This document shows positions 1 to 64,000 of a stretch of DNA of 64,000 bases, piece after piece. Below the pieces are notes generated by a model. That model did no database searches. It saw only the letters and a list, made by a program, of their open reading frames with translations, and had not been told where the DNA came from. The stretch is taken from positions 1 to 64,000 of IMG/VR virus record IMGVR_UViG_3300009873_000008; one strand, given 5' to 3'. A program made the position numbers and the translations under genes. This DNA comes from a virus. Its lineage: Duplodnaviria > Caudoviricetes. The first letter of the stretch is position 1; each line of letters starts with the position of its first letter.

Positions 1-115
1 CCACTTCCTGTTCTGACTTCATACGACGAAAGCGGCCGGTGGGCCCTACATACCGTGGAGCAGCCCGGCCGTTGTAACCGCTCGCAAAGGCGTCGGGACT
101 CGGCAGCTTGGACAC
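1..115 (-). CDS. Hypothetical protein, 5' part only (runs off window start)
   Basis: GTG at 115 lies 6 nt after GGGG-TAGGAC (127..122); frame MSKLPSPDAFASGYNGR... is open to position 1. Confidence 0.4.
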   Translation of the reverse strand, partial: MSKLPSPDAFASGYNGRAAPRYVGPTGRFRRMKSEQEV

Positions 116-211
116 GCAGCTGTCCTACCCCTCGGCCGCGACGCTCCGCCGCCGCAACCGTTCCATAACTCCTGCACTTACATCGCGTTCTGATCCCCGC
201 GCGCGCGGGGA

Positions 212-1090
212 TCAACAACGCCGCTCGTCGCCCCACGTCTTCCGCGTCTTGATGCTGCTGATGGTCGTCGGGTGGACCTGATACTCGGCCGCCAGGGCGG
301 CTTGCAGAGCACCGGCCTTGAGCTTGGTGCGGATCTCTTCGACCTGCGCAGCCGACAGGAAGTGGTTGCCGTGTCCTTCGCCATAGGCGTGGTTGCAGCG
401 CATCCTCTCCTTCCGGTCGGCGGTGTTCTGAACCTGAGTCCCGTCGATCAGGTGGGCCGGATTGCAGCACGGCGGGTTGTCGCACGTGTGGCGGACGAGC
501 TTGTTCGTCGAGACGTAGCCGTTGCTCAGAACGTAGGCGATGCGGTGCGCGCGAAGCACGCGCTTGAAGTCAGGTCGGGTGAGCTTGAAGGCTCCGTGGC
601 CGTACCAGAACGTCGCTCCGGTCCAAGGCCAGCACTCCTCTGACGTCTTTCGGTCGACGTGTGACCAGAACCTCGCGGCCTCTTCCTCGGTCAACGTCGG
701 ATAGTGCCGCGCACCGACCGTAGGATTGGCAACGCGCTGACGGAGCTTCCGGTCTTCTCTGGACACTGGCCCGTGCTTGGCGGCGTACGCGTGTGCCTGC
801 GCCTCGCTCTGGGTGCCGACTTTCTGGTGCGCTGGGTTCACGCACGCCGGGTTCTGGCAGGTCGGGTAAAGCAACACGTCGAGTGGTAGCGCGCCCACGA
901 CCAATTCGTAGGCCACGCGGGGTGCCGCCAGCGGCTGCTTGTTGACTCTCACGATCCCGCGGCCGGCTCCGGTCTTCGCTTTCGCGATCCACGGCCAGCA
1001 CGCGTTGGGTCCGCCGCTGCGATCGACCTTCTTCCAGAAGAGACCCGTCTGCGCGGGCGTGAGAGTCGGGTACGGACGCGGCTTGCCCAT
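212..1090 (-). CDS. Free-standing HNH homing endonuclease with two HNH-like repeats (first degenerate) and a C-terminal HTH
   Basis: FWxxVD..CWPW twice; AHRIAY and VRHTCDNPPCCNPAHL in the second repeat, APRVAY/PTCQNPACVNPAH in the first; ATG 1090 with GGAG 6 nt upstream. Confidence 0.9.
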   Translation of the reverse strand: MGKPRPYPTLTPAQTGLFWKKVDRSGGPNACWPWIAKAKTGAGRGIVRVNKQPLAAPRVAYELVVGALPLDVLLYPTCQNPACVNPAHQKVGTQSEAQAHAYAAKHGPVSREDRKLRQRVANPTVGARHYPTLTEEEAARFWSHVDRKTSEECWPWTGATFWYGHGAFKLTRPDFKRVLRAHRIAYVLSNGYVSTNKLVRHTCDNPPCCNPAHLIDGTQVQNTADRKERMRCNHAYGEGHGNHFLSAAQVEEIRTKLKAGALQAALAAEYQVHPTTISSIKTRKTWGDERRC

Positions 1091-1095
1091 AAACA

Positions 1096-1131
1096 CTCCG
1101 GGCCGGGATGTTGAGTTATCCCGGCCCGGAG
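1096..1131 (-). terminator. 14-bp GC-rich hairpin after the capsid gene; its 3' arm contains the HNH Shine-Dalgarno
   Basis: CTCCGGGCCGGGAT-(8 nt)-ATCCCGGCCCGGAG perfect inverted repeat; only a weak U tract (TGTTT) follows. Confidence 0.55.
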
Positions 1132-1169
1132 AGATTGACCTAGCTAGCCTTCCCCGTCAAGGGGTTAGC

Positions 1170-2618
1170 TTAGGTCAAATTGTCGACCTCCACGCGGGCG
1201 AAGAACTCCGGCCGGGCCAGAGTGATCTTGTGGCGGGTCCTGACCGAGCGCCGGAGCGATTGGTCGTTCGGATCCACGAACAGCGGCGTCATCTCCATCG
1301 GGATGTACGGGCTGTAGACGATGCCCGTGTCCAGGATCGACGGGCCCTGGTAGCCCATCAGGATCTGGTTGGGCGGGAAGAGCGGGTCGATGAAGATGAC
1401 CCACTTCCGCTGGAGCACGCCCTGCTTGATGATGCCGCCCTGGTAGACGTGCCCCTCGTCCACCGCCACGAAGCCGTCGATGTTGTCGAACAGCGACGCG
1501 ATGTCCGACGACGTGATGATCCAGTTCGCCGGAGCGCGCTGGGTCCGCCGGTGGACGATGTGCGCCGCGCGCGACAGCCGGATCACGAGCGACTTGAGGT
1601 GCTCGGGGTCCGACACGCCGCTCGGGGTCGCCCGGTCCCACTTGACCACGGCCACGGGCTCGACCGCGTTGAGCGCCGTACCGGCGATCTCACGGTCGAT
1701 CTCAGCCGTCATCTCGTCGGACATGATCGCGACCTGGTCCGCGTCGATGTCGCGGCCCCAGAGCGCGCGCAGGTCGTCCGCCGACTCGACCGACGCCAGC
1801 GCCTTCACCTTGCGGCTCTCGGCGCGGATCTCCTTGATCTCCACGTCGAGTTGGATCTCGGGGATCCGGCTGTTCAGTTCGTTGTCGTAGCGGTACTCGA
1901 CGGTGATGACCTGGGCCGCGACCGGAGCCGTGCCGAAGGTCAGCGAGAGCAGGCCGGTCGTGTAGTTGATCGACCCGCTGCCACCCGCCATCGCCGTGCC
2001 CGCCACCACGTTGAACGCGCCCGCCGCGTTGTCCGTGGCCACCACGACGCCGTCCAGCTTGACCACCACGGTCGCCGCCCGGGGGCGGGGCCACTGGAGG
2101 TTGCGGCTGTAGTTCAGCGTCGCGCCGTCACCGGTGCCGTACGGCTCACCGTCGACGAAGTCGCTGGTGTACCACTTGTTCAGCACCTTGTTCATCTCGG
2201 TGCCGGCCGCGATCGAGCCCTTGTCGGAGCCGTAGCGCGGACGGTAGAACGCCACGCCGCCGACCGGACCGGTCATCGGCTGGACGCTCGCGATCTGAGT
2301 CGCGACGAGACGCACGGCCGTCCGGCGCAGCACCGGCAGGACGTACTTCATGAAGGGGCCGACCGACAGCGCGCGCGTCTCCTCCGACAGCCGGCGCAGG
2401 TGCCGGATCTCGGACTCGATCATGAGCGCCGCGATGCCCTTCACGTAGTGGGCCTGCGCGGGCGTGCAGCCCGGGCCGATGTCCTCCTCGATCCCGTGGA
2501 GCATCTTGCCCCACTTCGCGATGTACTTGTTGATGGCGGGACCGTCGCGATCGAGGGACGGGCTCAGGCCGTTGCCCGCCCCCTCCTGCAACATCCGCCG
2601 TGCGGTCAACATGCTCAT
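1170..2618 (-). CDS. Major capsid protein, T4 gp23-like
   Basis: SVQPMTGPVG motif, RKVKA..S.E...DLRA.WG.DID, W.IFIDP, MGYQG...DTGIVYSPYIP; last gene of a portal-core-protease-capsid block. Confidence 0.95.
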   Translation of the reverse strand: MSMLTARRMLQEGAGNGLSPSLDRDGPAINKYIAKWGKMLHGIEEDIGPGCTPAQAHYVKGIAALMIESEIRHLRRLSEETRALSVGPFMKYVLPVLRRTAVRLVATQIASVQPMTGPVGGVAFYRPRYGSDKGSIAAGTEMNKVLNKWYTSDFVDGEPYGTGDGATLNYSRNLQWPRPRAATVVVKLDGVVVATDNAAGAFNVVAGTAMAGGSGSINYTTGLLSLTFGTAPVAAQVITVEYRYDNELNSRIPEIQLDVEIKEIRAESRKVKALASVESADDLRALWGRDIDADQVAIMSDEMTAEIDREIAGTALNAVEPVAVVKWDRATPSGVSDPEHLKSLVIRLSRAAHIVHRRTQRAPANWIITSSDIASLFDNIDGFVAVDEGHVYQGGIIKQGVLQRKWVIFIDPLFPPNQILMGYQGPSILDTGIVYSPYIPMEMTPLFVDPNDQSLRRSVRTRHKITLARPEFFARVEVDNLT

Positions 2619-2624
2619 GCTGAA

Positions 2625-4397
2625 CTACCTCCTTGCCGCCGGACGGGTGTGCCCCGTCAGGACGATCGCCTCGGTAAGGTTGAGCCCGACCTCACGCAGG
2701 TCGCTGGCCGCCTCACCCGTCTCCTGGAGACCGAGTTCTTCGGCCGCGTCGGCCGTCTTGCGCTCGTCCTCCGTCATGGTCTCGCGTCCGATGCTCATCG
2801 CTCGGCGCACGCGCTCGCGCACGCCGCCCGGCTCCTGCGCGCCCTGCTCCAGGCGCGTCGTGGCCTTGTCGACGGCTTCCTTCGACTTGAGTCGGCCGCC
2901 GAGCACCGACTCGACGATCTCCGACGCCTTGCGGTGACCAGCGGTACGCTGCATGGCGTAGGCGACGAGCGCGGTGCGCTCCGTCTCCTCCAGCGCGTCG
3001 GCGAGGGCTTCCTCGCGCTCGATCAGCGCCTGCTTCGCGTGGGCCAGTTCGGCGTCCTTCTCGGCGATCAGCTTCTGGAAGCTGGACTCGACCGCCTCGA
3101 TGCGAGACGTGACGTCCGCCACCAGCTTGCGGGCCGCCGTGGTCTCGCGCTGCGCGCTGCGCTCGATCTGACGGATGCGCTCCTCGGCGCTCGCCGAGAT
3201 CGACTCGCTGGTCTTCTTGGCCTGGGCCAGGGCGGCGTCGACCTTGGTCTTCAGTTCTTCGGCCGTCTTGATCTCGCTCAGGTTGATGAGCTTCTTGATC
3301 TCCGCCGCGGCCGGGTGACCGGCCACGCACTGCTCCAGGTAGAGCGCGAAGGACAGCGTCTTGCCCTGGCCGGTGAGGCGCGCGATGGCCTCCTCCTGCT
3401 CGCGCATCTTGCGCGCCTGGGCGTCGAGCGTCTTCTTCAGGTCGGCGGTGGCCGTGTCGCGCTCGGACAGCATCTTCTGCACGTCGGGCGTCGGCCGGTA
3501 GGGCGAGAGCATCTCGCCGATCTTCTGGAGCGTCATCTTGGCGCCAGCGATGGTCGGGTCGGACGACAGGTCGCTCTTGACCTCTTCGGTGATCTGGTCG
3601 CGCATCTCCGCGATGGCGCGCACGAGCTTGGTCGCGAAGTCCTCGCGCAACTGGGCGCGAATCTCGTCGTAGACCTCCAGCTTGACGTCGTCGCGGATCT
3701 TGTCCTTGCCGAGGCGGATGCCTTCTTCGGCCTGGCGCTCGACCTCCTGCCGGATCTCGTCGCGGGAGACGTCCTCGCAGACCTGCTGCGCGGTGGCGTA
3801 CGCCTTCTCCTCGATCGCCTGGACGAGCGCCGGGAAGCGCGCCCGGAGGTGGTCCTCCGTGACCTTCTGCTCCTCGTCCTCGGACATGATCGCCGGGTAG
3901 GCGTCGTGGCACGCCGGATCGCTGACGAAGTCCCAGGTGTTGAGCCGGAAGTCCTCGCCCACCACGTCGTGTCCGTTCGGACCGGTCGTGGTGGAGCCGA
4001 GACCCCGGCTGGACATCCCGACGGCCGCACCGCGGCGCAGGAACGCCGCGATGGCCTGTCCAGCCGGAGCCTCTTCCACGACCTCGAAGCGCCCGTGGAT
4101 CGCACCGTTGTTCTCGATCCACAGGTCCCGCACGATGGCGCCCGAGTCCTTGATCCGGGTCTTGCCGTCACCCGGATGGTCGACCGCGGCGTAGACCGAC
4201 GCCTGCTCGATCCTCGGCTTCAGCCGCTTGATCTCCCGCTCCATGATGGTGCGGGGATACACACGGCCGTTGGCCGTCGCGACGTCGCAGTGGCCGATCT
4301 TCCCCTCGACGACGAGGGCACCACCGCCCTTCCCTTCCACCACGTTCAGGCGGACTGGACCGGACGTATCGACCAGGACTCGACGAACGGCACTCAT
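2625..4397 (-). CDS. Prohead protease (T4 gp21-like) fused to a long coiled-coil scaffold-like region
   Basis: N-terminal NGRVYP, VDHP, GMSSRGLGS, WDFVSDPA motifs; about 400 aa E/K/A/R-rich helical C-terminus. Confidence 0.9.
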   Translation of the reverse strand: MSAVRRVLVDTSGPVRLNVVEGKGGGALVVEGKIGHCDVATANGRVYPRTIMEREIKRLKPRIEQASVYAAVDHPGDGKTRIKDSGAIVRDLWIENNGAIHGRFEVVEEAPAGQAIAAFLRRGAAVGMSSRGLGSTTTGPNGHDVVGEDFRLNTWDFVSDPACHDAYPAIMSEDEEQKVTEDHLRARFPALVQAIEEKAYATAQQVCEDVSRDEIRQEVERQAEEGIRLGKDKIRDDVKLEVYDEIRAQLREDFATKLVRAIAEMRDQITEEVKSDLSSDPTIAGAKMTLQKIGEMLSPYRPTPDVQKMLSERDTATADLKKTLDAQARKMREQEEAIARLTGQGKTLSFALYLEQCVAGHPAAAEIKKLINLSEIKTAEELKTKVDAALAQAKKTSESISASAEERIRQIERSAQRETTAARKLVADVTSRIEAVESSFQKLIAEKDAELAHAKQALIEREEALADALEETERTALVAYAMQRTAGHRKASEIVESVLGGRLKSKEAVDKATTRLEQGAQEPGGVRERVRRAMSIGRETMTEDERKTADAAEELGLQETGEAASDLREVGLNLTEAIVLTGHTRPAARR

Positions 4398-4454
4398 CGT
4401 GTTTGCTCCGATCTCACTTGTTGATGAAGACAGACAGTCGAACAGCGCGACGCG

Positions 4455-5573
4455 CTAGTCGACCTGCTTCATCACCTCCGCCGCGTCGTGCAGGTCGGCC
4501 GCGAGCGACTCCAGGTCGGACTCGACGTGCTCCAGGTTGACCTTGCCGCTGTCGAGCGCCTCGATGATCTGGGCGGCGTGGCCGGCGATCTGCTCCAGGT
4601 GGCGCCCCACCTGGACGCGCGGGTCCTGCTCGGCGTCGAAGCCCTCGTCCTCCTCGACGGCCTGCTTGACCTCGGCCGCGATGGCCTCCATCCAGGTGTG
4701 GGCGGTCTCGCCGATGGAGGTGAAGCCCTCCTTCAGTTCCTCCGCCTTGCGGCGGAAGTCCACGTCGCCGCGGACGGCCTCCTTCAGCGCGCCCAGGTTG
4801 GCGACCAGTTCCGACAGGGGGTTCCCGTCCTGCTCGACGTCGCTCGCGAGGCGCTTCGACTTCTTCAGCGAGCGCATCCGGCGCATCGCGCCGCCACCCT
4901 TGCTGGCCTTGCCGGCCGCCAGGAACCGCTTGGCCTTCTTCTCGGCGCGGATCTCGTCGGCGGTCTTGCGGACGCGCTGACCGGACGCGGTGTACTTCAT
5001 CCGGTTGATGCCGCCCTTGCGGCCCTGCTGGCGCTCCTTCTTCATCTTCTTGACGGCGCCGCGGGTCAGCCGGCGCTTCTTGCCGCCCTTGAAGCGGAAG
5101 CGGCGCATCTCGTCGAGCAGGCCGGTCTGCTGGGCGATGTACTCGTACGCCTCGATCACGCCGACCATCTCGTCGTGACCGACCTCGGCGCCCTCGTCCT
5201 CGGCCAGCTGCTCGTAGAACTGCCCGAGCACGTCGATCGCCGCCCCGAGCTTCTCGTCGCTCTCGACCATGGCAGCGAAGTCGGGATCGACCTCGACGTC
5301 CTCCTCGGCCTCGTCCTCGTCTTCGTCCTCGTCGTCCTCCTCGTCGTCGTCCTCGTCCGCCTCGTCGTCGGACTCGTCGTTGGCCTCCTCGTCGTCCTGC
5401 TCGTCGATCTCGTCCTCGACGGTCTCCTCGACCTCCTCGGCCTCCTCGGGCTGCCGCTGCGCGGTGCCGTTGGCGGGCGCGGGAGCGGTGGTGGCGTCCT
5501 CGAACAGGTGCTCGATGCCGAGGAGCTTGACGTCCTCCTCGAACGTGGTGACTGGGCCAATGTCGTGGTTCAT
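4455..5573 (-). CDS. Probable prohead core protein (very acidic tract followed by a K/R-rich block)
   Basis: Lies between portal and protease like T4 gp67/gp68; D/E run of about 50 aa; GLLDE followed by MRRFRFKGGKKRR; GGAG RBS. Confidence 0.6.
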   Translation of the reverse strand: MNHDIGPVTTFEEDVKLLGIEHLFEDATTAPAPANGTAQRQPEEAEEVEETVEDEIDEQDDEEANDESDDEADEDDDEEDDEDEDEDEAEEDVEVDPDFAAMVESDEKLGAAIDVLGQFYEQLAEDEGAEVGHDEMVGVIEAYEYIAQQTGLLDEMRRFRFKGGKKRRLTRGAVKKMKKERQQGRKGGINRMKYTASGQRVRKTADEIRAEKKAKRFLAAGKASKGGGAMRRMRSLKKSKRLASDVEQDGNPLSELVANLGALKEAVRGDVDFRRKAEELKEGFTSIGETAHTWMEAIAAEVKQAVEEDEGFDAEQDPRVQVGRHLEQIAGHAAQIIEALDSGKVNLEHVESDLESLAADLHDAAEVMKQVD

Positions 5574-5600
5574 CGGTTTCTCTCCTTGTTCGTCTCGGGG

Positions 5601-6437
5601 CTACTTCCGGTCGCTCAGGCTCGCGAGGAAACGGACCCCGAGCCGAAGCTGGTTGGCAACGGCACCCACTCCTTCGTAGATGCCAGTCATCTCTTCCACG
5701 TTCGTCTTGGCGACGGAGGAGAGCGCTTGGATCGCGTACTTGAGATCCGCCACGATGTCGCGAGCGGCCTCCTGGATCGCGACCGGAGTTCCGGTACGCT
5801 CGGCGAGCTTCTTCACCGCGCTCGACGCCTGAGCCGCGTCTTCCACGAGCGCGGCGCGCAGCGTCTCGATCGCCTCACCGAGCGCCTTCTCATCGTTCGG
5901 CTGGGCGATCTGGATGGCCTCGACTGCGCCGATCTGGTGCGCGCGCTCTCGCACCACCTGATGCCACCAGGCGGTGCGGTTGATTGACCGCTTGGCGACC
6001 TCGGACGAGATTCGGCGGTGCAGGTCGCCGGAGGTGTAGATCGCGTTCGCGATAGCAGCGACCATCGGCGTGGCAGATTCGATGTCGTCGTCGAGGATCT
6101 TGTCGACCGCCGCCTTGGCGGTCTCGAACACCTCACCGGCCACATCGGGCGTCGGCTGGGCGAGCGCGAACACCTCGATCTTGTCGAAGGTGATGTTGCC
6201 CTGCTCGTCCTCGTTCACGCGCACGCGCATCTGCGCGCCGTCCTTGGTCACGAGCGCGTGGTGCGGGTAGGTGGCGATCAGTTCAGCCGGGCCGCCGGCC
6301 CAGTCAGACGATGCCGCGGCGGCAGCGATCCGCTCGCGGCGAGCCTCCAGCGACTCGCTCTTGATCTTCATCAGCACGTCGTCTTCGTAACCGCGAACGG
6401 TCCGAAGGACGTCGACGACAGCCGCTGGTTTGGACAC
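5601..6437 (-). CDS. Hypothetical head-assembly region protein
   Basis: 278 aa ORF with typical codon use, GGGAG upstream, co-oriented inside the head module. Confidence 0.65.
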   Translation of the reverse strand: MSKPAAVVDVLRTVRGYEDDVLMKIKSESLEARRERIAAAAASSDWAGGPAELIATYPHHALVTKDGAQMRVRVNEDEQGNITFDKIEVFALAQPTPDVAGEVFETAKAAVDKILDDDIESATPMVAAIANAIYTSGDLHRRISSEVAKRSINRTAWWHQVVRERAHQIGAVEAIQIAQPNDEKALGEAIETLRAALVEDAAQASSAVKKLAERTGTPVAIQEAARDIVADLKYAIQALSSVAKTNVEEMTGIYEGVGAVANQLRLGVRFLASLSDRK

Positions 6438-6526
6438 TGAACGCGCTCCCGTAGGAACGGTTCTAGTGTCTACAGTTATCCCCGCCTAGTCCTTTGTCGC
6501 CCTTATCCAAAGATGCCGGGATAGAA

Positions 6527-8800
6527 CTATCCCTGAACTCGGCGGGCCGTCCTGACGCGCGAACGGGCGCTGGGAAGCGCAGTGATGTGACCGCTGCGCG
6601 CCGTACGGAAGGCGGTGTCCTTGACCAACGACATGAAGTCGCGGCGAGCCCGCTCCTGGACGGAGAACGTATCGTCTTGCCGTTCCATGAGTTGCCCCAG
6701 CTTCTCCATGATCTCTCGGTGGTTCTTGCGGCTCTGGTTGTAGCGCCACTCCTCCAGGCGCCGCGAGCGGTCCCACGCCTTCATCTCCTCGGGCTCCTTC
6801 GGCCGCCGCTGCGGCGACTCGTCGGTCGTCCCGGGCTCGTCCGGGGCGCCGGGCGCCCCGCCGGGTTGCTCACCAGGGGGAGGCGGAGGCATTCCACCGC
6901 CGCCCATCATCGCCATGAACGGATTGCCTTCCTCCTGCTCCTTCTTGCGCTGCTTCTCGATCTGCTTGATCTGCTCGTCGGACCACTTGAAGACGTTCTC
7001 CTGGATCCATCGCAGCGACGCGTAGGGAGTCACGCGCGCCGCGAAGTCGGCACGCGCGTTCAACGTCTCGTACGCAACCAGTTCCCAGATGCCCGACGGA
7101 ACGGTCATGCAGACGTTGAACTCGGGCGACCAGGGGTCCTTCACGCCGCGGGCGGCCAGGTGGATGCGCCCGATCCGCTCGTAGCCGAGTCGCATCTCTC
7201 GCTGAAGATTCAGCGTCGTGCGCGCTGCGCGCACGTCCTCGTTGGAGAGGATGCCCTTGCCCTGGATGGGCTCGTCCTGGCCCAGCCACGCGCGGGGCAC
7301 GTTCAGCGTGCCGTGGAGCATCCGCTTGAAGTAGTCGAGATCTTCGACCGTGTTCCAGTCGGGCGCCGACAGGATGTCAACACCGGCCAGGTCCCGGCCT
7401 TCGCGCACAGCGACGATGATGTCCTCGTCCTGCGCGAACGCGCCGTAGCGCATGTCGAACCTACCGGTCTTCGGATTCACGAACCGGCGCTTGCGCAGAT
7501 CACGCTTCATCTTGCGCAGGTGTGCCTCGACTCGATCCGGCGGAACGTCGGTCACGTCCACGCGGTAGAGGTAGCGCGGGATCCGGTTGAGCCGATAGAT
7601 GATCGCGATGTCTTCCAGGATGATGATCCGCTTCCAGATCCATCGCGCGGGCTCGGCGACCGAGACGCCGTAGGGCGAACGCCGTCGGGTCCCGCGCAGG
7701 CGCATGTGGCAGACCTGCCAGTCCTCGAAGAGCGCCAGGTTGGGCGGGATCTCAACGTTGCCGGCGAGCATCGTGCGAAGCTCGTGGCTGTTCGCGGTGA
7801 ACTGGCCGGTGATGTCCTGGACGTAGCCGATCAGACCACCGTCCAGGGCCTCCACGCGGCGCATGGTCGGCGCTGGCAGGTGATTCAGGCCGATGACACC
7901 GTCTTCTGTGACGAGGAGTTCGTTGTACTCGTTCCCGTACATGCCGAGCGAGTACGCCTGGCTCCACGCTTCGTCCTCGATCTTGAGCTTCTTCTTGAGC
8001 AGATCGTCGACGATCCCAACGACCGCGTCGTCGTCGCCCTCGGTCCACACCGTGCGGTTGTTCTGGATGTTGGGCTGAGTCGAGTCGTTCGCGTAATAGC
8101 GGAACGTCGAGTTGTGGACCACGATCCCGTTGGCGATGAAGTTGTGAGTCTCGGTCGTGATGTCGTAGACCTTCGCCGTGCCGTCCGGCTTCGGATCGGC
8201 GATCAGTTCGCGCAGGCCGAACTTGGGAACGACCATCATCGACGTCGAGTGCTGATCGTAGCCGGCCCACATGCCCACCGACTTCGCGCCGACCTTGAGA
8301 TCCTTGGCCTCGATGTAGCCGTCGGTGGTGAGGATCTTGTGATCCGGCGTGCAGCGGATCTTGTAGTCGCCGCCGAAGTCGAGCAGCACGACGTCTGCGC
8401 TCAGACTGGTGAGGCGCGGGTGGAGCGCAGCAACTTTGACCATCTTCCGCGAGTGAACGTCGAACCCGAGAATCGTCTGGCCTCCGGCCCCCTTGGCCAC
8501 GTCTTCGATCGTCATCGCACGAAGGATCGTGTTGCCCTCGACCGCGATCACCATCGTGCCTTCGGCCAGGCATCCGATGTCTGGGTACTCCTCCATCGCC
8601 TCATAGTCGGCGAGGCGATCGATCAGCGACTGAGAGACAGAGAGAAGTCCGGCCGTCTCTTCCCGACCGAAGGTCGAGAAGATCGACGCCGGCTGCGCCA
8701 TCGCTGCCGCGGTCGCCGGGGATTCGGCGTTCGATCTCTCTTCACGCTCTGCGCCGAAAACGATGCGCAGAGCTTCGATCGCACGATCACGAAGGGCCAT
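6527..8800 (-). CDS. Portal protein (T4 gp20-like) with a mini-intein
   Basis: DYEAMEEYPDIG|STFRYYAND after intein removal; MYGNEY, PYGVSVAE.ARWIWK, EDIAIIYR..R.P.RY.YRVDV, DLDYFKRML...LNVP; Pro/Gly-rich tail. Confidence 0.9.
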   Translation of the reverse strand: MALRDRAIEALRIVFGAEREERSNAESPATAAAMAQPASIFSTFGREETAGLLSVSQSLIDRLADYEAMEEYPDIGCLAEGTMVIAVEGNTILRAMTIEDVAKGAGGQTILGFDVHSRKMVKVAALHPRLTSLSADVVLLDFGGDYKIRCTPDHKILTTDGYIEAKDLKVGAKSVGMWAGYDQHSTSMMVVPKFGLRELIADPKPDGTAKVYDITTETHNFIANGIVVHNSTFRYYANDSTQPNIQNNRTVWTEGDDDAVVGIVDDLLKKKLKIEDEAWSQAYSLGMYGNEYNELLVTEDGVIGLNHLPAPTMRRVEALDGGLIGYVQDITGQFTANSHELRTMLAGNVEIPPNLALFEDWQVCHMRLRGTRRRSPYGVSVAEPARWIWKRIIILEDIAIIYRLNRIPRYLYRVDVTDVPPDRVEAHLRKMKRDLRKRRFVNPKTGRFDMRYGAFAQDEDIIVAVREGRDLAGVDILSAPDWNTVEDLDYFKRMLHGTLNVPRAWLGQDEPIQGKGILSNEDVRAARTTLNLQREMRLGYERIGRIHLAARGVKDPWSPEFNVCMTVPSGIWELVAYETLNARADFAARVTPYASLRWIQENVFKWSDEQIKQIEKQRKKEQEEGNPFMAMMGGGGMPPPPPGEQPGGAPGAPDEPGTTDESPQRRPKEPEEMKAWDRSRRLEEWRYNQSRKNHREIMEKLGQLMERQDDTFSVQERARRDFMSLVKDTAFRTARSGHITALPSARSRVRTARRVQG
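8111..8572 (-). mobile_element. Mini-intein (154 aa, no endonuclease) in the portal
   Basis: Starts CLAEGT, block B IRCTPDHKILT, block F KVYDITTETHNFIANG, ends VVHN followed by Ser. Confidence 0.95.
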
Positions 8801-9569
8801 CGGTCACCGTTGCGAAGAATACCTCGCCCACCGCGAAATTGTCGCACTCGATCCCGACCAAGTCGAAGGTTTCGTCGGCTGGACACGGTTCCCAGGAGAC
8901 GACTTTGTGGTTTGGTCCGTTCTTCTTGGGCTTCTCGGGCTTCTCGGGCTTGTTCGCCTTCTCGGCCTTGGCCGCTCGGCGTGCCTTGTCGGCTTCGACC
9001 TTGGCGATCAGTTTCTGAGCCTCCATGTGGGTCTTCATGAGTCCACGCAGGCGTCCGCGTTTGCGGTTTGGCCGGCCTTCGAGGCGCAGATTGTCTGGAT
9101 GGCAGTTGGTCGGATCCTTGTCTCGGTAGCGCACAAGCATGCCGATCTCGATCGGTCGCTTCTCGATCCACTCGTACACCATGCGTGCTACCAGGCGCGC
9201 GCGACGGCGGTCGCAGGGTGCGGTGGCACGCTTGTAGGTCTGGCCTTGCTGCTTGTAGGTCCGATAGCCCAGGGTCGTCTTCCCGAGGTACAGTGGGAGG
9301 ACAGAAAGTCCCTTCTGACAGATACTTAGACGGTCCCAGCTGCCCATGGCCAGGGCTCTCTGATCGTCGGAGACGACCAGTTCTTTGCCGTTGTCCAGGC
9401 GAACCCGGACGCATGGCTTGACCCCAGCCGCGGTCACCATGACTCGGCCGACCGTGATCTTCTTCCCGTCCCAGGTGAAGCCGTAGATCGGTTCGTTCCG
9501 CGCCAGGAGCATCGCGATCGGAACGTCACCGCTGAGCGTGTGGACTAGCGTCTCGGCGGCGAAGCTCAC
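8787..9569 (-). CDS. Free-standing intein-like (Hint) protein with an inserted HNH domain and no exteins
   Basis: GTG at 9569 overlaps the upstream stop (GTGA); begins M-SFAAETLVHT (block A), VRLDNGKELVVSDDQ (block B), VARMVYE...RYRDKDPTNCHPDNL (HNH-like), TFDLVGIECDNFAVG (block F); no terminal HN/HQ. Confidence 0.75.
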   Translation of the reverse strand: MSFAAETLVHTLSGDVPIAMLLARNEPIYGFTWDGKKITVGRVMVTAAGVKPCVRVRLDNGKELVVSDDQRALAMGSWDRLSICQKGLSVLPLYLGKTTLGYRTYKQQGQTYKRATAPCDRRRARLVARMVYEWIEKRPIEIGMLVRYRDKDPTNCHPDNLRLEGRPNRKRGRLRGLMKTHMEAQKLIAKVEADKARRAAKAEKANKPEKPEKPKKNGPNHKVVSWEPCPADETFDLVGIECDNFAVGEVFFATVTDGPS

Positions 9570-10012
9570 ACCGGCCGTTCCCGGACGATCTTGAAGGCAG
9601 TGCGGAGACGATCGTTGAAACTCTTGAAACCGCGCAGGAGCCAAGGCAAGAGAACCGTGACCCGATCGCGGACCACTTCGCGCTTCATGCCCGCCGCGAG
9701 TGCCTCCTTCACGACCATCTGAGCGAACTCGTCGGCCAGGGCACGCGTGTAGCGTCGATCCCCGCTCATCAACAGCGAAAAGTCGAACCGCTGCGAGATG
9801 TCTCGCAGCAGGTCATCCACCCGCTCTTCTGCCTCATTCGCGGGGTCTGGCGGTCCGGCGAATGGATCACGGCTGGTCGGCGGGACGAAGGCAACGACGC
9901 GCTTCATCTGCGGCTTGCGCCGCGCTATGACCTCGACCAACTGGAGCGGACGTCGTTGCAGCCGCACCGTCACTCCTTGTAGGGACGCCCATCGACTGCG
10001 ATAGCGCGCCAA
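9566..10012 (-). CDS. Hypothetical protein
   Basis: 148 aa ORF coupled to the Hint-HNH gene; start uncertain. Confidence 0.55.
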   Translation of the reverse strand: MARYRSRWASLQGVTVRLQRRPLQLVEVIARRKPQMKRVVAFVPPTSRDPFAGPPDPANEAEERVDDLLRDISQRFDFSLLMSGDRRYTRALADEFAQMVVKEALAAGMKREVVRDRVTVLLPWLLRGFKSFNDRLRTAFKIVRERPV

Positions 10013-10185
10013 CTCTTCGGAATCTGGTGCATGGCGCGCGCACGTTGCACGGCCTGTTTCTCCGTCGAAGCGACAACGGAGATGACTCTGGTATCACCGA
10101 TCGGAATGCGAAAGGCGACGGCCCTCAGCTTCGCGCGCGCCAGGTACTGAGCGTGGGTCCGCTGTCCAAGGTCGCGCTTGGACAT
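9970..10185 (-). CDS. Hypothetical small basic protein
   Basis: MSKRDLGQRT... ATG 10185 with GAG-rich upstream sequence. Confidence 0.45.
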   Translation of the reverse strand: MSKRDLGQRTHAQYLARAKLRAVAFRIPIGDTRVISVVASTEKQAVQRARAMHQIPKSWRAIAVDGRPYKE

Positions 10186-10305
10186 GGTGTCTCGCTCGCC
10201 CGGCAACAGCCGTCCGAACCAGGGGTGCTGGTTCTCCAGGGTCAGCAGTGGACGTCGGCGCAGCCGCAGCATTCCCTGAGAATAGCAGGAAGCCGCGGTC
10301 TCGCG

Positions 10306-10956
10306 TCACCCCCCAAGATCGGGCCTGGGTAGCCGGTAGGTATCCGACCGCTTCTTGTCGGATTGGGGCCGATTCTCGTCTTGCTGCCAGGTTGAGATTG
10401 CGTAGCCGAGCGCGACCTCCAGCGTCTCAGGGTCGAGGAACAGGCAGTCGATGGTTCCGAACCTGATCTCGATGCCGCCCTGCACTCTCATCTGTTCAGC
10501 GGGCGGCAAGCGCAGTGGACCCGATCCGGTCAGGAACCACGTACCGTTGGTCGAAGAGGCGTCTTGGATCTTCCACAACCCGGGGTTGGCCTTGGATGCC
10601 GTCAGGTAGGCGTGGACCTTCGAGACGGTCGGATGGTCGAAACGGATGTCGTTGTTCCGGGCGCGCCCGACGGTAATCGAGTCGAACGGGTTCCGTCGAC
10701 TCTTGACGACCGGCACCAGCACCGACGTGGGCGTCACGTACGAGTTGAGCGCTTCCTTGCCCAGGACCACCGCCGTCGTATCGAGCACGGCATCGTCTTC
10801 CTCGGGCGGCTTCGGTGTCTGAAACATGAACGCCGAATCTTCGTGTTCGCCCGCGGCCTTGACCAGGAGTAGCGGCGCGTCGCCCCACAACTTTCGCGCG
10901 CCGAAGTCCTTGATCGCGGCAACGTCGCGCAACAACATTCCGTCCGATGGGGCCAT
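10306..10956 (-). CDS. FHA-domain protein
   Basis: ITVGR..NNDI....PTVSKVHA and DASSTNGT are the canonical FHA GR/SxxH/NG motifs; ATG 6 nt after GG-TAGAGT. Confidence 0.9.
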   Translation of the reverse strand: MAPSDGMLLRDVAAIKDFGARKLWGDAPLLLVKAAGEHEDSAFMFQTPKPPEEDDAVLDTTAVVLGKEALNSYVTPTSVLVPVVKSRRNPFDSITVGRARNNDIRFDHPTVSKVHAYLTASKANPGLWKIQDASSTNGTWFLTGSGPLRLPPAEQMRVQGGIEIRFGTIDCLFLDPETLEVALGYAISTWQQDENRPQSDKKRSDTYRLPRPDLGG

Positions 10957-10980
10957 ATCCACACTCTACCCGGCGCTCCC

Positions 10981-11328
10981 CTACAACTGCCAAGCGCTCA
11001 CTCGCCGCTCGCTCCCAGGCTTGAACACCAGATCAATCGTGAAGTTGGACGCGGCGTCCAGACTCGCAATCGCGCGCACGGGGTCTTTCAACTGCTCTTG
11101 GAGTGACGCACGGCACAGGGCCGCCCACACCCGAAACCCTTCACGACTCGGCGCGAGGTTCTTGTTGGCCTCGATGCCCGAGAGAAACTGCGCGAACTCG
11201 CCGCTCGTCAGCGTCGCTCCGACAATCTTGGATTCGAGCGGCACGGTAGTCGGCAGCAAGCCGCCGCCGACTACACATGCCTCGCAGAAGTAGTCCACGT
11301 GCTGGGATTCGAGAATGACCCTCCACAT
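10981..11328 (-). CDS. Hypothetical protein
   Basis: 115 aa ORF co-oriented with neighbours. Confidence 0.5.
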   Translation of the reverse strand: MWRVILESQHVDYFCEACVVGGGLLPTTVPLESKIVGATLTSGEFAQFLSGIEANKNLAPSREGFRVWAALCRASLQEQLKDPVRAIASLDAASNFTIDLVFKPGSERRVSAWQL

Positions 11329-11337
11329 GGCGAGGTT

Positions 11338-11622
11338 CTACCTGGCGCGAAAGAATGCCCGCCAGTCATCGACCAGTTCGTCGCCGGTACGGCACCAATG
11401 CTTCCAACGGGAGCGAGTCGAGACGCCGTGCTGCGTGCGCTCTCCGTGTTCGTTCCGGCGTTCCCAGACGACTCCGTCGGGGCGCACCTCGATGACGATG
11501 CGTCCGAAGACACGATCGCCGACTTGGACCAGGAACGGTTGACCGGACCGCCACGAACGAATCCATCGACCGTCGACGAAGCGGGGGAGACGGTGACGCC
11601 CGTTGGGGCACGTACATGACAT
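11338..11622 (-). CDS. Hypothetical protein whose RBS is buried in a hairpin
   Basis: AGGAG 5 nt before ATG 11622; MSCTCPNGRHRL... Confidence 0.5.
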   Translation of the reverse strand: MSCTCPNGRHRLPRFVDGRWIRSWRSGQPFLVQVGDRVFGRIVIEVRPDGVVWERRNEHGERTQHGVSTRSRWKHWCRTGDELVDDWRAFFRAR

Positions 11623-11672
11623 GACGACTCCTACTGCGCCCACTGGCGCGAAACAAAGTAGGAGTCGTCATG
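11620..11672. promoter_or_regulatory. 16-bp perfect inverted repeat covering the SD and ATG of 11338..11622
   Basis: CATGACGACTCCTACT (11620-11635) / AGTAGGAGTCGTCATG (11657-11672); inner GCGCC/GGCGC hairpin in the loop. Confidence 0.8.
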
Positions 11673-11690
11673 GAGCAGCCGACGTGGCTA

Positions 11691-11996
11691 CTAGATGTAT
11701 GCCTGGAAGGGCGAGACCTCGGCCGGCACCGAGGCGAGCCGAACCGGCTGCCGGTCGCGGACCTTGCCGAAGAGTTGGAAGCGGCGGACCATGTTCGCCA
11801 CCTGGTCGAGCGGGACACCCGCCGCGGTCGTGATCGTCACCTGGCTGATGACGCCGTTGGTGTACGTGTAGGCGAGCGTGATGTTCTTCTCCCGACTCGG
11901 CAACGGAACCACCGACGAGTCGACGCGGGTCTTGATCTGATCCACGGCGTGCTGAGGGACCGACGCGCCGGAGACGTCCAGGACGATGCTGGCCAT
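11691..11996 (-). CDS. Hypothetical protein
   Basis: 101 aa, strong GGGAGG RBS. Confidence 0.65.
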   Translation of the reverse strand: MASIVLDVSGASVPQHAVDQIKTRVDSSVVPLPSREKNITLAYTYTNGVISQVTITTAAGVPLDQVANMVRRFQLFGKVRDRQPVRLASVPAEVSPFQAYI

Positions 11997-12017
11997 AGTG
12001 TTCCTCCCACCGTGAGC

Positions 12018-13010
12018 CTACACAACGTCGGCCTGAATCGTCTCGGACTTCTCGGCCTTCTCGACCACCGCCTTACCCCAGCAACACTCGCCGATCCACC
12101 CGCCCTCCGGGGCTTTGTGTGAACCAGCTGCCGGAACGACCTGTTGGCAACTACCGCAGCGTACGCGTCTCGTTCGCTTGGGCTTGGGCGGGAGCGGCGG
12201 AATCGGATGATCGCTCCGACCGCGTCTCGCCTGGTCGATCTCGTGCTGGAGCTTCTGTGCGGCCAGCACTGCCCGAAGTTGATCGGCCAGGACCCGCGCA
12301 GCGGCTACGAAGTCGAGTTCTCCGGCGGAGACGATCGTCTGCTCGAAGTGCTCGGTCAGCGTACGGGAAGTGAGGAAATAGGTTACCAGGTCCCGGCCTG
12401 TGTGCAGCCGACTATCGGGCATGCGACCACTGCGCACTCGCTCCAACACGGTCGAGATGGCGTGCTCAACCGCGTCGAGAGGAGCCGCACCATTGTTCAT
12501 CGACGCGAGCAGTTCGATCGCGCACAGGCGCACAGACTCGGATCGCATCACCCGCACGTAGCTCGTGCCCCAGTCCCGAGAGAACAGAGTGCGGGCCAGC
12601 TTTTCCGACGGCTGCACCGTCGTCTTGTCGAGCGCCGTCGAGAACTCACGCACGTGACCGGCGTAGAAGTCGACCTGCTGAGTCACGAACTCGGCCACGA
12701 TCTGCGCCGGGTCCTTCGTGACGAGCAGACGGCGCGCCTGCTCGGCCTTGGACTCCTCTTCGAGTTGCTTGAAGAGCGCCTTAGAGATCTTCTTGTGGCC
12801 GGTCAGACCGACCACCTCAAACTCCTGCGACCAGCGTTCCGCAGCCGGACGATTGACGTCGGTCGGTGCGAGCGTGCAGAAGAAGACCGGGTCTTCGATG
12901 TAGGAAGCCCACTTCGTCTTGATGCGATCGACGGGAAGCACCGTCTTGCAGGCGACGAGTTCCCACGTGAGCCCGTGGCGCAGCGCCCAGAACTGCCTTC
13001 TTCTCGACAT
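12018..13010 (-). CDS. Hypothetical protein with a C-terminal Cys motif (CGSC...ECC)
   Basis: 330 aa ORF overlapping the upstream stop. Confidence 0.65.
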   Translation of the reverse strand: MSRRRQFWALRHGLTWELVACKTVLPVDRIKTKWASYIEDPVFFCTLAPTDVNRPAAERWSQEFEVVGLTGHKKISKALFKQLEEESKAEQARRLLVTKDPAQIVAEFVTQQVDFYAGHVREFSTALDKTTVQPSEKLARTLFSRDWGTSYVRVMRSESVRLCAIELLASMNNGAAPLDAVEHAISTVLERVRSGRMPDSRLHTGRDLVTYFLTSRTLTEHFEQTIVSAGELDFVAAARVLADQLRAVLAAQKLQHEIDQARRGRSDHPIPPLPPKPKRTRRVRCGSCQQVVPAAGSHKAPEGGWIGECCWGKAVVEKAEKSETIQADVV

Positions 13011-13330
13011 CAGATCCTCTCCGCAATCATGTCGTCAGCCTGGTTCAGTAGCTCGGCCGCTTGGCGCAGACAGTCTCGTAGCTCAGTAGTGAGCCGCGGG
13101 CTGTCCGAGAGCGCCCGAGCCCGACTCGCCAGCGCGGCGAGATCGCGGGCGAGATGTCCAACCTCGGCTGTGTCGTCCGTGTCGGGGTCCTCGGTCGCGA
13201 AGCGCTCGTACATGTTCAGCGCCGCGTGATCCGCGCGTGCGTCTTGCTGGCACGCGCAGTCGGGGCGCGGAAAGTAACTGCAAAAGCCGCACGCCTGAGC
13301 CGCTGCCGCGAGTCGTTGCTCCAGAGTCAT
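13010..13330 (-). CDS. Hypothetical protein (N-terminal CGFC...CAC)
   Basis: GAGGAG RBS, ATG 13330. Confidence 0.6.
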   Translation of the reverse strand: MTLEQRLAAAAQACGFCSYFPRPDCACQQDARADHAALNMYERFATEDPDTDDTAEVGHLARDLAALASRARALSDSPRLTTELRDCLRQAAELLNQADDMIAERI

Positions 13331-13343
13331 AGTCGCTCTCCTC

Positions 13344-13375
13344 GTCTTACCCACAGTCGCGGAGCGATCTCTTAC
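13344..13375 (-). promoter_or_regulatory. Putative promoter GTAAG-N14-CTGTGGG-TAAGAC
   Basis: Same spacing as copies at 13451, 18316, 22583, 31585; directly upstream of the 13330 start. Confidence 0.55.
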
Positions 13376-13450
13376 GCCGCGCCATCAACTTCGCGGGCTT
13401 GACGTCGCGGTGGGTACAAATCTCGTTGGCACAGAAGGTTAAGAAACTTC

Positions 13451-13477
13451 TGTAAGTCCTCGGCCTTGACCTGTGAG
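13451..13477 (+). promoter_or_regulatory. Putative promoter TGTAAG-N14-CTGTGAG
   Basis: Exact bipartite match upstream of 13499. Confidence 0.55.
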
Positions 13478-13498
13478 TGAGCAGGAAGGACGGACGAC

Positions 13499-13762
13499 AT
13501 GAGCAAGAGCAGCGAGACCAAGCGGGTTCGGGCGGCGAGGAAGAGCATGGACGCGACGCGCGCCGCGCTCGCCGCGCTTGAGGCAGTGCTGGAGAGTCGC
13601 CTCAAGGCGGTGAGCGCCGTGTACGGCGCCAAGCTCCACCCGAAGCATCTGGACTCGGTTCGTGTCCTGCTGGAGGCCGAGCGCGCCGAGGTGACCACCC
13701 GGCTGGAGATGGCCACCGAAGAGTACACCAAGCTCCGCGACCTCTACGGCGACGCCGAGTAG
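13499..13762 (+). CDS. Hypothetical coiled-coil protein
   Basis: 87 aa, purine-rich RBS, high GC3. Confidence 0.7.
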   Translation: MSKSSETKRVRAARKSMDATRAALAALEAVLESRLKAVSAVYGAKLHPKHLDSVRVLLEAERAEVTTRLEMATEEYTKLRDLYGDAE

Positions 13763-13808
13763 CAGCCGATTCACCGACCGATCATTCATTCACCCCAACG
13801 AAAGGCAA

Positions 13809-14168
13809 ATGACCATGACTGTTCCGCTCGATAAGGTGCTGGCCGACGCTGTGAATCCCGAGGGGATCACCCCTCTCTCCGCTGGTGCGGTGCTCTGCGC
13901 CGAGATCCGGCAGGGCCTCCGGCGCGTGCTCAAGGCGCACGATCCCGAGGGCTACGCCGCCTACAAGCGCCTCAAGTACCCCGAGGGGAAGGACGCGGGC
14001 AAGTCGACCGAGCACCGGATCGAGGCGACCAAGTTCCTGTTCGACCGGGTCCGTGACCTGCTCCTGCCCTACTACATCCCGTTCCCCGCCGTCGCGACGG
14101 ACGAGGAGCCCGAGGAGGGGGAGCCCGAGCCGCACGACGCCTACGACCTCGACTACGACAACGAGTGA
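13809..14168 (+). CDS. Hypothetical protein with an acidic tail
   Basis: 119 aa, AAAGG RBS, high GC3. Confidence 0.7.
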   Translation: MTMTVPLDKVLADAVNPEGITPLSAGAVLCAEIRQGLRRVLKAHDPEGYAAYKRLKYPEGKDAGKSTEHRIEATKFLFDRVRDLLLPYYIPFPAVATDEEPEEGEPEPHDAYDLDYDNE

Positions 14169-14244
14169 GGAACAGATGAAGCGCTTTCACGCTCGCGCGC
14201 CACCACGAGTGACGGGGTAGAACCACGGTGGAAAGGCCGGAGAC

Positions 14245-14730
14245 ATGATCCACCCCAGCGAGACCCCGGTGCCTCTTGGAATCTCTCCCGAACTGGTAGA
14301 CGTGATCCGCACCGCGGTCGCGACTACCGCGAAGCCGGAGGGCTGGCGCGACTCCGAGTACGCCATGACGAAGGTGTCGGCCAACGAGGCGCTGCGATCG
14401 ATCACCGAGGCGGAGGCTGCACACACGCAGCCCCGCCTCACGATCTTTCAGTGGGGCGTCCTCAAGGGCGAGATCGCGCGCTACTGGAAGCACAGGCGTG
14501 GACCGCCCCGGGACATGGCGTTTGCCGCCTTCACCGCGCTCGAAGCCGGATTGCGTGCGGCCCCCGAGGCGAAGGAAGCGCTGATCGAACTGGCCGCCGA
14601 AGAGGATGCCGCCCGGCGAGTGGTCGAGGCCGAGATGTCCCTCACCGTCGCCCAGGAGAACCTGGATCGAGTCCGGCGTGAGCAGGAAGAGCGCCGCCGC
14701 TCCACCTCGGAGCGTCATCGGATCTCCTGA
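14245..14730 (+). CDS. Hypothetical protein
   Basis: GGGTAGAAC promoter-like motif plus GGAG RBS. Confidence 0.7.
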   Translation: MIHPSETPVPLGISPELVDVIRTAVATTAKPEGWRDSEYAMTKVSANEALRSITEAEAAHTQPRLTIFQWGVLKGEIARYWKHRRGPPRDMAFAAFTALEAGLRAAPEAKEALIELAAEEDAARRVVEAEMSLTVAQENLDRVRREQEERRRSTSERHRIS

Positions 14731-15060
14731 GTGACACCCGAAGAGCGCACGCCTGAGTGGATGGCCGATGCCATCATGGTTGTGCTGCGCAAAGAACCCA
14801 ATCTGACCGAGCGGTTCGGGATCCGCACGTTGGTCCTGGCTCTCCTCAAGGGCGAGGCGGACATTGAAGAGCGCCCGTGCAGGAAGACCAACGCCTGGGA
14901 CCGCGACCACCTCTGCGGATTCGGTGGCGCACCTGGGAAAGTCAGAGTGACGTGCGAGCGCAGCGGCGGACTCCTCTACGACGAGATCCGAGACTGCGAG
15001 ACGTGCCGGGGCACCGGCACAGAGCGCCGACTCAAGTACCGCTACCAGGCGTACGATTGA
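14731..15060 (+). CDS. Hypothetical protein with a DnaJ-like Cys/Gly zinc motif
   Basis: C..C...C...CETCRGTG. Confidence 0.6.
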   Translation: MTPEERTPEWMADAIMVVLRKEPNLTERFGIRTLVLALLKGEADIEERPCRKTNAWDRDHLCGFGGAPGKVRVTCERSGGLLYDEIRDCETCRGTGTERRLKYRYQAYD

Positions 15061-15451
15061 GTTCAGCGATTGAGCCGACCAGGTCGACCACTGGCCACAC
15101 GATCACGAATCGCGGTGTCTCGTCTCCGTAGTCCCGCACTACAGCGTGAGCGAGGAGCAAGTTCTCGCGCTCGTTACGGGCTCTCGCCAACGCAATCGCA
15201 TCGTCGATCGAAGCGAAGCGCGTCGCTTGGTCGAACTCGGTAGTCGCGATCGAGTCGGCACGACGGAGCGGACCATCGCGAAGAGTCCAGCCGGCGAGCA
15301 GACGAACGTCACACTCACTTGAGATCTGCGCGGCCGGATCGAGGCGACAGACGAAACGATGCGAGAGGGCAAGGCTCAAACGAACCTCCCCTCTCAGCAC
15401 CTTGTCCCTGGGAATGTGAGGAAAGACGAGCAACAGGAACGGTCGGCTCAC
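15032..15451 (-). CDS. Hypothetical protein carrying the shared peptide tag (DLVGSIAELN)
   Basis: GTGA coupling to the HTH stop; tag at 15056-15085. Confidence 0.55.
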   Translation of the reverse strand: MSRPFLLLVFPHIPRDKVLRGEVRLSLALSHRFVCRLDPAAQISSECDVRLLAGWTLRDGPLRRADSIATTEFDQATRFASIDDAIALARARNERENLLLAHAVVRDYGDETPRFVIVWPVVDLVGSIAELNRTPGSGT

Positions 15452-15951
15452 GACAGCGCGCGACGCACCGCCGAGATCAGCGCAACCACCGACTCCTGGC
15501 TCTGCCCGAAGGCAGTGTTGCTGCCCACTGCCGCCGTCACGATCGCCGAGATCGCCGAGAGCCGCGCAGCCGACTCAACGCCGTTCGATCCGTCCAGCAC
15601 GGGGGTCGGCGCCGCGGCCGTTGCGGGTGCGAGCGCGGGACGACCGCGACGACCGCCACCGACACGGGGCTCGCGCGCGGGGCGTCTGAGCGCCGCGTTC
15701 TTGTCGTCGAGCAGCATCTCGGGCGGATCGCCAGCGATCAGATCCTTGATCCGCTGCTGGACCGACAGCATCGCGTTGGCGCGCCCACCTTGCCAGTTGT
15801 GCCAGGTGCTGTTGGTCACGCCGAGGAAGTGCGCGAGGCGCTTCTTCGGGATGCCGTACTTGGCCCGCCACGCGTCCAGGTCACCGAAGGTGACGCCGGT
15901 CCACTCCGGCTTCTTCTTGCTCTTGATGCTCAGTCGCTTCTTCTTGGCCAT
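15448..15951 (-). CDS. XRE-type helix-turn-helix protein
   Basis: WRAKYGIPKKRLAHFLGVTNSTWHNWQGG. Confidence 0.75.
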   Translation of the reverse strand: MAKKKRLSIKSKKKPEWTGVTFGDLDAWRAKYGIPKKRLAHFLGVTNSTWHNWQGGRANAMLSVQQRIKDLIAGDPPEMLLDDKNAALRRPAREPRVGGGRRGRPALAPATAAAPTPVLDGSNGVESAARLSAISAIVTAAVGSNTAFGQSQESVVALISAVRRALS

Positions 15952-15984
15952 CGGGTCCTCGCTTCCGCGTCCTCACTGCGGGTT

Positions 15985-16467
15985 CTACCCTCGCGCGGAT
16001 CGAGTCGATGAGCCTTTCCGCTTCTTCTTGTCGAGGGCACCGATCGTGTCGACGACAGAGACATTCAGCCAACGGGAGAGAGCGCTGAGTCGAGCGTAGA
16101 ACGCTTCGTGAGTCGTCGTTGACATGGCCCCCCGAAAGGGCCTCCGTTGTTCCTGGTTGGCCGCTCGAATGAACTCGACGGCCTCGGCGACTCCGGGCAT
16201 CCCATCCGCCGGTTCGCGCGAGAAGGTAAGCCTGGCCTCGTCCCCTCGGGTAGCCACGTTGATGGCTCGACTGATCGTCTTGTGAATCAGTCCAAGCTGC
16301 TTGTAGCGCATCAGCACAGCGATCCCCGGCGTAACTGTAAAGCTGACAGCGATCGGATCGGATTGGATGGCCGCCTTCCGCTTCAAGGTTCCTCCGTAAT
16401 TGTCCGCTATGTAAGAACTAAGCGAGTCCAGCTGCTCAGGACCGGTGTCGCTCAAGCCACCGCTCAA
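15985..16467 (-). CDS. Hypothetical protein, paralog of 17140..17484, tagged (SVVDTIGALD)
   Basis: Shared SDPxxVSFT, RLTFSR and RWLN...IGAxDKK; start uncertain. Confidence 0.6.
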   Translation of the reverse strand: MSGGLSDTGPEQLDSLSSYIADNYGGTLKRKAAIQSDPIAVSFTVTPGIAVLMRYKQLGLIHKTISRAINVATRGDEARLTFSREPADGMPGVAEAVEFIRAANQEQRRPFRGAMSTTTHEAFYARLSALSRWLNVSVVDTIGALDKKKRKGSSTRSARG

Positions 16468-16660
16468 GCCGGATGAGCAGCCGCCTGGCCTGTCTTACCA
16501 GGCTCTCGACCGCCTCGTCGTCCTCGGCCAAGTGGGCGCGGCCGATCTCGTGAGCGAGCCAGTCGGGCAACAGCAGCCAGTGGGACATGCAGAAGAGCCG
16601 CGGGCGCAACACCTGCGCCTCGCAGCCCTCGGCGCAGCAGTCTTCGACGACACCGCCCAT
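16436..16660 (-). CDS. Small zinc-binding-like phage protein
   Basis: C.AEGC......LFC.SHW..LP pattern. Confidence 0.55.
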   Translation of the reverse strand: MGGVVEDCCAEGCEAQVLRPRLFCMSHWLLLPDWLAHEIGRAHLAEDDEAVESLVRQARRLLIRLERWLERHRS

Positions 16661-16891
16661 CCGTATACGTTGCCCCACGGCCGTCCAATCACTCCAATGA
16701 AAACAGCGGCGGTGGTAGCTAGACTGGAGACGGTCAGCGAGGTGTGCGCCTACCGTTTTCCCCACTTTCCCCCTTTATTCGGTTGGAGCCTCTGTAGCTG
16801 ATCCCGGGCGATCGTCTTTGAGCTTTGATTACCCCAACCTAGACTAACGGACGATCACTCCCTCGCTGTGTTGGCGAGGAGCCCGGTTTGG

Positions 16892-17143
16892 TTATCGCCG
16901 TCGCGCCTTCTTGCGCTGCTTATTGCGCTTCCCGACCTTCTTGCGCGTCTTGCGCGTCTTTCGACTCGCGGTCGCGGGAGCACCACACTCCGGCGACGTT
17001 GGGGTCCGCCGGCCGTTCGCGAGATAGTAGACCCAGCGCCCATCTTCCGCGTCGTTGCGGGCCGCGCACCATCGTCGCGCGGCGCCGCAGCACGCACAGA
17101 CCTGCACGATGAACCACTCCCGATCGACCCACTCGTGCGTCAT
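16892..17143 (-). CDS. Hypothetical protein (CxxC, basic tail)
   Basis: ATGA coupling with the upstream stop. Confidence 0.5.
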   Translation of the reverse strand: MTHEWVDREWFIVQVCACCGAARRWCAARNDAEDGRWVYYLANGRRTPTSPECGAPATASRKTRKTRKKVGKRNKQRKKARRR

Positions 17144-17484
17144 GAGTTTTCCTTCTTGTCCATGGCGCCGATGATCGAGACAGCGTCGTAGTTCAGCCAC
17201 CGCCTGATCGCCCACGCGCGGCGCGAGAACCCCTGACGAGTTGCCGGACTGATCCTACGCGCTTTGTCCTCACTACAGATGCGCAGGAAGGGGAGCAAGC
17301 TCTCCGCGTCTGCCACATCGAGATACCCCGGCAGCCTTGAGAAAGTCAGGCGGCCCGAGTCGTCCAGCATGGCTCGAATGGTCTGCCTCCATTCGGTCTT
17401 GGTCACGTCCTTCATGGACAACATCAGCGTAGCCCGCATCACGTCAGACAGCGTGAAGGACACCGTAACTGGATCGCTGCTCAT
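17140..17484 (-). CDS. Hypothetical protein, paralog of 15985..16467, tagged (DAVSIIGAMD)
   Basis: GGAGG RBS; TAGGAC motif 24 nt upstream. Confidence 0.7.
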   Translation of the reverse strand: MSSDPVTVSFTLSDVMRATLMLSMKDVTKTEWRQTIRAMLDDSGRLTFSRLPGYLDVADAESLLPFLRICSEDKARRISPATRQGFSRRAWAIRRWLNYDAVSIIGAMDKKENS

Positions 17485-17508
17485 CGACCTCCGTCTGGCC
17501 ACGACTCA

Positions 17509-17526
17509 GTCCTACCAGGGTATGAC
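17509..17526. promoter_or_regulatory. Back-to-back -10-like elements (TAGGAC on minus, TATGAC on plus) only 6 bp apart
   Basis: GTCCTA-CCAGGG-TATGAC between divergent starts 17484 and 17533. Confidence 0.5.
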
Positions 17527-17532
17527 GACGGG

Positions 17533-18099
17533 GTGAATCCGACGCTGATCGAACAGAACGACGAGCCCTGGCTGCTCCTGGGGCTCGATACACGGTTCGA
17601 GACCGACGTGAAGCCCACCGGGATGTTCCTTGGCCTCTCGGGCCGCATCGTCATAGCCGACACCGGTTCGGACCTGATCGCCAGCGTAGCGAGCCTGGAC
17701 AGCGACCCCGACAAGCTGCTGCGCTTTCCGGTTGTGGTCTCGACCTACCGATCCAGACAGGTCGATATGTGGGTGTGCCACATGACTCACGCCCGGCGTC
17801 AGCGGTTCGGTGGTGCGTTTGACCTCCTACGGTTCTCGGGCTACGACTGGGCTCCGGCGAGCATGGTTCGCGGTGTCGGAGCCGATGCCGCCGAAGCGAC
17901 GCGCAGCTACATCCGCCAGATCGCCGGCTACAACACCGGTCAGTCGTGGCAGATCGTCCCGCTGATCGTCGCCGCGGCCGAAGGTGACGGACGTCCCGGG
18001 CCCCGCGTCCTCGAACGCGCGCTAGCGTGTTTCCTGAAGACAGGCCGCGTTACCGACATGACGCGCCGCTATTCCACGAAGTTCACGAGACCGCAGTGA
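17533..18099 (+). CDS. Hypothetical protein, four-member paralog family, internal tag (DLIASVASLD)
   Basis: GTG 6 nt after TATGAC; tag followed by RFP; late IVPL motif. Confidence 0.65.
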   Translation: MNPTLIEQNDEPWLLLGLDTRFETDVKPTGMFLGLSGRIVIADTGSDLIASVASLDSDPDKLLRFPVVVSTYRSRQVDMWVCHMTHARRQRFGGAFDLLRFSGYDWAPASMVRGVGADAAEATRSYIRQIAGYNTGQSWQIVPLIVAAAEGDGRPGPRVLERALACFLKTGRVTDMTRRYSTKFTRPQ

Positions 18100-18320
18100 C
18101 CACCATCAAACTGAACTACTCGGCGCTCCAACGACTGATCGTGATCGAGCGACCGGGGACGCCAGCCACGACCATCACGCTGACGCCCGACTGGTCGGTC
18201 TACGACATCCCGCTCCTCGACGACGCCATCGAGAACGAAGCGCTCTCCTCACTCTCGGGACTCATGATGCTCACCGGCGGCGACCAGGATGTGACTATTG
18301 CCTTGGGGCTGCCCGTGTAA
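18096..18320 (+). CDS. Hypothetical protein
   Basis: GTGA coupling, 74 aa. Confidence 0.55.
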   Translation: MTTIKLNYSALQRLIVIERPGTPATTITLTPDWSVYDIPLLDDAIENEALSSLSGLMMLTGGDQDVTIALGLPV

Positions 18321-18350
18321 GAGCGAAGAACCCGCCTGTCAGGGTATGAC
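18316..18350 (+). promoter_or_regulatory. Putative promoter TGTAAG-N14-CTGTCAGGG-TATGAC
   Basis: Combines both recurrent motifs; start codon 6 nt downstream. Confidence 0.55.
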
Positions 18351-18356
18351 AGGAGG

Positions 18357-18917
18357 GTGAGCGTGGAGCAGTTCGGGCTGTGGATCTACCGAGGTTACAA
18401 GCGCGGCGTGGTCAAGCTCGCGCTCTCGGTCAGGCACCGACACGGCTCGCATGACCTTCTGCTGTCCTCGGGCGTGCATCTCTCAGCCGTGCCGTCGAGT
18501 CGTCTCCACTCCCTGGCCAGTATCGACCGGTCGCTACCGATCGTCGAGTCAGTCGCGACGCTGAACTCGCTGCGCTTCCCGTTGCTCGTGAACTTCTGGG
18601 CATGCCGGTCCGACGTCGGTGTCGATTACGTCCGCGCTCAGGGCGGCGGGTGGTCCGTCGAGTTCGATGACGAGACCCCGCCCGAGATCGTAGTCTTCCG
18701 CAGTGGCGGTCTATCAGGCTGCTTCGACTACATCGACGGCGACTACCCCGACGAGGAGCGGGCGCGCTTGCGCGTCACCGCGGCGCTTCAGCAGCGAACA
18801 CCTGCGATCGGCGTTGAAGTAGTTCCGATCTTCGTTCGTGGACCCCACGGTGGACCGGAGAACATCGCTCAGTTGCGAGCAGACCTGGCAAAGTTCCGAG
18901 CGGGAGACCTCCAGTGA
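18357..18917 (+). CDS. Hypothetical protein, paralog family with 17533, internal tag (PIVESVATLN)
   Basis: Tag followed by RFP; late VVPIF motif. Confidence 0.65.
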   Translation: MSVEQFGLWIYRGYKRGVVKLALSVRHRHGSHDLLLSSGVHLSAVPSSRLHSLASIDRSLPIVESVATLNSLRFPLLVNFWACRSDVGVDYVRAQGGGWSVEFDDETPPEIVVFRSGGLSGCFDYIDGDYPDEERARLRVTAALQQRTPAIGVEVVPIFVRGPHGGPENIAQLRADLAKFRAGDLQ

Positions 18918-19261
18918 GACGGTCCACTGACGTCGAAGTCCTCCTTCCTCCCGACATCACGAAGTCGGTCATGGGGCTCATTCGGTCTGGCCGATTCGAG
19001 GCGTCGTGCGATCTGCGCGGTTTCCTCGGTCGACACCGTCACACCCACACGCCCGCACGCCTACGCTTCGTGTTCGGTCCGGCAACGCCCGACGCCTTCG
19101 GTCTGTCAGACGCCACGATGGTCAAGTCGGCTCTCGACGAACTCGGGCGCCTGCCCACCGACTTCTCCTCGTTCGATCCCCGCGAAGTGCGATACCTGGC
19201 CGGCGAACTGAACAAGTGGCTCAGTCGGCCGCTCGTTGATGCGATCGGGGACTTGGCGTGA
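18914..19261 (+). CDS. Hypothetical protein with C-terminal tag (PLVDAIGDLA)
   Basis: GTGA coupling on both ends. Confidence 0.65.
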   Translation: MRRSTDVEVLLPPDITKSVMGLIRSGRFEASCDLRGFLGRHRHTHTPARLRFVFGPATPDAFGLSDATMVKSALDELGRLPTDFSSFDPREVRYLAGELNKWLSRPLVDAIGDLA

Positions 19262-19635
19262 GCACCTACCTCGTTGTGCGCGTGCGGCTCTCTGCGCGGC
19301 AGCTTGAGCGGCTGCTCCTCTGCGGCGACGAGTCGCAGATTCTCCGCCGCGTCTGTGAGAAGACGACTGGCTTCCTGAACTACTACGCCCGGTGGACCAA
19401 CAAACACGCTGGTGCGTTTCCTTACCCGTCATCACAGATGGCGATGGCTGACGCAGTCCTCGACAAGCCGCGAGGCCGAAAGGTGGTCGTTCAACTACAA
19501 GACGCGCCCTCTTCCGTTCAGCGTCGCAGAACGCTCGGCACAGTGCTCGGCACCACGGACGAACCGCTTCGAGTGGCGCGAATCGCGTGGCCGATCGGGA
19601 CGCTCGTCGAGTCGATAGGTCGTCTGAATGGCTGA
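19258..19635 (+). CDS. Hypothetical protein with C-terminal tag (TLVESIGRLN)
   Basis: Coupled ORF, 125 aa. Confidence 0.65.
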   Translation: MSTYLVVRVRLSARQLERLLLCGDESQILRRVCEKTTGFLNYYARWTNKHAGAFPYPSSQMAMADAVLDKPRGRKVVVQLQDAPSSVQRRRTLGTVLGTTDEPLRVARIAWPIGTLVESIGRLNG

Positions 19636-20167
19636 GACTGGACGCCAGCGTTACTGGCGCCAAGTGCGCCAGATCGCGAGCGAGGAGAACATCTCGATCC
19701 AGGCGGCCCGAAGGCGGTGGCGGGCCAGGGTGACCCACGCGACCAGACTACTCGTCCAGGCAGCTGGAGAGTTGGCCGGGCAGGCCGCTCGACCGGTCGT
19801 CCGAGTCGCACGTCCGGTTGTCCGGCTCGTGAGTCGCTCGGCCCCGACAACCTGTCCGTTGTGCCGAGATGACCTTGTCGCTCCGCTCCATCAGTGCGGG
19901 TGCCACGCGGCCTATCATCTGGAATGCGCTTGGGAGATCCCCAGGTGCGCTGTGCTGGGCTGCGGACGTCAGATGCCGCGCATGGAGCGCATGGAGCCGA
20001 CAACACCCGCGGCACCAATCGATCAACCTACGAGCGTCGCTCGGTCAACCGCCCGATCCGCTGATACTCGCCTCGACCGGATCGTCCGCACCCTTTTCGC
20101 TCTCAGCGTCCTTTTCGCGTTGATCGGGTTGATCGCTGCCGTAATGCGATCGGTCGGCGGCGGCTGA
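19628..20167 (+). CDS. Prokaryotic RING-finger-like protein with a C-terminal transmembrane helix
   Basis: CPLC...C.C...YH.EC.....RC...GC; TLFALSVLFALIGLIAAVM. Confidence 0.65.
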   Translation: MAETGRQRYWRQVRQIASEENISIQAARRRWRARVTHATRLLVQAAGELAGQAARPVVRVARPVVRLVSRSAPTTCPLCRDDLVAPLHQCGCHAAYHLECAWEIPRCAVLGCGRQMPRMERMEPTTPAAPIDQPTSVARSTARSADTRLDRIVRTLFALSVLFALIGLIAAVMRSVGGG

Positions 20168-20567
20168 TCTCCGCTTCGAGCGCAGCGCGGATGTCCTGCA
20201 ACGACTGGTCGCTCATCTCCCGGAATGCCCCAGCAGTCACCTGGAGCGGCGAAGCCGAGATTCGATGCCCGATCCCCCGCTTGCCGGCCTCGTCGAGCGT
20301 CTCGTGGAGGAACATCTGTCCCACGGGGCTGCCCAGCCACTGCATGACCGTGGCCGCGATCTCCCGATCCCGAGGCCCGACGTTCTCCTCTCGGACGGGC
20401 CACCCGTTCTCGCCGAACAGGTAGTCGAAGACCCCGAAGGTATCGCACTGCTTGGCCCATCGCTCAGCAAAGAGCCGCTCCATGGGCTCGCGATCGACCC
20501 GCTCGAAGTTCTTTCCCCGCCAACGCTTGGGCACGGGGCGCGCGGACGAGGCTCGCTTGGTGGTCAT
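20103..20567 (-). CDS. Hypothetical phage protein
   Basis: ATG 6 nt after GGG-TAGAAC; AATVMQWLGSPVG motif. Confidence 0.7.
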   Translation of the reverse strand: MTTKRASSARPVPKRWRGKNFERVDREPMERLFAERWAKQCDTFGVFDYLFGENGWPVREENVGPRDREIAATVMQWLGSPVGQMFLHETLDEAGKRGIGHRISASPLQVTAGAFREMSDQSLQDIRAALEAEISRRRPIALRQRSTRSTRKGR

Positions 20568-20672
20568 GTTCTCGTTCTACCCACGTCAGTACGTGCATCG
20601 CTTCGCGTCTACAGGAAGGCGTGAAGCGCGTCGTAGATAGTGGCAGGACTCCGAATGGTAGCGGGAGATTCT

Positions 20673-20915
20673 ATGAGCACTGACGTTCTGGGACCCGGAG
20701 CGCTCGTCAGAACAGCCTACGGTATGACCCGTTATGGACGAATCCTCCAGATCGATCCTCGGCCTGCTAGCTCCGACGCACGATGGGAGGCAGTGGTGTT
20801 CTGGCGCGACGCGAAAGATCCGCAGTCCGTTAGCGCGTACGTGTTGTCGGCCGACGTACCCATCATAGAACGGTTAGCGCTCATGGGCTGGCTATCGGAA
20901 TTGGACGCGGCATAG
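20673..20915 (+). CDS. Small SH3/KOW-like beta-barrel protein with tag (PIIERLALMG)
   Basis: PGALVR...GRIL...VVFW pattern; GGGAG RBS. Confidence 0.55.
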   Translation: MSTDVLGPGALVRTAYGMTRYGRILQIDPRPASSDARWEAVVFWRDAKDPQSVSAYVLSADVPIIERLALMGWLSELDAA

Positions 20916-20975
20916 TAAAGAAACGACCGTCTTGAGCCGATCAGAGGGTAAGACGAAACCGGGAAACGAGGCCGC

Positions 20976-21548
20976 GTGACTGATCCGTGGATCCACCTTC
21001 GACCAAGTGACCTGACCGACTGGCGCATGGAGCACGGCCTGTCCCGCAGGCAGCTGTCGGTCTTCTTCCGAGTCTCCACGTCCACGATCCGTGCGTACGA
21101 ACGCGGAGAAGAGACTCCGCCCGAGTGGCTCCAGGACCGCATGGTCGTCACGATCCTCTCGGGGGAGATTCCGAAGATCACTGTGCCGCGCGGTCGCCGT
21201 CGTCGCTACCGCTGGGCTCGCGCGTTCAGCAGCGACGACCTCTTCCGCTGGCGCAAGGACCAGGGTCTCACGCAGCACCAAGCGGCACAGGTTCTGGGCT
21301 GTTCGCCCGCGTCCGTGAGCGCGTGGGAGCGCAACGAGCGCGCGCCGAAGCGGCCCCTCCAGTATCAGATCCGCACGCGGATCGAGGGGTATGACAACTA
21401 CGAGTTCGCTGCTATCGCCGCCATCGACCCACCGTCAGCAACTGCTGACCCTGACCTGAAGGAGGAGACCGTGACCGCAGTTCCCCAGATCACCAACACC
21501 GACGAGACCGTCCCGACTCCGAGTCGATCAAGTAGTGGGCGCCGGTGA
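20976..21548 (+). CDS. Tandem XRE helix-turn-helix protein (two HTH domains)
   Basis: WRMEHGLSRRQLSVFFRVSTSTIRAYERGE and WRKDQGLTQHQAAQVLGCSPASVSAWERNE. Confidence 0.85.
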   Translation: MTDPWIHLRPSDLTDWRMEHGLSRRQLSVFFRVSTSTIRAYERGEETPPEWLQDRMVVTILSGEIPKITVPRGRRRRYRWARAFSSDDLFRWRKDQGLTQHQAAQVLGCSPASVSAWERNERAPKRPLQYQIRTRIEGYDNYEFAAIAAIDPPSATADPDLKEETVTAVPQITNTDETVPTPSRSSSGRR

Positions 21549-21910
21549 TGAGCGAGCGAATGAGGACGAATCCGTCCTCGCGCCCCCAGCGCCCCGAGGG
21601 CAAGCAGGTCGTCGCACGCTTTCACCACGGGCAGGTACCCGCGACAACGACCGCTGCCATGATGATCGCCGACCCCCAGCCTACGACGACCATCCGCGAC
21701 CTCAAGCCGACCGTCGAGGCGAAGCGCGTGGTCATGTTGGAACGCACAGGCAAGCTCACGATCCGGCCCGACCAGTTGAAGGCCATGCTCGCATCGCATG
21801 GCGTGGAGACGCCGGACACCGCCGAGATGAACCTCGACAACGGCTACCTCGTCCTGACCTGGCCCCTCAACACGGAGGTGCTGGACGAGAAGGCGGAGCC
21901 GGCGCCGTGA
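21545..21910 (+). CDS. Hypothetical protein
   Basis: Coupled ORF, high GC3. Confidence 0.6.
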   Translation: MMSERMRTNPSSRPQRPEGKQVVARFHHGQVPATTTAAMMIADPQPTTTIRDLKPTVEAKRVVMLERTGKLTIRPDQLKAMLASHGVETPDTAEMNLDNGYLVLTWPLNTEVLDEKAEPAP

Positions 21911-22563
21911 AGGCGCCCCAGCAGTGGTACGACGCCTGGACCGATGCTGACGGCTCCGAGACGCTGCGCGACGAGTGGGAAACCTGGACCAGCCAGGCTG
22001 ACCTGGTCGATCCCGCTGAGATCGACGTCAACACCCTACGTTGGTCGCCGCCCGTGTCGGTGCTCGTCAACGAAGTTCCCGAGCAGATCGTCCGCATCGT
22101 TCACGTCAGCCCGAAGCAACGACGCGGCAAGAAGCTCATCAAGGTGGTGAACTTCGCCGGCATCTCGACCGTGCTCGATACGGACGTGGTCCAGCCGGTG
22201 TCAGTGGTCGACGCGATCAGCTTCCTGGATGACGCCGCTCTGTGGTGGCAGATCATCCGTGGTGAGCGCGCCGAGCGGCAACATCTCGACGAAGTCAACC
22301 AGGACTTGGCGGTGGGCAGCCCCGTCAAGATCCTGGGGCCCCAGGGCACCGCCCAGGAGAGTCTCAGGCTCTGGGCTAGCCACCTCACCAAGCCGCCCGA
22401 GAGCCTCCTGGCGGACCTCTCAGAGCGCGAGACAGGGCTCTGGCAGCACGCGCTGACAGGCCGAGTGGTCCGACCGCCGCGGGACGTCGGAAGGCGCCTG
22501 CGCGTCCAGATCGACGGGGACGAGCCTGTATCCGTCGGGTGGTACTCGGTCAGACCGGCGTAA
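21907..22563 (+). CDS. Hypothetical protein with two SH3-like segments separated by the tag (SVVDAISFLD)
   Basis: GTGA coupling; VGSPVKI...GRVV...VQIDG second barrel. Confidence 0.6.
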   Translation: MKAPQQWYDAWTDADGSETLRDEWETWTSQADLVDPAEIDVNTLRWSPPVSVLVNEVPEQIVRIVHVSPKQRRGKKLIKVVNFAGISTVLDTDVVQPVSVVDAISFLDDAALWWQIIRGERAERQHLDEVNQDLAVGSPVKILGPQGTAQESLRLWASHLTKPPESLLADLSERETGLWQHALTGRVVRPPRDVGRRLRVQIDGDEPVSVGWYSVRPA

Positions 22564-22582
22564 GTCCTTCTAATACAAACAC

Positions 22583-22614
22583 TGTAAGTCTCGACGACTC
22601 GTCTGTGAGTAGAC
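22583..22614 (+). promoter_or_regulatory. Putative promoter TGTAAG-N14-CTGTGAG-TAGAC
   Basis: AT-rich intergenic region, exact N14 spacing. Confidence 0.55.
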
Positions 22615-22625
22615 GGGAGGAGCAC

Positions 22626-22967
22626 ATGCGAGTCGACGTGACCTTCGACCGGGACGAGCCGACCCTGATCGAGCAGATCGGCGAGTTGTCGCTCGCCGAC
22701 GGCGAGGAACCCGAGACCCGCTGGGCTCTCTCGGTCGAAGTGAAGTGCTTCGGCCGGGACACTCCCGGAACCTACTGGCAGCCGCCCGAGTCGATGGAGA
22801 TCGACCCGGTTCGCGCCTTCCGCGAGACACTCGACGAGGAAGGGCGCCCCCGCGACGTCGAGTTCGACCTGAGCAAGCTCTCCAGTGCTGAGTACGATCG
22901 CATGATCGACGCTCTGTACGAGAGCGTGCGCGAGCAGCGTTACGACGACTGCTACGGGGACAACTGA
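22626..22967 (+). CDS. Hypothetical acidic protein with N-terminal tag (TLIEQIGELS)
   Basis: GGAGGAG RBS. Confidence 0.7.
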   Translation: MRVDVTFDRDEPTLIEQIGELSLADGEEPETRWALSVEVKCFGRDTPGTYWQPPESMEIDPVRAFRETLDEEGRPRDVEFDLSKLSSAEYDRMIDALYESVREQRYDDCYGDN

Positions 22968-22970
22968 CCG

Positions 22971-23162
22971 ATGGCCGACCCGACCATGGACCCCGAGCGC
23001 ATCGCAGCCTGCCTGACGAAGGCTGGAATCCCGGTGCCGCCCGGTGAACTCCTCTACTGCACCGTCCAGATGCAGTACCAGAACTGGTTCGTGCGCACCT
23101 CCAAGGGCTGGCTTTGGTGGAGCGGAAAGGAATGGAAGCCTTCCGTCTACGGTCCTCTGTGA
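22971..23162 (+). CDS. Small Trp-rich hypothetical protein
   Basis: 63 aa, NWFVRTSKGWLWW. Confidence 0.6.
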   Translation: MADPTMDPERIAACLTKAGIPVPPGELLYCTVQMQYQNWFVRTSKGWLWWSGKEWKPSVYGPL

Positions 23163-23656
23163 ACGTGCGTCTGGTCGAAACAGAACCCGGCCGCCGCTAC
23201 ATCGCCGTCGATCGACCGCAATCGACATTGCTTCTGGCCCCCAACTGCACCGCTGACATCATCGTGGGCAGCGGTCGGGTCGGCTTCGAGTGCGGCTTGG
23301 TCGATCTGATCGGCGCGATCGACCAGCCGTTCCGAATGCCACTCCCGTGCATGGTCTACGCCGATGCCAGGCGCCGGGAATCGCATCGATACGTTTGTCG
23401 GATCAACCGCTGGTTCAATCGGGCCGGCGAGTTCACCATCTACTCCGATGACCGGCTCGGCAAACTGCACTTCGGAGAGAGCTTCAACGCAGTCGTCAAG
23501 TGCGCACTTCACTATGCGCGCACCGATCTGCAACCACTCGGAGTCACGTGGGAAGCAGTGCCCTTCTGGCGATCTAGTCGAAACGACGAACACTGGTGCA
23601 AGAACGCGCTTCGTGAGTCTCTCCGCAAGCGGCAGTTCGAGGTGCCGCGGTGGTGA
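23159..23656 (+). CDS. Hypothetical protein, paralog family with 17533, internal tag (GLVDLIGAID)
   Basis: GTGA coupling; tag followed by RMP; AVPFW late motif. Confidence 0.6.
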   Translation: MNVRLVETEPGRRYIAVDRPQSTLLLAPNCTADIIVGSGRVGFECGLVDLIGAIDQPFRMPLPCMVYADARRRESHRYVCRINRWFNRAGEFTIYSDDRLGKLHFGESFNAVVKCALHYARTDLQPLGVTWEAVPFWRSSRNDEHWCKNALRESLRKRQFEVPRW

Positions 23657-24219
23657 AAGCAGCGCGACCCCGCCTGGTGCTCTACAACCACCCGGATCCC
23701 CTCGCGCCGAAGCCGGAGCGTCGGGCCGAGCAACTAGCGCTTCTCTTGGGCCAACGGACTGATCGGAGCTTCATCGACTTCTATTCCGTACTGCTGCCGA
23801 ACGGTCACATCATTCAAGCGAGACAGTGGCAGTTCCTGGAGCTAGACGTAGTATCCCGAGTGGGAGCGCTTAACGATTACGACGCGCGCCCCGTGTTTCC
23901 TCTGTTCGGCTACTTGTACTGGGACTCTGGTCGCCAGGTGTGCCGGGTGCGTTACTGTCCGGCTTGGGACTACAGCTACCTGTGCGATCTGCCGTTCTCG
24001 CGCTTGCCGTCAGCCTTGGCCAGACCGGCCTACGCTGTAGCGCGAGGCAACCGCTCCGCTGAAAAAGTCTGGGTCGAACGCGTCAAAAAGCACTACCGTT
24101 CTTCCGACTTCCAGGTCGTACCGATTGTCGTCGGACGCAACAGCGTCGAAGAGTTCCGAACTCAGACTGAGCGTCTCGGGCTGCCGCTCCGAACCATAAG
24201 AGTTCCGAACTCAGACTGA
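23653..24219 (+). CDS. Hypothetical protein, paralog family with 17533, internal tag (DVVSRVGALN)
   Basis: GTGA coupling; VVPIV late motif. Confidence 0.6.
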   Translation: MKAARPRLVLYNHPDPLAPKPERRAEQLALLLGQRTDRSFIDFYSVLLPNGHIIQARQWQFLELDVVSRVGALNDYDARPVFPLFGYLYWDSGRQVCRVRYCPAWDYSYLCDLPFSRLPSALARPAYAVARGNRSAEKVWVERVKKHYRSSDFQVVPIVVGRNSVEEFRTQTERLGLPLRTIRVPNSD

Positions 24220-24221
24220 GC
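24149..24221. repeat. 24-bp perfect direct repeat (period 49) made of two mini-palindromes
   Basis: AAGAGTTCCGAACTCAGACTGAGC at 24149-24172 and 24198-24221. Confidence 0.9.
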
Positions 24222-24227
24222 AAGATC

Positions 24228-24416
24228 ATGGACGAGATCGTCATCAGCGAAGACGAGATCGAGCGCACGGCCAAACGCCTTGTCCGTGCCGGGGACCAGG
24301 AGGTGATACGCGCCTTCTCACGGGCGAATGCCGACCTGACCGCCGCGATACGAGCTACCACCGATCAGTGGCAGAAACTGGGCAAACTACTGGAGCAGCA
24401 ACTTCCGAAGCTCTAG
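24228..24416 (+). CDS. Hypothetical protein
   Basis: 62 aa helical ORF. Confidence 0.55.
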   Translation: MDEIVISEDEIERTAKRLVRAGDQEVIRAFSRANADLTAAIRATTDQWQKLGKLLEQQLPKL

Positions 24417-24438
24417 GATCGAACAGGATCAAGCAGCC

Positions 24439-24738
24439 ATGACCAGAAAGACCATCAAGCAGGTGACCATCTACTTCGACGGGATTGCGATCACAGTACC
24501 CGCTCGAACTTGGTCCGAGGCCGAAACACTGGAGGTACTAGGTGCGCCGATGTCGGCGCGCGTCGCGTTGGAGCACGCCAAGAATCACCCGCTCGACTTC
24601 TCCCGCGGCTGGGGCTTCGCCGAGGGCCAGCGATACGTGCCGGTCGACGAACAGCGCGTCGGGCTCACCGACGAGAGTGATGGCAACGACTGGGCCCAGG
24701 ATCCCGACTGGTGGAAGAAGGGCAAGTCACGCGACTAG
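24439..24738 (+). CDS. Hypothetical protein
   Basis: 99 aa, ends DPDWWKKG. Confidence 0.6.
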   Translation: MTRKTIKQVTIYFDGIAITVPARTWSEAETLEVLGAPMSARVALEHAKNHPLDFSRGWGFAEGQRYVPVDEQRVGLTDESDGNDWAQDPDWWKKGKSRD

Positions 24739-25353
24739 CAACTCGGCGAGCCGCTGTCGTTGCCAGGCGCGTTCCTCCGAGGAATGAGCGCAGAGTCGGT
24801 AGCACGCAGTAACCATCTCGGCGCACATGGGCCGCAATCTGCGCGCGTGTTGTTGTAGTTGGCTCAGACGCCACTGTTCGTCGAGTTGACTGCGACTGTC
24901 CGCAAGCCAACGCGCCAATGCCTGTGCTCGCTCCAAGTGTTCGTACCGACCTACCGGACGCGCAGCCGCGCTCTTGGCGGCGTGCTCAAGGCACTCTGAT
25001 GACCACCTGTACAGAAGATCATCAGAGAGATGTTCACCGAGCGCCTTGACGGCCGGCAACAGATCCTGGGGAAGGACCATGGCCCCAGTTCCGCTGCACT
25101 TGAAGCAGCTTAGGCTGCGCTCCTCGTCGCTCTCGTCTCGGGGCGAACGAGACCGGCAAGAGGCGCACGGCACCGAGATCGACTCGTTGCACATCGCAAG
25201 CGCTTCGCGCCCGTAGGGTAGCCCGAAGTGCAACGCCAGTTGGACGTTGAATGGGTCCAGCTGCCCGCTACGCAGACGCGCGACCAGCACCGTTGCCGGG
25301 TCGTCGTCGCCCAATCGGCGCTGGCGCTCAAGCCGTCGGAGTCGTTCGTCCAT
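24727..25353 (-). CDS. Hypothetical protein of the DERLRxLER type with a DnaJ-like zinc motif
   Basis: MDERLRRLERQ...A..L..R.RSG.L N-terminus; CASC...CFKCSGTG. Confidence 0.6.
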   Translation of the reverse strand: MDERLRRLERQRRLGDDDPATVLVARLRSGQLDPFNVQLALHFGLPYGREALAMCNESISVPCASCRSRSPRDESDEERSLSCFKCSGTGAMVLPQDLLPAVKALGEHLSDDLLYRWSSECLEHAAKSAAARPVGRYEHLERAQALARWLADSRSQLDEQWRLSQLQQHARRLRPMCAEMVTACYRLCAHSSEERAWQRQRLAELLVA

Positions 25354-25930
25354 CCAAACACTCAGGATGGCGACCAACTAACGGTCGCACCACATTTCTC
25401 CACTCGCTCAGTTGCTGTCGGTTCTTGGGTCGGAACACGTGAGCCCGCGAGATCGTCTCGCCGATCATGACCACTGGTTTGAACTCGACGAACCCAAGTT
25501 TGTGGACACGACCGATCCGCTCCCAGCGCTTGGTGAATGTCTCCCATGCGTTGCGGATGGCAGTTATCGGATCGAGATCGTTGACGAGCACCGAGAACAG
25601 TAGCTCACTCCGACGTCTGCCCATCGCCGCCGTCCAGATGCCGACGCGTGTGGTCTTGATCCGATCTCTCGTGCAGACCGGACTCACCATTACCGGCAAC
25701 ATCAGTTCGAGACGCTCCATCGAGCCGACCATCGCTACCAGATCTGGCTTGAGCAGATTTTTGGCGGTGACGTACTTGACAGCCCTGCTGGTGAGCACCA
25801 CGAAAACGGAGCGCGCCGGATTGATTCCCACCACCAGTCCGTATCGATCCGGGATCCGGGGTTTACCGTCGTCCTGCGGCTCGTGGTGAACGAGTACGAT
25901 GTCGCCCAGCGCCGGGCTCTCTTGCGTCAC
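25328..25930 (-). CDS. Hypothetical protein with an N-terminal SH3/KOW-like segment
   Basis: GTGA coupling; LGDIVLV...YGLVVG. Confidence 0.55.
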   Translation of the reverse strand: MTQESPALGDIVLVHHEPQDDGKPRIPDRYGLVVGINPARSVFVVLTSRAVKYVTAKNLLKPDLVAMVGSMERLELMLPVMVSPVCTRDRIKTTRVGIWTAAMGRRRSELLFSVLVNDLDPITAIRNAWETFTKRWERIGRVHKLGFVEFKPVVMIGETISRAHVFRPKNRQQLSEWRNVVRPLVGRHPECLDGRTTPTA

Positions 25931-26517
25931 TGGCTCGGAGTTTCCGGCGACTCGGGGGGCTCCGGCGACTCCACCTGGAGAACACCGACACTCATCATGA
26001 GCGCGATGACAAACTCCTCGACCGTGTCCTGCACCTTGGGCGGCCCGATTACCGCAGGCTTGGACCGACCCATGGTTCGAGGATCGGCGTAGACGAGAAG
26101 CACGATGGCCCGCTCTCGGACCAGTTCCAGCACGTGTTTCCCGTTCCGAGTAGAAAACGCGCCCGGCCACACTTCGCGCGCGAGCACCGCCGGAATGTCG
26201 TACCTCTTCTCGATCTCAGCCATCATGTGGCGCTGTAGCTCGGTCGAGAGCGCCACGTCGAAGATGATTCCAACTCGGTCGGGCCTGTGTTCCCGCTGGC
26301 CGGCCCCACGTACCCACAAGCAATGATAGTCGCGGCAAGCCTGCGGCCTGGTCTGATAGATCTTGCAGCCAGGCACCGCCCGCGAGTTACGCCTGGGCGA
26401 GCAGTGCTGACAAAGCGTCCACTCCGGCTTATTGAGTTGGGTGATACCGACGACCGTGCAGCAGGCCGTGCAATCGCCGCACGATCTTGTCTTCATGACG
26501 GGTAGCGCGCGGCTCAC
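25927..26517 (-). CDS. YkgJ/CxxCxxCC-family metal-cluster protein
   Basis: CGDCTACC...CQHC...GCKIYQTRPQACRDYHC. Confidence 0.8.
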   Translation of the reverse strand: MSRALPVMKTRSCGDCTACCTVVGITQLNKPEWTLCQHCSPRRNSRAVPGCKIYQTRPQACRDYHCLWVRGAGQREHRPDRVGIIFDVALSTELQRHMMAEIEKRYDIPAVLAREVWPGAFSTRNGKHVLELVRERAIVLLVYADPRTMGRSKPAVIGPPKVQDTVEEFVIALMMSVGVLQVESPEPPESPETPSQ

Positions 26518-26798
26518 TCCGCCTCCCGCTGGCGCCGCGGCCGGTACAGCTTCCAGTGCGCGTCGACCACCACACGTTGATCCGAGATCATCTCTTGTAG
26601 GTGGTTGGCGACCTCGAAGGACTCGCTAGTCATCCACCTTTCGGGCCAGCGCCATCCGGCTTGTACCGCCTCCACCATCCACGGAAGCACCAGCGTTGGA
26701 TCTTTCGCCTGAATCACGCGCAGGACGACCATGCTAGCGCTGACCGACTCGTGCTCAGGCACTGCCGCAAGAATGTCTTCCTGAGTAAACGTCATCAT
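26514..26798 (-). CDS. Hypothetical protein, possible winged helix
   Basis: Coupled ORF, 94 aa. Confidence 0.55.
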   Translation of the reverse strand: MMTFTQEDILAAVPEHESVSASMVVLRVIQAKDPTLVLPWMVEAVQAGWRWPERWMTSESFEVANHLQEMISDQRVVVDAHWKLYRPRRQREAE

Positions 26799-27346
26799 CG
26801 GCCGCCCATCTTGGCACGCATCATCTCGCGCAGCGCCTCGTCGCCGGCTCCGAGCTTCATCGCCAGCTTGGCCGACATGCTAGTGAAGTCGTCGCTCGAC
26901 ACCGCAATGAGCAGCACCATGCTCACCAGCCGCAGATGCCGAGCAAGCGCGATCTGACCCTTGGCAAGCGCGCGCATGCTCTTGATGTACGGCTGAACCG
27001 TCTGGAGAGCAACTGCGACGTCCTCCATCACCGCCCGGAACTCCTCCAGGGCCCCAGCCGGCACATCGTCGTTCTGTCGCTCCTGTCGGATGAACTCCCC
27101 CAGCTTGAGGCGGATTGTCTCGACGTCGGGCGGCGTGGGAAACCGCGTGGGATCCAGCACCTCGACTATCTCCGGCAGTCCCTTGAGCATCGTGTCGCAC
27201 GACTGAATGGCCTTGAGCAAGCCCTCCAACATCGCCGGCCGGCCGGTGTTGATCGCCGAGAGTGCAGCGTCACGCAGCGTCGCGCGCATGCGCTCGGAGT
27301 CACTCGTGTCCCCCAGCCGGTCATCTGCGTCGGACATGCTTGCCAT
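26795..27346 (-). CDS. Hypothetical helical protein
   Basis: GGG-TAGAAC 19 nt upstream and GGGGG SD before ATG 27346. Confidence 0.65.
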   Translation of the reverse strand: MASMSDADDRLGDTSDSERMRATLRDAALSAINTGRPAMLEGLLKAIQSCDTMLKGLPEIVEVLDPTRFPTPPDVETIRLKLGEFIRQERQNDDVPAGALEEFRAVMEDVAVALQTVQPYIKSMRALAKGQIALARHLRLVSMVLLIAVSSDDFTSMSAKLAMKLGAGDEALREMMRAKMGGR

Positions 27347-27511
27347 GCTCGCCCCCGTCAAGAACGTTCTACCCGCCCAACCGGACGGCTTATCCACCCG
27401 AGGGCTGGAAGTGCTTCGTCGAGACAGGTAGGGTGCGGAAGACGATGGGAGCGCTCCGATTGTCCATTCAAAGCCCCATCCGTAGAATCGATCAGGATCA
27501 GGAGCGCGCCC

Positions 27512-27832
27512 GTGGAAGCGAGTCTAGTCCAGCGGGTTCTGGAAAGCCTGCTCGCCACCGGCCCCGTAGCGGTGGTCTTGGGCGTCGCCTGCTACATCCT
27601 GTGGAAGAACAACGCTGCGCTGCAAGAACGCCTGACGAAGCAACAGGAAAACTACGAACAGCAGCGAGAGCACCAGCAGCAGCGGTCCGATCGCCAACAG
27701 GAGAAGATGCTCCGGCTCGCGATTCGCGTTCAGCAAGCCGTCGAGGCCCTAGCCGGCCTCGATGGACCCACTGTACTGGACGAGGATGAGAACGAAGACG
27801 ATCTCCCCTCGGTACCAGTCAAGAAGAAGTAG
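27512..27832 (+). CDS. Single-TM membrane protein with a coiled coil (holin-like topology)
   Basis: AGGAG RBS; GPVAVVLGVACYILW then a Q/E-rich coil. Confidence 0.55.
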   Translation: MEASLVQRVLESLLATGPVAVVLGVACYILWKNNAALQERLTKQQENYEQQREHQQQRSDRQQEKMLRLAIRVQQAVEALAGLDGPTVLDEDENEDDLPSVPVKKK

Positions 27833-27841
27833 GGGGCGTGC

Positions 27842-28168
27842 GTGAACGCCGCGTCTCGGCCGAGGAAAGTCACCGAGAAGGTCACCGAGTCTGACATCGA
27901 CGCGGTCATCGAGAAGATCGATCAGGCGCTCCCACGAGTTCATGCTCTGGCGAATCGTCAGGTCGATACGCCGCCCACTGGCGGATTCAGCGCCGACAAG
28001 ATCGAACAGACGAAGCGCGCCTTCCAGGAGATGAGCGACGACACGTTGCTCACTCGTTCCGGCGAAGATGTGCGCGTCGCGACCCGCAAGGCGTCGAGAC
28101 CACCAGTACCTCAGCCTCAGCCCCAGCCCCAGCCCAAGCTCCAGCCCCAGCGCCGACGTTCAGGGTAG
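27842..28168 (+). CDS. Hypothetical protein with a PQ-repeat tail
   Basis: 108 aa. Confidence 0.55.
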   Translation: MNAASRPRKVTEKVTESDIDAVIEKIDQALPRVHALANRQVDTPPTGGFSADKIEQTKRAFQEMSDDTLLTRSGEDVRVATRKASRPPVPQPQPQPQPKLQPQRRRSG

Positions 28169-28460
28169 CGCGTCCGCCAGTGCGGCGAGCACGTCCCCGT
28201 GGCACGGTTCAGTGCCGCGGCGCTTGCACCAGCACCCCAGCGTCTTGCCCTTGAGAGTTGGCAGGAGCGCCATCAACTCCGGCTGGTTCACCACCCAAGC
28301 TCGGTAGGCCGCGACGGCTTCCTCGACCGTCGCCACCTTGAACTTGGCCAGTGTTCCGTCCTTGTGAGTGTATGGGTTGCCCCAAGGTGACGGCTTGTCT
28401 GTCTTGGGACACCGCCCGCGTCCGATATAGACATCGAACATGAACTACTCTCGTTGGCAT
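28160..28460 (-). pseudogene. DUF4326-like protein, apparently frameshifted near the N-terminus
   Basis: SD-led MPTRVVH (28460) is out of frame with FDVYIGRG...SPWGNPY...LKGKTLGCWC...CHGDVLA (frame of 28441). Confidence 0.65.
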
Positions 28461-28478
28461 AGTCGTCTCCCATCTTCC

Positions 28479-29147
28479 CTACTCATCGTCGATCGTCTCT
28501 TCGCCGTCGGACGTGTCGTCGAGCGGATCAAAGTGACCAAGCCAGTGGCGGTCGGGCTTCTGGCACTCGCAGAACATGGTATGCGACGGCTTGTAGTAAG
28601 CGCCGTTGTTGAGCCTGTCCTGCGTCTTCTCCGCGTAGGGGCGTCGATCGACCACGTAGCCCTTGCCCTGGCACTTCTGACAGCCCATGGCCTGCGCCCG
28701 CATGCGCAGCGTCGAGACCATGTTGCGTGCGCCGTCGTCGAGGAGGCGCAGGAACAATTCCATGTCCTTGTTGGCGATGGCAAGGTTCGTCTGCGCGACC
28801 CGCAACGCTCCGAACAGGCGCTCAAACGAGCGCTCCTCCATCGCGACGCGCGGCACCGGTCGATAGTGAAACGCCTCGTGGCGCTTCCGGTCTTCGACGC
28901 GAACGCGGACTTGGCAATCACCGTCCCCGTCGACGCCGAAGGTCTGTTCGGCAAGCGACGCGACGAGGTAGGCGAACTGCGAGATCGACTCCGCACTCGC
29001 GTTCCACCGATCCACACCGGTCGTAGCCGTGAACCGCTGACTCTCGGGACGAATGCCGACCATCACGCGCTTGAACTGTTCCGCGAGCGCGAGAATGTCG
29101 GCTTTCGTAGTCCGTTTGGTAGTCGCATCGTCGGTCACGTCGGTCAC
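28479..29147 (-). CDS. Hypothetical protein with a C-terminal CxxCxGxG...CxC zinc motif
   Basis: GTGA coupling; CQKCQGKG...FCECQ. Confidence 0.6.
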   Translation of the reverse strand: MTDVTDDATTKRTTKADILALAEQFKRVMVGIRPESQRFTATTGVDRWNASAESISQFAYLVASLAEQTFGVDGDGDCQVRVRVEDRKRHEAFHYRPVPRVAMEERSFERLFGALRVAQTNLAIANKDMELFLRLLDDGARNMVSTLRMRAQAMGCQKCQGKGYVVDRRPYAEKTQDRLNNGAYYKPSHTMFCECQKPDRHWLGHFDPLDDTSDGEETIDDE

Positions 29148-29560
29148 TCGGATTCCTCCTCCTCCAAGGCCCCGATCTGGGTTACCAGGTCGGTCGGCCA
29201 GTAGGTGTTGCTGATGGATACCGCACCCGTGACGTGGCGCACGCGACCGGGAACAGTGCCAGTGGGATCTTGGTGAAGGAAGCCACGCGCAGTGAGACTG
29301 TCGAGCACCGGACGCAAGAACTTGACTCGCGCGTAGAACTCGCGTTTCCTCTCTTCGTCCGAGAGCGCCGAGCGGCTCAGGATGAAGACCCACTCTTTGC
29401 CGTGCGAGATTCCTTGCGGGTAATCGGCCCAGACGCGCTCAGCGATCTCGTGGCTCAGCAGATCCGTCTGATGCGCGCCGCCGTTGTCGTACGCAGCCGA
29501 GATCTCGCGCACTAGGCGCAGGACTACTCGCTCAAGCTGGGTGAGTCGCTCACTTGCCAC
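29144..29560 (-). CDS. Hypothetical winged-helix-like protein with C-terminal tag (DLVTQIGALE)
   Basis: LRPVLDSLTARGFL pattern; coupled ORF. Confidence 0.6.
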   Translation of the reverse strand: MASERLTQLERVVLRLVREISAAYDNGGAHQTDLLSHEIAERVWADYPQGISHGKEWVFILSRSALSDEERKREFYARVKFLRPVLDSLTARGFLHQDPTGTVPGRVRHVTGAVSISNTYWPTDLVTQIGALEEEESE

Positions 29561-30032
29561 GGTGCCGTGCCTTGACGACCACGAAGCCGGGAGTGCCGGA
29601 GAGCTTCTGCAAGAGCGCCTTGACCTCGGCCTCGCGCTCCTCGGGAGACAGCGCCGCGGTCCGCTGTTCTTCGGCGAAGCTCTCCGTCTGTGCGTTCACG
29701 ATCCTGCTCATGATCTCGTCCGGCACGATCGGAAGACGGGCACCGTAGCTATGCACACACACGCTCACGATCGTGCGGCTCGCCTGGTCGGCGATACGTT
29801 CCTCTAGCGTGAGCTTCCTCCGAGCCTCGTCGTCTGCTCGTGCCTTACCGCTCATGAGATCACGAAACGAGTGGGCTCGAACCTGCGTCCCCCACGCGAA
29901 CTCCCACTTGAGCATGCGCGGGTCAGCGAGTCGGTGTTTGCTTCGACTGCGGCGCAGAGTCTCGATGGCTTGTTCGGCCTCGGTCGGGCAGAACTCCATC
30001 GCACGTTCGTACGTGATCTCGATGCTGCTCAC
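29550..30032 (-). CDS. Hypothetical phage protein
   Basis: GTGA coupling; ends LxGTPGFVVV. Confidence 0.6.
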   Translation of the reverse strand: MSSIEITYERAMEFCPTEAEQAIETLRRSRSKHRLADPRMLKWEFAWGTQVRAHSFRDLMSGKARADDEARRKLTLEERIADQASRTIVSVCVHSYGARLPIVPDEIMSRIVNAQTESFAEEQRTAALSPEEREAEVKALLQKLSGTPGFVVVKARHRGK

Positions 30033-30322
30033 GCCGCGTCCAGCGAGCCGATCAGCGAGATGATGTCGACCTCCAGGGTGTAGCCCTTGCGCTGCTTCTC
30101 GATGGCCATCTTCCGAGCGGCCTGCTGCGCGTGCTGGGGGCTCGCGAAGTCCTCGCGCATGGTCTGCCCCCGCGTGCCGATCTTGCCCCAGCGGCGCACG
30201 AAGGTGCTGCCCCACACCTCGGCCTGCCAGAACTTCATGGACTCGCCGGACTGGTTCTGCGCGTTGGCACCCACGAACTCCAGTCGCATCTTGAAGTCGG
30301 GTTCGCGCTTGGTGGGGATCAT
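30029..30322 (-). CDS. WGR-domain protein with C-terminal tag (DIISLIGSLD)
   Basis: KFW....GS.FVRRWGKIGTRGQ...F.....A...A.K...EK.RKGY. Confidence 0.85.
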   Translation of the reverse strand: MIPTKREPDFKMRLEFVGANAQNQSGESMKFWQAEVWGSTFVRRWGKIGTRGQTMREDFASPQHAQQAARKMAIEKQRKGYTLEVDIISLIGSLDAA

Positions 30323-30867
30323 GCCTTCCTCGCCTTCTTCTTGCCCTTCGGGGGGCTCTTGGTGGTCGTCTTCTCGGGAGCCACGGGGGGCTTGTACGGC
30401 TCGACGTACTCGGGCGTCGAAGGGTCGACCCAACGCGACATCGCGACGCTGTAGGTCCCATCGTCGTGAGAGCCACCTCGACGGTGTGAGTTGAACCGTT
30501 CATGGCCGATGTCGTAGTCCCGCATGCACCAGCCGTCGATCTCGTACTCGGCGCGCTTCGATCGCACGACCTCCAGACACTCTTCGCCCCACGCGCTCCC
30601 CACAGGCACGTGAACCGTTCGTGTCTCGTGGCGCAGACCGATCAGCGCCATCGCCTCGGGGCTGGGAACTTCAGCGTCCACGTCCGTCTGGTACTGAGCG
30701 CCCAGCGCGCGCCCGAAGACGTCGGGCGGAAGCGCGAGCGACGCGATCACCACCCGTGACAGTTGATCCGTGATCTCGATCCTCCAGTAGCCGTTGACCG
30801 TGCTGCTGGACGCGAGCGCCATCTGGAGATTGACCTTGAGTTTCCTGGCCTTGGCCATCGTCGTCAC
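30319..30867 (-). CDS. Hypothetical protein
   Basis: 182 aa coupled ORF with a Lys-rich tail. Confidence 0.6.
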   Translation of the reverse strand: MTTMAKARKLKVNLQMALASSSTVNGYWRIEITDQLSRVVIASLALPPDVFGRALGAQYQTDVDAEVPSPEAMALIGLRHETRTVHVPVGSAWGEECLEVVRSKRAEYEIDGWCMRDYDIGHERFNSHRRGGSHDDGTYSVAMSRWVDPSTPEYVEPYKPPVAPEKTTTKSPPKGKKKARKA

Positions 30868-31304
30868 ACCTTCGCGCCCACCGGCGCGTGTTCGTTGTTG
30901 TTGTTGTCGTCCAGCTTTCCGATCCGCTCGACGATCGACGCGCCCCGGTAAAGCAGGCCGTTTTCCTTGAGCACCTGTTCGACGTAGGCCAGCCGAAACT
31001 CAGGAAACGGACCGATCTTGATCGGCCGGCTGGAAATCGCGTCGATCGCTTCCTTCGCCTCTTTCAGGTTGAGACCGAGCAGTTCCCGGATCGCCTTGAT
31101 CGGAGGGATCGGCGAACCCGGACCGCGACCGTAGATCGTGAGCACCACCATGCCGTAGGTCGTCTCGTCGAACCTGGTCATGCCATTGAGCATGGCGACC
31201 AGCCCCGCGGCCTCTCGTTGGGTCACCTGCCACGTCCCGGCACCCCGGATCGCGACTTCGACCTTGCGCTCGTCCATCTGGATCGGCTCGATCGGCTCGG
31301 TCAT
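30864..31304 (-). CDS. Protein with a ribosomal L7/L12 C-terminal-like domain and tag (SIVERIGKLD)
   Basis: IKAIRELLGLNLKEAKEAID; ATG 6 nt after GGGG-TAGGAC. Confidence 0.7.
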   Translation of the reverse strand: MTEPIEPIQMDERKVEVAIRGAGTWQVTQREAAGLVAMLNGMTRFDETTYGMVVLTIYGRGPGSPIPPIKAIRELLGLNLKEAKEAIDAISSRPIKIGPFPEFRLAYVEQVLKENGLLYRGASIVERIGKLDDNNNNEHAPVGAKV

Positions 31305-31313
31305 GTCCCTGTC

Positions 31314-31562
31314 CTACCCCTCCCGCTCCCGGAACAACTCAGCGCCCTGGACCATGAACTTGACCAGATCGTCCTTGATCGACATGGCCGTCTCCTCGCC
31401 GAGGATCTCGGCCATGCGCACCTTGAAGTCGAGCGCCCGCTTACGGACCGTTTCCTTGGACGAGATGCCCTGGCCGATCCGGTCGTAGTCACGAAACGTG
31501 TCGTCGAGCCGCTCGATCTCGTACCGACACTCGTCGATCGTCATGTCCTCCACGCGCTTCAT
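31314..31562 (-). CDS. Hypothetical protein
   Basis: GGAGGAG RBS. Confidence 0.65.
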   Translation of the reverse strand: MKRVEDMTIDECRYEIERLDDTFRDYDRIGQGISSKETVRKRALDFKVRMAEILGEETAMSIKDDLVKFMVQGAELFREREG

Positions 31563-31584
31563 CGGCTTCGCTCCTCCTGGAGTT

Positions 31585-31611
31585 CTCACAGTTCGAGCGA
31601 GCGGTCTTACA
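31585..31611 (-). promoter_or_regulatory. Putative promoter TGTAAG-N14-CTGTGAG
   Basis: Exact match in the AT-rich divergent region 31562-31678. Confidence 0.55.
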
Positions 31612-31677
31612 CTAGCCTCTCAAGTAATTGTCCTAGAAACACTTATCTCGACTCTGCGGTCGGGGTAGAACTGCTCC

Positions 31678-32151
31678 ATGACTACCGCGAAGCGCGACTA
31701 CCGAGAAGGCGATTGGGTCCGGTTCAGCGTTCCGAATTCGGAGGCGGTGGGCCAGATCTCGTCGGTGCAGACGCCGAATCTCGATTCGTGGGAGCGTGAC
31801 CCACTCTCACGCTCGCGTGACCGGCGCACTCACTACGTGGTCCGACAACCGAACGGCGAATGCACGCGGATCCCGGACCACATGGTGATCGGCGTTGCCG
31901 ACGTCGTGGCCGCAGTAGCGGCGCTCGCCATTCGGCCCCTCTCACTTCGCTTCCGGTTCCGGGTGCTCGGAGATCACGTTCACGCGACGTTGTTCGTGGG
32001 CAAACCGCACTTCACGCTCGCGAACTCCGGCAAGCTGGTCTTCCGCACCGACGAGTGGGGCAGTTTCGTCGCGGCCATGCAGTTGGTGGGACAGATCTCC
32101 CAGCAGGTCGACGTCGACTTCGTTTCCGAAGAAGTCGAGGTAGAGACATGA
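31678..32151 (+). CDS. Two-domain hypothetical protein: SH3-like barrel, tag (DVVAAVAALA), second domain
   Basis: EGDWVRF...GQI...YVV pattern; ATG 6 nt after GGGG-TAGAAC. Confidence 0.65.
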   Translation: MTTAKRDYREGDWVRFSVPNSEAVGQISSVQTPNLDSWERDPLSRSRDRRTHYVVRQPNGECTRIPDHMVIGVADVVAAVAALAIRPLSLRFRFRVLGDHVHATLFVGKPHFTLANSGKLVFRTDEWGSFVAAMQLVGQISQQVDVDFVSEEVEVET

Positions 32152-32798
32152 ACCAGCACCTGGAGACTGCGATCGAGACGCTCTCGCGAGACCCGCGACT
32201 CACGCTGGCCATCGTCAATGAGCGGAAGACCGTGTGCTACTTCAACGGCAGCATCGAACGTCGTACGGCCCTGGTCTACGTGGGCGGGCGTAGCGTCGTC
32301 AACCCTGGAGAGTCCATCGGCGCGTGGCGTTTGAAGACCGGCGGACGTGGCTCTCCGACGTGGCTGCGCCACTACGACAACAACACAACGATCATCATTC
32401 CCCGCACGGTCTCGTGTGCGTTGTCGCTGCTTTGCAACCGACCGGTCGCCCTGGTGCTGCTCGACACGAACACCCGACACGACCGCCCCCACTACTGGAT
32501 CCGTCGCGAGACCATCGAGCAGCTGGCGGAGGCCGGTGACCGCCATGGGCCGGCCTACTGGACCAGAGGACTGTGTCGCGGGCTCGTCGGGAAGATCAAG
32601 CCGCAGGAGCGAGGAGTGCTCATGCCGGTGCGCCGGCTGCCCGAGCCGGCCAAGATGGTCTCCGAGTTCGATGCGATCATCGACGGGCACGCTGGCGCCC
32701 CCCGCTACTGCCACGCGATCCCGCGCCACGTGGCGCTCAAGAGCGCGTGGCTGCAAGAGGAGCCGGCCTTCGGCCTGGAGACCGACGATAAGTCCTAG
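32148..32798 (+). CDS. Hypothetical protein
   Basis: ATGA coupling, 216 aa. Confidence 0.6.
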   Translation: MNQHLETAIETLSRDPRLTLAIVNERKTVCYFNGSIERRTALVYVGGRSVVNPGESIGAWRLKTGGRGSPTWLRHYDNNTTIIIPRTVSCALSLLCNRPVALVLLDTNTRHDRPHYWIRRETIEQLAEAGDRHGPAYWTRGLCRGLVGKIKPQERGVLMPVRRLPEPAKMVSEFDAIIDGHAGAPRYCHAIPRHVALKSAWLQEEPAFGLETDDKS

Positions 32799-33115
32799 AT
32801 CTCGTCGAGCGCGGCAACAGCATCGACGATGTCGTCAATCGGCCAGACCTTCCGACCGTGAACACGATCCTCGTCAATCGACCAGACTGCTACCTTGGAG
32901 CAGTCTAGGCCGCGCTTGGCAGCAAGTCGTACCGCACGTTTCTGCGCCGCTAGCGGGGTCTCGAACACGTGCGCCTTCAAGATCGACGACGTGAACGTCC
33001 AGTGCCATCGGGAGTGTGCGCCGCGCGCTTTGTTGCCGCGGTGGGGCGCTCTGGCCAAGTAGTCGGCCGTGCTGTACCAGTCGCGCTCCTTGAGCAGCGC
33101 TGCGACGTATCTCAC
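32795..33115 (-). CDS. Hypothetical protein with C-terminal tag (DIVDAVAALD)
   Basis: GTGA coupling at 33115 (alternative start 33163). Confidence 0.55.
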   Translation of the reverse strand: MRYVAALLKERDWYSTADYLARAPHRGNKARGAHSRWHWTFTSSILKAHVFETPLAAQKRAVRLAAKRGLDCSKVAVWSIDEDRVHGRKVWPIDDIVDAVAALDEI

Positions 33116-33309
33116 CGTCGCTTGGCGGACCTGTCGGGCTCGACCTTGGCCGGCGGCGGACACAGAGCGCGTAGCCCCCTGGCCTCGGCCTCCAACAGGT
33201 CGGCGACCTGCTCAATCGGCGGCGGGTTCCGCCAAGCGCGGTGACGTTCGACCAGGGCTTTCAACTGCACGCGAAACGTGACCAGGCTCGGGTGCGTGTC
33301 TTGGCTCAT
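33112..33309 (-). CDS. Hypothetical protein
   Basis: ATGA coupling. Confidence 0.55.
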   Translation of the reverse strand: MSQDTHPSLVTFRVQLKALVERHRAWRNPPPIEQVADLLEAEARGLRALCPPPAKVEPDRSAKRR

Positions 33310-33428
33310 CGGAGGGCTTCCTCGCTCATGCGTCTTACCTCGCCGAGCGCGTCGAACAAACCGTCCGATCCGTCGGCTTCGTAGCGGAAGCGTGCATTCT
33401 CCGCGATCTCCTTGATCCGCTCCAGCAC
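33306..33428 (-). CDS. 40-aa ORF missed by the track, containing a tag-like segment (GLFDALGEVR)
   Basis: VLERIKEIAENARFRYEADGSDGLFDALGEVRRMSEEALR; fills the gap and its stop overlaps the next ATG. Confidence 0.4.
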   Translation of the reverse strand: MLERIKEIAENARFRYEADGSDGLFDALGEVRRMSEEALR

Positions 33429-33433
33429 CTGGA

Positions 33434-33676
33434 TCAGGTGTTCAGGTCGGCCACTTGATCTACGATGTTCGTCATTGGCGTCCACTCACCGTCACCCTTC
33501 GGCCGAACCATCGGCACATGATCGCGTCTGATCCGCACGATGCCCAGTCCGTGGCACCAGGTGCATTTCGTGTCTGTGGCCAGCAGGTCGTTGACGCGGC
33601 GGTGCCGGGGGTTGAAGCACTCAACGATGAGATACCCGGACGAGTCGACGGACGAGTCCTCGGGCTTCTTGGTCAC
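33434..33676 (-). CDS. Small zinc-finger protein with C-terminal tag (NIVDQVADLN)
   Basis: C......CTWCHGLG; GTG 6 nt after GGG-TAGAAC. Confidence 0.65.
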   Translation of the reverse strand: MTKKPEDSSVDSSGYLIVECFNPRHRRVNDLLATDTKCTWCHGLGIVRIRRDHVPMVRPKGDGEWTPMTNIVDQVADLNT

Positions 33677-33763
33677 GTTTCCGTTCTACCCTCCGCAAGG
33701 CAGCTGGAATCTTTCTCAACGCCGTCCGTTCCGGCTTCCGAGGAGTCGGAGAAGGAATGAAAC

Positions 33764-34393
33764 GTGAAGAACACCCTCAGCATCGCCGTCGTCGCCCTGG
33801 CCGGGATCGCCGCTCTCGGCTGTAACAACAAGAGCCGCAACAAGGCGACTTTCCCGTCAACACAACTCGCCGTGGTCACTGACACCTTGCCCGTGGCAAC
33901 CAACGGCGTCGGATACTCGGCCCAACTGACCGCCACCGGCGTCGTGTCGTCCACCTCCTGGTCCCTGGCGTCCGGTTCGCTGCCCCCTGGTCTCGCCATC
34001 AACTCGGACGGCTCGATCACCGGCATCCCGATGGTCAACCCCGGCGCGCAATTTCCCCTGCGGGTGCGTGTGACCGAGGGCGGGAACTTCGCCGAGAAGG
34101 ATCTGATTCTCTACGCAGCGAAGATGATCTCGATCACGACGTCGACACTGCCCGCCGGAACCGTGGGCCAGTCCTATCAGGGCACGCTCGCCGCGGTTGG
34201 AGGGACCCAGCCCCACACCTGGTCGGTGACGACCGGCGCTCTGCCGCCCGGGCTCAGCGTGGCCACCAACGGAATCATCACCGGCACGCCCACGCAGGCC
34301 GGACTCTCCCAGTTCACGGTGCAGGTCGTGGACACGATCAGTCCGGCCGGCCAGGTAACCGCGACCAGGCAGATCAGTCTGACGATTCAGTAG
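33764..34393 (+). CDS. Lipoprotein with two putative Ig (He_PIG-type) domains
   Basis: Signal peptide with lipobox ALGC; repeats TLP...G..Y...L.A.G.....WS...G.LPPGL.I...G.ITG.P. Confidence 0.85.
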   Translation: MKNTLSIAVVALAGIAALGCNNKSRNKATFPSTQLAVVTDTLPVATNGVGYSAQLTATGVVSSTSWSLASGSLPPGLAINSDGSITGIPMVNPGAQFPLRVRVTEGGNFAEKDLILYAAKMISITTSTLPAGTVGQSYQGTLAAVGGTQPHTWSVTTGALPPGLSVATNGIITGTPTQAGLSQFTVQVVDTISPAGQVTATRQISLTIQ

Positions 34394-34910
34394 GGGCGGC
34401 GCGCGGCTGGGTCTCCCCGATCTCGTCCTGCGCCGCGTTCAGCATCTTCTGAACCCTGGCGAGCGTCTGGCGCAGGACGAGATTCTCCTGGTGGGCTACC
34501 GCCAGGGCTTCGCGCAACTGGTCACCTTCGGAGAGACGGCCGACCTTCTCGACGATGTTCAGGTCGGTCGCCTCTTTCCGTCTACCGCGCAACTCGTACC
34601 CGAGCCGCTTGAGGACAATTCGCAGTACATCACGTTCGTCTGAGGAACAAGAGTAGCGGCCCTGGTTGCTGGTCACCCCCAACACGGAAGCTCTATTGCC
34701 GCCAGCCATCAGGAGCGACACCGTGTCTGCGTGCGCAACCTGGATCACAGACGCGCTCCAGCCGATGTCGTTCCCGAACATCCGTTCTTTCGACGTGCCA
34801 GGCGGCCCGAAGCGGTTGATTGCCATCGCGACACGTTCGCCGAACTTGGCGTCCCGTTCGATCTCACCGAGCATGTCGTTCAACACCAAGATCACTGAGT
34901 AGTAGCCCAT
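34374..34910 (-). CDS. Hypothetical protein with internal tag (NIVEKVGRLS) and a coiled-coil tail
   Basis: ATG 6 nt after GGGG-TAGGAC. Confidence 0.7.
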   Translation of the reverse strand: MGYYSVILVLNDMLGEIERDAKFGERVAMAINRFGPPGTSKERMFGNDIGWSASVIQVAHADTVSLLMAGGNRASVLGVTSNQGRYSCSSDERDVLRIVLKRLGYELRGRRKEATDLNIVEKVGRLSEGDQLREALAVAHQENLVLRQTLARVQKMLNAAQDEIGETQPRAAPTESSD

Positions 34911-34957
34911 GAGATCGTCCTACCCCGGTCAGGGACCAGTGGCGTAGACTCGGCTAG

Positions 34958-35158
34958 ATGAGCGACCTTCCGCCGTACGCGCTCTTGATCGAGTGGGTGC
35001 CCGTCGACCTCGCGGCGGACGTTTGGGGCCTTCACTGCCCCATCTGCAAAGTAACGCAGCCCCAGATCCCGCTCCCCGAGAAGCAGGCGGACAAGGACAC
35101 CGCGGTCGCGCAGTTCGCGCGCGACCACTCGACCTGCCTTGCAATCACTCCTGCTTAG
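34958..35158 (+). CDS. Small zinc-binding protein
   Basis: CPIC...H..C; ATG 7 nt after TAGACT. Confidence 0.55.
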   Translation: MSDLPPYALLIEWVPVDLAADVWGLHCPICKVTQPQIPLPEKQADKDTAVAQFARDHSTCLAITPA

Positions 35159-35345
35159 GCGGCTGCGGAACCGAGACCACGGCCACGTCGTTCGGCGAAA
35201 CTGCGATCTCTTGACGCGCGCCGTCGACAGTCACCAGAACGAGGAGCCTGTCACCCACAACTGCTTTGACTCGGGCCAGTTGGTCCTTGAACGGAGCAAC
35301 CGTCCTGCCGCCGAGCCTGACCTCTGTCCCAGGTGTGATCTCCAT
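35145..35345 (-). CDS. Small SH3/KOW-like protein
   Basis: PGTEVRL...ARVKAV.GD..LV.V; ATG 6 nt after TAAAAG. Confidence 0.55.
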   Translation of the reverse strand: MEITPGTEVRLGGRTVAPFKDQLARVKAVVGDRLLVLVTVDGARQEIAVSPNDVAVVSVPQPPKQE

Positions 35346-35380
35346 CCGGCCCTTTTAACCAATCCGCAGGACGTGTGCGC

Positions 35381-35413
35381 GTAAGAATCCCGGCTTGGGC
35401 GGTGAGGTAGAAC
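35381..35413 (+). promoter_or_regulatory. Putative promoter GTAAG-N14-CGGTGAGG-TAGAAC
   Basis: Variant of the bipartite motif upstream of 35433. Confidence 0.5.
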
Positions 35414-35432
35414 AACCGAGAGGACTACCACC

Positions 35433-35792
35433 ATGGAGAAGGATCTCAGGCCGGGCGCGAAGGTCTTCTGGATTCCGAAGAGCGAGGCAGCGCAGCAACT
35501 GCTCCAACAGGGGGCTGGTGGCCTCAGCATCCAGATTCAGGGCTCGGTCGGAACCCGGGACAGCCTACCGGAAGACGTGAAGAAGCTGCTCGCCGAGGGC
35601 AAGGGCGTCCGTCGTCAGGGAGTCGTCGACAAACTGATCGACGAGAACACCGTGCGCCTGATTCTGTGCGACACCTACGACCACGTGTGGGCGCACCCGA
35701 GCGAGGTGGAGCCGATCGACATGGTCACGCTGATTGCCGACATGGAGAACTCCAAGTCGATCGAGCAGCAGATGGCCGAGATGGACGACTAG
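35433..35792 (+). CDS. SH3-like protein with tag (DMVTLIADME)
   Basis: PGAKVFW...GVVDK...VR....VW..PSEVEP; GAGG RBS. Confidence 0.7.
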   Translation: MEKDLRPGAKVFWIPKSEAAQQLLQQGAGGLSIQIQGSVGTRDSLPEDVKKLLAEGKGVRRQGVVDKLIDENTVRLILCDTYDHVWAHPSEVEPIDMVTLIADMENSKSIEQQMAEMDD

Positions 35793-35795
35793 CGA

Positions 35796-36374
35796 GTGCA
35801 TCCGTCGGAACCATACGACGTCTACTGGTTCTTCCGCCCGGACCTGCAACTCAGCGTCGTAGGGATCGTAATCGCTTCGCAACCTCATCGGGTCTACACC
35901 GGACTCCAACGCGAGCCCTTCGATCTTTTCCATCGCTCATTCTTGCTCGCGCCTTTCGACATCGTGGAGCGCGTGGGCCTTCTCAATAGGCACTGCTCGT
36001 TCTGCATAACTGGCGGTCGTCTGCGCGCCAGAGCGACGAAGGGCCACGACGAATACGGCAACCCACTGACAACCGAGTGGGACGGGTGGGAATGGTCCGA
36101 CGGGTCTGCTCGGCCGAGACCCGAATTGCCGATGTGCTGGTGCATGTTCTGGCAGATCGTCGGCGGCACGGCGTGCGCAAACGACTGCGTAGTGAAGTTC
36201 ATCAGTAAGACGAGCAGCACAAACGCGACCGACTTCCAATTCACCGAGCAGTCGGGAAGCCGTATCGCCAAAGGTCGTCCCCGTTCTCGCCAACGTCCAC
36301 TCTCTCGGGACGAGGCGGCGGCCCGGCGCCAGCGAAGTCAGATGCTGAGTCGTCGTCCGCCTCGGGCCCGGTAG
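35796..36374 (+). CDS. Hypothetical Cys-rich protein with internal tag (DIVERVGLLN)
   Basis: 3' end overlaps the convergent HTH gene by about 130 nt; 3' boundary uncertain. Confidence 0.5.
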   Translation: MHPSEPYDVYWFFRPDLQLSVVGIVIASQPHRVYTGLQREPFDLFHRSFLLAPFDIVERVGLLNRHCSFCITGGRLRARATKGHDEYGNPLTTEWDGWEWSDGSARPRPELPMCWCMFWQIVGGTACANDCVVKFISKTSSTNATDFQFTEQSGSRIAKGRPRSRQRPLSRDEAAARRQRSQMLSRRPPRAR

Positions 36375-36675
36375 CCACCACAGGCTTCGTAGTCGTAGCC
36401 TCGGGCTCGGGCTCGGGCTTCGAGTCGTCCGATTCGTCCGATTCGTCCGAGGCGCTCGGCGTCAACTTCGCGTTGTCGGGCAACTTCGCGTTGCAGATGA
36501 TCGCCAGAGTCTCTTCGGGTTTCATCGCGAGCACCTTCAAGAGCGCCGCGGCGACCGGGGGGATCTTCTGGCCATTTTCCCAACGTATTAGTGTGGCACG
36601 ATTTATGGAAAGTCGATCGGCCAGCTGCCTCTGGGTGAGCCCGGTACTTAGGCGAGCCCGCAGCGCCAGGTTCAC
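36241..36675 (-). CDS. XRE-type HTH protein with an acidic low-complexity tail
   Basis: RARLSTGLTQRQLADRLSINRATLIRWENGQ. Confidence 0.8.
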   Translation of the reverse strand: MNLALRARLSTGLTQRQLADRLSINRATLIRWENGQKIPPVAAALLKVLAMKPEETLAIICNAKLPDNAKLTPSASDESDESDDSKPEPEPEATTTKPVVATGPEADDDSASDFAGAGPPPRPERVDVGENGDDLWRYGFPTAR

Positions 36676-37025
36676 TCGATCGAGCCGATCTGATCGATGA
36701 TCGGAAAGTCGGGCGTGCGCGCGACGATCGGCTTCGCTCCGGGCGACTTGGGCACCAAGACGAAGTAGGACTCCTCGAACTCGTCCTCGCCCACGATCGC
36801 GTGATCGTGGATCTCCAGCAGCAGCCCGCGGCTGTCTGGATGCAGATAGAGACGACGCTCCCAGTAATCCTCGCCCGCGCTCCAGTTGATGCCCTCGATG
36901 CTGCTTTGGATCTCGGCGTGATTGAGACCATCCCCGAGGCGCTGCCGCCGGTAACGCGTCTCGCGCAGGTCGAGGAGCCGGAGCAGTTCGCGAATGTCGA
37001 GCGCTTGCGACTGATCGCCTGGCAT
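36672..37025 (-). CDS. Hypothetical protein with C-terminal tag (PIIDQIGSIE)
   Basis: ATG 37025 is 6 nt after GGG-TAGAAC. Confidence 0.65.
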   Translation of the reverse strand: MPGDQSQALDIRELLRLLDLRETRYRRQRLGDGLNHAEIQSSIEGINWSAGEDYWERRLYLHPDSRGLLLEIHDHAIVGEDEFEESYFVLVPKSPGAKPIVARTPDFPIIDQIGSIE

Positions 37026-37084
37026 GCGCAAGTTCTACCCGTTTACCGAGACGGAACGGAGCGGGGTATCACAGGGTTACGCCC

Positions 37085-37621
37085 ATGAACACGACCATCG
37101 TCGAATCGACCTGTCCCAAGACCTCCGGCAACCAGAAGAAGTACCCCTTCGTGCGCTTCAGGGAGAGCCGCACAGTTGACGACTCGGCCTTCTTCGTGTT
37201 CACAGACGGTTCGAGCCTCGGCGCTTACGCTGCTGTGATCGCGCGGGGCGCCGAGATCGTAACCGTGGGCGGATTCTCACCGCCGACGCACACACGGAAC
37301 GTGGGCGCCGAACTCCGGGGCGCCAAGCTGGGACTGGAGCACGTTCCCGATGGCGCACGAGTGGTGCTCGTCTTCGATTATCTCGGCGTGGGCGCCTGGA
37401 TGACCGGCAACTGGCAAGCCCGCGACGTCGAGGTACAGGAGATCACCGGTCAGATCAGATCGATCATCAAGACCAAGTGCCTCGATGTTGTGTTCGTCCA
37501 CCACCGCGGTCACCAGAAGCCGCGAGACGAACTCGACCTCTTCACGCGCTACAACGCGGCAGCCGACGCGCATTGCTCGAAACTAGCGAAGGCCGCCAAG
37601 GGGCAGACCGATGGCCGGTGA
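37085..37621 (+). CDS. RNase H-like protein
   Basis: FTDGS, N...EL.GA..GL, FDY.G...W..G.W.A, HHRGHQ, N..AD..S acidic catalytic pattern. Confidence 0.8.
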   Translation: MNTTIVESTCPKTSGNQKKYPFVRFRESRTVDDSAFFVFTDGSSLGAYAAVIARGAEIVTVGGFSPPTHTRNVGAELRGAKLGLEHVPDGARVVLVFDYLGVGAWMTGNWQARDVEVQEITGQIRSIIKTKCLDVVFVHHRGHQKPRDELDLFTRYNAAADAHCSKLAKAAKGQTDGR

Positions 37622-38081
37622 GTCCAACCACCGTTCGCTGACGGCAGACGAAGTGTTCGACAAGTTGACCCAGGAGGCACAAGCGTCGGTGCCCCAGTAC
37701 CACGGTTCGGTGCAGGACAAGCTCGACGCGCTGGAACGGTTCGGCAACGCGACGCTCAAGCTGGTAGCTTCCATGCGCGGCGGGGACCACGACGCCAAGA
37801 TCGCGCGGTCGGCTAGCGAAGCGGCCGAGGCGGCCGATGGAGCAGCGGAGGCCATCTTGGCGCTGATCGACGCGATCAACGCAGCCAAGATCCAGCGAAA
37901 GCACCCGGGCACCGCCGGGGTGCCGGCGCTCGAAGCGCTGTACGATCAGGCGCAGACCCTCAGCAACAACCTGGCGAAGTACTCCCTCTACTTCGAGAAG
38001 CTGGTCCCCGGATTCGTCGAGCGAGTTGCCGATCTGGACAAGACACAGAGCGAGGAGGAGAGCAATGACCTCCCCTTCTGA
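37611..38081 (+). CDS. Hypothetical helical protein with near-terminal tag (GFVERVADLD)
   Basis: 156 aa, high GC3. Confidence 0.65.
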   Translation: MAGESNHRSLTADEVFDKLTQEAQASVPQYHGSVQDKLDALERFGNATLKLVASMRGGDHDAKIARSASEAAEAADGAAEAILALIDAINAAKIQRKHPGTAGVPALEALYDQAQTLSNNLAKYSLYFEKLVPGFVERVADLDKTQSEEESNDLPF

Positions 38082-38352
38082 GACCCCCGAGGAAAGGCAC
38101 GTCGCCGCTCTCGTAGAGGTGCTCCGCCTCAAGCCTGGCGACATCGTGCTGGTGAAGATTCCCCTGGGCAGCCTCCCGCCGAAAGATCGCAACCACTACA
38201 CGGATCAGTTCAAGCAGGTGCTGCGCACGTTGCTCGACCTGGGCGGCCACGACAAGGTTCAGATCGCGATCGTCGACAAGGGTATCGACTTCTCAGTGAT
38301 CGAAGCAGCTGCCGAGCTTTGTCCGCCGGGTCCGCCGTCTAGTTCGTCTTGA
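38065..38352 (+). CDS. Hypothetical protein
   Basis: GAGGAGGAG RBS; LRLKPGDIVLVK. Confidence 0.65.
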   Translation: MTSPSETPEERHVAALVEVLRLKPGDIVLVKIPLGSLPPKDRNHYTDQFKQVLRTLLDLGGHDKVQIAIVDKGIDFSVIEAAAELCPPGPPSSSS

Positions 38353-38710
38353 TGTATCCGAGCCAGCACTTGTTGGTGACGTGCTGCATGAAGCGGACGC
38401 CGCGGTGATCGGTCCGCGGATCTCGACACCACAGACCCCAGAGCAGCTTCGCCTGGTTGGGCGTGACGTCCGTCACAGTTGGCACCCAGTGGTGCCAGAA
38501 GGTCGCGAGTAGGGCGACGTGCTCGCGCTTGACCAGATGATCCCAGCCCGGCTGAATCTCCGTCTGCCCCGACGTCGGTGACTGCGCCGGGTTCGATGCC
38601 GGTGGCCCGACGGTCACATGAATGCCGTCCGGCTTCATCTGGATCGACACGTGGCTCGGCGTCGCAATAGAGAGGGTGAGCTTCACATCGTCACCGTTTC
38701 GGGGGAGCAT
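38339..38710 (-). CDS. Hypothetical protein
   Basis: Trp-rich C-terminus; start uncertain (GTG 38683 possible). Confidence 0.5.
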   Translation of the reverse strand: MLPRNGDDVKLTLSIATPSHVSIQMKPDGIHVTVGPPASNPAQSPTSGQTEIQPGWDHLVKREHVALLATFWHHWVPTVTDVTPNQAKLLWGLWCRDPRTDHRGVRFMQHVTNKCWLGYIKTN

Positions 38711-38722
38711 TTTACCGCTCCG

Positions 38723-38989
38723 CTACAGATCCCCGCCATGCCAGTCTGGAAAGCCAAGCTGTGCGTCGCGGGCCCACGCTCGCCACGTATCGATGTGAGT
38801 TGTGCAGCGCGAGCGCTGCCCGTAGTTGGTATCCCGTCGATAGGAAACACCGAGACCGATGGAAAGCGGGTGGTCGTCCTCGTCGAGAACCACCAACGCG
38901 AGCACGCGCACGACTTCGTCTCGGTGGTGCAGGACGTCGCCTGGCGCCGGATCGACCCGGGGGTTGCGATCGTTGACTAGCGCGTTCAC
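38723..38989 (-). CDS. Hypothetical phage protein (DPxPGD...WRxWARDA type)
   Basis: GTGA coupling to the dcd stop. Confidence 0.55.
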
Positions 38990-39585
38990 GCGCGAGGCAG
39001 GACGACCTCTGGTCCCTGACCTTGGTACTTGCCGGCACGATCGGCGTAGGACACGCTGCACGACTCGCCCCGGAAGAACAGGCACTGGGCGATGCCCTCA
39101 TCCGCGTAGACCTTGACCGGCACCGGCGTCGTGTTGGAGATCTCGATGGTGACGTGACCCTCCCAGCCCGGTTCGAGCGGCGTCACATTCACCACGATGC
39201 CCACGCGTGCATACGTGGACTTTCCCAAAACCAGTGCCATCACGTCGCGAGGCATCTTGAAGCGCTCGACCGAGTAGGCGAGCGCGAAGCTGTTGGGCGG
39301 AATGACGCACGCGTGCGTCTTCTTGCGAATGAACGCCGCCGGGTCGAGGTTCTTCGGATCGACCAACTGGCAGTCGGCGTTCGAGAAGATCAGGAACTGA
39401 TCCGCCACGCGGATGTCGTAGCCGAAGGACGAGAGCCCGTACGAGATGACCTTCGACGAGTCGTGTACTCGCACGAGCGCCGGCTCGAAGGGCGAGATCA
39501 TCTGATACTCGTTCGCCAGACGAGCGATCTCGATATCGTTCAGAATGCCGTTGTGGTTGACCGTCACTTGTGAAACTGCTCCCAT
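38986..39585 (-). CDS. dcd: dCTP deaminase
   Basis: [39 protein letters not shown]...GKYQ.Q. Confidence 0.95.
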
Positions 39586-40073
39586 TCTTCGTCGTCGTAG
39601 GCACGGCCGCTCGGATGGTGCGGGATCCCACGAGCAGAATCGCCGCATGAGCAGTCGCCGACGAACTTCCCGCAGCCTTCGCAGACCGCGCTCCGGCGAG
39701 AACCGTAGCGCGGCTCGTAGTACATGATGCCGCCCTCTTCGGCCATCGACATCCTAGACTTGGGCGCGGGCTCGTCCGGCTTGTTCGCGTCCTTGGCCTC
39801 GGCAATCGAAGTGACGCCGCGGCCCCAGAGTGCGCCCTGGATGAATCCGAGCCAGCGCATCACCTTCTCGCGCCGGCCTTCCTTCAGCATGCGCTCGGCC
39901 TCGTCACACATGAACACGAGGTGCTTGGCAACGTCCGGTGGGTCGAGCGCGTTGATCTTCTGAGTCATGTCCTCCGGCGAGAGGCGCACAGGCGGCCAGG
40001 TGCCCTTGGGCCCTTGGACCTGGGCGCGCATCTTGTGCAGCGCCTCGACGATCTTCTGGTCGCTCATCGGCAT
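39564..40073 (-). CDS. Hypothetical protein ([10 protein letters not shown] type) with a C-terminal zinc ribbon
   Basis: [15 protein letters not shown]; CEGC...CSC. Confidence 0.65.
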
Positions 40074-40471
40074 GTGTTCAGTACCTCGCGCAGCAGCCAC
40101 TCGTAGTAGTCCTGGTAGAGCGCGTTCTCCAGGATGTCCTCAGCCGTGGTCCAGTAGGGCGTGGTTCCGGGTTCTACCTCGCGAGGCAGCTGGTCCCCGA
40201 TGTCCGCTTCGTAGGCCAGGCAGAACCAGTCGGGACCGCCGTCCTTCGGCTGGCTCTTGTGGATCATGCCGCCGAGACGGCGCAAGGACTTGGCTTCCAG
40301 CCCGGTCTCCTCGGCGAGTTCCCGGCGCGCGGCCTCCTCGGGTGTCTCGTCGCCTTCGATCTTGCCGCCCGGCATCGAGAAGCCGCCCCAGCGCCGGTTG
40401 GTCACGACCAGGAACTTGTCGCCGCGACGAACGACCAACTCGACTGATGCTCGAAAGAGACGTGCGCTCAT
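40064..40471 (-). CDS. NUDIX hydrolase
   Basis: Nudix box PGGKIEGDETPEEAARRELAEETGL. Confidence 0.95.
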   Translation of the reverse strand: MSARLFRASVELVVRRGDKFLVVTNRRWGGFSMPGGKIEGDETPEEAARRELAEETGLEAKSLRRLGGMIHKSQPKDGGPDWFCLAYEADIGDQLPREVEPGTTPYWTTAEDILENALYQDYYEWLLREVLNTCR

Positions 40472-40686
40472 CCGAGGAGCGTCCGCTTGGTGGTATCGGG
40501 CGCGGCGCACGAGCACACGAGCACGGATGGCGAGTTGTAGCGCTTGCAGCCCGGACACTGCCATCCGGTCGGAACCGAATCGGAAACCGGAACCGACGGA
40601 CCGATCACGGTCGTCACCGACTTGGCGAATGGGCAATTCACCGCGTGACTGCCGTCGGTCATGCCTCCGCACGTGCAGTGGTTCAT
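40468..40686 (-). CDS. Small zinc-binding protein
   Basis: CTC..H..NC; GWQCPGC...NSP....CSC. Confidence 0.55.
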   Translation of the reverse strand: MNHCTCGGMTDGSHAVNCPFAKSVTTVIGPSVPVSDSVPTGWQCPGCKRYNSPSVLVCSCAAPDTTKRTLLG

Positions 40687-40789
40687 CGAGTCCTCGGGTA
40701 TAACGAATGCGACGACCTCGGTCGTCTGGTGGAGGGCCCCGCGCCCCAGGACACACCCGCCGAGAAACACGGCGGGTGTTGTTCTGTAC

Positions 40790-41161
40790 CTACGACCTCG
40801 GACCTCCGTCGTAGCTCTTGGCGAGACCCAGTGAGACCAGTTCGGCGTTCAGCACCTTCCGGCTTCCACCATCGACCATGATGATGGTGCCGATCCATCG
40901 ACCGTACTTGTCCGTTGAGTAGGGCTTGTCCGTCTGCACGACGAACGTGCGGCCTACGACCGAAAAGAGCGCCGCGTGGACGTGATGCTTGGCAGCGTTC
41001 GCTCGATTGCGTTCCTCGGGATCGGACGAGTTGAGTTCCGGCGTATCGATGCCAGCGAATCGGAGGATCTCGGTCTTGTGGACGTTGAGCCCGAGATCGA
41101 TGTCGAACTGGGCCGTGTCGCCATCGATCACGCGAATCGGGGTTGCCTTGTACTCGTACAC
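40790..41161 (-). CDS. Thermonuclease (SNase-like) family protein
   Basis: RVIDGDT, LRFAGIDTPE, DKYGRW. Confidence 0.9.
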   Translation of the reverse strand: MYEYKATPIRVIDGDTAQFDIDLGLNVHKTEILRFAGIDTPELNSSDPEERNRANAAKHHVHAALFSVVGRTFVVQTDKPYSTDKYGRWIGTIIMVDGGSRKVLNAELVSLGLAKSYDGGPRS

Positions 41162-41169
41162 GGCGAGCC

Positions 41170-41916
41170 TCAGATGTCTCGCATCGAGATCCGGTCCTTG
41201 ACGTAGTCGCCCTTACCGTAGGGCTGACCGTCCCGATCGAGGAACGCCACTTCTCCGGTCTGCGGGTTGTACGCCTTCCCCTTGGGGATTCGCAGCGCCG
41301 CTGCCGGGTTGGCCGGAGGCGCTGCTTGGGGGACCATCATCGGCGCCTGGCCGGGCGTCATCCACGGGCCCTGCTGCGGAGGTTGTGAAACAGGGATCGG
41401 CATCTGCCCGTAGCGCTGCCGAACCGCACCACAGCCCCCCGGATCATGACAGTCGGGCGTGGGACCCTGGAAGACCGGCACCGCGCCACAGCCCTGACAG
41501 AACGCAGCGAGGTTCGGATCCGCGCCGACCGCGGCGGCGGCAGCCTGGATCATGCCCATCCCGCCTGCCCCACCCGGCGCAGCCATCACGGCGGCAGACT
41601 GTGAGGGGTGGTTGGGCTCGACCTCCTTCCGCCAGCGGACCGCGAGCACGACCTCGGCGTCCTCGGGGATCTCCGCGTTGTTGGCTCGGATCAGGTCGAG
41701 CAGAACGCTTGCCGGGAACGGGGTCCGCCTCCCCTCAGCGTTGCTGTCGTCCACGACGACCTGAATCGAGAGTCGACGCGGATCGATGTCGACGTGCTCG
41801 CTCGGATCGTCTGCGACCAGTAGCTCGGCAAGCTCACGGAGTGAGACCGTGACTGCGTGGTCCTCCAGCGTGACGACCTTGGCCGTACGAACGTGCTTCA
41901 TTGGATCTACGCTCAT
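41170..41916 (-). CDS. Hypothetical protein with a Pro/Gln-rich region
   Basis: GG-TAGAAG upstream; 248 aa. Confidence 0.6.
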   Translation of the reverse strand: MSVDPMKHVRTAKVVTLEDHAVTVSLRELAELLVADDPSEHVDIDPRRLSIQVVVDDSNAEGRRTPFPASVLLDLIRANNAEIPEDAEVVLAVRWRKEVEPNHPSQSAAVMAAPGGAGGMGMIQAAAAAVGADPNLAAFCQGCGAVPVFQGPTPDCHDPGGCGAVRQRYGQMPIPVSQPPQQGPWMTPGQAPMMVPQAAPPANPAAALRIPKGKAYNPQTGEVAFLDRDGQPYGKGDYVKDRISMRDI

Positions 41917-42098
41917 GTTGGACACCTTCTACCTTCGACCGGTGACGCGCGCACTGGTGAAGACCGTGGAGGGAATGTCCCTCAGTGTCCCACCACCGTT
42001 GGCCACTGGATTGAGATAAGTCGGCGAGCCGTAAGGCTTACCGGCGTCTACTTGGATAGACTTCAGTGGCCGTCTCGTCAACTTGAGCTTGGACTTCT

Positions 42099-42500
42099 TC
42101 ATCGGGTGTCCTCGGCTCCGTGCCGTTCAATGAGCTTCTTGACGACCACTTCGCGCAGAAGCAGCTTCTTGTGGTGGACATCGACGGTGCTCGGCTGGTG
42201 CTCATCGTCCAACGCTGCAATGCGATCCACGACCGTCACGCGTGCGTTGAGAAGATCCTCGGCCAGCGCCATGAACGACGGCTCGCGACTCTCGGACGCA
42301 AGCCGAGCGACCTCCATGGCAAGCAACCTGACCCCCATTGGGTATTCGTAGGCCCTTCGCAGATCGAGCGTGCTGGACGTGTCGTCCCAGGCGTGTTCGA
42401 TGACCGACCGGACCTGGGCCGGAAGGTTGACTTGCGCGGCAGGACGAACGAAGGTCAAGCGGAATCTTCTGGCCACCACCGAATCCAGTCGGAAGATCAC
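42099..42500 (-). CDS. Hypothetical protein with tag (TVVDRIAALD)
   Basis: Start uncertain; coding-like 3' two thirds. Confidence 0.5.
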   Translation of the reverse strand: MIFRLDSVVARRFRLTFVRPAAQVNLPAQVRSVIEHAWDDTSSTLDLRRAYEYPMGVRLLAMEVARLASESREPSFMALAEDLLNARVTVVDRIAALDDEHQPSTVDVHHKKLLLREVVVKKLIERHGAEDTR

Positions 42501-42522
42501 ATGGATAAGGTAGAACACGACC

Positions 42523-42933
42523 ATGAGTGAGCGGAAGCCCATTTCCATCGACTTCCTCATCCCCGGAACTCCAGATGCCGCCAAGGACGAGATCGACCGC
42601 AAGCTAGAAGACCTGGAGCGGCAGATGGAAGCCGCGGCGCAGGAGCGACTGAAGGCGCAGGAGCAAGCGGAAGGCGCAGTTCTCCAGGCCGTCGGTCAGG
42701 TGGACGAGGATGATCCCGACCGCCTCCTGGAAGCCCTGGTTCAGAACATGAAGGAGACGGGCGAGCTACCGGCCTCGGCAGACGACAAGAAGAGTCCCGA
42801 CGACGTGGTGAAAGACATCGCCAATCGGGCGAAGACCGCAAGGCACAACGCACACCTCACGCAACTGCGCATGATCGAGATGGAACGACGTCGCCAACGC
42901 CGGGCGGCGCGGGAAGGAAAGGGAAAGAAGTGA
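42523..42933 (+). CDS. Hypothetical coiled-coil protein
   Basis: ATG 6 nt after GG-TAGAAC. Confidence 0.7.
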   Translation: MSERKPISIDFLIPGTPDAAKDEIDRKLEDLERQMEAAAQERLKAQEQAEGAVLQAVGQVDEDDPDRLLEALVQNMKETGELPASADDKKSPDDVVKDIANRAKTARHNAHLTQLRMIEMERRRQRRAAREGKGKK

Positions 42934-43388
42934 AGCAGCGAGCGCCGAAGGACAACAAGCCGCCCGAGATCTCGGTGGTCTCTCAGTCTCCTGGCCAGCC
43001 GCCGCCGGGAGAACTCGCAGTCGGCTGGGTCGAAGTGGGCGCCGGACCATGCGCCGACGAAGTGGTGCGAATGCGGAACTTCTCGATGGGTGTGTTGGTC
43101 GCCGTCGTGAAGCAGGTACGAGGGTACGCGAGCACCTCCGTCGTCGGTAGCGATCCTCGCGAGGGGAACAAGGTCGTGGTCAAGTCGGAGACGACGGTGT
43201 CGCTGTCCTACGTGTCGGGCACGCACCTCTCGGTCGTACCGATGCCGCCGATGCCCGGACCTACCCTTGAGAACGCGCCTGCTGTGGCCAGTCCCCAGGT
43301 GAGTTCGGCTCCGTCCCCCGAGAGCGGCGCTTCTTCGCCGGAGCCCGCTCCGGCGACTGCCGACGCTGGTGCCACTGAGACCCGATGA
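42930..43388 (+). CDS. Hypothetical protein
   Basis: GTGA coupling. Confidence 0.6.
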   Translation: MKQRAPKDNKPPEISVVSQSPGQPPPGELAVGWVEVGAGPCADEVVRMRNFSMGVLVAVVKQVRGYASTSVVGSDPREGNKVVVKSETTVSLSYVSGTHLSVVPMPPMPGPTLENAPAVASPQVSSAPSPESGASSPEPAPATADAGATETR

Positions 43389-43524
43389 GCGCCTGCGCCT
43401 GCCTGGCGTTCATGTTTCCAGGCAGCGCGTCCGGGCCAGACTGCGCCGACGGCTCGGCCAGATGGCGAGTCCACCACGGGTTGTTTGGGAAGTGCTCCAA
43501 CACGATCCGGTCGTAGAGGCTCAC
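43261..43524 (-). CDS. Possible small protein
   Basis: GTG 7 nt after TACAAT; 3' end overlaps the convergent gene. Confidence 0.35.
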   Translation of the reverse strand: MSLYDRIVLEHFPNNPWWTRHLAEPSAQSGPDALPGNMNARQAQALIGSQWHQRRQSPERAPAKKRRSRGTEPNSPGDWPQQARSQG

Positions 43525-43570
43525 GACCAGAATTGTATCCGATGACCATCATCGTTGGTACAACTCACCT

Positions 43571-43969
43571 GTGACCGAGAAAGCACTGGCCTGTGAACGC
43601 TGCGGACGACCGATTCCGGTCTTTCCGCTGTGGACCGCCCTCTCACGAAGGGCGAGACTGTCGTGCTCCGACTGCGGCCACCAGGTGACTCGGGACTACC
43701 TGACGGCGCGCGCCGAGATCGACGAGATGGCCAAAGCGATGTTGGTGGCCTACGGCCAGTTGGTCCAGTTCGGATGGGTCAACTACGACTCGCTGGCCAA
43801 CGACGGAGTGGTCGGCAATCCGCACTCGATCGGCGGATTGCTCAGTGGACTCGCGCGCGCTGGGTTGATCCAGCGCGCGGAGCCCGTTACCAAACTGGGT
43901 TCACTCGTAGATCCGAAGCCCGTGTTTGTTCCGGGACCGAGGTTTCCCGCCGCCAAGGCGGCCGGCTAG
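43571..43969 (+). CDS. Zinc-ribbon plus winged-helix-like protein
   Basis: CERC...CSDC; IGGLLSGLARAGLIQR; GTG 6 nt after GG-TACAAC. Confidence 0.65.
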   Translation: MTEKALACERCGRPIPVFPLWTALSRRARLSCSDCGHQVTRDYLTARAEIDEMAKAMLVAYGQLVQFGWVNYDSLANDGVVGNPHSIGGLLSGLARAGLIQRAEPVTKLGSLVDPKPVFVPGPRFPAAKAAG

Positions 43970-44250
43970 CGGCGCTGGCGGATCCTCTCGAAGGTCTTCT
44001 CGCGAACGAAGTCGAGCAACCGATCGTGCTCGTTCAGCGAGAAGACGTGGATCGTCCTGGAGAGTGGTTCGTTGGGATCCACGTCTTCGGACTTCTTCTC
44101 CTCGGAGAAAGCCCGGGAGGGGTCGTAGCCTTTTCCGTCGGACTCGTCGGACTCCGGTGCCATCTTCCTGGCGAACAGCGCCTCGACGACGATCCACCCG
44201 TTCTCGGCCTCTTCGATCGAGAGGCACCGCTCGTACGTCGTGTGCATCAA
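43966..44250 (-). CDS. Hypothetical protein
   Basis: IEEAENGWIV motif; GAGG RBS. Confidence 0.6.
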   Translation of the reverse strand: MMHTTYERCLSIEEAENGWIVVEALFARKMAPESDESDGKGYDPSRAFSEEKKSEDVDPNEPLSRTIHVFSLNEHDRLLDFVREKTFERIRQRR

Positions 44251-44296
44251 CTAAACCTCGGCTGTCGAATGTCCCAGATGGCTGACCTAGACGCGA

Positions 44297-45607
44297 CTAC
44301 TTCTTGGCTACGATGTCCTGGGCGCCGCGCTTGTAGCTCCACCTGTCCGGGGACAGGTCGTGGTGCATGGCGATCCCGGGCAGGCACTGCTTGATCGCCT
44401 CGCCCATCCACTGTGCGACGGTGCGCAGCGTCGGGTGGACCGTCTCCCCGGAACGGAGTTCGGCGATGTAGACGGCCGACGGCAGTGAGCAGGCCATCAC
44501 GACCGGCACCTGGTAGCCCATCGGGATGTAGTACTGCTTGACCGTCGGGTCAGCCTGGAGCGCTTGGACACGCGCCGTGATCCGAGCGATCTCCGCCTCG
44601 GTACCGGACGGCAGGTTCTCCAGGTACCAGCCGTGGAAGCCGCGGCGGATGGTGAGGAGCGGCATCTCCTGAACGGCCGACCGCTGGCGCTGGATGTCGC
44701 GGTAGCTCCCGAAGTCGATGTTGAACTCAAAGTCGATGCTGCCGAAGCGCCGGAGGCGCTGATGCATCTCCGCCCTGGGCGGCCTGCTTGAGAGCAGATC
44801 GTGGAAGGCTCCCAGCGCGTCCACATTCAGCCGGTTCGTGTAGCGGGCCCCGTCCCACATGGCCGCATAGCCGTCGAAGTAGGCAAAGCGCGCCATGCTG
44901 CGCGCGATGTACTCCTCCTCGGCGTCGTAGCGCTTGTGCCCGAAGCTGGACGGGTAGCGCTGACCAAGAGCATCGTGCAGCGCTTCCGAGATCTCTCGAA
45001 CCTCGACCAGCGGATGGTGGCGCATTTCCTTGAGGTGGTCGTTCGTCTGGCGCAGGTTCGTCGACCAGGCGACGAGCGTCGTAGCGCCGGCCGGTAGAAG
45101 TGAGCGCGCGATGTCGAACGCGCGCGCCTTGATCGCCTTCTCCCACTGGCCGGACTTCTCATCCGCACGCTTGGGATACCGCTCGCTCAGCGAATCGACC
45201 AGAGCGGCCAGCGACTTGGCGTAGAGCGCCATCCACTCGGCCTGGATCTCCTCGCCCTCGGCGATCCCAAGCGGGTTCAGGCAGCCCTGCGTGAACATGT
45301 CCAGGTAGCGGGTGCTGGCTTCCTGCCCGCAGTAGAGGGGCGTGTCCTGAATCGCCTTGGCCGCAAGCATCGAGACCTGCTCGACGAACATCGCGATGAA
45401 ACCGCAGTCGCCGATGCTCTTGTGCCCGTATCCGACATAGAACTTCTCGTGGAAGGCCGACGAGCCGGTCTCACGAACCTTCTCCAGGTGCTCGGTCACT
45501 GACTTGGGACTGCGTGAGTACATGGCCTGAAGCATGGCCATGTCCTCGGGACTCGGAACGTCACTTCCGTCCAGTACGACGATCTTTCGTTCGGCGGTCT
45601 TGGGCAC
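44297..45607 (-). CDS. thyX: Flavin-dependent thymidylate synthase, long two-domain type
   Basis: YSRSP.SV, GYGHKSIGDCG, QEASTRYLD, AFDIARSLLP, DFGSYRDIQRQR; GTG 45607 with AGGAGG RBS. Confidence 0.9.
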   Translation of the reverse strand: MPKTAERKIVVLDGSDVPSPEDMAMLQAMYSRSPKSVTEHLEKVRETGSSAFHEKFYVGYGHKSIGDCGFIAMFVEQVSMLAAKAIQDTPLYCGQEASTRYLDMFTQGCLNPLGIAEGEEIQAEWMALYAKSLAALVDSLSERYPKRADEKSGQWEKAIKARAFDIARSLLPAGATTLVAWSTNLRQTNDHLKEMRHHPLVEVREISEALHDALGQRYPSSFGHKRYDAEEEYIARSMARFAYFDGYAAMWDGARYTNRLNVDALGAFHDLLSSRPPRAEMHQRLRRFGSIDFEFNIDFGSYRDIQRQRSAVQEMPLLTIRRGFHGWYLENLPSGTEAEIARITARVQALQADPTVKQYYIPMGYQVPVVMACSLPSAVYIAELRSGETVHPTLRTVAQWMGEAIKQCLPGIAMHHDLSPDRWSYKRGAQDIVAKK

Positions 45608-46589
45608 GCGCTTGCCTCCTGAATCGAGCAACGACTGTTCGCCAGGACTGTTCATACCAGTCGGCGCCGACATCAAGAGCCTGGCCGCGGTGAATTACAA
45701 GTAGCCGAAACGAGACCCCTTGAGCTATGACAGCACGAGCTTTAGCACACACTTGGGCAAAGATGGTGCGGTCGTAGATTCCAAGCGTAACTGCGCTTTT
45801 CACTTCGACGACCTGACCGCGAGACTTGACGAAGGCGTCGGGAACGTAGGTCCGATTGGTTCGTCCCGCGAAGGCGTAGCGGAACGTCGGACGACCTTCG
45901 ACGGCCGTGAATGCAAGATCGTTCGGAGCGATGCCTTCCGAGAGCATGATCTCGACGGCCCGTCCCTCCGATCCTTGAACCATCACCGTCCGCGTTCCGA
46001 CTCGGATCGGACGTCTCCGGTACTGCGATCGGTCGCACAGCGGACAGCCATAGCCCGAGAGCAGCTGGTTCGGCGACGTCTGCCAAACGTGGCCTTTTGA
46101 GCATCGATGTCGGATCGAAGTCAGCGCAGTCTCGTAGCGATCAAGCACGACCACCCCGAGAGCAAACGCCTCGGCCGCGTACGTCTCGTGTGTCTTCCGA
46201 CGCCTCGGTCTCGCTTGGTAGCACTGACGGCAGCCAGCGCTGCGATGCACCACGTTCGCTGGCTTGGCAAAGAACGACCCGTGAGTCGGACACAGGTATT
46301 CGAGCTTCTTGTGAGAGCCGCAGTAGGCCCCAACGACTCGCAACCGATCGCCGTGAATCCGGCGAACCATCGCAACGTGGTCGTCGTGTTTGGTGCGCTG
46401 TCGATCCCACGCACACTTCGCACACCCGTGACCGGACTCAACGTTGGACGGAAGAGCGCTGAACCGGCCGTGCGTGGCGCACTTGTAGACAACTCGCCGA
46501 AGGGCGTGTCGATAAGTGCCAACCACCGTCAGCGCTCCGGCGTGTTTTCGCGTGACCCGACGAACGTGCTCCTCGTGTGTTTTGGCCAC
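45561..46589 (-). CDS. Putative free-standing homing endonuclease: three zinc-finger (CapR/DUF723-like) repeats plus a PD-(D/E)XK nuclease
   Basis: Three C..HG.F/W...P..+..G.GC..C repeats; YVPDAF......VVEVKS. Confidence 0.8.
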   Translation of the reverse strand: MAKTHEEHVRRVTRKHAGALTVVGTYRHALRRVVYKCATHGRFSALPSNVESGHGCAKCAWDRQRTKHDDHVAMVRRIHGDRLRVVGAYCGSHKKLEYLCPTHGSFFAKPANVVHRSAGCRQCYQARPRRRKTHETYAAEAFALGVVVLDRYETALTSIRHRCSKGHVWQTSPNQLLSGYGCPLCDRSQYRRRPIRVGTRTVMVQGSEGRAVEIMLSEGIAPNDLAFTAVEGRPTFRYAFAGRTNRTYVPDAFVKSRGQVVEVKSAVTLGIYDRTIFAQVCAKARAVIAQGVSFRLLVIHRGQALDVGADWYEQSWRTVVARFRRQARAQDRRTKDRRTGRK

Positions 46590-46606
46590 GCTTATCAGCG
46601 TAGCCA
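46583..46606 (-). promoter_or_regulatory. 10-bp hairpin (one G-U pair) covering the GTG start of the endonuclease
   Basis: TGGCTACGCT-GATA-AGCGTGGCCA on the minus strand. Confidence 0.5.
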
Positions 46607-46627
46607 GAGCTACTATCCTTTGCCAGC

Positions 46628-46801
46628 CTAGCCGGTGTAGTACTGGTCCATGAACTTGCCGGAGCCGACGCTTCGCACCCTCTCCAGATGGTCGTCCACG
46701 GACTGCGGACTGCGCGAGTAGAGCGCCTGGAGCATCGCCAGGTCTTCGGGGTTGGGCACGTCATGCCCGTCGAGCACTCGGATCTTGCGTGGCTTTGGCA
46801 T
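46628..46801 (-). pseudogene. thyX: Truncated thyX 5' fragment (57 aa)
   Basis: MPKPRKIRVLDGHDVPNPEDLAMLQALYSRSPQSVDDHLERVRSVGSGKFMDQYYTG-TAG aligns with the thyX N-terminus up to FYVG|YGH. Confidence 0.9.
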
Positions 46802-46844
46802 TCACTCTCTCCGCTTCTAGAAATCAGTCACAGGATGAGCACGG

Positions 46845-47783
46845 TCATGCAGGCGGCTTGGTCCTGCCTCGCTTGAGCGGCGCGGAGTGGGCGACACCCC
46901 CACGGTCGAAGTACCGCACCGGAAGCGGACTCATGGTATCGACGTCGATGACCAGATCATTGGGGTCGGGCCACGCGCTGTGATCGTCGCTCATGCGATT
47001 GAGGATCGGGTATCTCCGTCCGTTGATGAGCGCCACAACACGACGGGTGCGGAACTCGTCCGTGTGCAGCCGCGGACCAAGCGTGCGCTCCAATAGATCG
47101 TGGACGCACACTCCGAGTAGCCGCGAGAGCAGCGAGGCTCGCACGTGGGCGTTTCCAGACCAGTCGCCGATTCGTCGATAGTATCGACCGACGGTCAGCC
47201 CATCGCCTTCGAGATGCCCGATCTTGCTAATCAGATCGGGCGGAATCGGCTCTGAGCGCTGCTCGACCTGTCGAAAGCTGGCGCCAGATCGAGTGACCGT
47301 CAATACGATCCTCTGCGAGCCATCGACGTTGTAGTAGTGAGGGTGGTTCGTGCGAGCGACCCGGTCAACCGCGTCTTGATACTTGCGCCGCACGAACTCC
47401 AGGTGGGAATAGCAGTGCCATCTGAGTTGCTCGATCGACCGAACGTCCAACTTGTCGCGTCTGATGAGCAAGCCGTGCGCGTTTCGACGTTCCTCGGTAA
47501 AGAACGCGTACCACCGACCGACGGGCCGGCTCCACGAGTAGATCAGACCATCGTCGCCCAGCGTCTGGCCACGCTTCAACGGCCCACCGGTGGAGAGCGC
47601 ATAGGCACCGGGACGACCGGATAGGCCGGGAAAATCGGAAGCGCGGTAGCCGATGGGCGTCAGGCCGCGGGCAACGGGAAAGATCGGTACCCGCTGGGCG
47701 ATCTCACAGAGAGTCTGATACCTCGGCTCCGGCTTCTCCGATTCCTCGATCCTCGTCCTGCTCTGGACCTGCGCTAGTCTCAC
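46845..47783 (-). CDS. Hypothetical protein with internal tag (DLISKIGHLE)
   Basis: GTG 47783 is 6 nt after GGG-TAGAAC. Confidence 0.6.
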   Translation of the reverse strand: MRLAQVQSRTRIEESEKPEPRYQTLCEIAQRVPIFPVARGLTPIGYRASDFPGLSGRPGAYALSTGGPLKRGQTLGDDGLIYSWSRPVGRWYAFFTEERRNAHGLLIRRDKLDVRSIEQLRWHCYSHLEFVRRKYQDAVDRVARTNHPHYYNVDGSQRIVLTVTRSGASFRQVEQRSEPIPPDLISKIGHLEGDGLTVGRYYRRIGDWSGNAHVRASLLSRLLGVCVHDLLERTLGPRLHTDEFRTRRVVALINGRRYPILNRMSDDHSAWPDPNDLVIDVDTMSPLPVRYFDRGGVAHSAPLKRGRTKPPA

Positions 47784-48231
47784 CATCCGGTTCTACCCGA
47801 CCAAGCAGACCCAAGAGATCCACCGGCGGCTGTCTCATCCGACCTACTCGCTCGAAACCGTCTGGGGCGTTTGGATACACCAACCGGAATTGCCGGCAGA
47901 GGATCAGTCCGGTGATCTCGATTCGATCCGGTCCGACGATCTCGTGGAACAGCGCGAGTGCCTCCAGCAGGTTGTGGCACGATCCGTAGGGATGTTCGTC
48001 AGCGAGGTGATCGGCCACCTCTTCCAGATAGAAAGCGATGTCGTCTTGTCGGCGAGCGTCCGCGATGACGGGCAGATGCTCGCGCAGCGAAATGCAAAGT
48101 GGCTCGATAACCGGTCTGAGATCCCAGGACGCATTGACGGCCGCCGTGAGCATCCGCCGCCACGCGATGCACGTCTCCCAGTCAGGTTGATCGCCCTGCC
48201 TGGGCGCGTCGCGTCGATTGCCCCGCATCAT
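47704..48231 (-). CDS. Hypothetical protein with tag-like segment (DLLGLLGRVE)
   Basis: 175 aa; its 3' end overlaps the next promoter and gene. Confidence 0.5.
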   Translation of the reverse strand: MMRGNRRDAPRQGDQPDWETCIAWRRMLTAAVNASWDLRPVIEPLCISLREHLPVIADARRQDDIAFYLEEVADHLADEHPYGSCHNLLEALALFHEIVGPDRIEITGLILCRQFRLVYPNAPDGFERVGRMRQPPVDLLGLLGRVEPDGETSAGPEQDEDRGIGEAGAEVSDSL

Positions 48232-48276
48232 CGTGCGGGAATTGTCGTCGTTAGTTCTGGATGTGGCTAGTTCGGA

Positions 48277-48624
48277 TCAAGATCCAGATGGGAGCCGATC
48301 GGTGTAATTGACCAGGTGGTCAATGACAGAAGTGCGCCTGAACGACTCGATCTCAGTGGCGAGCCGCTCCATGGCCGTCGAGATACCGTACTGGACCGAC
48401 GAGTCGACGACGAAGCTCCAGAACTGCTTGCGTAGCCAGTCCAACAGCATGTCGTCGTACGGCAGCCGCAAGGTCGCGCGTTCCTTGCCCAGCTTGAACC
48501 CGGCAGTGACCCGACGAACGCGTTGGTCCCGGCGCCCGTAGGTCCCAGAGAGATGGTTGAGCAACGCGTCGGCGGTGCTGCGACGCATCGAGAGCACGAT
48601 TCCGTAGGACTCCGAGCGCTTCAC
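48277..48624 (-). CDS. Hypothetical protein
   Basis: GTG 6 nt after GGG-TAGAAC. Confidence 0.6.
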   Translation of the reverse strand: MKRSESYGIVLSMRRSTADALLNHLSGTYGRRDQRVRRVTAGFKLGKERATLRLPYDDMLLDWLRKQFWSFVVDSSVQYGISTAMERLATEIESFRRTSVIDHLVNYTDRLPSGS

Positions 48625-48685
48625 GGGATGGTTCTACCCGAGGCGGACGCACCACACTGCCAAGCGACGCCCGTAACTCCTTTAA

Positions 48686-49267
48686 TCAGGCCGACTCCCG
48701 GACGTGGTGGGTTACGACGTTGAGATTGTGGATCCCGAAGTCGTGAGCCTTGAACGACTTGAGATGTTCGACCCGGTCGTCCCACAGGACCAGGTGCTTG
48801 GCCCGCGGCATCTGACTCAGGAGGTTCTGGACCAGTCGGAGCTTCCAGGAGAGGGTCTCCTGGCGGATCGGCTTCAGGAACAGATCGCGCCCCGGATCCA
48901 CAGCCACGCCAGAGGCCCTAAGAATCGATTTGACGCGGTCCAGGAGCGCAGGCCGGGACGGACGCCCTGTGACCACCACGACGCGTGTACGGGGCTCCCG
49001 GCGGGCCTTGTGGAAGGCCCCGATGACCCTGGTGATGGGCCGCCATCCGAGCGGCGGGAGCAGGCTGGCCACCTCTCCCCACCACCCCGGATAAGGCCAG
49101 GCTTGCCCGGTCGCCTTCTGAAACGCCGGCTTGCCCTCCTCGGGTGTGGGCGTGTAGACGAGCGTGTGATCGAAGTCGAAAACGACGAGCGTGTCCGGCT
49201 GGCGAGCAATGTCCTCCAGCGTGAGCAACGGACGTCTGGACAACTGGACCCGTCGGGGCACGCGCAC
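48686..49267 (-). CDS. HAD-superfamily phosphatase (Swiss-Army-Knife RNA-repair-like HAD type)
   Basis: LVVFDFDHTL, PYPGWW, VVVTGR, LFLKP, T..WK, LWDDR..H. Confidence 0.8.
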   Translation of the reverse strand: MRVPRRVQLSRRPLLTLEDIARQPDTLVVFDFDHTLVYTPTPEEGKPAFQKATGQAWPYPGWWGEVASLLPPLGWRPITRVIGAFHKARREPRTRVVVVTGRPSRPALLDRVKSILRASGVAVDPGRDLFLKPIRQETLSWKLRLVQNLLSQMPRAKHLVLWDDRVEHLKSFKAHDFGIHNLNVVTHHVRESA

Positions 49268-49301
49268 AAGCGTACAGTCCGACGGGTCCAGTCGCTAGCA
49301 C

Positions 49302-52250
49302 CTACCCGCAGCCGGTCGTGGTGCCGCAGCTTGGGCAGACCGAGCAGGAGCCGGCGCGCACCGTGATGTTGCCACACGTTCCACAGGCTTCACCGGCCGA
49401 CTGGGTGATCCGAGCGCCCGGCTTCGCCGCCAGGAGTGTGGCGAGCGTCTCCCGGGCCGAGTCGGAGGAGATCCCGATGGCGGCCAGCGCTGCGACTCCG
49501 TTGCCGTTGCCACTGTTGCTGGCGTGAGCGGACGTCCCGTTGCCGGGGTCGCCGTTGCCGTTGCCGTTGCTGTCCGAGTCGAGCCCCGTAACGTTCGTGT
49601 GGTGCGCCAGATCCGTTCGTCCGAGGTAGGCGATCCCCAGCGTCTTGAAGATGTAGTCCAGGATCGACGAAGCGATCCGCACGTCGGGGTCTCCGTTCAC
49701 GATGCCCTTGGGCTCGAACTTGGTGTGGACGAACGCGTCCACGAACTCCTCCAGGGGCACACCGTGCTGGAGCGCCAGCGAAACGGCGATGGCGAACGAG
49801 TTGAGGAGGGAACGCATCAGCGCACCTTCCTTGTGCATGTCGATGAAGATCTCGCCCAGCGCGCCGTCCTTGTACTCGCCGGTCCGTAGGTAGAGCTTGT
49901 GCCCCCCGACGGTGACCTCTTGCGTGAAGCCGTAGCGGCGCTTGGTGAGTCGCTGCCGCTTGGGCATCTGGACGACGACCTGGGCCGCTCCAGCTGCCGG
50001 CGGAGGTGGGGGAGACGACGTGCTCTCCTTCGACGACGAGGACAGGATCGCGCAGAGCTTCGAGCGGTCTCGGAACACGGCGATGGCCTTGAGCCCGAGA
50101 CGCCACGCTGCCATGTAGAGCGCCTCGATCTCCTCGACGGTCGTCTCCTCCGGGCAGTTGACCGTCTTGGAGATCGCGCCCGAGAGGAACGGCTGCGCCG
50201 CGGCCATCATCTCCACGTGCGCCATCGGACGAATGCACCTGACGCCCGTTGCGCCGCACTTGACGGCGCAGTCGAACACGTCCAGGTGCTCGGGCTTGAC
50301 CTCGGAGCCCTCGATGGTCTCGGCGGTCTCCAGGTGCTTCATGATCCGATCGATCGCCCCCTGGTTGTAGCCGAGCGTGACCAGGGTGGTAGCGATGCTC
50401 TTGTTCACGATCTTCATGTCTCCGCCGCCGGCCAGCTTCTTCGACTTGACCAGCGCGAAGTCGGGCTCGATGCCCGTGGTGTCACAGTCCATGAGCAGAC
50501 CGATCGTGCCGGTGGGCGCCAGCAGTGACGCTTGCGCGTTGCGGAAGCCGTGCTCGTTGCCCAGCGCGAGCGCGGTGTTCCAGTCGTCGGCCGCCGCCTC
50601 GCGGATCTCACCGAAGATGTCGCGCACGCATGCGCTCGCCTGCGCGCTCGTGTGCTTGAAGCCATCGAGCGCACGGGAGTGCATGTCGATGACTTGCAGC
50701 ATGGGATCGCAGTTGAAGGCGTAGGCCGCGAACGGTCCGACCGCTCCCGCGATCTCAGCCGAGCGACGGTAGGCGCGACCGGTCATGAGAGCGGTCACGG
50801 CGGCACAGATCGACCGCCCGTCAGGACCGTCGTACGGCAGGCCGAGGCGCATCAGCATGGCGCCCAGGTTGGCGTAGCCGATCCCGAGCGGGCGCAGCAT
50901 GTGGCTGTTGGTGGCGATCTCGCGCGTGGGGTAACTCGCGTAGTCGACGATCAGGTCCATGCCCGCGATGAGAACATCGACCGCCTGTTGGAAGCCGGTC
51001 ACGTCGAAGTGAACCCCACGCTCGTCGGTCGACATGAAGCGCACGAGGTTCAGGCTCGCCAGGTTGCAGGCCGTGTTGTCGAGGTACGTGAACTCCGCAC
51101 ACGGGTTCGAGGCGTTGATGCGGCCCGTGTTCGGCGTCGGGTTCCAACGGTTCGTGGTCGTGTCGAACTGCATACCCGGATCGGCGACGAAGTGCGCAGC
51201 CGTGGCGATCTGCCGGAAGAGCGCCTTCGCTTCGTAGGTCTTGGCGACCTTGCCGGTGGTCCGCCACACGGTCGACCACTTGCCCCCGGTCTCGACGGCG
51301 CGCATGAACTCATCGGTGACGCGCACCGAGTTGTTGGCGTTCTGTCCGCTGACCGTGCGGTAGGCGTCGCCCTGGAAGTCGGACGAGTAGCCGGCCTTCA
51401 CCATGGCCGCGACCTTCTTCTCCTCGCGCACCTTCCAGTCGATGAACGACTCGATGTCCGGGTGGTCGGCGTTCACGACCACCATGCGCGCAGCGCGACG
51501 AGTCGTGCCGCCGCTCTTGGTCGCTCCCGCGGCCTTGTCGAAGATCTCCAGGAAGCTCATCATCCCGGACGACTGGCCGCCGCCGGTGAGCGCTTCTCCC
51601 TCGGCGCGCAGGTTCGAGTAGTTCATGCCGCTGCCGCCGCCGCCCTTGAACACGCGCATCTCGCGCTTCACGGCCTCGGCGATGTCCATGAGGTTGTCCT
51701 GGACGGTCTGGATGAAGCACGCGCTGAGCGCCGGGCGGGAGTAGCTGTCGGGGGTCTCCTTCGCGACGCCGGCCGTTACGGCCCAGTTCCCCGAGGGCGA
51801 GCCGGTGATGCCGTAGCACTCCTTCAGCCCGCAGTTGAACCACACCGGGCTGTTGAAGGCCGCGTACTGGTGGACGAGCAGGTACTTCAACTCGTCCTCG
51901 AAGATCTGCGCCGACTCCTCGTCGAAGAGACCCTGCGCGATGCCCTCACGCGCGAGCGTGTGCGCGACGCGGTGAACCAACTGCTTGATCGATGACTCGT
52001 GCCCGACGCCAGGCACTCCGGCCTTGCGGAAGTACTTGCTCGCGGCGATGTCGACAGCAGCCTGGCTCCAGAAGTCCGGGGCCTCGACGTTGTCCATCTG
52101 AAAGACGACTCGCCCGGATCGCTCTGTGATCTTGGCCTCGCGCCGAGTCCAGTTCACCCCGGCGTAGGGGTCCTCGTTGGCCTTGGTGAAGTAACGGGAG
52201 ACGGTGACACCAACCTTGGCCCGAGCCGTGGTGGTCGGGATCGCGCTCAT
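49302..52250 (-). CDS. nrdJ: Class II (adenosylcobalamin-dependent) ribonucleotide reductase with a C-terminal TSCPD-like/zinc-ribbon region
   Basis: FNSPVWFN, LSACF, GGGSG, SNPCAE, CNLASLNL, LAPTGTIG...DTTGIEP, SGAISKTVN; ATG 52250 with GGAG. Confidence 0.95.
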   Translation of the reverse strand: MSAIPTTTARAKVGVTVSRYFTKANEDPYAGVNWTRREAKITERSGRVVFQMDNVEAPDFWSQAAVDIAASKYFRKAGVPGVGHESSIKQLVHRVAHTLAREGIAQGLFDEESAQIFEDELKYLLVHQYAAFNSPVWFNCGLKECYGITGSPSGNWAVTAGVAKETPDSYSRPALSACFIQTVQDNLMDIAEAVKREMRVFKGGGGSGMNYSNLRAEGEALTGGGQSSGMMSFLEIFDKAAGATKSGGTTRRAARMVVVNADHPDIESFIDWKVREEKKVAAMVKAGYSSDFQGDAYRTVSGQNANNSVRVTDEFMRAVETGGKWSTVWRTTGKVAKTYEAKALFRQIATAAHFVADPGMQFDTTTNRWNPTPNTGRINASNPCAEFTYLDNTACNLASLNLVRFMSTDERGVHFDVTGFQQAVDVLIAGMDLIVDYASYPTREIATNSHMLRPLGIGYANLGAMLMRLGLPYDGPDGRSICAAVTALMTGRAYRRSAEIAGAVGPFAAYAFNCDPMLQVIDMHSRALDGFKHTSAQASACVRDIFGEIREAAADDWNTALALGNEHGFRNAQASLLAPTGTIGLLMDCDTTGIEPDFALVKSKKLAGGGDMKIVNKSIATTLVTLGYNQGAIDRIMKHLETAETIEGSEVKPEHLDVFDCAVKCGATGVRCIRPMAHVEMMAAAQPFLSGAISKTVNCPEETTVEEIEALYMAAWRLGLKAIAVFRDRSKLCAILSSSSKESTSSPPPPPAAGAAQVVVQMPKRQRLTKRRYGFTQEVTVGGHKLYLRTGEYKDGALGEIFIDMHKEGALMRSLLNSFAIAVSLALQHGVPLEEFVDAFVHTKFEPKGIVNGDPDVRIASSILDYIFKTLGIAYLGRTDLAHHTNVTGLDSDSNGNGNGDPGNGTSAHASNSGNGNGVAALAAIGISSDSARETLATLLAAKPGARITQSAGEACGTCGNITVRAGSCSVCPSCGTTTGCG

Positions 52251-52428
52251 AGAACACTCCGCGTCTGATCTGTTGGGGAACCGCATTCTACTGCTGCCGC
52301 GCGACGCATCCCAGAACACACCGACGCAGTCACAGCGCGTCAGCAGCAAGTCCTGTGTTTGTATTCGTCGTTCTGTGACCAAGGGGATTAAGGGCACACC
52401 TCTGGTCACACGATGCAACCACCCCGCT

Positions 52429-53202
52429 CTACGGAATCACGAGTCCATCGAACTCGATCGGCCGAACTTCGTGCTTGACACGACTCACGCAGCAATCGCA
52501 GGGCATGAGCGTGGCGACCTTCTCCGCGTCGTCTTCGGTAGCGTAGGGCCACGGCTGTGATCCACCGCCCGGACAGTGAACGAGCCACCCGCGCTCGGGC
52601 AGCTTCCCGGTCTGCGCCCACAGGAGGGTTGCGACGGCCAGCTGCTTGGCCTTCTCCATCAGATCCTCGGGCGTACCCGTGTTCATCACCACGAAGTCGA
52701 AGTCGTCGTTGGGCATCGCAGCGATCCGAGACTCGCTGACGTGATCCGTGTTGACCGGAACATCGGGCCGGCGAACGACCACGAACACGACGAGCGCTCG
52801 ATCTCCGACGCGTTCCTTCAGCGCCATCATCTCTTCGGTTGGATGACGCCCGTCCGACACGATGGAAACCTTCGCACCGCTGGCCAGAAACCGCTCGGCC
52901 AGGCGGTCCATCCACACCGTGAGCCCGATGGCCTGGCGCGCGCCTTCGCCTTCGTCTTGCATCAGACGCCGGGCCGTCTTGCCGTAGGCGCCGTACTTGG
53001 GGTCCTCCTTGACTTCCTTGGGCCCGTTCAGGACCCACATCGGAATTCCCGTCTTGAGGTGGACGCACTGCTTGAGCGGAACCGCGAACGCATCTCTCTC
53101 CGAGCCAGGGATGTGGGTCTGGATCGAGTCGGCGAGCGTGTCCTTTCCGTGGCCGGCGTTGCCGCAGACGACGATCAGAACTCTTGCGTGATTCCGTGCC
53201 AT
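52429..53202 (-). CDS. Deoxynucleoside monophosphate kinase-like protein
   Basis: CGNAGHGKDT P-loop, AFA.PLK, R.LMQ..G, SDGR, H.SE, N.GT.EDL. Confidence 0.85.
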   Translation of the reverse strand: MARNHARVLIVVCGNAGHGKDTLADSIQTHIPGSERDAFAVPLKQCVHLKTGIPMWVLNGPKEVKEDPKYGAYGKTARRLMQDEGEGARQAIGLTVWMDRLAERFLASGAKVSIVSDGRHPTEEMMALKERVGDRALVVFVVVRRPDVPVNTDHVSESRIAAMPNDDFDFVVMNTGTPEDLMEKAKQLAVATLLWAQTGKLPERGWLVHCPGGGSQPWPYATEDDAEKVATLMPCDCCVSRVKHEVRPIEFDGLVIP

Positions 53203-53206
53203 CGGT

Positions 53207-53416
53207 TTAGTTCCCCCGTGCCGGGCGCACCCGGCCGCACACGCGCGTCTCGACGCGGAACATCTTGTAGGGAGACTCGACCGCGGCGCCGGACCGCAGG
53301 TAGACGATCAACAAGCGGAGCCGTTCGTCGTAGCCCACAGTGACGAGCCGGTCGCCCAGTCGCTCGGTAAGGTCGTCGTGCAGGCTAGCCGCTGCCCGCT
53401 CGATCTTGCTGGACAT
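53207..53416 (-). CDS. Small hypothetical protein
   Basis: GGGGAG RBS before ATG 53416. Confidence 0.55.
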   Translation of the reverse strand: MSSKIERAAASLHDDLTERLGDRLVTVGYDERLRLLIVYLRSGAAVESPYKMFRVETRVCGRVRPARGN

Positions 53417-53482
53417 CCGACGATCTCCCCTGGTCTTGCCACGCAGCAAGTTTGGCGTCGCGAGACTCTTCTACCCGCGAGT

Positions 53483-54055
53483 TCAGTCGCGCAGCGTACG
53501 CAGAGGACGACGGGGCGGAGATCCAGACTCCTGGGCCAGTTGGCGCAATCGATCTCTCGTCCGCGCCCGTTCCACGGCGAGGCGCTTGAGCTTCTCGACG
53601 CGCTTGGGGGTCGTAACCGTACCGGTCATGTAGACCTGGGCCGGCATGCGACTGCCGACGCTGCGGTTGCCGAAGGTGCCCGCCTTGGGCGCCGTCTCGA
53701 CGAGTCCGACGAGCCTCTCGCGCAGGTGAGTGATGCCTTCCTGCAAGCCTCCGAGTTGCTCGACTTCGTCAGGCGTCAGGAAGTCGAAGACGTTGTGCGT
53801 CTCCACGACTCCGTCGATTTCCAGTTGGAAGTCCCCGTAGTCGTCTTGCTCGAACAGCAGCGTCGAGCCCTGTTCGGTGATCGTCAGTCCGGTCTGGAGA
53901 GTGTAGGAGGCGAGATCCTGCCGCTGAAGCTCGACGAACACGGCCAGCGTTTCGGTCAGCGACCGACCGAGGGCGGATGCTGCGTCCTCAGCGCGAAGGA
54001 GCTTCCCACCGGCGCGGTTGACGAGCTTCAGCAGCCGCATCTCATCGTCGGTCAC
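53483..54055 (-). CDS. Winged-helix-like hypothetical protein
   Basis: GTGA coupling; LLKLV...A..LGRS...V..L...L...ITEQG. Confidence 0.55.
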   Translation of the reverse strand: MTDDEMRLLKLVNRAGGKLLRAEDAASALGRSLTETLAVFVELQRQDLASYTLQTGLTITEQGSTLLFEQDDYGDFQLEIDGVVETHNVFDFLTPDEVEQLGGLQEGITHLRERLVGLVETAPKAGTFGNRSVGSRMPAQVYMTGTVTTPKRVEKLKRLAVERARTRDRLRQLAQESGSPPRRPLRTLRD

Positions 54056-54420
54056 AGCGACTCCCGTGCGACCTCGATGATCTCCTCCAGGAACTCGATG
54101 GCCGACTCCTGCAACCGCTCCAGCGGGACGTTGGCGTCGTGAGAGAGCGCGGAGATTGCGAGCATGTAGGTCTCGCCGATGGTGCGCGCTCCGTCCGATT
54201 CGTCGAGACGAGAAGTCACGTAGTCGAATGCCGCTCGCGCGAGGGTGCGCGAGAGCTTGATCGACTCGTCCACCTCTGGCACCGCGGGCGCGGATGATGG
54301 CGCACACGGAGCGCACTTGGCCTCTTCGCTCTCAATGGCCTGCGGAGCCGGTCTCGTCTTGACCGAAACCGTGCCCAGAAAGGCATCGAGATCAGAGGCG
54401 ATCGACTTCAGGTTGCTCAC
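54052..54420 (-). CDS. Hypothetical protein
   Basis: 122 aa, co-oriented. Confidence 0.55.
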   Translation of the reverse strand: MSNLKSIASDLDAFLGTVSVKTRPAPQAIESEEAKCAPCAPSSAPAVPEVDESIKLSRTLARAAFDYVTSRLDESDGARTIGETYMLAISALSHDANVPLERLQESAIEFLEEIIEVARESL

Positions 54421-54429
54421 GGCCGGGGC

Positions 54430-55695
54430 CTACTCCCCGCGAACGTCGATCTCTTCGCGTCCGTCGGCGTCGTAGCCGTCACCGTTCACGCCGGCCGTCG
54501 AGTTGGTCGCCGCGTCCATGGCCTCCTTGTCGGAGGGGATCGAGGCACCCTCGCCGTCGTAGCGCTTGCTCTTCCCGGCGGGCGGCTTGCGGAAGCGGCT
54601 CTTCGAGGAGATCTGCTTGCCGCCGGGAGTGGCGCGGTTCACGGCGGGAGCCGACTTGTTCTCCTCCTGGAGATCGCGACGCGCCGAGACCGACTTCATG
54701 AAGCCGATGCGGTCGGCCATCATCTCCTCGGCGAAGAGCACGTCGTCCGAGTCGGTCCGACCCCAGTGGGACTCGGCACGGACGTCGACCTTCTCGCGCC
54801 CGGATCCGTTGTAGCCGGGGCCCGAGACACCCGCGGTGGAGTTGGTCGCCGCGGCCATGGCCTCCTTGTCGCCCGGGACGGAGGCGGACTTGCCGTCGTA
54901 GCGCTTGTTCGCGCCGCCGTTGCCGAAGTTCGACTTCGACGAGATCTGCTTGCCACCCGGCGTGGCGCGGCTCACGGCCGGGGCGGGGATGTTGGCCTCG
55001 TCGAGCGAACGGAAGCGCGCGATGGCTTCGCCGAGACCCGACGTCGAGCGGAAGCGAGAGATGGCGTTGCCGAGGTTCATGGTGGTCTCCGTGTGTTCTT
55101 TGATCCCGGTCCCGAGGACGTTGTCGCGCACGACCTTGCCGACCGAGTCAGCGTAGATGCCGTCGACTTCCTTGTCGACTTTCCACTTCGATCCGCGAAT
55201 GCGACCGAAAGTCAACGTGTAGGTATCGTTGGGCGCGAGGCGCACCATGACGCGGCCCTTCCAGTGGCCACGCGCGTCGAACTGGACTCCCGGTCCGGTA
55301 GCCCTGGAGTCGATGACCTTGGTACCGGCGCTCACTGCGAGGATGTTCTTGAGTCCCATCGCCAGGTAGTCGATCGCGCCCAGCCCGTGCTTGATCTGCT
55401 TCATGATCGTGCTGGCCACGCTAACGGCGTGGGACCCCGATCCAGACGGCTTGGACTTGGACGAAGACGAAGCAGACTTGGCGTGCTGGAACTTCTCCTT
55501 CCACTTCGCCGTCGCTGCGGCAAGACGCTGCTTGATGTCATCCGTTTCGAGCATCGACTTGCCGACATCCCTCGCCGTCTTGGGGTCCATCACCCGCAAG
55601 CACGCCTTCAGGCGGCCAGCGCGGGTTGGCTTGGATCCCTTGACGACCTTCTTGCGGATCTCCCCGATCAGAGTGTCGATGTCTTTGCACTCCAC
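54430..55695 (-). CDS. Putative capsid-internal polyprotein with two ~75-aa repeats
   Basis: GGAG RBS; internal GGAG-N6-ATG at 55080; FRSLDE|A and LQEE|N each precede a copy of APAVxRATPGGKQISSKS...KRYDG...DKEAMxAATNSTAGV...GRExxDVRxE. Confidence 0.7.
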   Translation of the reverse strand: MECKDIDTLIGEIRKKVVKGSKPTRAGRLKACLRVMDPKTARDVGKSMLETDDIKQRLAAATAKWKEKFQHAKSASSSSKSKPSGSGSHAVSVASTIMKQIKHGLGAIDYLAMGLKNILAVSAGTKVIDSRATGPGVQFDARGHWKGRVMVRLAPNDTYTLTFGRIRGSKWKVDKEVDGIYADSVGKVVRDNVLGTGIKEHTETTMNLGNAISRFRSTSGLGEAIARFRSLDEANIPAPAVSRATPGGKQISSKSNFGNGGANKRYDGKSASVPGDKEAMAAATNSTAGVSGPGYNGSGREKVDVRAESHWGRTDSDDVLFAEEMMADRIGFMKSVSARRDLQEENKSAPAVNRATPGGKQISSKSRFRKPPAGKSKRYDGEGASIPSDKEAMDAATNSTAGVNGDGYDADGREEIDVRGE

Positions 55696-55750
55696 CGCGT
55701 CGCTCCGAGCCCTACCATGATACCGAGTTGTCTAGGGCTTGCGGAAGTGT

Positions 55751-56929
55751 CTAGCGGCGCAGCAGGTTGACTCCACCTGTCGCCACCGGAACTTCCCATT
55801 CCTTGTCCCGACACTTCGGATCGTATTCCTTGCACTTGGACGCAGCCTGCTTGCGCATCCGCTCCTTGCGCTGCTTCTCGATGACCTGGAGGCCGCGGCG
55901 CCCGAAGAACGGGTTACCCCGGTCAGTTCTCGATCCGACGTTGGCCGTGGTGGTCGCCTCGACCACATGGACGACCTTCCCGTGCTTCTGCGGACGGCTG
56001 GTCACGTACTTTCGTCCGTAGCCGTAATCCACGATGTAGAAGGGCTTTCCGGTCATCTTCCGCATGGCAACAGCCTGCTTGAAGAGCGCCTCGTCGTGCT
56101 CGGGAGTACCTGGCTTCGCGGCAATCTTGAACAGCGGCGCCTCGGTGTCCTTGGACGCCGACTTCTTCCGCCGCTTCGCGATGACCGGCGGCGACTTTGG
56201 CGCCGAGGTGCTCGACCGGAACAGGTCCGACCACGACTTCGAGAGCTTGGCGCTCGAAGACGATGCCACTCGGGACAGCAAGCCGAACGGCGTCTGGAGC
56301 AAGTTGGACGCGAGCGCTCCGGCGGACGTCGCCTCGTCCAAGCTGCGGAAGATCGCGACTGCCTCAGTGAGCTTGTAGTCCGGCTTGTTCAGACCGAGGG
56401 GGTCTTGCGCGAAGACTTGTCGCGAGTCCGGCGGCCGGTGCTTGAACAACGGATGCTTGACCCAGTTCGTGCCACCGATCCACGTGGGAAGCTCCCACTC
56501 CAGGTCACGGCATTCTGGGCTGTAGACCCCGTGGCACGGCTGATGCGGGCGCTCGTGACGAGTCTGAGTCCGATCACCAGAGGTGAGGTTGGCGCGAAAC
56601 CGGGGAAAGAACTTCTTCTTGGACCCGCCAGTGGGTACTGGGATTGGCGTGACGTCCCTGACCTCCGGGTTGACGTCGCGAGAGAACGTCGCCTCGCTCA
56701 ACGCGCCGAGAGCCGTGAGCACAGCGGTCTTGGCCAGAGGCCGCGACGATCGCTTCCGACCAGTGTACTTCGGGACTCCGAAGACCATCTCCCAGCCATC
56801 GGGCAACCGCCCGTGGCGAGCGAGATAGTGGAGCGCAAAGTTAGCGGGCTCCCTGGCCTTCCCGGGGAGTGAGCGGAACTTCTCGACTCCCGCCTTGAGG
56901 GTCAGTGAGCCCGCCTTGGTGCGCCGCGC
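55751..56929 (-). CDS. Putative capsid-internal protein; probable readthrough continuation of 56930..58207
   Basis: Frame is open from 56929 (right after the TAG of the upstream ORF) to 55751; no good ATG/RBS; contains LTEAVAIFRSLDE. Confidence 0.55.
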   Translation of the reverse strand, partial: ARRTKAGSLTLKAGVEKFRSLPGKAREPANFALHYLARHGRLPDGWEMVFGVPKYTGRKRSSRPLAKTAVLTALGALSEATFSRDVNPEVRDVTPIPVPTGGSKKKFFPRFRANLTSGDRTQTRHERPHQPCHGVYSPECRDLEWELPTWIGGTNWVKHPLFKHRPPDSRQVFAQDPLGLNKPDYKLTEAVAIFRSLDEATSAGALASNLLQTPFGLLSRVASSSSAKLSKSWSDLFRSSTSAPKSPPVIAKRRKKSASKDTEAPLFKIAAKPGTPEHDEALFKQAVAMRKMTGKPFYIVDYGYGRKYVTSRPQKHGKVVHVVEATTTANVGSRTDRGNPFFGRRGLQVIEKQRKERMRKQAASKCKEYDPKCRDKEWEVPVATGGVNLLRR

Positions 56930-58207
56930 CTACTTCGACCGCTGCTTCTTGATCGACTTGGAGATCCACGACCCTTCGGTCTCCGTGCTCTCCGTCCGGC
57001 CCTTGGTCTTCACACCGCGGCGCCGCTCGTGTGCTGCCTGCCGGTGGACCTCGTCCCAGTTGGTGGGTCCGCCGAGGTTCTTGGTCGGCTTCTGCATCCG
57101 GCGCTGTTGCGCGGCGTGCAGCTTCGCCCCGGCGCGCGCCTTGGTGGCCGGCGATGCGCTCTTCGACATGAACTGACGGTGGGCGTGACCGACCGCCTCA
57201 CCGACGTTCTCGCTCTCGGCAGTGCCGTGGCTGCCGGGATGGAACTGGCCGGGCTCGTACTCCCCGGGCGAGCGGAGCTTGCCCTTCTTGCCGGGGAGCT
57301 TCTCGCCCTTCGGCTGGGCCATCTTCGTGCTCGTGGGATCCTTGTCAGCCTCGCTGGCCTCCTCGGACTCTCGCGCGAGCTTGGCCATGTCCTCGATGGT
57401 GACGGCCTGCTTGGCGAACGGGTTGATCCCGATGCGCGGCCCGAGCGCCATCGCACGCTCCTGCTCCAGGCGGTCCTCCTCGGGCTCCTTGCGGACGGCC
57501 GTGGTCAGGACCGGCGAGGGCCTGTACATCGCCTGGTTCTGGCTCAGGCTCATCAGCGCGCCGAGGTTGTTGGACACGGTCGCTTCGGTCTTGACGTGCT
57601 CCTTCACCTTGGCGTCGGCGTGCTCCATGGCGTCGATCACAGCCTGGCTGGCGCCGCGGATGGTGGCGCCCTCGCCCATCAGCCCCTTGACCGCGTTCAG
57701 GTCGCCAGCCTTGAGCGCGTGCAGGGCCTTGATGTAGCCGGGCTTGTCCTTGTCCTCCTTGACCTTGCGGAGGATCTCGCCCGCACCCGACTGAACCAGC
57801 TGCTTGACCGACTCCGCGACGATTCGGTCGGTCAGCGCCTCGTTGATCGTCTCCATGCCCTCGATGTGCTCGATCGCGATGTTGAGCACGTCTCCGGCGA
57901 TGAACTGCTTGATGGCCTTCGCGTCGTCGCCGGAGAACCCGTACTGGCGCAGATCGGGCACGCGACCGAGACGCATCGCTGCCTCGGCGATGCCGAGCAC
58001 CGCGTTGGCGTTGAGTTGCCTGGATTCGGCGAACTTCTCGATGTCCTGCGTGCGCGACTTGAGCACCATCTCGCGCGTCGCGGGCGACATCAGCGAGGCA
58101 TGGCGGTTGAACCCGCTGACCGGCGCCTCCAGCGGCGAGTCCTCGACCAGGGCGCGCCCGCGCTGGGGGCCCTTGGTCATCGCGATCATCTGCTCCATCG
58201 GCGTCAT
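56930..58207 (-). CDS. Putative capsid-internal protein
   Basis: 425 aa, charged, several LxE/MxE sites, K/R-rich C-terminus. Confidence 0.65.
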   Translation of the reverse strand: MTPMEQMIAMTKGPQRGRALVEDSPLEAPVSGFNRHASLMSPATREMVLKSRTQDIEKFAESRQLNANAVLGIAEAAMRLGRVPDLRQYGFSGDDAKAIKQFIAGDVLNIAIEHIEGMETINEALTDRIVAESVKQLVQSGAGEILRKVKEDKDKPGYIKALHALKAGDLNAVKGLMGEGATIRGASQAVIDAMEHADAKVKEHVKTEATVSNNLGALMSLSQNQAMYRPSPVLTTAVRKEPEEDRLEQERAMALGPRIGINPFAKQAVTIEDMAKLARESEEASEADKDPTSTKMAQPKGEKLPGKKGKLRSPGEYEPGQFHPGSHGTAESENVGEAVGHAHRQFMSKSASPATKARAGAKLHAAQQRRMQKPTKNLGGPTNWDEVHRQAAHERRRGVKTKGRTESTETEGSWISKSIKKQRSK

Positions 58208-58221
58208 GTCTGGCCTCGTGT

Positions 58222-58566
58222 TCAGTCCGGCGGGTTCAAGAAGATGATACGCCGAAACATGATCTCTGGTCCAACACTAGCTAGGCCGTGGTAGCCCAAC
58301 AGGCGATGACCAGTGGTTCGGAAACGGAAGACGATCCGACCGTACGTCGGTGGCCGCTTCCGCAGATTGGGCGGCCGGATCACGGAGAACTGCCAGTTTT
58401 CGACGTCCGGCAGTGCGTCCTTGATCGTCAGACCGATCAGATCCTCCGGCTTGATGAAGACGTACGGATCGCGTTGCTGCCACTCGACCGACATACCGTA
58501 CGGATAGAGCGGCGGACACTCCACCGCCACAGTTCCGAACGGATAGTTGTCGAAGAGGTAGCCCAC
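58222..58566 (-). CDS. Hypothetical protein
   Basis: 114 aa, GGGAGG upstream. Confidence 0.55.
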   Translation of the reverse strand: MGYLFDNYPFGTVAVECPPLYPYGMSVEWQQRDPYVFIKPEDLIGLTIKDALPDVENWQFSVIRPPNLRKRPPTYGRIVFRFRTTGHRLLGYHGLASVGPEIMFRRIIFLNPPD

Positions 58567-58574
58567 GTTCCTCC

Positions 58575-59321
58575 CTAGAGGCGGTTGGCGATCTCCGTCA
58601 TCTGCGTGAGCGTAGCGTCCAGCCCGGCGCAGCGCTTGGCGCAGTCGGCGGCGTCGCCCTTGGCTGCCGCTTCCTTGCAGAGACCGACGTCCTTGACGAG
58701 GGTCTCCAGCAGCCCGCGCAGCTTCACACCGTCCGCCGGATCGTGATCCTCGACCAGTCCGGCAGCGAGATCGAAGCGGGACTCGACCTTGTCGGCGGCC
58801 GACCAGCCTCCCGGTGGGGCGTTCTTGTCGTTCGCCTTCTTGATCGCTTGGGAGAGCTTGGTCTTGCCGACCTTGCGGACCTTGCCGAAGACCATCTTCT
58901 CGTCAGGCTTGAGGTGGCCGACCGGACCGGCGCCGACGGACTGCGAGTAGTAGTCCTTCAGCAACTCGCGTCCCTTGGCTTCCTTCTCCTTGGTCCATCC
59001 GACGGCGCCGCGGTGCGACCTCTTGGCCTCATCGACGGTGGCGACGTCGAGTCCTCCCAGGGAGTCGAACGAGACGCGCTCGCCTTCGCCTTCGTGACGA
59101 GTGGTGTACCACCCGCGCGCACCCGCTGGTGCGCGATGGGAGCGCCTCGCGTGGAGCTTGTCGGTGGCAGACGACGACGTCGCCACCGCAGACCGACGCT
59201 CTGGGCGCCCGGCCGGTCCCTTCGGCGCGCGATCGAACTTCTTGTTCATCGCACGAACGACACGCATGGTGCGCTGCTCACCACGGCTGCCCTCGTCGAT
59301 GAGATCGTCGAAGCGACCCAT
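58575..59321 (-). CDS. Putative capsid-internal protein
   Basis: N-terminus MGRFDDLIDE|G followed by a basic region. Confidence 0.6.
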   Translation of the reverse strand: MGRFDDLIDEGSRGEQRTMRVVRAMNKKFDRAPKGPAGRPERRSAVATSSSATDKLHARRSHRAPAGARGWYTTRHEGEGERVSFDSLGGLDVATVDEAKRSHRGAVGWTKEKEAKGRELLKDYYSQSVGAGPVGHLKPDEKMVFGKVRKVGKTKLSQAIKKANDKNAPPGGWSAADKVESRFDLAAGLVEDHDPADGVKLRGLLETLVKDVGLCKEAAAKGDAADCAKRCAGLDATLTQMTEIANRL

Positions 59322-59326
59322 CGGGC

Positions 59327-59584
59327 CTACTCCGAATCCGACTGGTACGGCTTCTGGGTCCGCAGCGCGGCGGCCGAGACCCGACCGTTCATCCAGTCGG
59401 CACCCATCTCCGGCTTGGGCGCCTTGTCGTAGTACGAGTTGTTCGGGTTGCCGCTCTTGCGCTCCGCCGGGCGCTCACCGCGCGCGAGCGAACCGTTCGC
59501 CTTGTCCTGCTCCAGGGTGAGCAGCGGCCGGCGGGTGAGTGGCAGACCTCCTCCGAGACCGGCGATCTGATCGAACATGCTCAT
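59327..59584 (-). CDS. Small hypothetical protein, possibly capsid-internal
   Basis: AGGAG RBS; LLTLE|Q. Confidence 0.6.
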   Translation of the reverse strand: MSMFDQIAGLGGGLPLTRRPLLTLEQDKANGSLARGERPAERKSGNPNNSYYDKAPKPEMGADWMNGRVSAAALRTQKPYQSDSE

Positions 59585-59608
59585 GGCGTCTCTCCTGTGC
59601 TTCCGACC

Positions 59609-59971
59609 TTAGCTCGGGTCGGTGGCGAACTGCTTGAAGTAGGCATCGAACTCACCTGGCGAGCAGATCGCGATGAAGATCGATCCGCTGGTCGGCTGGA
59701 TCTTGCTGACCAGGTGCAGTGGGTTGGTCCCGTCGGTGATGTTGGACCGCACGATCCCGCCGGTCGGGATCGTGAGCGTGGTCCAGGGCGAGGCCGCCTC
59801 GACGGCTTCGCGATCGGCCGCAGCGCGGATCGGCACCACGGCGGCCTTGTGCGCGCCGATGAACACGACCGGCTGGATCGCCAGTTGGTTGCGGTGGACG
59901 ATGATGAGTTCGTCGTTGGCCGTCACGAGCGGCCAGTTGTCGAACTTGACGTGGAAGTCGGTGAGGTGCAT
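59609..59971 (-). CDS. Hypothetical beta-rich virion-region protein
   Basis: AAGGA RBS, 120 aa. Confidence 0.65.
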   Translation of the reverse strand: MHLTDFHVKFDNWPLVTANDELIIVHRNQLAIQPVVFIGAHKAAVVPIRAAADREAVEAASPWTTLTIPTGGIVRSNITDGTNPLHLVSKIQPTSGSIFIAICSPGEFDAYFKQFATDPS

Positions 59972-59980
59972 TGGCCGTCC

Positions 59981-60427
59981 TTACGCGCTCGCTGCCTTCT
60001 TGGCCTTGCCGGCGGTCTTGGTCTTCAGACCGCGGCGCTTGGGCATCTTGATGACCTTGGCCTTCGGCTTCCCCGCCGCTTGCTTCGCCGCCCGACACTG
60101 ACCGAAGACCATCTTGAAGCCCGGCTTGCATCCCTTGGCCTTGGCCTTGGCCGCCTGGGGAGCCCTGGCCTTGACCTGCTTGGGACGCGGCGCCTGCGGA
60201 GACAGACGCTTCTTCGCCTGCTTGGAGCGCGGAGCGGGTGACTGCGCCGGACCGCGCGAGATCAGCCGTCCGGTCTGGTGCCAGTCGCGCTTGATGAACT
60301 CCTTCGCGCGATGGGCAAGGTGTCCGACCTTGCGGGCCGCGCTCTTTACACGACCCCACAGACCCTCGTCGAGCAGATGCTCGTCGAGCGCGCGGAACTC
60401 GTTGATCGCTTCCTGGAGTGGCGTCAT
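59981..60427 (-). CDS. Putative capsid-internal basic protein
   Basis: MTPLQEAINEFRALDEHLLDE|G followed by an extremely K/A-rich region. Confidence 0.7.
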   Translation of the reverse strand: MTPLQEAINEFRALDEHLLDEGLWGRVKSAARKVGHLAHRAKEFIKRDWHQTGRLISRGPAQSPAPRSKQAKKRLSPQAPRPKQVKARAPQAAKAKAKGCKPGFKMVFGQCRAAKQAAGKPKAKVIKMPKRRGLKTKTAGKAKKAASA

Positions 60428-60430
60428 GAT

Positions 60431-60790
60431 TCAGTTACCGCTGACGATCGCGTTGACCTCGGTCTCGTTGGCGCCCGTCGACACGTAGAGCGCCGTGATC
60501 CCGGTGTTGCTGGGGAGGAAGCCGGTTCCGGGTCCGAACGGGAAACCGATGTCGGCGAGGTTGTTGATCTTCAGCGTCACCTCCTGCGAGGTGGTCAGCG
60601 TGATGCGCTTGGCCTGCGCCACGCCGCCGAAGGGAAGCGACACGTCCACCTGCATGGCCGCGATCTTCATCGGGAAGACCTGAGTCACCTCCTCGACGGA
60701 GACCTCTTCCTTGATGATCGACTGGCCCTCGACGGTCTGGGCCGCGTTGAGCACCCGAACGCTCGACTCCACCTTGATTGTCTTCGCCAC
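60431..60790 (-). CDS. Hypothetical beta-rich virion-region protein
   Basis: AGGAG RBS; TAGAAT upstream. Confidence 0.7.
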   Translation of the reverse strand: MAKTIKVESSVRVLNAAQTVEGQSIIKEEVSVEEVTQVFPMKIAAMQVDVSLPFGGVAQAKRITLTTSQEVTLKINNLADIGFPFGPGTGFLPSNTGITALYVSTGANETEVNAIVSGN

Positions 60791-60876
60791 GGTGCGCTCC
60801 TGGTCAGTGTGGGACTTGGCTGGATTCTACAAGCACAAGGGTCGCCCCTGCCATGCTTGGCCAGCGGACCGGCTGT

Positions 60877-62013
60877 TTATCCAGAGCGCTTCCGCTTCTT
60901 TGGCTTACCCCCCGACTCCGGCTCGGGGTCGGGCTGGGAGACCTCGGAGTCATCGACCAGGACGATGGGCTCTTCGGCGGGTTCTGAGACCGGCGACTCG
61001 GGAACTGGCAACTCCGGCGACTCGGGGGGCTTGAGATCGAACTCGGCGGACGCCGCAGCCACCACTGCGTCGTAGTCGGGATCCGGCTCCGCAGGCGCGG
61101 TCGCGGGCGACTCGACCTCGGTCTCCTGGTCCCACAGCAGTTCCTCCTTCTCGGCAGGCTTGGGACTGGCGGGCGCGGGTGCGGGTACCGTCGTCTTCGC
61201 GTCGGCCTTCCCGGCCCGAGCCATGTCACCGAGCGGGCGAGGCTGCGAGAACTGCCCCTCGGTCGGCGGAAGTCCCGGTCTCGGCATGGGTTCCGAGTAC
61301 TCACGCGTGGCGATCGTGGGCTTGACCACGTCACCGAACGGGATGCCGTAGAGGACCCGGTTGGTGCCGCGGCCATTGCACTGCCGCACTCGATCGGAGA
61401 GCCCCGAGAGCTTGAGCAGTTGGCCGAACGCGGCCTCGGTGGGCTTCCACGAGTTGACCTTGCCGGCTGGGACCTGCTCGGTCTCGCCGATCGTGACCTC
61501 CAGCGCGCACAGACCGCCGGCCTTGGTCATCGCGACCATCGCGCACAGCAACTCGACTGGATCCGGGCACTCGTCGAACCCCTCGGGCGCGAGCACGAGA
61601 TCGAACTGACCGAGCCCGTCGACGTGGGGCATCGTCGGCCACGCCTTGAAGGTGACGGCCGTCTCGGTCTCCTCTGGGGCGTAGATCTCGTCCAGGAGCG
61701 GGCAGACAGCGTCGAGACCCGCGTGGAATCGGAAGCGCGGCTCGATCATCACGACGTGACCGGCACCCTTGAGTAGCACGTGCGCGGCCAGACCACCGTA
61801 ACCGGCGCCCACGATCGCGACACGCGCGCCCGTCGGCATCTCGTACTGGAACGCCTGCTGAACGAGGCCGAAGTAGGCAGCCGGATCGGACTGTCCCGGC
61901 AGTTCGAGCTTCCCAGGTTCCAGTACCAGCTTGAACGTCAGGCGGTCGCCAGCGGCGTACGCGGACGAGTGGCGGAGCTTCTCGGCTGCCTGCTGAATCG
62001 TGGTTGCGGTCAC
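60877..62013 (-). CDS. Class I SAM-dependent methyltransferase-like protein with a Pro/Glu-rich tail
   Basis: VAIVGAGYGG...GA..V..IEP; FDLVL....PDP..LL..M....K.GG...LE; GTGA coupling. Confidence 0.65.
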   Translation of the reverse strand: MTATTIQQAAEKLRHSSAYAAGDRLTFKLVLEPGKLELPGQSDPAAYFGLVQQAFQYEMPTGARVAIVGAGYGGLAAHVLLKGAGHVVMIEPRFRFHAGLDAVCPLLDEIYAPEETETAVTFKAWPTMPHVDGLGQFDLVLAPEGFDECPDPVELLCAMVAMTKAGGLCALEVTIGETEQVPAGKVNSWKPTEAAFGQLLKLSGLSDRVRQCNGRGTNRVLYGIPFGDVVKPTIATREYSEPMPRPGLPPTEGQFSQPRPLGDMARAGKADAKTTVPAPAPASPKPAEKEELLWDQETEVESPATAPAEPDPDYDAVVAAASAEFDLKPPESPELPVPESPVSEPAEEPIVLVDDSEVSQPDPEPESGGKPKKRKRSG

Positions 62014-62726
62014 GCGAAGAGGCTCCTTCCGGTCTTGGCGTAGTAGGTGGCGCCGTAGCGGAAGATCGCGATGTTGGACGCGTCGTCCCAGTCGGTGCCG
62101 TTGGCGGAGATCACGCCAGAGATGAACGTCTCGGCGCCCGCGAGATTGGGTAGTTCTTCGAGAACGCGCGGACCGATCGACTCCCAGCGAATCCACCGCA
62201 GCGCTTCGTTCTCGTGTCCCGGAAACGGAATTGCCGTGAGCTTGGACCCGTCCTCGGTCACGGCGATGATGCCGCGAGGGCTGATCTCACCGAACTCATC
62301 GAACTTGGCCCACTCGACGTAGTCGAGTTTGTACGGCTTCTCCGTTGGAGGCGGTTCGAGTGATTCCAACACCCCGCGCATGGGATCGTCGGCACTGACT
62401 CCGCCCTCGTCGTACTCGTTCAGCGACAACTCGTACTGCTTGAGCGCTTCGTGATCGGTCTTGGGAATTCGCTGAAGCAAGATCTGCTTCACCGGCTCCG
62501 TCTTGTCGACATTCACGATGACCTGTTCGCCGAGTCTCACCGCGGAGAGCACATAGCCGCCCGCGACACTGAAAGGCGAACCAGCCAGCACCAACGCGAG
62601 CCGCTGGTCTTCGGAGATCCCGCCGAATACCGGGTAGGCGTTGAGACTCAACCCGACGTCAGGGTAGACGAGACGAGAAGTAGTCGGCCCGCTGCGAATG
62701 AAGTCGATGATCTCAGTGGGGGTCAT
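62010..62726 (-). CDS. Hypothetical protein
   Basis: 238 aa, coupled at both ends. Confidence 0.65.
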   Translation of the reverse strand: MTPTEIIDFIRSGPTTSRLVYPDVGLSLNAYPVFGGISEDQRLALVLAGSPFSVAGGYVLSAVRLGEQVIVNVDKTEPVKQILLQRIPKTDHEALKQYELSLNEYDEGGVSADDPMRGVLESLEPPPTEKPYKLDYVEWAKFDEFGEISPRGIIAVTEDGSKLTAIPFPGHENEALRWIRWESIGPRVLEELPNLAGAETFISGVISANGTDWDDASNIAIFRYGATYYAKTGRSLFA

Positions 62727-64000
62727 CCCGTCACCACCACGTCCTCGACCGGCCTCTTCTGCGGGCCCATGTGAGTAATGCCAGCAGCCTTGAGCTTGCT
62801 GATGACCGCGTCACGCTTCTCCGCGCTGCCTGCCTTGATCCTGGTCGCCCACCGCACGAAGTCGACCTTGTCACCGAGCAGCATCTCGGGTGTCGATCCG
62901 AAGCTGGAGGACATCATCTCCGAAACCGCGCGTTCCTGCACCGACGCCGCGCGTCGAGTGGGAGGCAGCCCGGATTCCACGTTTTGCTTGTTGTAGTCCA
63001 CCTTCGAGCCGTAGGAATCGCCGGGACGCGCCCACGTGGACGTGTAAGCCATGAGGCCCACATCGAAGGCGAACGTGCCCTGACTGTGGTACGGGGAGCC
63101 CTGCCTGTGGAGCCACGCGTAGATGTCGTTGCTTCCGCCGGTCTGGCAATCGGCCTCTGGAGACTGACCAGGTTGCGTGCCGTTGGGGTCCATGATCCCC
63201 ACGTTTGCTCGCCGTTCGGTGGCGATGAGCGCCGTGCTGTGGAGGACTGAGTCGAGCAGCGCGCTGTTGCCGTGAGTCAGCGTCGCTCCCTGCTTACGGT
63301 AGGCGTCGATCTCGGCGTCCGTCACATCGAACCTACGGTAGGCGAAGCGGCCCCCTCCGATGTCCTCGGCGACAGGCTTGTAGCTCGGATTGCGCTTCCT
63401 GGTGCCGTCGGGGTTCGTCTCGTAGACGACCTGTCCGTTCTTCGTCTTGACCGAACCCTTCGGAGTACGAGCCGGCATGAATCGAGGGTCGTAACCGACA
63501 CCCTTGTCCTTGGCGCCGCCACCGGACTCAGCGAACTTGCTGGCCCAGAACTCGATTCTCTCCTGAACGGTGCCGTTCTTCGGCTCCGCCTCGTAGTGCA
63601 TCAGCCCAGTGCTGTAGCCCTCGATCTTCCGCAGCCATGCCATGCGCCGCAGGTAGTTCAGTTCCTGATCCTGCTCAGTGGCCGGACGCAGGTCGAACCC
63701 GAGTTGTTTGCTGATGCCCTTCATCATGTCAGTGATCTGCTCGCGGGTCGCACCAGCGGGGAACTGAATGCGGACCTGTCCGTTCCGACCGGGATACTTC
63801 TGCTGCTTCTTGTTGCTCGCCACTAGGCCCTTGTGGTGGTCTGGCACGTACGTGATGAGCAGACGAGAAGTCGGCGACGCGCCGCCACCGGCTACGGCAG
63901 CACCGGTCACGACATCGGTCAGATCGATGTTGAACGTGCTCATCTCGTTCGAGTCCTTATCGTAAGACGGCTCGTAGGTACCGTCCCACGTAGAGCCGCG
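62723..64000 (-). CDS. C-terminal part of a large protein (starts beyond the window); terminal domain possibly ADP-ribosyltransferase-like
   Basis: Frame is open from 64000 with no stop before the track start at 63943; THG ... D..TGG..+Y ... DSYG ... PEML pattern. Confidence 0.5.
   Translation of the reverse strand, partial: RGSTWDGTYEPSYDKDSNEMSTFNIDLTDVVTGAAVAGGGASPTSRLLITYVPDHHKGLVASNKKQQKYPGRNGQVRIQFPAGATREQITDMMKGISKQLGFDLRPATEQDQELNYLRRMAWLRKIEGYSTGLMHYEAEPKNGTVQERIEFWASKFAESGGGAKDKGVGYDPRFMPARTPKGSVKTKNGQVVYETNPDGTRKRNPSYKPVAEDIGGGRFAYRRFDVTDAEIDAYRKQGATLTHGNSALLDSVLHSTALIATERRANVGIMDPNGTQPGQSPEADCQTGGSNDIYAWLHRQGSPYHSQGTFAFDVGLMAYTSTWARPGDSYGSKVDYNKQNVESGLPPTRRAASVQERAVSEMMSSSFGSTPEMLLGDKVDFVRWATRIKAGSAEKRDAVISKLKAAGITHMGPQKRPVEDVVVTG

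Follow-up and report, generated by a model that had tools for sequence, protein, structure and literature searches.

A ten-residue peptide recurs on a large share of the proteins of an uncultured jumbo phage and its relatives, and is most likely an address or docking peptide that brings many unrelated proteins to one receptor, a reading that we hold with moderate confidence. The window analyzed here (64,000 nucleotides) is part of a 73-kb fragment (a 72.9-kb contig) of this phage, which has a T4-type capsid and a genome of about 280 kb. Amongst the accessory proteins of this phage and its sampled relatives, about a third are tagged. The literature was searched for a published description of the motif and none was found.

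The initial annotation of the window had listed 27 such peptides, all of which translate exactly as written, with lower coordinates and strands correct. Using a PWM scored leave-one-out (LOO) and compared with shuffled proteomes (200 shuffles), we retained 23 of these as strong sites and two as weak (20859 and 22201). Two were rejected, i.e., 33333 (LOO -10 bits, with an ortholog that is not tag-like) and 47791 (LOO -4 bits), and one site that had been missed was added. The sites are as follows:

15056-15085, minus strand: tag; carrier ORF 15032-15451; 7 residues to stop; LOO 16.0 bits
16030-16059, minus strand: tag; carrier ORF 15985-16467 (paralog 17140-17502); 14 residues to stop; LOO 15.4 bits
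17158-17187, minus strand: tag, retained in the paralog; carrier ORF 17140-17502; 5 residues to stop; LOO 9.8 bits
17671-17700, plus strand: internal tag; carrier 17533-18099 (class-B paralog family, aligned); 132 residues after; LOO 17.2 bits
18537-18566, plus strand: internal tag; carrier 18357-18917 (class-B family); 116 residues after; LOO 15.7 bits
19229-19258, plus strand: tag, ends at stop; carrier 18914-19261; LOO 17.8 bits
19600-19629, plus strand: tag; carrier 19258-19635; 1 residue to stop; LOO 21.3 bits
20859-20888, plus strand: weak, divergent candidate; ORF 20640-20915; 8 residues to stop; LOO 3.5 bits; tag-like peptide at the equivalent position of a homolog in relative L069
22201-22230, plus strand: uncertain internal site; carrier 21907-22563, without ortholog for comparison; LOO 8.1 bits
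22662-22691, plus strand: internal tag near the N-terminus; carrier 22605-22967; 91 residues after; LOO 17.5 bits
23294-23323, plus strand: internal tag; carrier 23114/23159-23656 (class-B family); 110 residues after; LOO 17.8 bits
23845-23874, plus strand: internal tag; carrier 23650-24219 (class-B family); 114 residues after; LOO 22.4 bits
25715-25744, minus strand: additional internal candidate, missed initially; carrier 25328-25930; 12.8 bits
29162-29191, minus strand: tag; carrier 29144-29560; 5 residues to stop; LOO 22.2 bits; kept in L067/L068 ortholog
30038-30067, minus strand: tag of WGR-domain protein; carrier 30029-30322/30433; 2 residues to stop; LOO 22.1 bits
30909-30938, minus strand: tag; carrier 30864-31304 (L7/L12 C-terminal-like, borderline); 14 residues to stop; LOO 16.8 bits; kept in L066 ortholog
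31900-31929, plus strand: internal tag; carrier 31678-32151; 73 residues after; LOO 13.4 bits; L066 ortholog identical
32804-32833, minus strand: tag; carrier 32795-33163; 2 residues to stop; LOO 22.3 bits; kept in ortholog
33440-33469, minus strand: tag; carrier 33434-33676; 1 residue to stop; LOO 22.4 bits; L066/L067 orthologs identical
34530-34559, minus strand: tag; carrier 34374-34910; 51 residues after; LOO 16.1 bits; kept in ortholog
35718-35747, plus strand: tag; carrier 35433-35792; 14 residues to stop; LOO 9.8 bits; L066 identical, G001 ortholog with a diverged copy at the equivalent position
35958-35987, plus strand: internal tag; carrier 35796-36374; 128 residues after; LOO 19.1 bits; L066 ORF 63% identity
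36675-36704, minus strand: tag, ends at stop; carrier 36672-37031; LOO 17.8 bits; kept in ortholog
38010-38039, plus strand: tag, then an acidic tail of 13 residues, the last one aromatic; carrier 37611-38081; LOO 12.1 bits; kept in ortholog
42207-42236, minus strand: tag; carrier 42099-42602; 35 residues after; LOO 20.9 bits
47208-47237, minus strand: internal tag; carrier 46845-47786; 120 residues after; LOO 14.2 bits

The comparison with shuffled proteins that the initial annotation had suggested bore the motif out: a shuffled proteome is expected to yield 0.13 sites of at least 14 bits (never more than 2 in 200 shuffles) and 0.86 of at least 10 bits, whereas the listed sites number 18 and 21 at these thresholds. 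Reversed sequences gave one match versus 23, and a six-frame scan of the entire contig gave one match in a non-coding frame. When C-terminal windows of 40 residues were searched seed-free with BLOSUM, the motif was the top word, and it was recovered in all four genomes tested. With genes called by an ad hoc caller built on codon usage, nearly all 27 peptides fell in the best-supported coding frame; of the uncalled ORFs, 23650-24219 is supported through paralogy and 35796-36374 by its ortholog (63% identity). At codon positions 1, 2 and 3 the tag carries 0.70, 1.40 and 0.28 bits, compared with about 0.18 in the flanks, and the constraint therefore acts on the protein rather than on a DNA repeat, as originally proposed. 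Placement at the C-terminus or a domain boundary had also been proposed; of the 23 strong sites, 13 are followed by the stop codon after 0-14 residues and the rest are internal.

The general form of the motif is [S/D/T/N/P]-hydrophobic-hydrophobic-[D/E or S/T]-x-hydrophobic-[G/A]-x-hydrophobic-x, usually with a preceding Pro, and it is best read as a portable, N-capped amphipathic alpha-helix. Positions 1 and 4 covary, pairing S/T/N/P/G-x-x-D/E or D-x-x-S/T (Fisher 8e-24 in the complete relative G001, 7e-5 in the window), and this covariation is a helix N-capping box. Information falls to about zero outside the ten positions; the tag is a discrete capped helix rather than the end of a domain. 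In the AlphaFold (AF2) model of the WGR carrier, the domain has a pLDDT of 86-92 and the tag forms a helix with pLDDT <50 that is not packed against it. The tag was shown to lie outside the folds of its carriers. Only 1-4 residues link the last domain strand to the tag helix, which is shorter than in most docking peptides and counts against the docking reading.

The tag is a property of the whole clade. In G001 (275 kb), 131 of about 411 proteins are tagged, some of them with two or three copies, giving 134 sites in total. Most of these lie no more than 10 residues from the C-terminus, and 119 score at least 16 bits (0.08 in shuffles). Other relatives have about 58 (G002), 36 (G003), 51 (G004) and 11 (G005) sites, and close syntenic relatives with independent gene calls are tagged too. 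Every sampled relative has its own dialect. A G001 PWM finds 128 sites in G001 and none in the window's contig, and a window PWM finds 23 in that contig and one in G001. Position 6 is I/V in the window and L/M in G001, interconvertible by one base change, and in two ortholog pairs it obeys the rule of the respective genome; the WGR tag of a G003-type genome keeps Ile there, although most tags of that genome have Leu. These dialects fit a common reader that differs between genomes, and could partly be founder effects of lineage-specific gene expansions.

Selection on the tag is stronger than on the proteins bearing it. In 45 G001-G002 ortholog pairs, tag identity was 0.80 versus 0.62 for the rest of the protein, with the tag the more conserved part in 41 (Wilcoxon p=2e-10), and the WGR tag is kept by all five database orthologs and by that of G001. 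The tag is also portable, as had been claimed. It sits on unrelated folds, and a search of related genomes for the same domain with and without it found both states in RNase H, where the G001 protein has a tag-bearing C-terminal extension that the window and G004 orthologs lack.

The initial annotation had described the window carriers as including WGR, L7/L12-like, SH3-like, zinc-finger and winged-helix-like proteins. The first is secure (Pfam E=7.5e-16) and the second lies right at the Pfam cut-off (25.9 bits), but Pfam did not confirm the other three labels. Pfam matches amongst G001 carriers comprise HNH, RNase H, SNase, DnaB_C/AAA_25, HTH_3, HTH_32, zinc fingers and DUF6011, and in relatives the motif also has matches within a family-A polymerase and a ResIII helicase; every annotated carrier is a nucleic-acid protein. 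Carriers form a distinct gene class. They make up 45% of G001 proteins shorter than 120 aa but two of the 62 genes of the structural block, and immediately ahead of start codons their non-structural blocks share a promoter-like element resembling GGGTAGAAC, which the structural block lacks. Within the window, virion, nucleotide-metabolism and other core genes are untagged, as first noted. The carriers are best explained as mainly small, fast-turnover accessory proteins plus a few nucleic-acid enzymes.

That the carriers are mostly unrelated holds for 124 of the 131 in G001, which remain BLAST singletons when the tag is masked out, but not for the window paralogs 15985-16467 and 17140-17502 or the four-member class-B family (17533, 18357, 23114, 23650). 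The carriers might be one huge, very fast-evolving paralogous family of small proteins, expanded separately in each lineage, with the helix a fold element and last trace of ancestry and the dialects founder effects. Carriers do stand in tandem arrays (four genes at 153-154.5 kb in G001), many small G001 carriers resemble SH3/KOW-type barrels with a G-D-R-V start, and only 8 of the 131 have a G004 homolog, so that turnover or expansion is lineage-specific. Common ancestry is nevertheless unlikely, given the singletons, the tagged Pfam-defined folds (WGR, RNase H, HNH, SNase, HTH, zinc fingers), the presence of the tag in some RNase H orthologs and its absence from others, the abrupt loss of information outside the ten residues and the unpacked helix of the WGR model.

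Rather less probable still is that the tags bind each other, an oligomerization helix rendering domains di- or multivalent or drawing all into one assembly without a separate receptor. The small residues at positions 2, 7 and 10 of the G001 dialect suit tight helix-helix packing, several proteins are multiply tagged, and the dialect changes (position 2 from large to small, position 6 from beta-branched to Leu) could be mutually compensating at a tag-tag interface. The interface would, however, be very small, at two to three helical turns, and one sequence on more than 100 different proteins would be unneeded for homo-oligomerization and selected against by it.

Two further proposals are special cases of docking and count within it. 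Tethering of DNA-acting and accessory proteins to a DnaN-type sliding clamp, encoded by the phage in some members and provided by the host in others, is improbable. Short terminal peptides are typical of clamp clients, PCNA included (PMC6881253), and a beta-clamp homolog of three domains, the one attractive receptor candidate, adjoins initiator-, DnaC-, DnaB- and DnaG-like genes in G001 and G002, the only genomes in which it was found. Yet none turned up in G004 (89% complete, about 50 tags), even at the syntenic position, and no gp45-type clamp was found in the four genomes searched. The uniformly nucleic-acid-related annotation of carriers favors a clamp, but most annotated non-structural phage proteins are of this type anyway. 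The tag is, moreover, a capped helix and not an extended peptide, and matches neither the Q-L-[SD]-L-F nor the PIP-box consensus.

Packaging or co-injection, in which the helix would load carriers into the prohead much as a capsid targeting sequence does for T4 internal proteins, or cargo peptides do for encapsulins, had been named as one of three routes; it appears the least likely of them and is quite doubtful. The phage does encode a capsid of the T4 gp23 type and a prohead protease (Peptidase_S77), and the I-G-x-L core of the window dialect is reminiscent of encapsulin cargo peptides. T-even internal proteins are diverse and have only a targeting sequence in common (PMC3012670). Set against this are the 131 carriers of a single genome, including RNase H, HNH and SNase nucleases and a DnaB_C/AAA_25 protein, the matches inside polymerase and helicase, and the near-absence of carriers from the structural block, their own blocks having a different upstream element. 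The tag also lies at the C-terminus or inside the protein, and mostly has Asp or Ser/Thr at its acidic position, in contrast to the Glu of T4-type protease sites.

Finally, although on either strand the sites gather close to the ends of genes, a chance-translated terminator, promoter, recombination or nuclease site has practically no standing, being refuted by the codon-position information (third positions 0.00-0.37 bits against the codon-position background) and codon choice (Ser from both families, TCG as well as AGC; Leu from several codons), and the spacing to the stop codon varies.

On the preferred docking reading, a jumbo phage lineage with T4-type capsids would append the helix, mostly C-terminally, to a large share of its proteins. 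Its exposed hydrophobic face (positions 2, 3, 6 and 9, with the small residue at 7) would enter a groove of a shared receptor, so that unrelated proteins would be gathered at a common machine or location within the infected cell. From the uniformity within genomes and the genome-specific dialects, we infer a single reader; annotation of the conserved non-carrier genes yielded no obvious one. Recruitment to a phage-specified intracellular site or a replication or expression hub is the leading, if tentative, possibility, and docking to a chaperone or AAA+ remodeler has little probability, as does a degron or protease adaptor. The initial annotation underestimated the scale of the phenomenon: the tag is clade-wide, and in the four relatives sampled best 14-33% of the predicted genes have it, as do about a third in the only complete genome.

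All 27 peptides that the initial annotation had listed as copies of a shared tag, a ten-residue helix often placed at the C-terminus of accessory proteins (the carriers), matched the translation letter for letter, nearly all of them in the best coding frame. On re-scoring with the strong sites alone and inspection of orthologs, 23 were retained as strong, those at 20859 and 22201 proved weak, and those at 33333 and 47791 were rejected. One site absent from the first list was found at 25715-25744 on the minus strand. The tag is carried by about 24-25 of the 76 predicted genes between 15 and 48.3 kb of the window, and in 13 of the 23 strong sites the stop codon follows after 0-14 residues. In leave-one-out PWM scoring 18 of the listed sites reached at least 14 bits, compared with an average of 0.13 in shuffled proteomes, and the motif thus passed the comparison with shuffled proteins that had been proposed for it. 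A reversed-sequence control gave one match versus 23, and a six-frame scan of the whole contig gave a single match outside the coding frames. The tag was also the top word in a seed-free BLOSUM word search of C-terminal windows.

The IMG/VR viral contig whose first 64 kb form the window is 72,943 bp long, has a G+C content of 64% and is about 26% complete (CheckV), and the whole phage genome is therefore expected to be roughly 280 kb. Two genes near its start bear on the virion:

1170-2618, minus strand: T4 gp23-type major capsid protein; best GenBank match 32% identity, in an uncultured 595-kb phage
2625-4397, minus strand: 590-aa protein with a Peptidase_S77 prohead-protease domain

Genes were predicted with a purpose-built caller using an iteratively trained codon-usage model, so that calls are ad hoc and gene numbers approximate; the contig represents a quarter of the genome, and our readings rest on sequence and models. 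A megablast search with 12 kb of the DNA found no relatives among GenBank phages, two carriers used as single-protein queries against viral contigs gave no useful match, and when 185,579 genomes were scanned with the capsid protein for a sign of the host, no relative came up. Two side observations concern this contig. In a seed-free search of 40-residue N-terminal windows, the word L-T-R-R-P-L-L-T-L-E recurred in four window proteins; it may be a separate capsid-targeting propeptide, since its end resembles a T4-type prohead-protease site. The 57-aa product of 46628-46801 (minus strand) is 66% identical to residues 30-82 of the downstream 459-aa protein (44297-45676, minus strand), and this gene is therefore taken to be a duplicated fragment.

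The capsid protein as query returned 30 related viral contigs (61-90% identity), five of which (G001 to G005) were examined whole or nearly whole. G001 is complete, at 275,101 bp with terminal repeats. It has virion genes and some core genes in common with the window, and the accessory genes at 10-48 kb are almost all different; where orthologs are present, they bear a diverged tag at the same place. We identified 134 tag sites on 131 of about 411 predicted G001 proteins, with 119 sites scoring at least 16 bits versus 0.08 in shuffles; in 78 of the 134 the C-terminus is at most 10 residues away. The G001 tags conform to their own consensus, or dialect, S-A-[VI]-[DE]-x-L-[GA]-x-[LVI]-[AV]. This dialect recurs at about 58 sites in G002, a third dialect is found at 36 sites in G003, and a fourth at 51 sites in G004 (capsid identity 64%), where the tag often ends exactly at the stop; G005 has a few sites in the G004 dialect. 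PWMs were nearly blind across genomes, the G001 matrix retrieving 128 sites in G001 and 0 in the window contig. Position 6 is restricted to I/V in the window and to L/M in G001, and two ortholog pairs obey the rule of their own genome. In the close syntenic relatives L066-L068, with independent gene calls, the tags of window carriers were kept. Across the four best-sampled relatives 14-33% of predicted genes are tagged.

We next considered how the carriers are related to one another. The initial annotation had described them as mostly unrelated, and at the sensitivity of BLASTP this stood for most of them, the exceptions being a single pair in the all-against-all comparison (15985-16467 and 17140-17502) and a four-member family recognized by alignment (17533, 18357, 23114 and 23650), in which the tag is internal. 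A profile of this family returned only its own contig from 5.8 billion proteins, no members were found in G001-G005, and an AlphaFold model built from the four sequences (mean pLDDT 35) was set aside. As to the domain names that had been proposed for the carriers, Pfam upheld WGR (E=7.5e-16) and gave a borderline L7/L12 C-terminal-like segment, and named no others. One explanation of the tag is that it is the relic of a single exploded paralogous family. Against this, 124 of the 131 G001 carriers are BLAST singletons once the tag is masked, and the Pfam matches among 122 carriers, although few and scattered, are diverse: HNH, a zinc-binding endonuclease loop, DUF6011, a phage zinc finger, DnaB_C/AAA_25, RNase H, SNase, HTH_3 and HTH_32. 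We consider this origin rather improbable.

It had been suggested that homologs of the same domain be sought with and without the tag, and RNase H provided such a case. The G001 enzyme bears the tag on a C-terminal extension; the window ortholog (37085-37621) and the G004 ortholog stop without it. A tag-like match within the G004 RNase H is a native helix of the fold, and another, in orthologs of the ResIII helicase, may be a helix native to that enzyme; neither was counted as a tag. In 45 ortholog pairs between G001 and G002, identity was 80% in the tag versus 62% in the remainder, and the tag was the better conserved part in 41 of the 45 (p=2e-10). In the WGR carrier the tag was kept in all five database orthologs (52-76% identity) as well as in the G001 ortholog. 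Carriers turn over fast; a homolog in G004 was found for 8 of the 131 G001 carriers, compared with 67 of 280 non-carriers.

Several carriers have further features of their own. The carrier at 37611-38081 (plus strand) has an acidic tail that ends 13 residues past the tag in D-L-P-F and resembles the C-terminal tails of single-stranded-DNA-binding proteins; it gave no Pfam SSB match. At least seven G001 proteins have D-P-E-[IV]-x-x-R-V-x-x-W-D directly after the tag, and then another 26-45 residues, and this element may be a second module travelling with the tag.

G001 proteins with tag and D-P-E element, by position (on the G001 pieces L034, L035, L038 and L040)
25086
25861
26499
46396
103592
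144341
158530

The G001 family-A DNA polymerase (L035:847-3639, 930 aa), which also contains an intein, has three tag-like sites within residues 1-290 (17.6, 27.2 and 19.3 bits), all before the polymerase domain; one of them lies inside residues 116-258, which weakly match a 3'-5' exonuclease. This N-terminal part could be a set of fused small tagged modules.

The tag holds about 20 bits of information, all within its ten positions; beyond these, position -3 tends weakly to be hydrophobic, and Pro is weakly favoured at -1/0, as is either Pro or a charged residue at +11. The covariation of positions 1 and 4 is strict, S/T/N/P/G pairing with D/E, and D with S/T. In G001 these pairs number 85 and 32, and the forbidden combination 0 (Fisher 8e-24); the window gives p=7e-5. 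Asp is found at position 4 of the G001 tags 69 times versus 27 for Glu, and Ser/Thr stands there whenever position 1 is Asp. A reciprocal pattern of this kind is that of a helix N-capping box. Hydrophobic residues at 2, 3, 6 and 9, together with Gly/Ala at 7, would lie on a single face of a helix two to three turns long. In the AlphaFold model of the WGR carrier, the domain was predicted with pLDDT 86-92 and the tag was drawn as a helix (pLDDT below 50) that does not pack against the domain. That a helix of this type serves for self-association of the carriers we regard as very unlikely; a complex prediction for the WGR and L7/L12-like carriers scored 0.06 (mark, 0.32), which counts neither way for tag-tag binding.

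In the window tags, codon positions 1, 2 and 3 hold 0.70, 1.40 and 0.28 bits, with about 0.18 in the flanks. The concentration of information at the first two positions indicates that the constraint acts on the protein, and bears out the earlier proposal that codons vary freely under a protein-level constraint. An element acting as nucleic acid is excluded, since the third codon positions of the G001 tags are near the codon-position background (0.00-0.37 bits) and Ser is drawn from both codon families.

The tagged genes were also distinguished by size, location and upstream sequence. In G001 the tag occurs in 25 of 57 proteins shorter than 80 aa, in 56 of 122 of 80-120 aa and in 2 of 28 longer than 500 aa, and in the structural block at 200-260 kb 2 of 62 genes are tagged. 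In carrier-rich and accessory blocks, a GGGTAGAAC-like element is found 0-8 nt upstream of start codons. It occurs in 17 of 59 upstream regions in the accessory blocks of G001 versus 1 of 31 in the structural block, and 14 of 87 in the accessory part of the window contig (about 9,900-48,700) versus 1 of 30 elsewhere; structural genes instead have GGAG-type ribosome-binding sites.

Examples in the window contig with a GGGTAGAAC-like element upstream
10306-10962, minus strand
20103-20567, minus strand
31678-32151, plus strand
33434-33676, minus strand
36672-37031, minus strand
46845-47786, minus strand
48277-48624, minus strand

The element is probably a promoter for leaderless transcripts, conserved throughout the clade. 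Because it is enriched in the carrier blocks, the tagged genes seem to form a separate transcription class, which may be that of the early genes.

The conserved core of the clade was searched for a putative receptor of the tag. This core is not T4-like and comprises a DnaB-type helicase, a DnaG-type primase, a DnaC-like loader, a family-A polymerase with an intein, a RecA-like protein, a MoxR(CbbQ)-type ATPase with a CobT-like VWA protein, a methylase, MerR and, as judged by eye, a gp32-like SSB. The MoxR/CobT-VWA pair is encoded at L034:16405-18950 in G001. Pfam, PHROGs and the ESM Atlas gave no convincing receptor among the conserved non-carrier genes. A MIDAS/VWA reading of the acidic tag position, prompted by the MoxR-CobT-type pair, was set aside, because the acidic residue moves between positions 1 and 4 as part of a capping box and because such pairs are present in many phages. 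Three regions of G001 are described here in their own right:

L034:4153-4632 (G001 24153-24632): 159-aa protein with an H-E-x-x-H metalloprotease-type motif, adjoining carrier genes; conserved in G001, G002 (88%) and G004 (40%), with no family match
L034:10393-16286 (G001 30.4-36.3 kb): replication module of bacterial style, in a phage whose capsid is T4-type; it encodes two winged-helix initiator-like proteins, the three-domain DnaN-type beta-clamp at L034:11955-13067, a DnaC-like loader, DnaB-type helicase and DnaG-type primase; the intein-bearing family-A polymerase lies beyond it
L034:19023-19808 (G001 39023-39808): 261-aa gp32-like candidate with a C-x9-C-P-L-C zinc site, acidic tail and terminal aromatic residue; no function from Pfam or PHROGs

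The simplest account of these data is that the tag would be a docking peptide bound by one putative receptor that varies between genomes, and we lean slightly towards it. It is suggested by the tag being discrete, capped, amphipathic, situated outside the carrier fold and able to move between folds, and by its being kept more strictly than the carriers themselves, uniform within a genome and different between genomes.

Known systems of short address peptides were compared with the tag. The internal proteins of T-even phages (IPI-III, Alt) are diverse and fast-evolving, and common to all of them is only an address of about ten residues, the CTS (PMC3012670). By analogy, this capsid targeting sequence is the nearest known counterpart of the tag: a short peptide is all that diverse accessory or counter-defence proteins of a phage have in common, and it directs them to a single destination; the window phage likewise has a T4-type capsid and a prohead protease. 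The CTS, however, is N-terminal, occurs on a handful of head proteins and is cut off by the prohead protease after Glu, whereas the tag is C-terminal or internal, occurs on about one third of the proteome, including replication-type enzymes, and is encoded outside the structural blocks. Of the strong window sites, 13 of 23 lie no more than 14 residues from the stop and the rest are internal; with respect to the protease site L/I-x-E, position 4 of the tag is mostly acidic, with Asp more frequent than Glu, or Ser/Thr. Carriers are unlikely to be head-internal proteins, since so few structural-block genes (2 of 62) are tagged and since RNase H, nucleases and a DnaB_C/AAA_25 protein are.

Encapsulin cargo-loading peptides and the encapsulation peptides of bacterial microcompartments (BMC) are short, terminal and portable across unrelated cargo, and are read by one shell protein. 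The BMC peptides are amphipathic helices with a hydrophobic spacing like that of the tag, which in its capping covariation, hydrophobic spacing and AF2-predicted helix has the character of such a terminal amphipathic helix. Those systems, however, address a few enzymes, compared with about 130 proteins here, and the linker before the tag is very short; a genome with 131 carriers is at odds with an encapsulin that serves few cargoes. BMC shell proteins (PF00936) gave no match in G000-G004 (G000 stands beside G001-G005 in the family searches), while control genomes matched. No separate encapsulin operon was noticed, and the only HK97-type shell seen here is the phage's own gp23-like capsid protein.

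Among DNA-transaction proteins, the PIP box, the beta-clamp motif, the C-terminal clamp-binding peptides of T4 gp43, gp33 and gp55 and the C-terminal tail of SSB all follow one hub principle. PCNA is one such hub, into which many different proteins plug by a short, often C-terminal peptide (PMC6881253). The tag differs from these peptides in consensus and conformation: relative to Q-L-[SD]-L-F and Q-x-x-[LIM]-x-x-[FY]-[FY], it has no conserved Gln, no aromatic pair and another spacing. The number of carriers is also far above the known clamp clientele of phages. Nor was a clamp found in every tag-bearing genome. A three-domain DnaN-type beta-clamp is encoded in G001 and G002; none was found in G000, G003, G004 or G005, and G004, which is 89% complete, also lacks one at the syntenic position. 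No gp45-type clamp was found in G000, G001, G002 or G004. A host clamp is possible.

An ssrA-like degron acts at the very C-terminus, with a free carboxylate; here the tails after the tag range from 0 to more than 14 residues, about one fifth of the sites are internal, and no phage-encoded ClpP (PF00574) was found in five genomes. If the tag is read as an adaptor, it has a functional analogue in PRANC, a C-terminal F-box-like module of about 50 residues on poxvirus ankyrin-repeat proteins, with Skp1 as its host receptor. There, too, a virus gives a large, fast-evolving set of variable binding proteins one common C-terminal docking element, although PRANC belongs to a eukaryotic virus and to one ankyrin-repeat family, whereas the tag is ten residues long and occurs on unrelated folds.

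Taken together, we favour recruitment of the carriers to a phage-specified cell site or hub over packaging, degradation or clamp binding. A more far-reaching version, which we put forward tentatively and regard as doubtful on balance, is that the phage has a protein-sorting system of its own, in which a transferable linear signal helix would co-evolve with its putative receptor. About one third of the proteome, namely accessory proteins and some nucleic-acid enzymes, would then be brought together, inside the infected cell, at a single place or machine specified by the phage.

The genes of large phages are for the most part small orphans without a functional clue. One short peptide that is better conserved than its carriers and portable between folds offers a direct experimental handle on them, and in metagenomic contigs of this clade the tag can aid annotation by setting accessory genes apart from core and virion genes. 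Another use could be the addressing of foreign proteins in the course of infection. We found no description of such a tag in the literature and, if the sorting reading is true, the tag would be the first linear signal for protein sorting to be described in a bacterial virus. Since no linear import signal turned up in bioinformatic searches of nucleus-forming phages (PMC11087766), a linear tag spread over the proteome of a different jumbo-phage lineage would represent a new type of phage cell biology.
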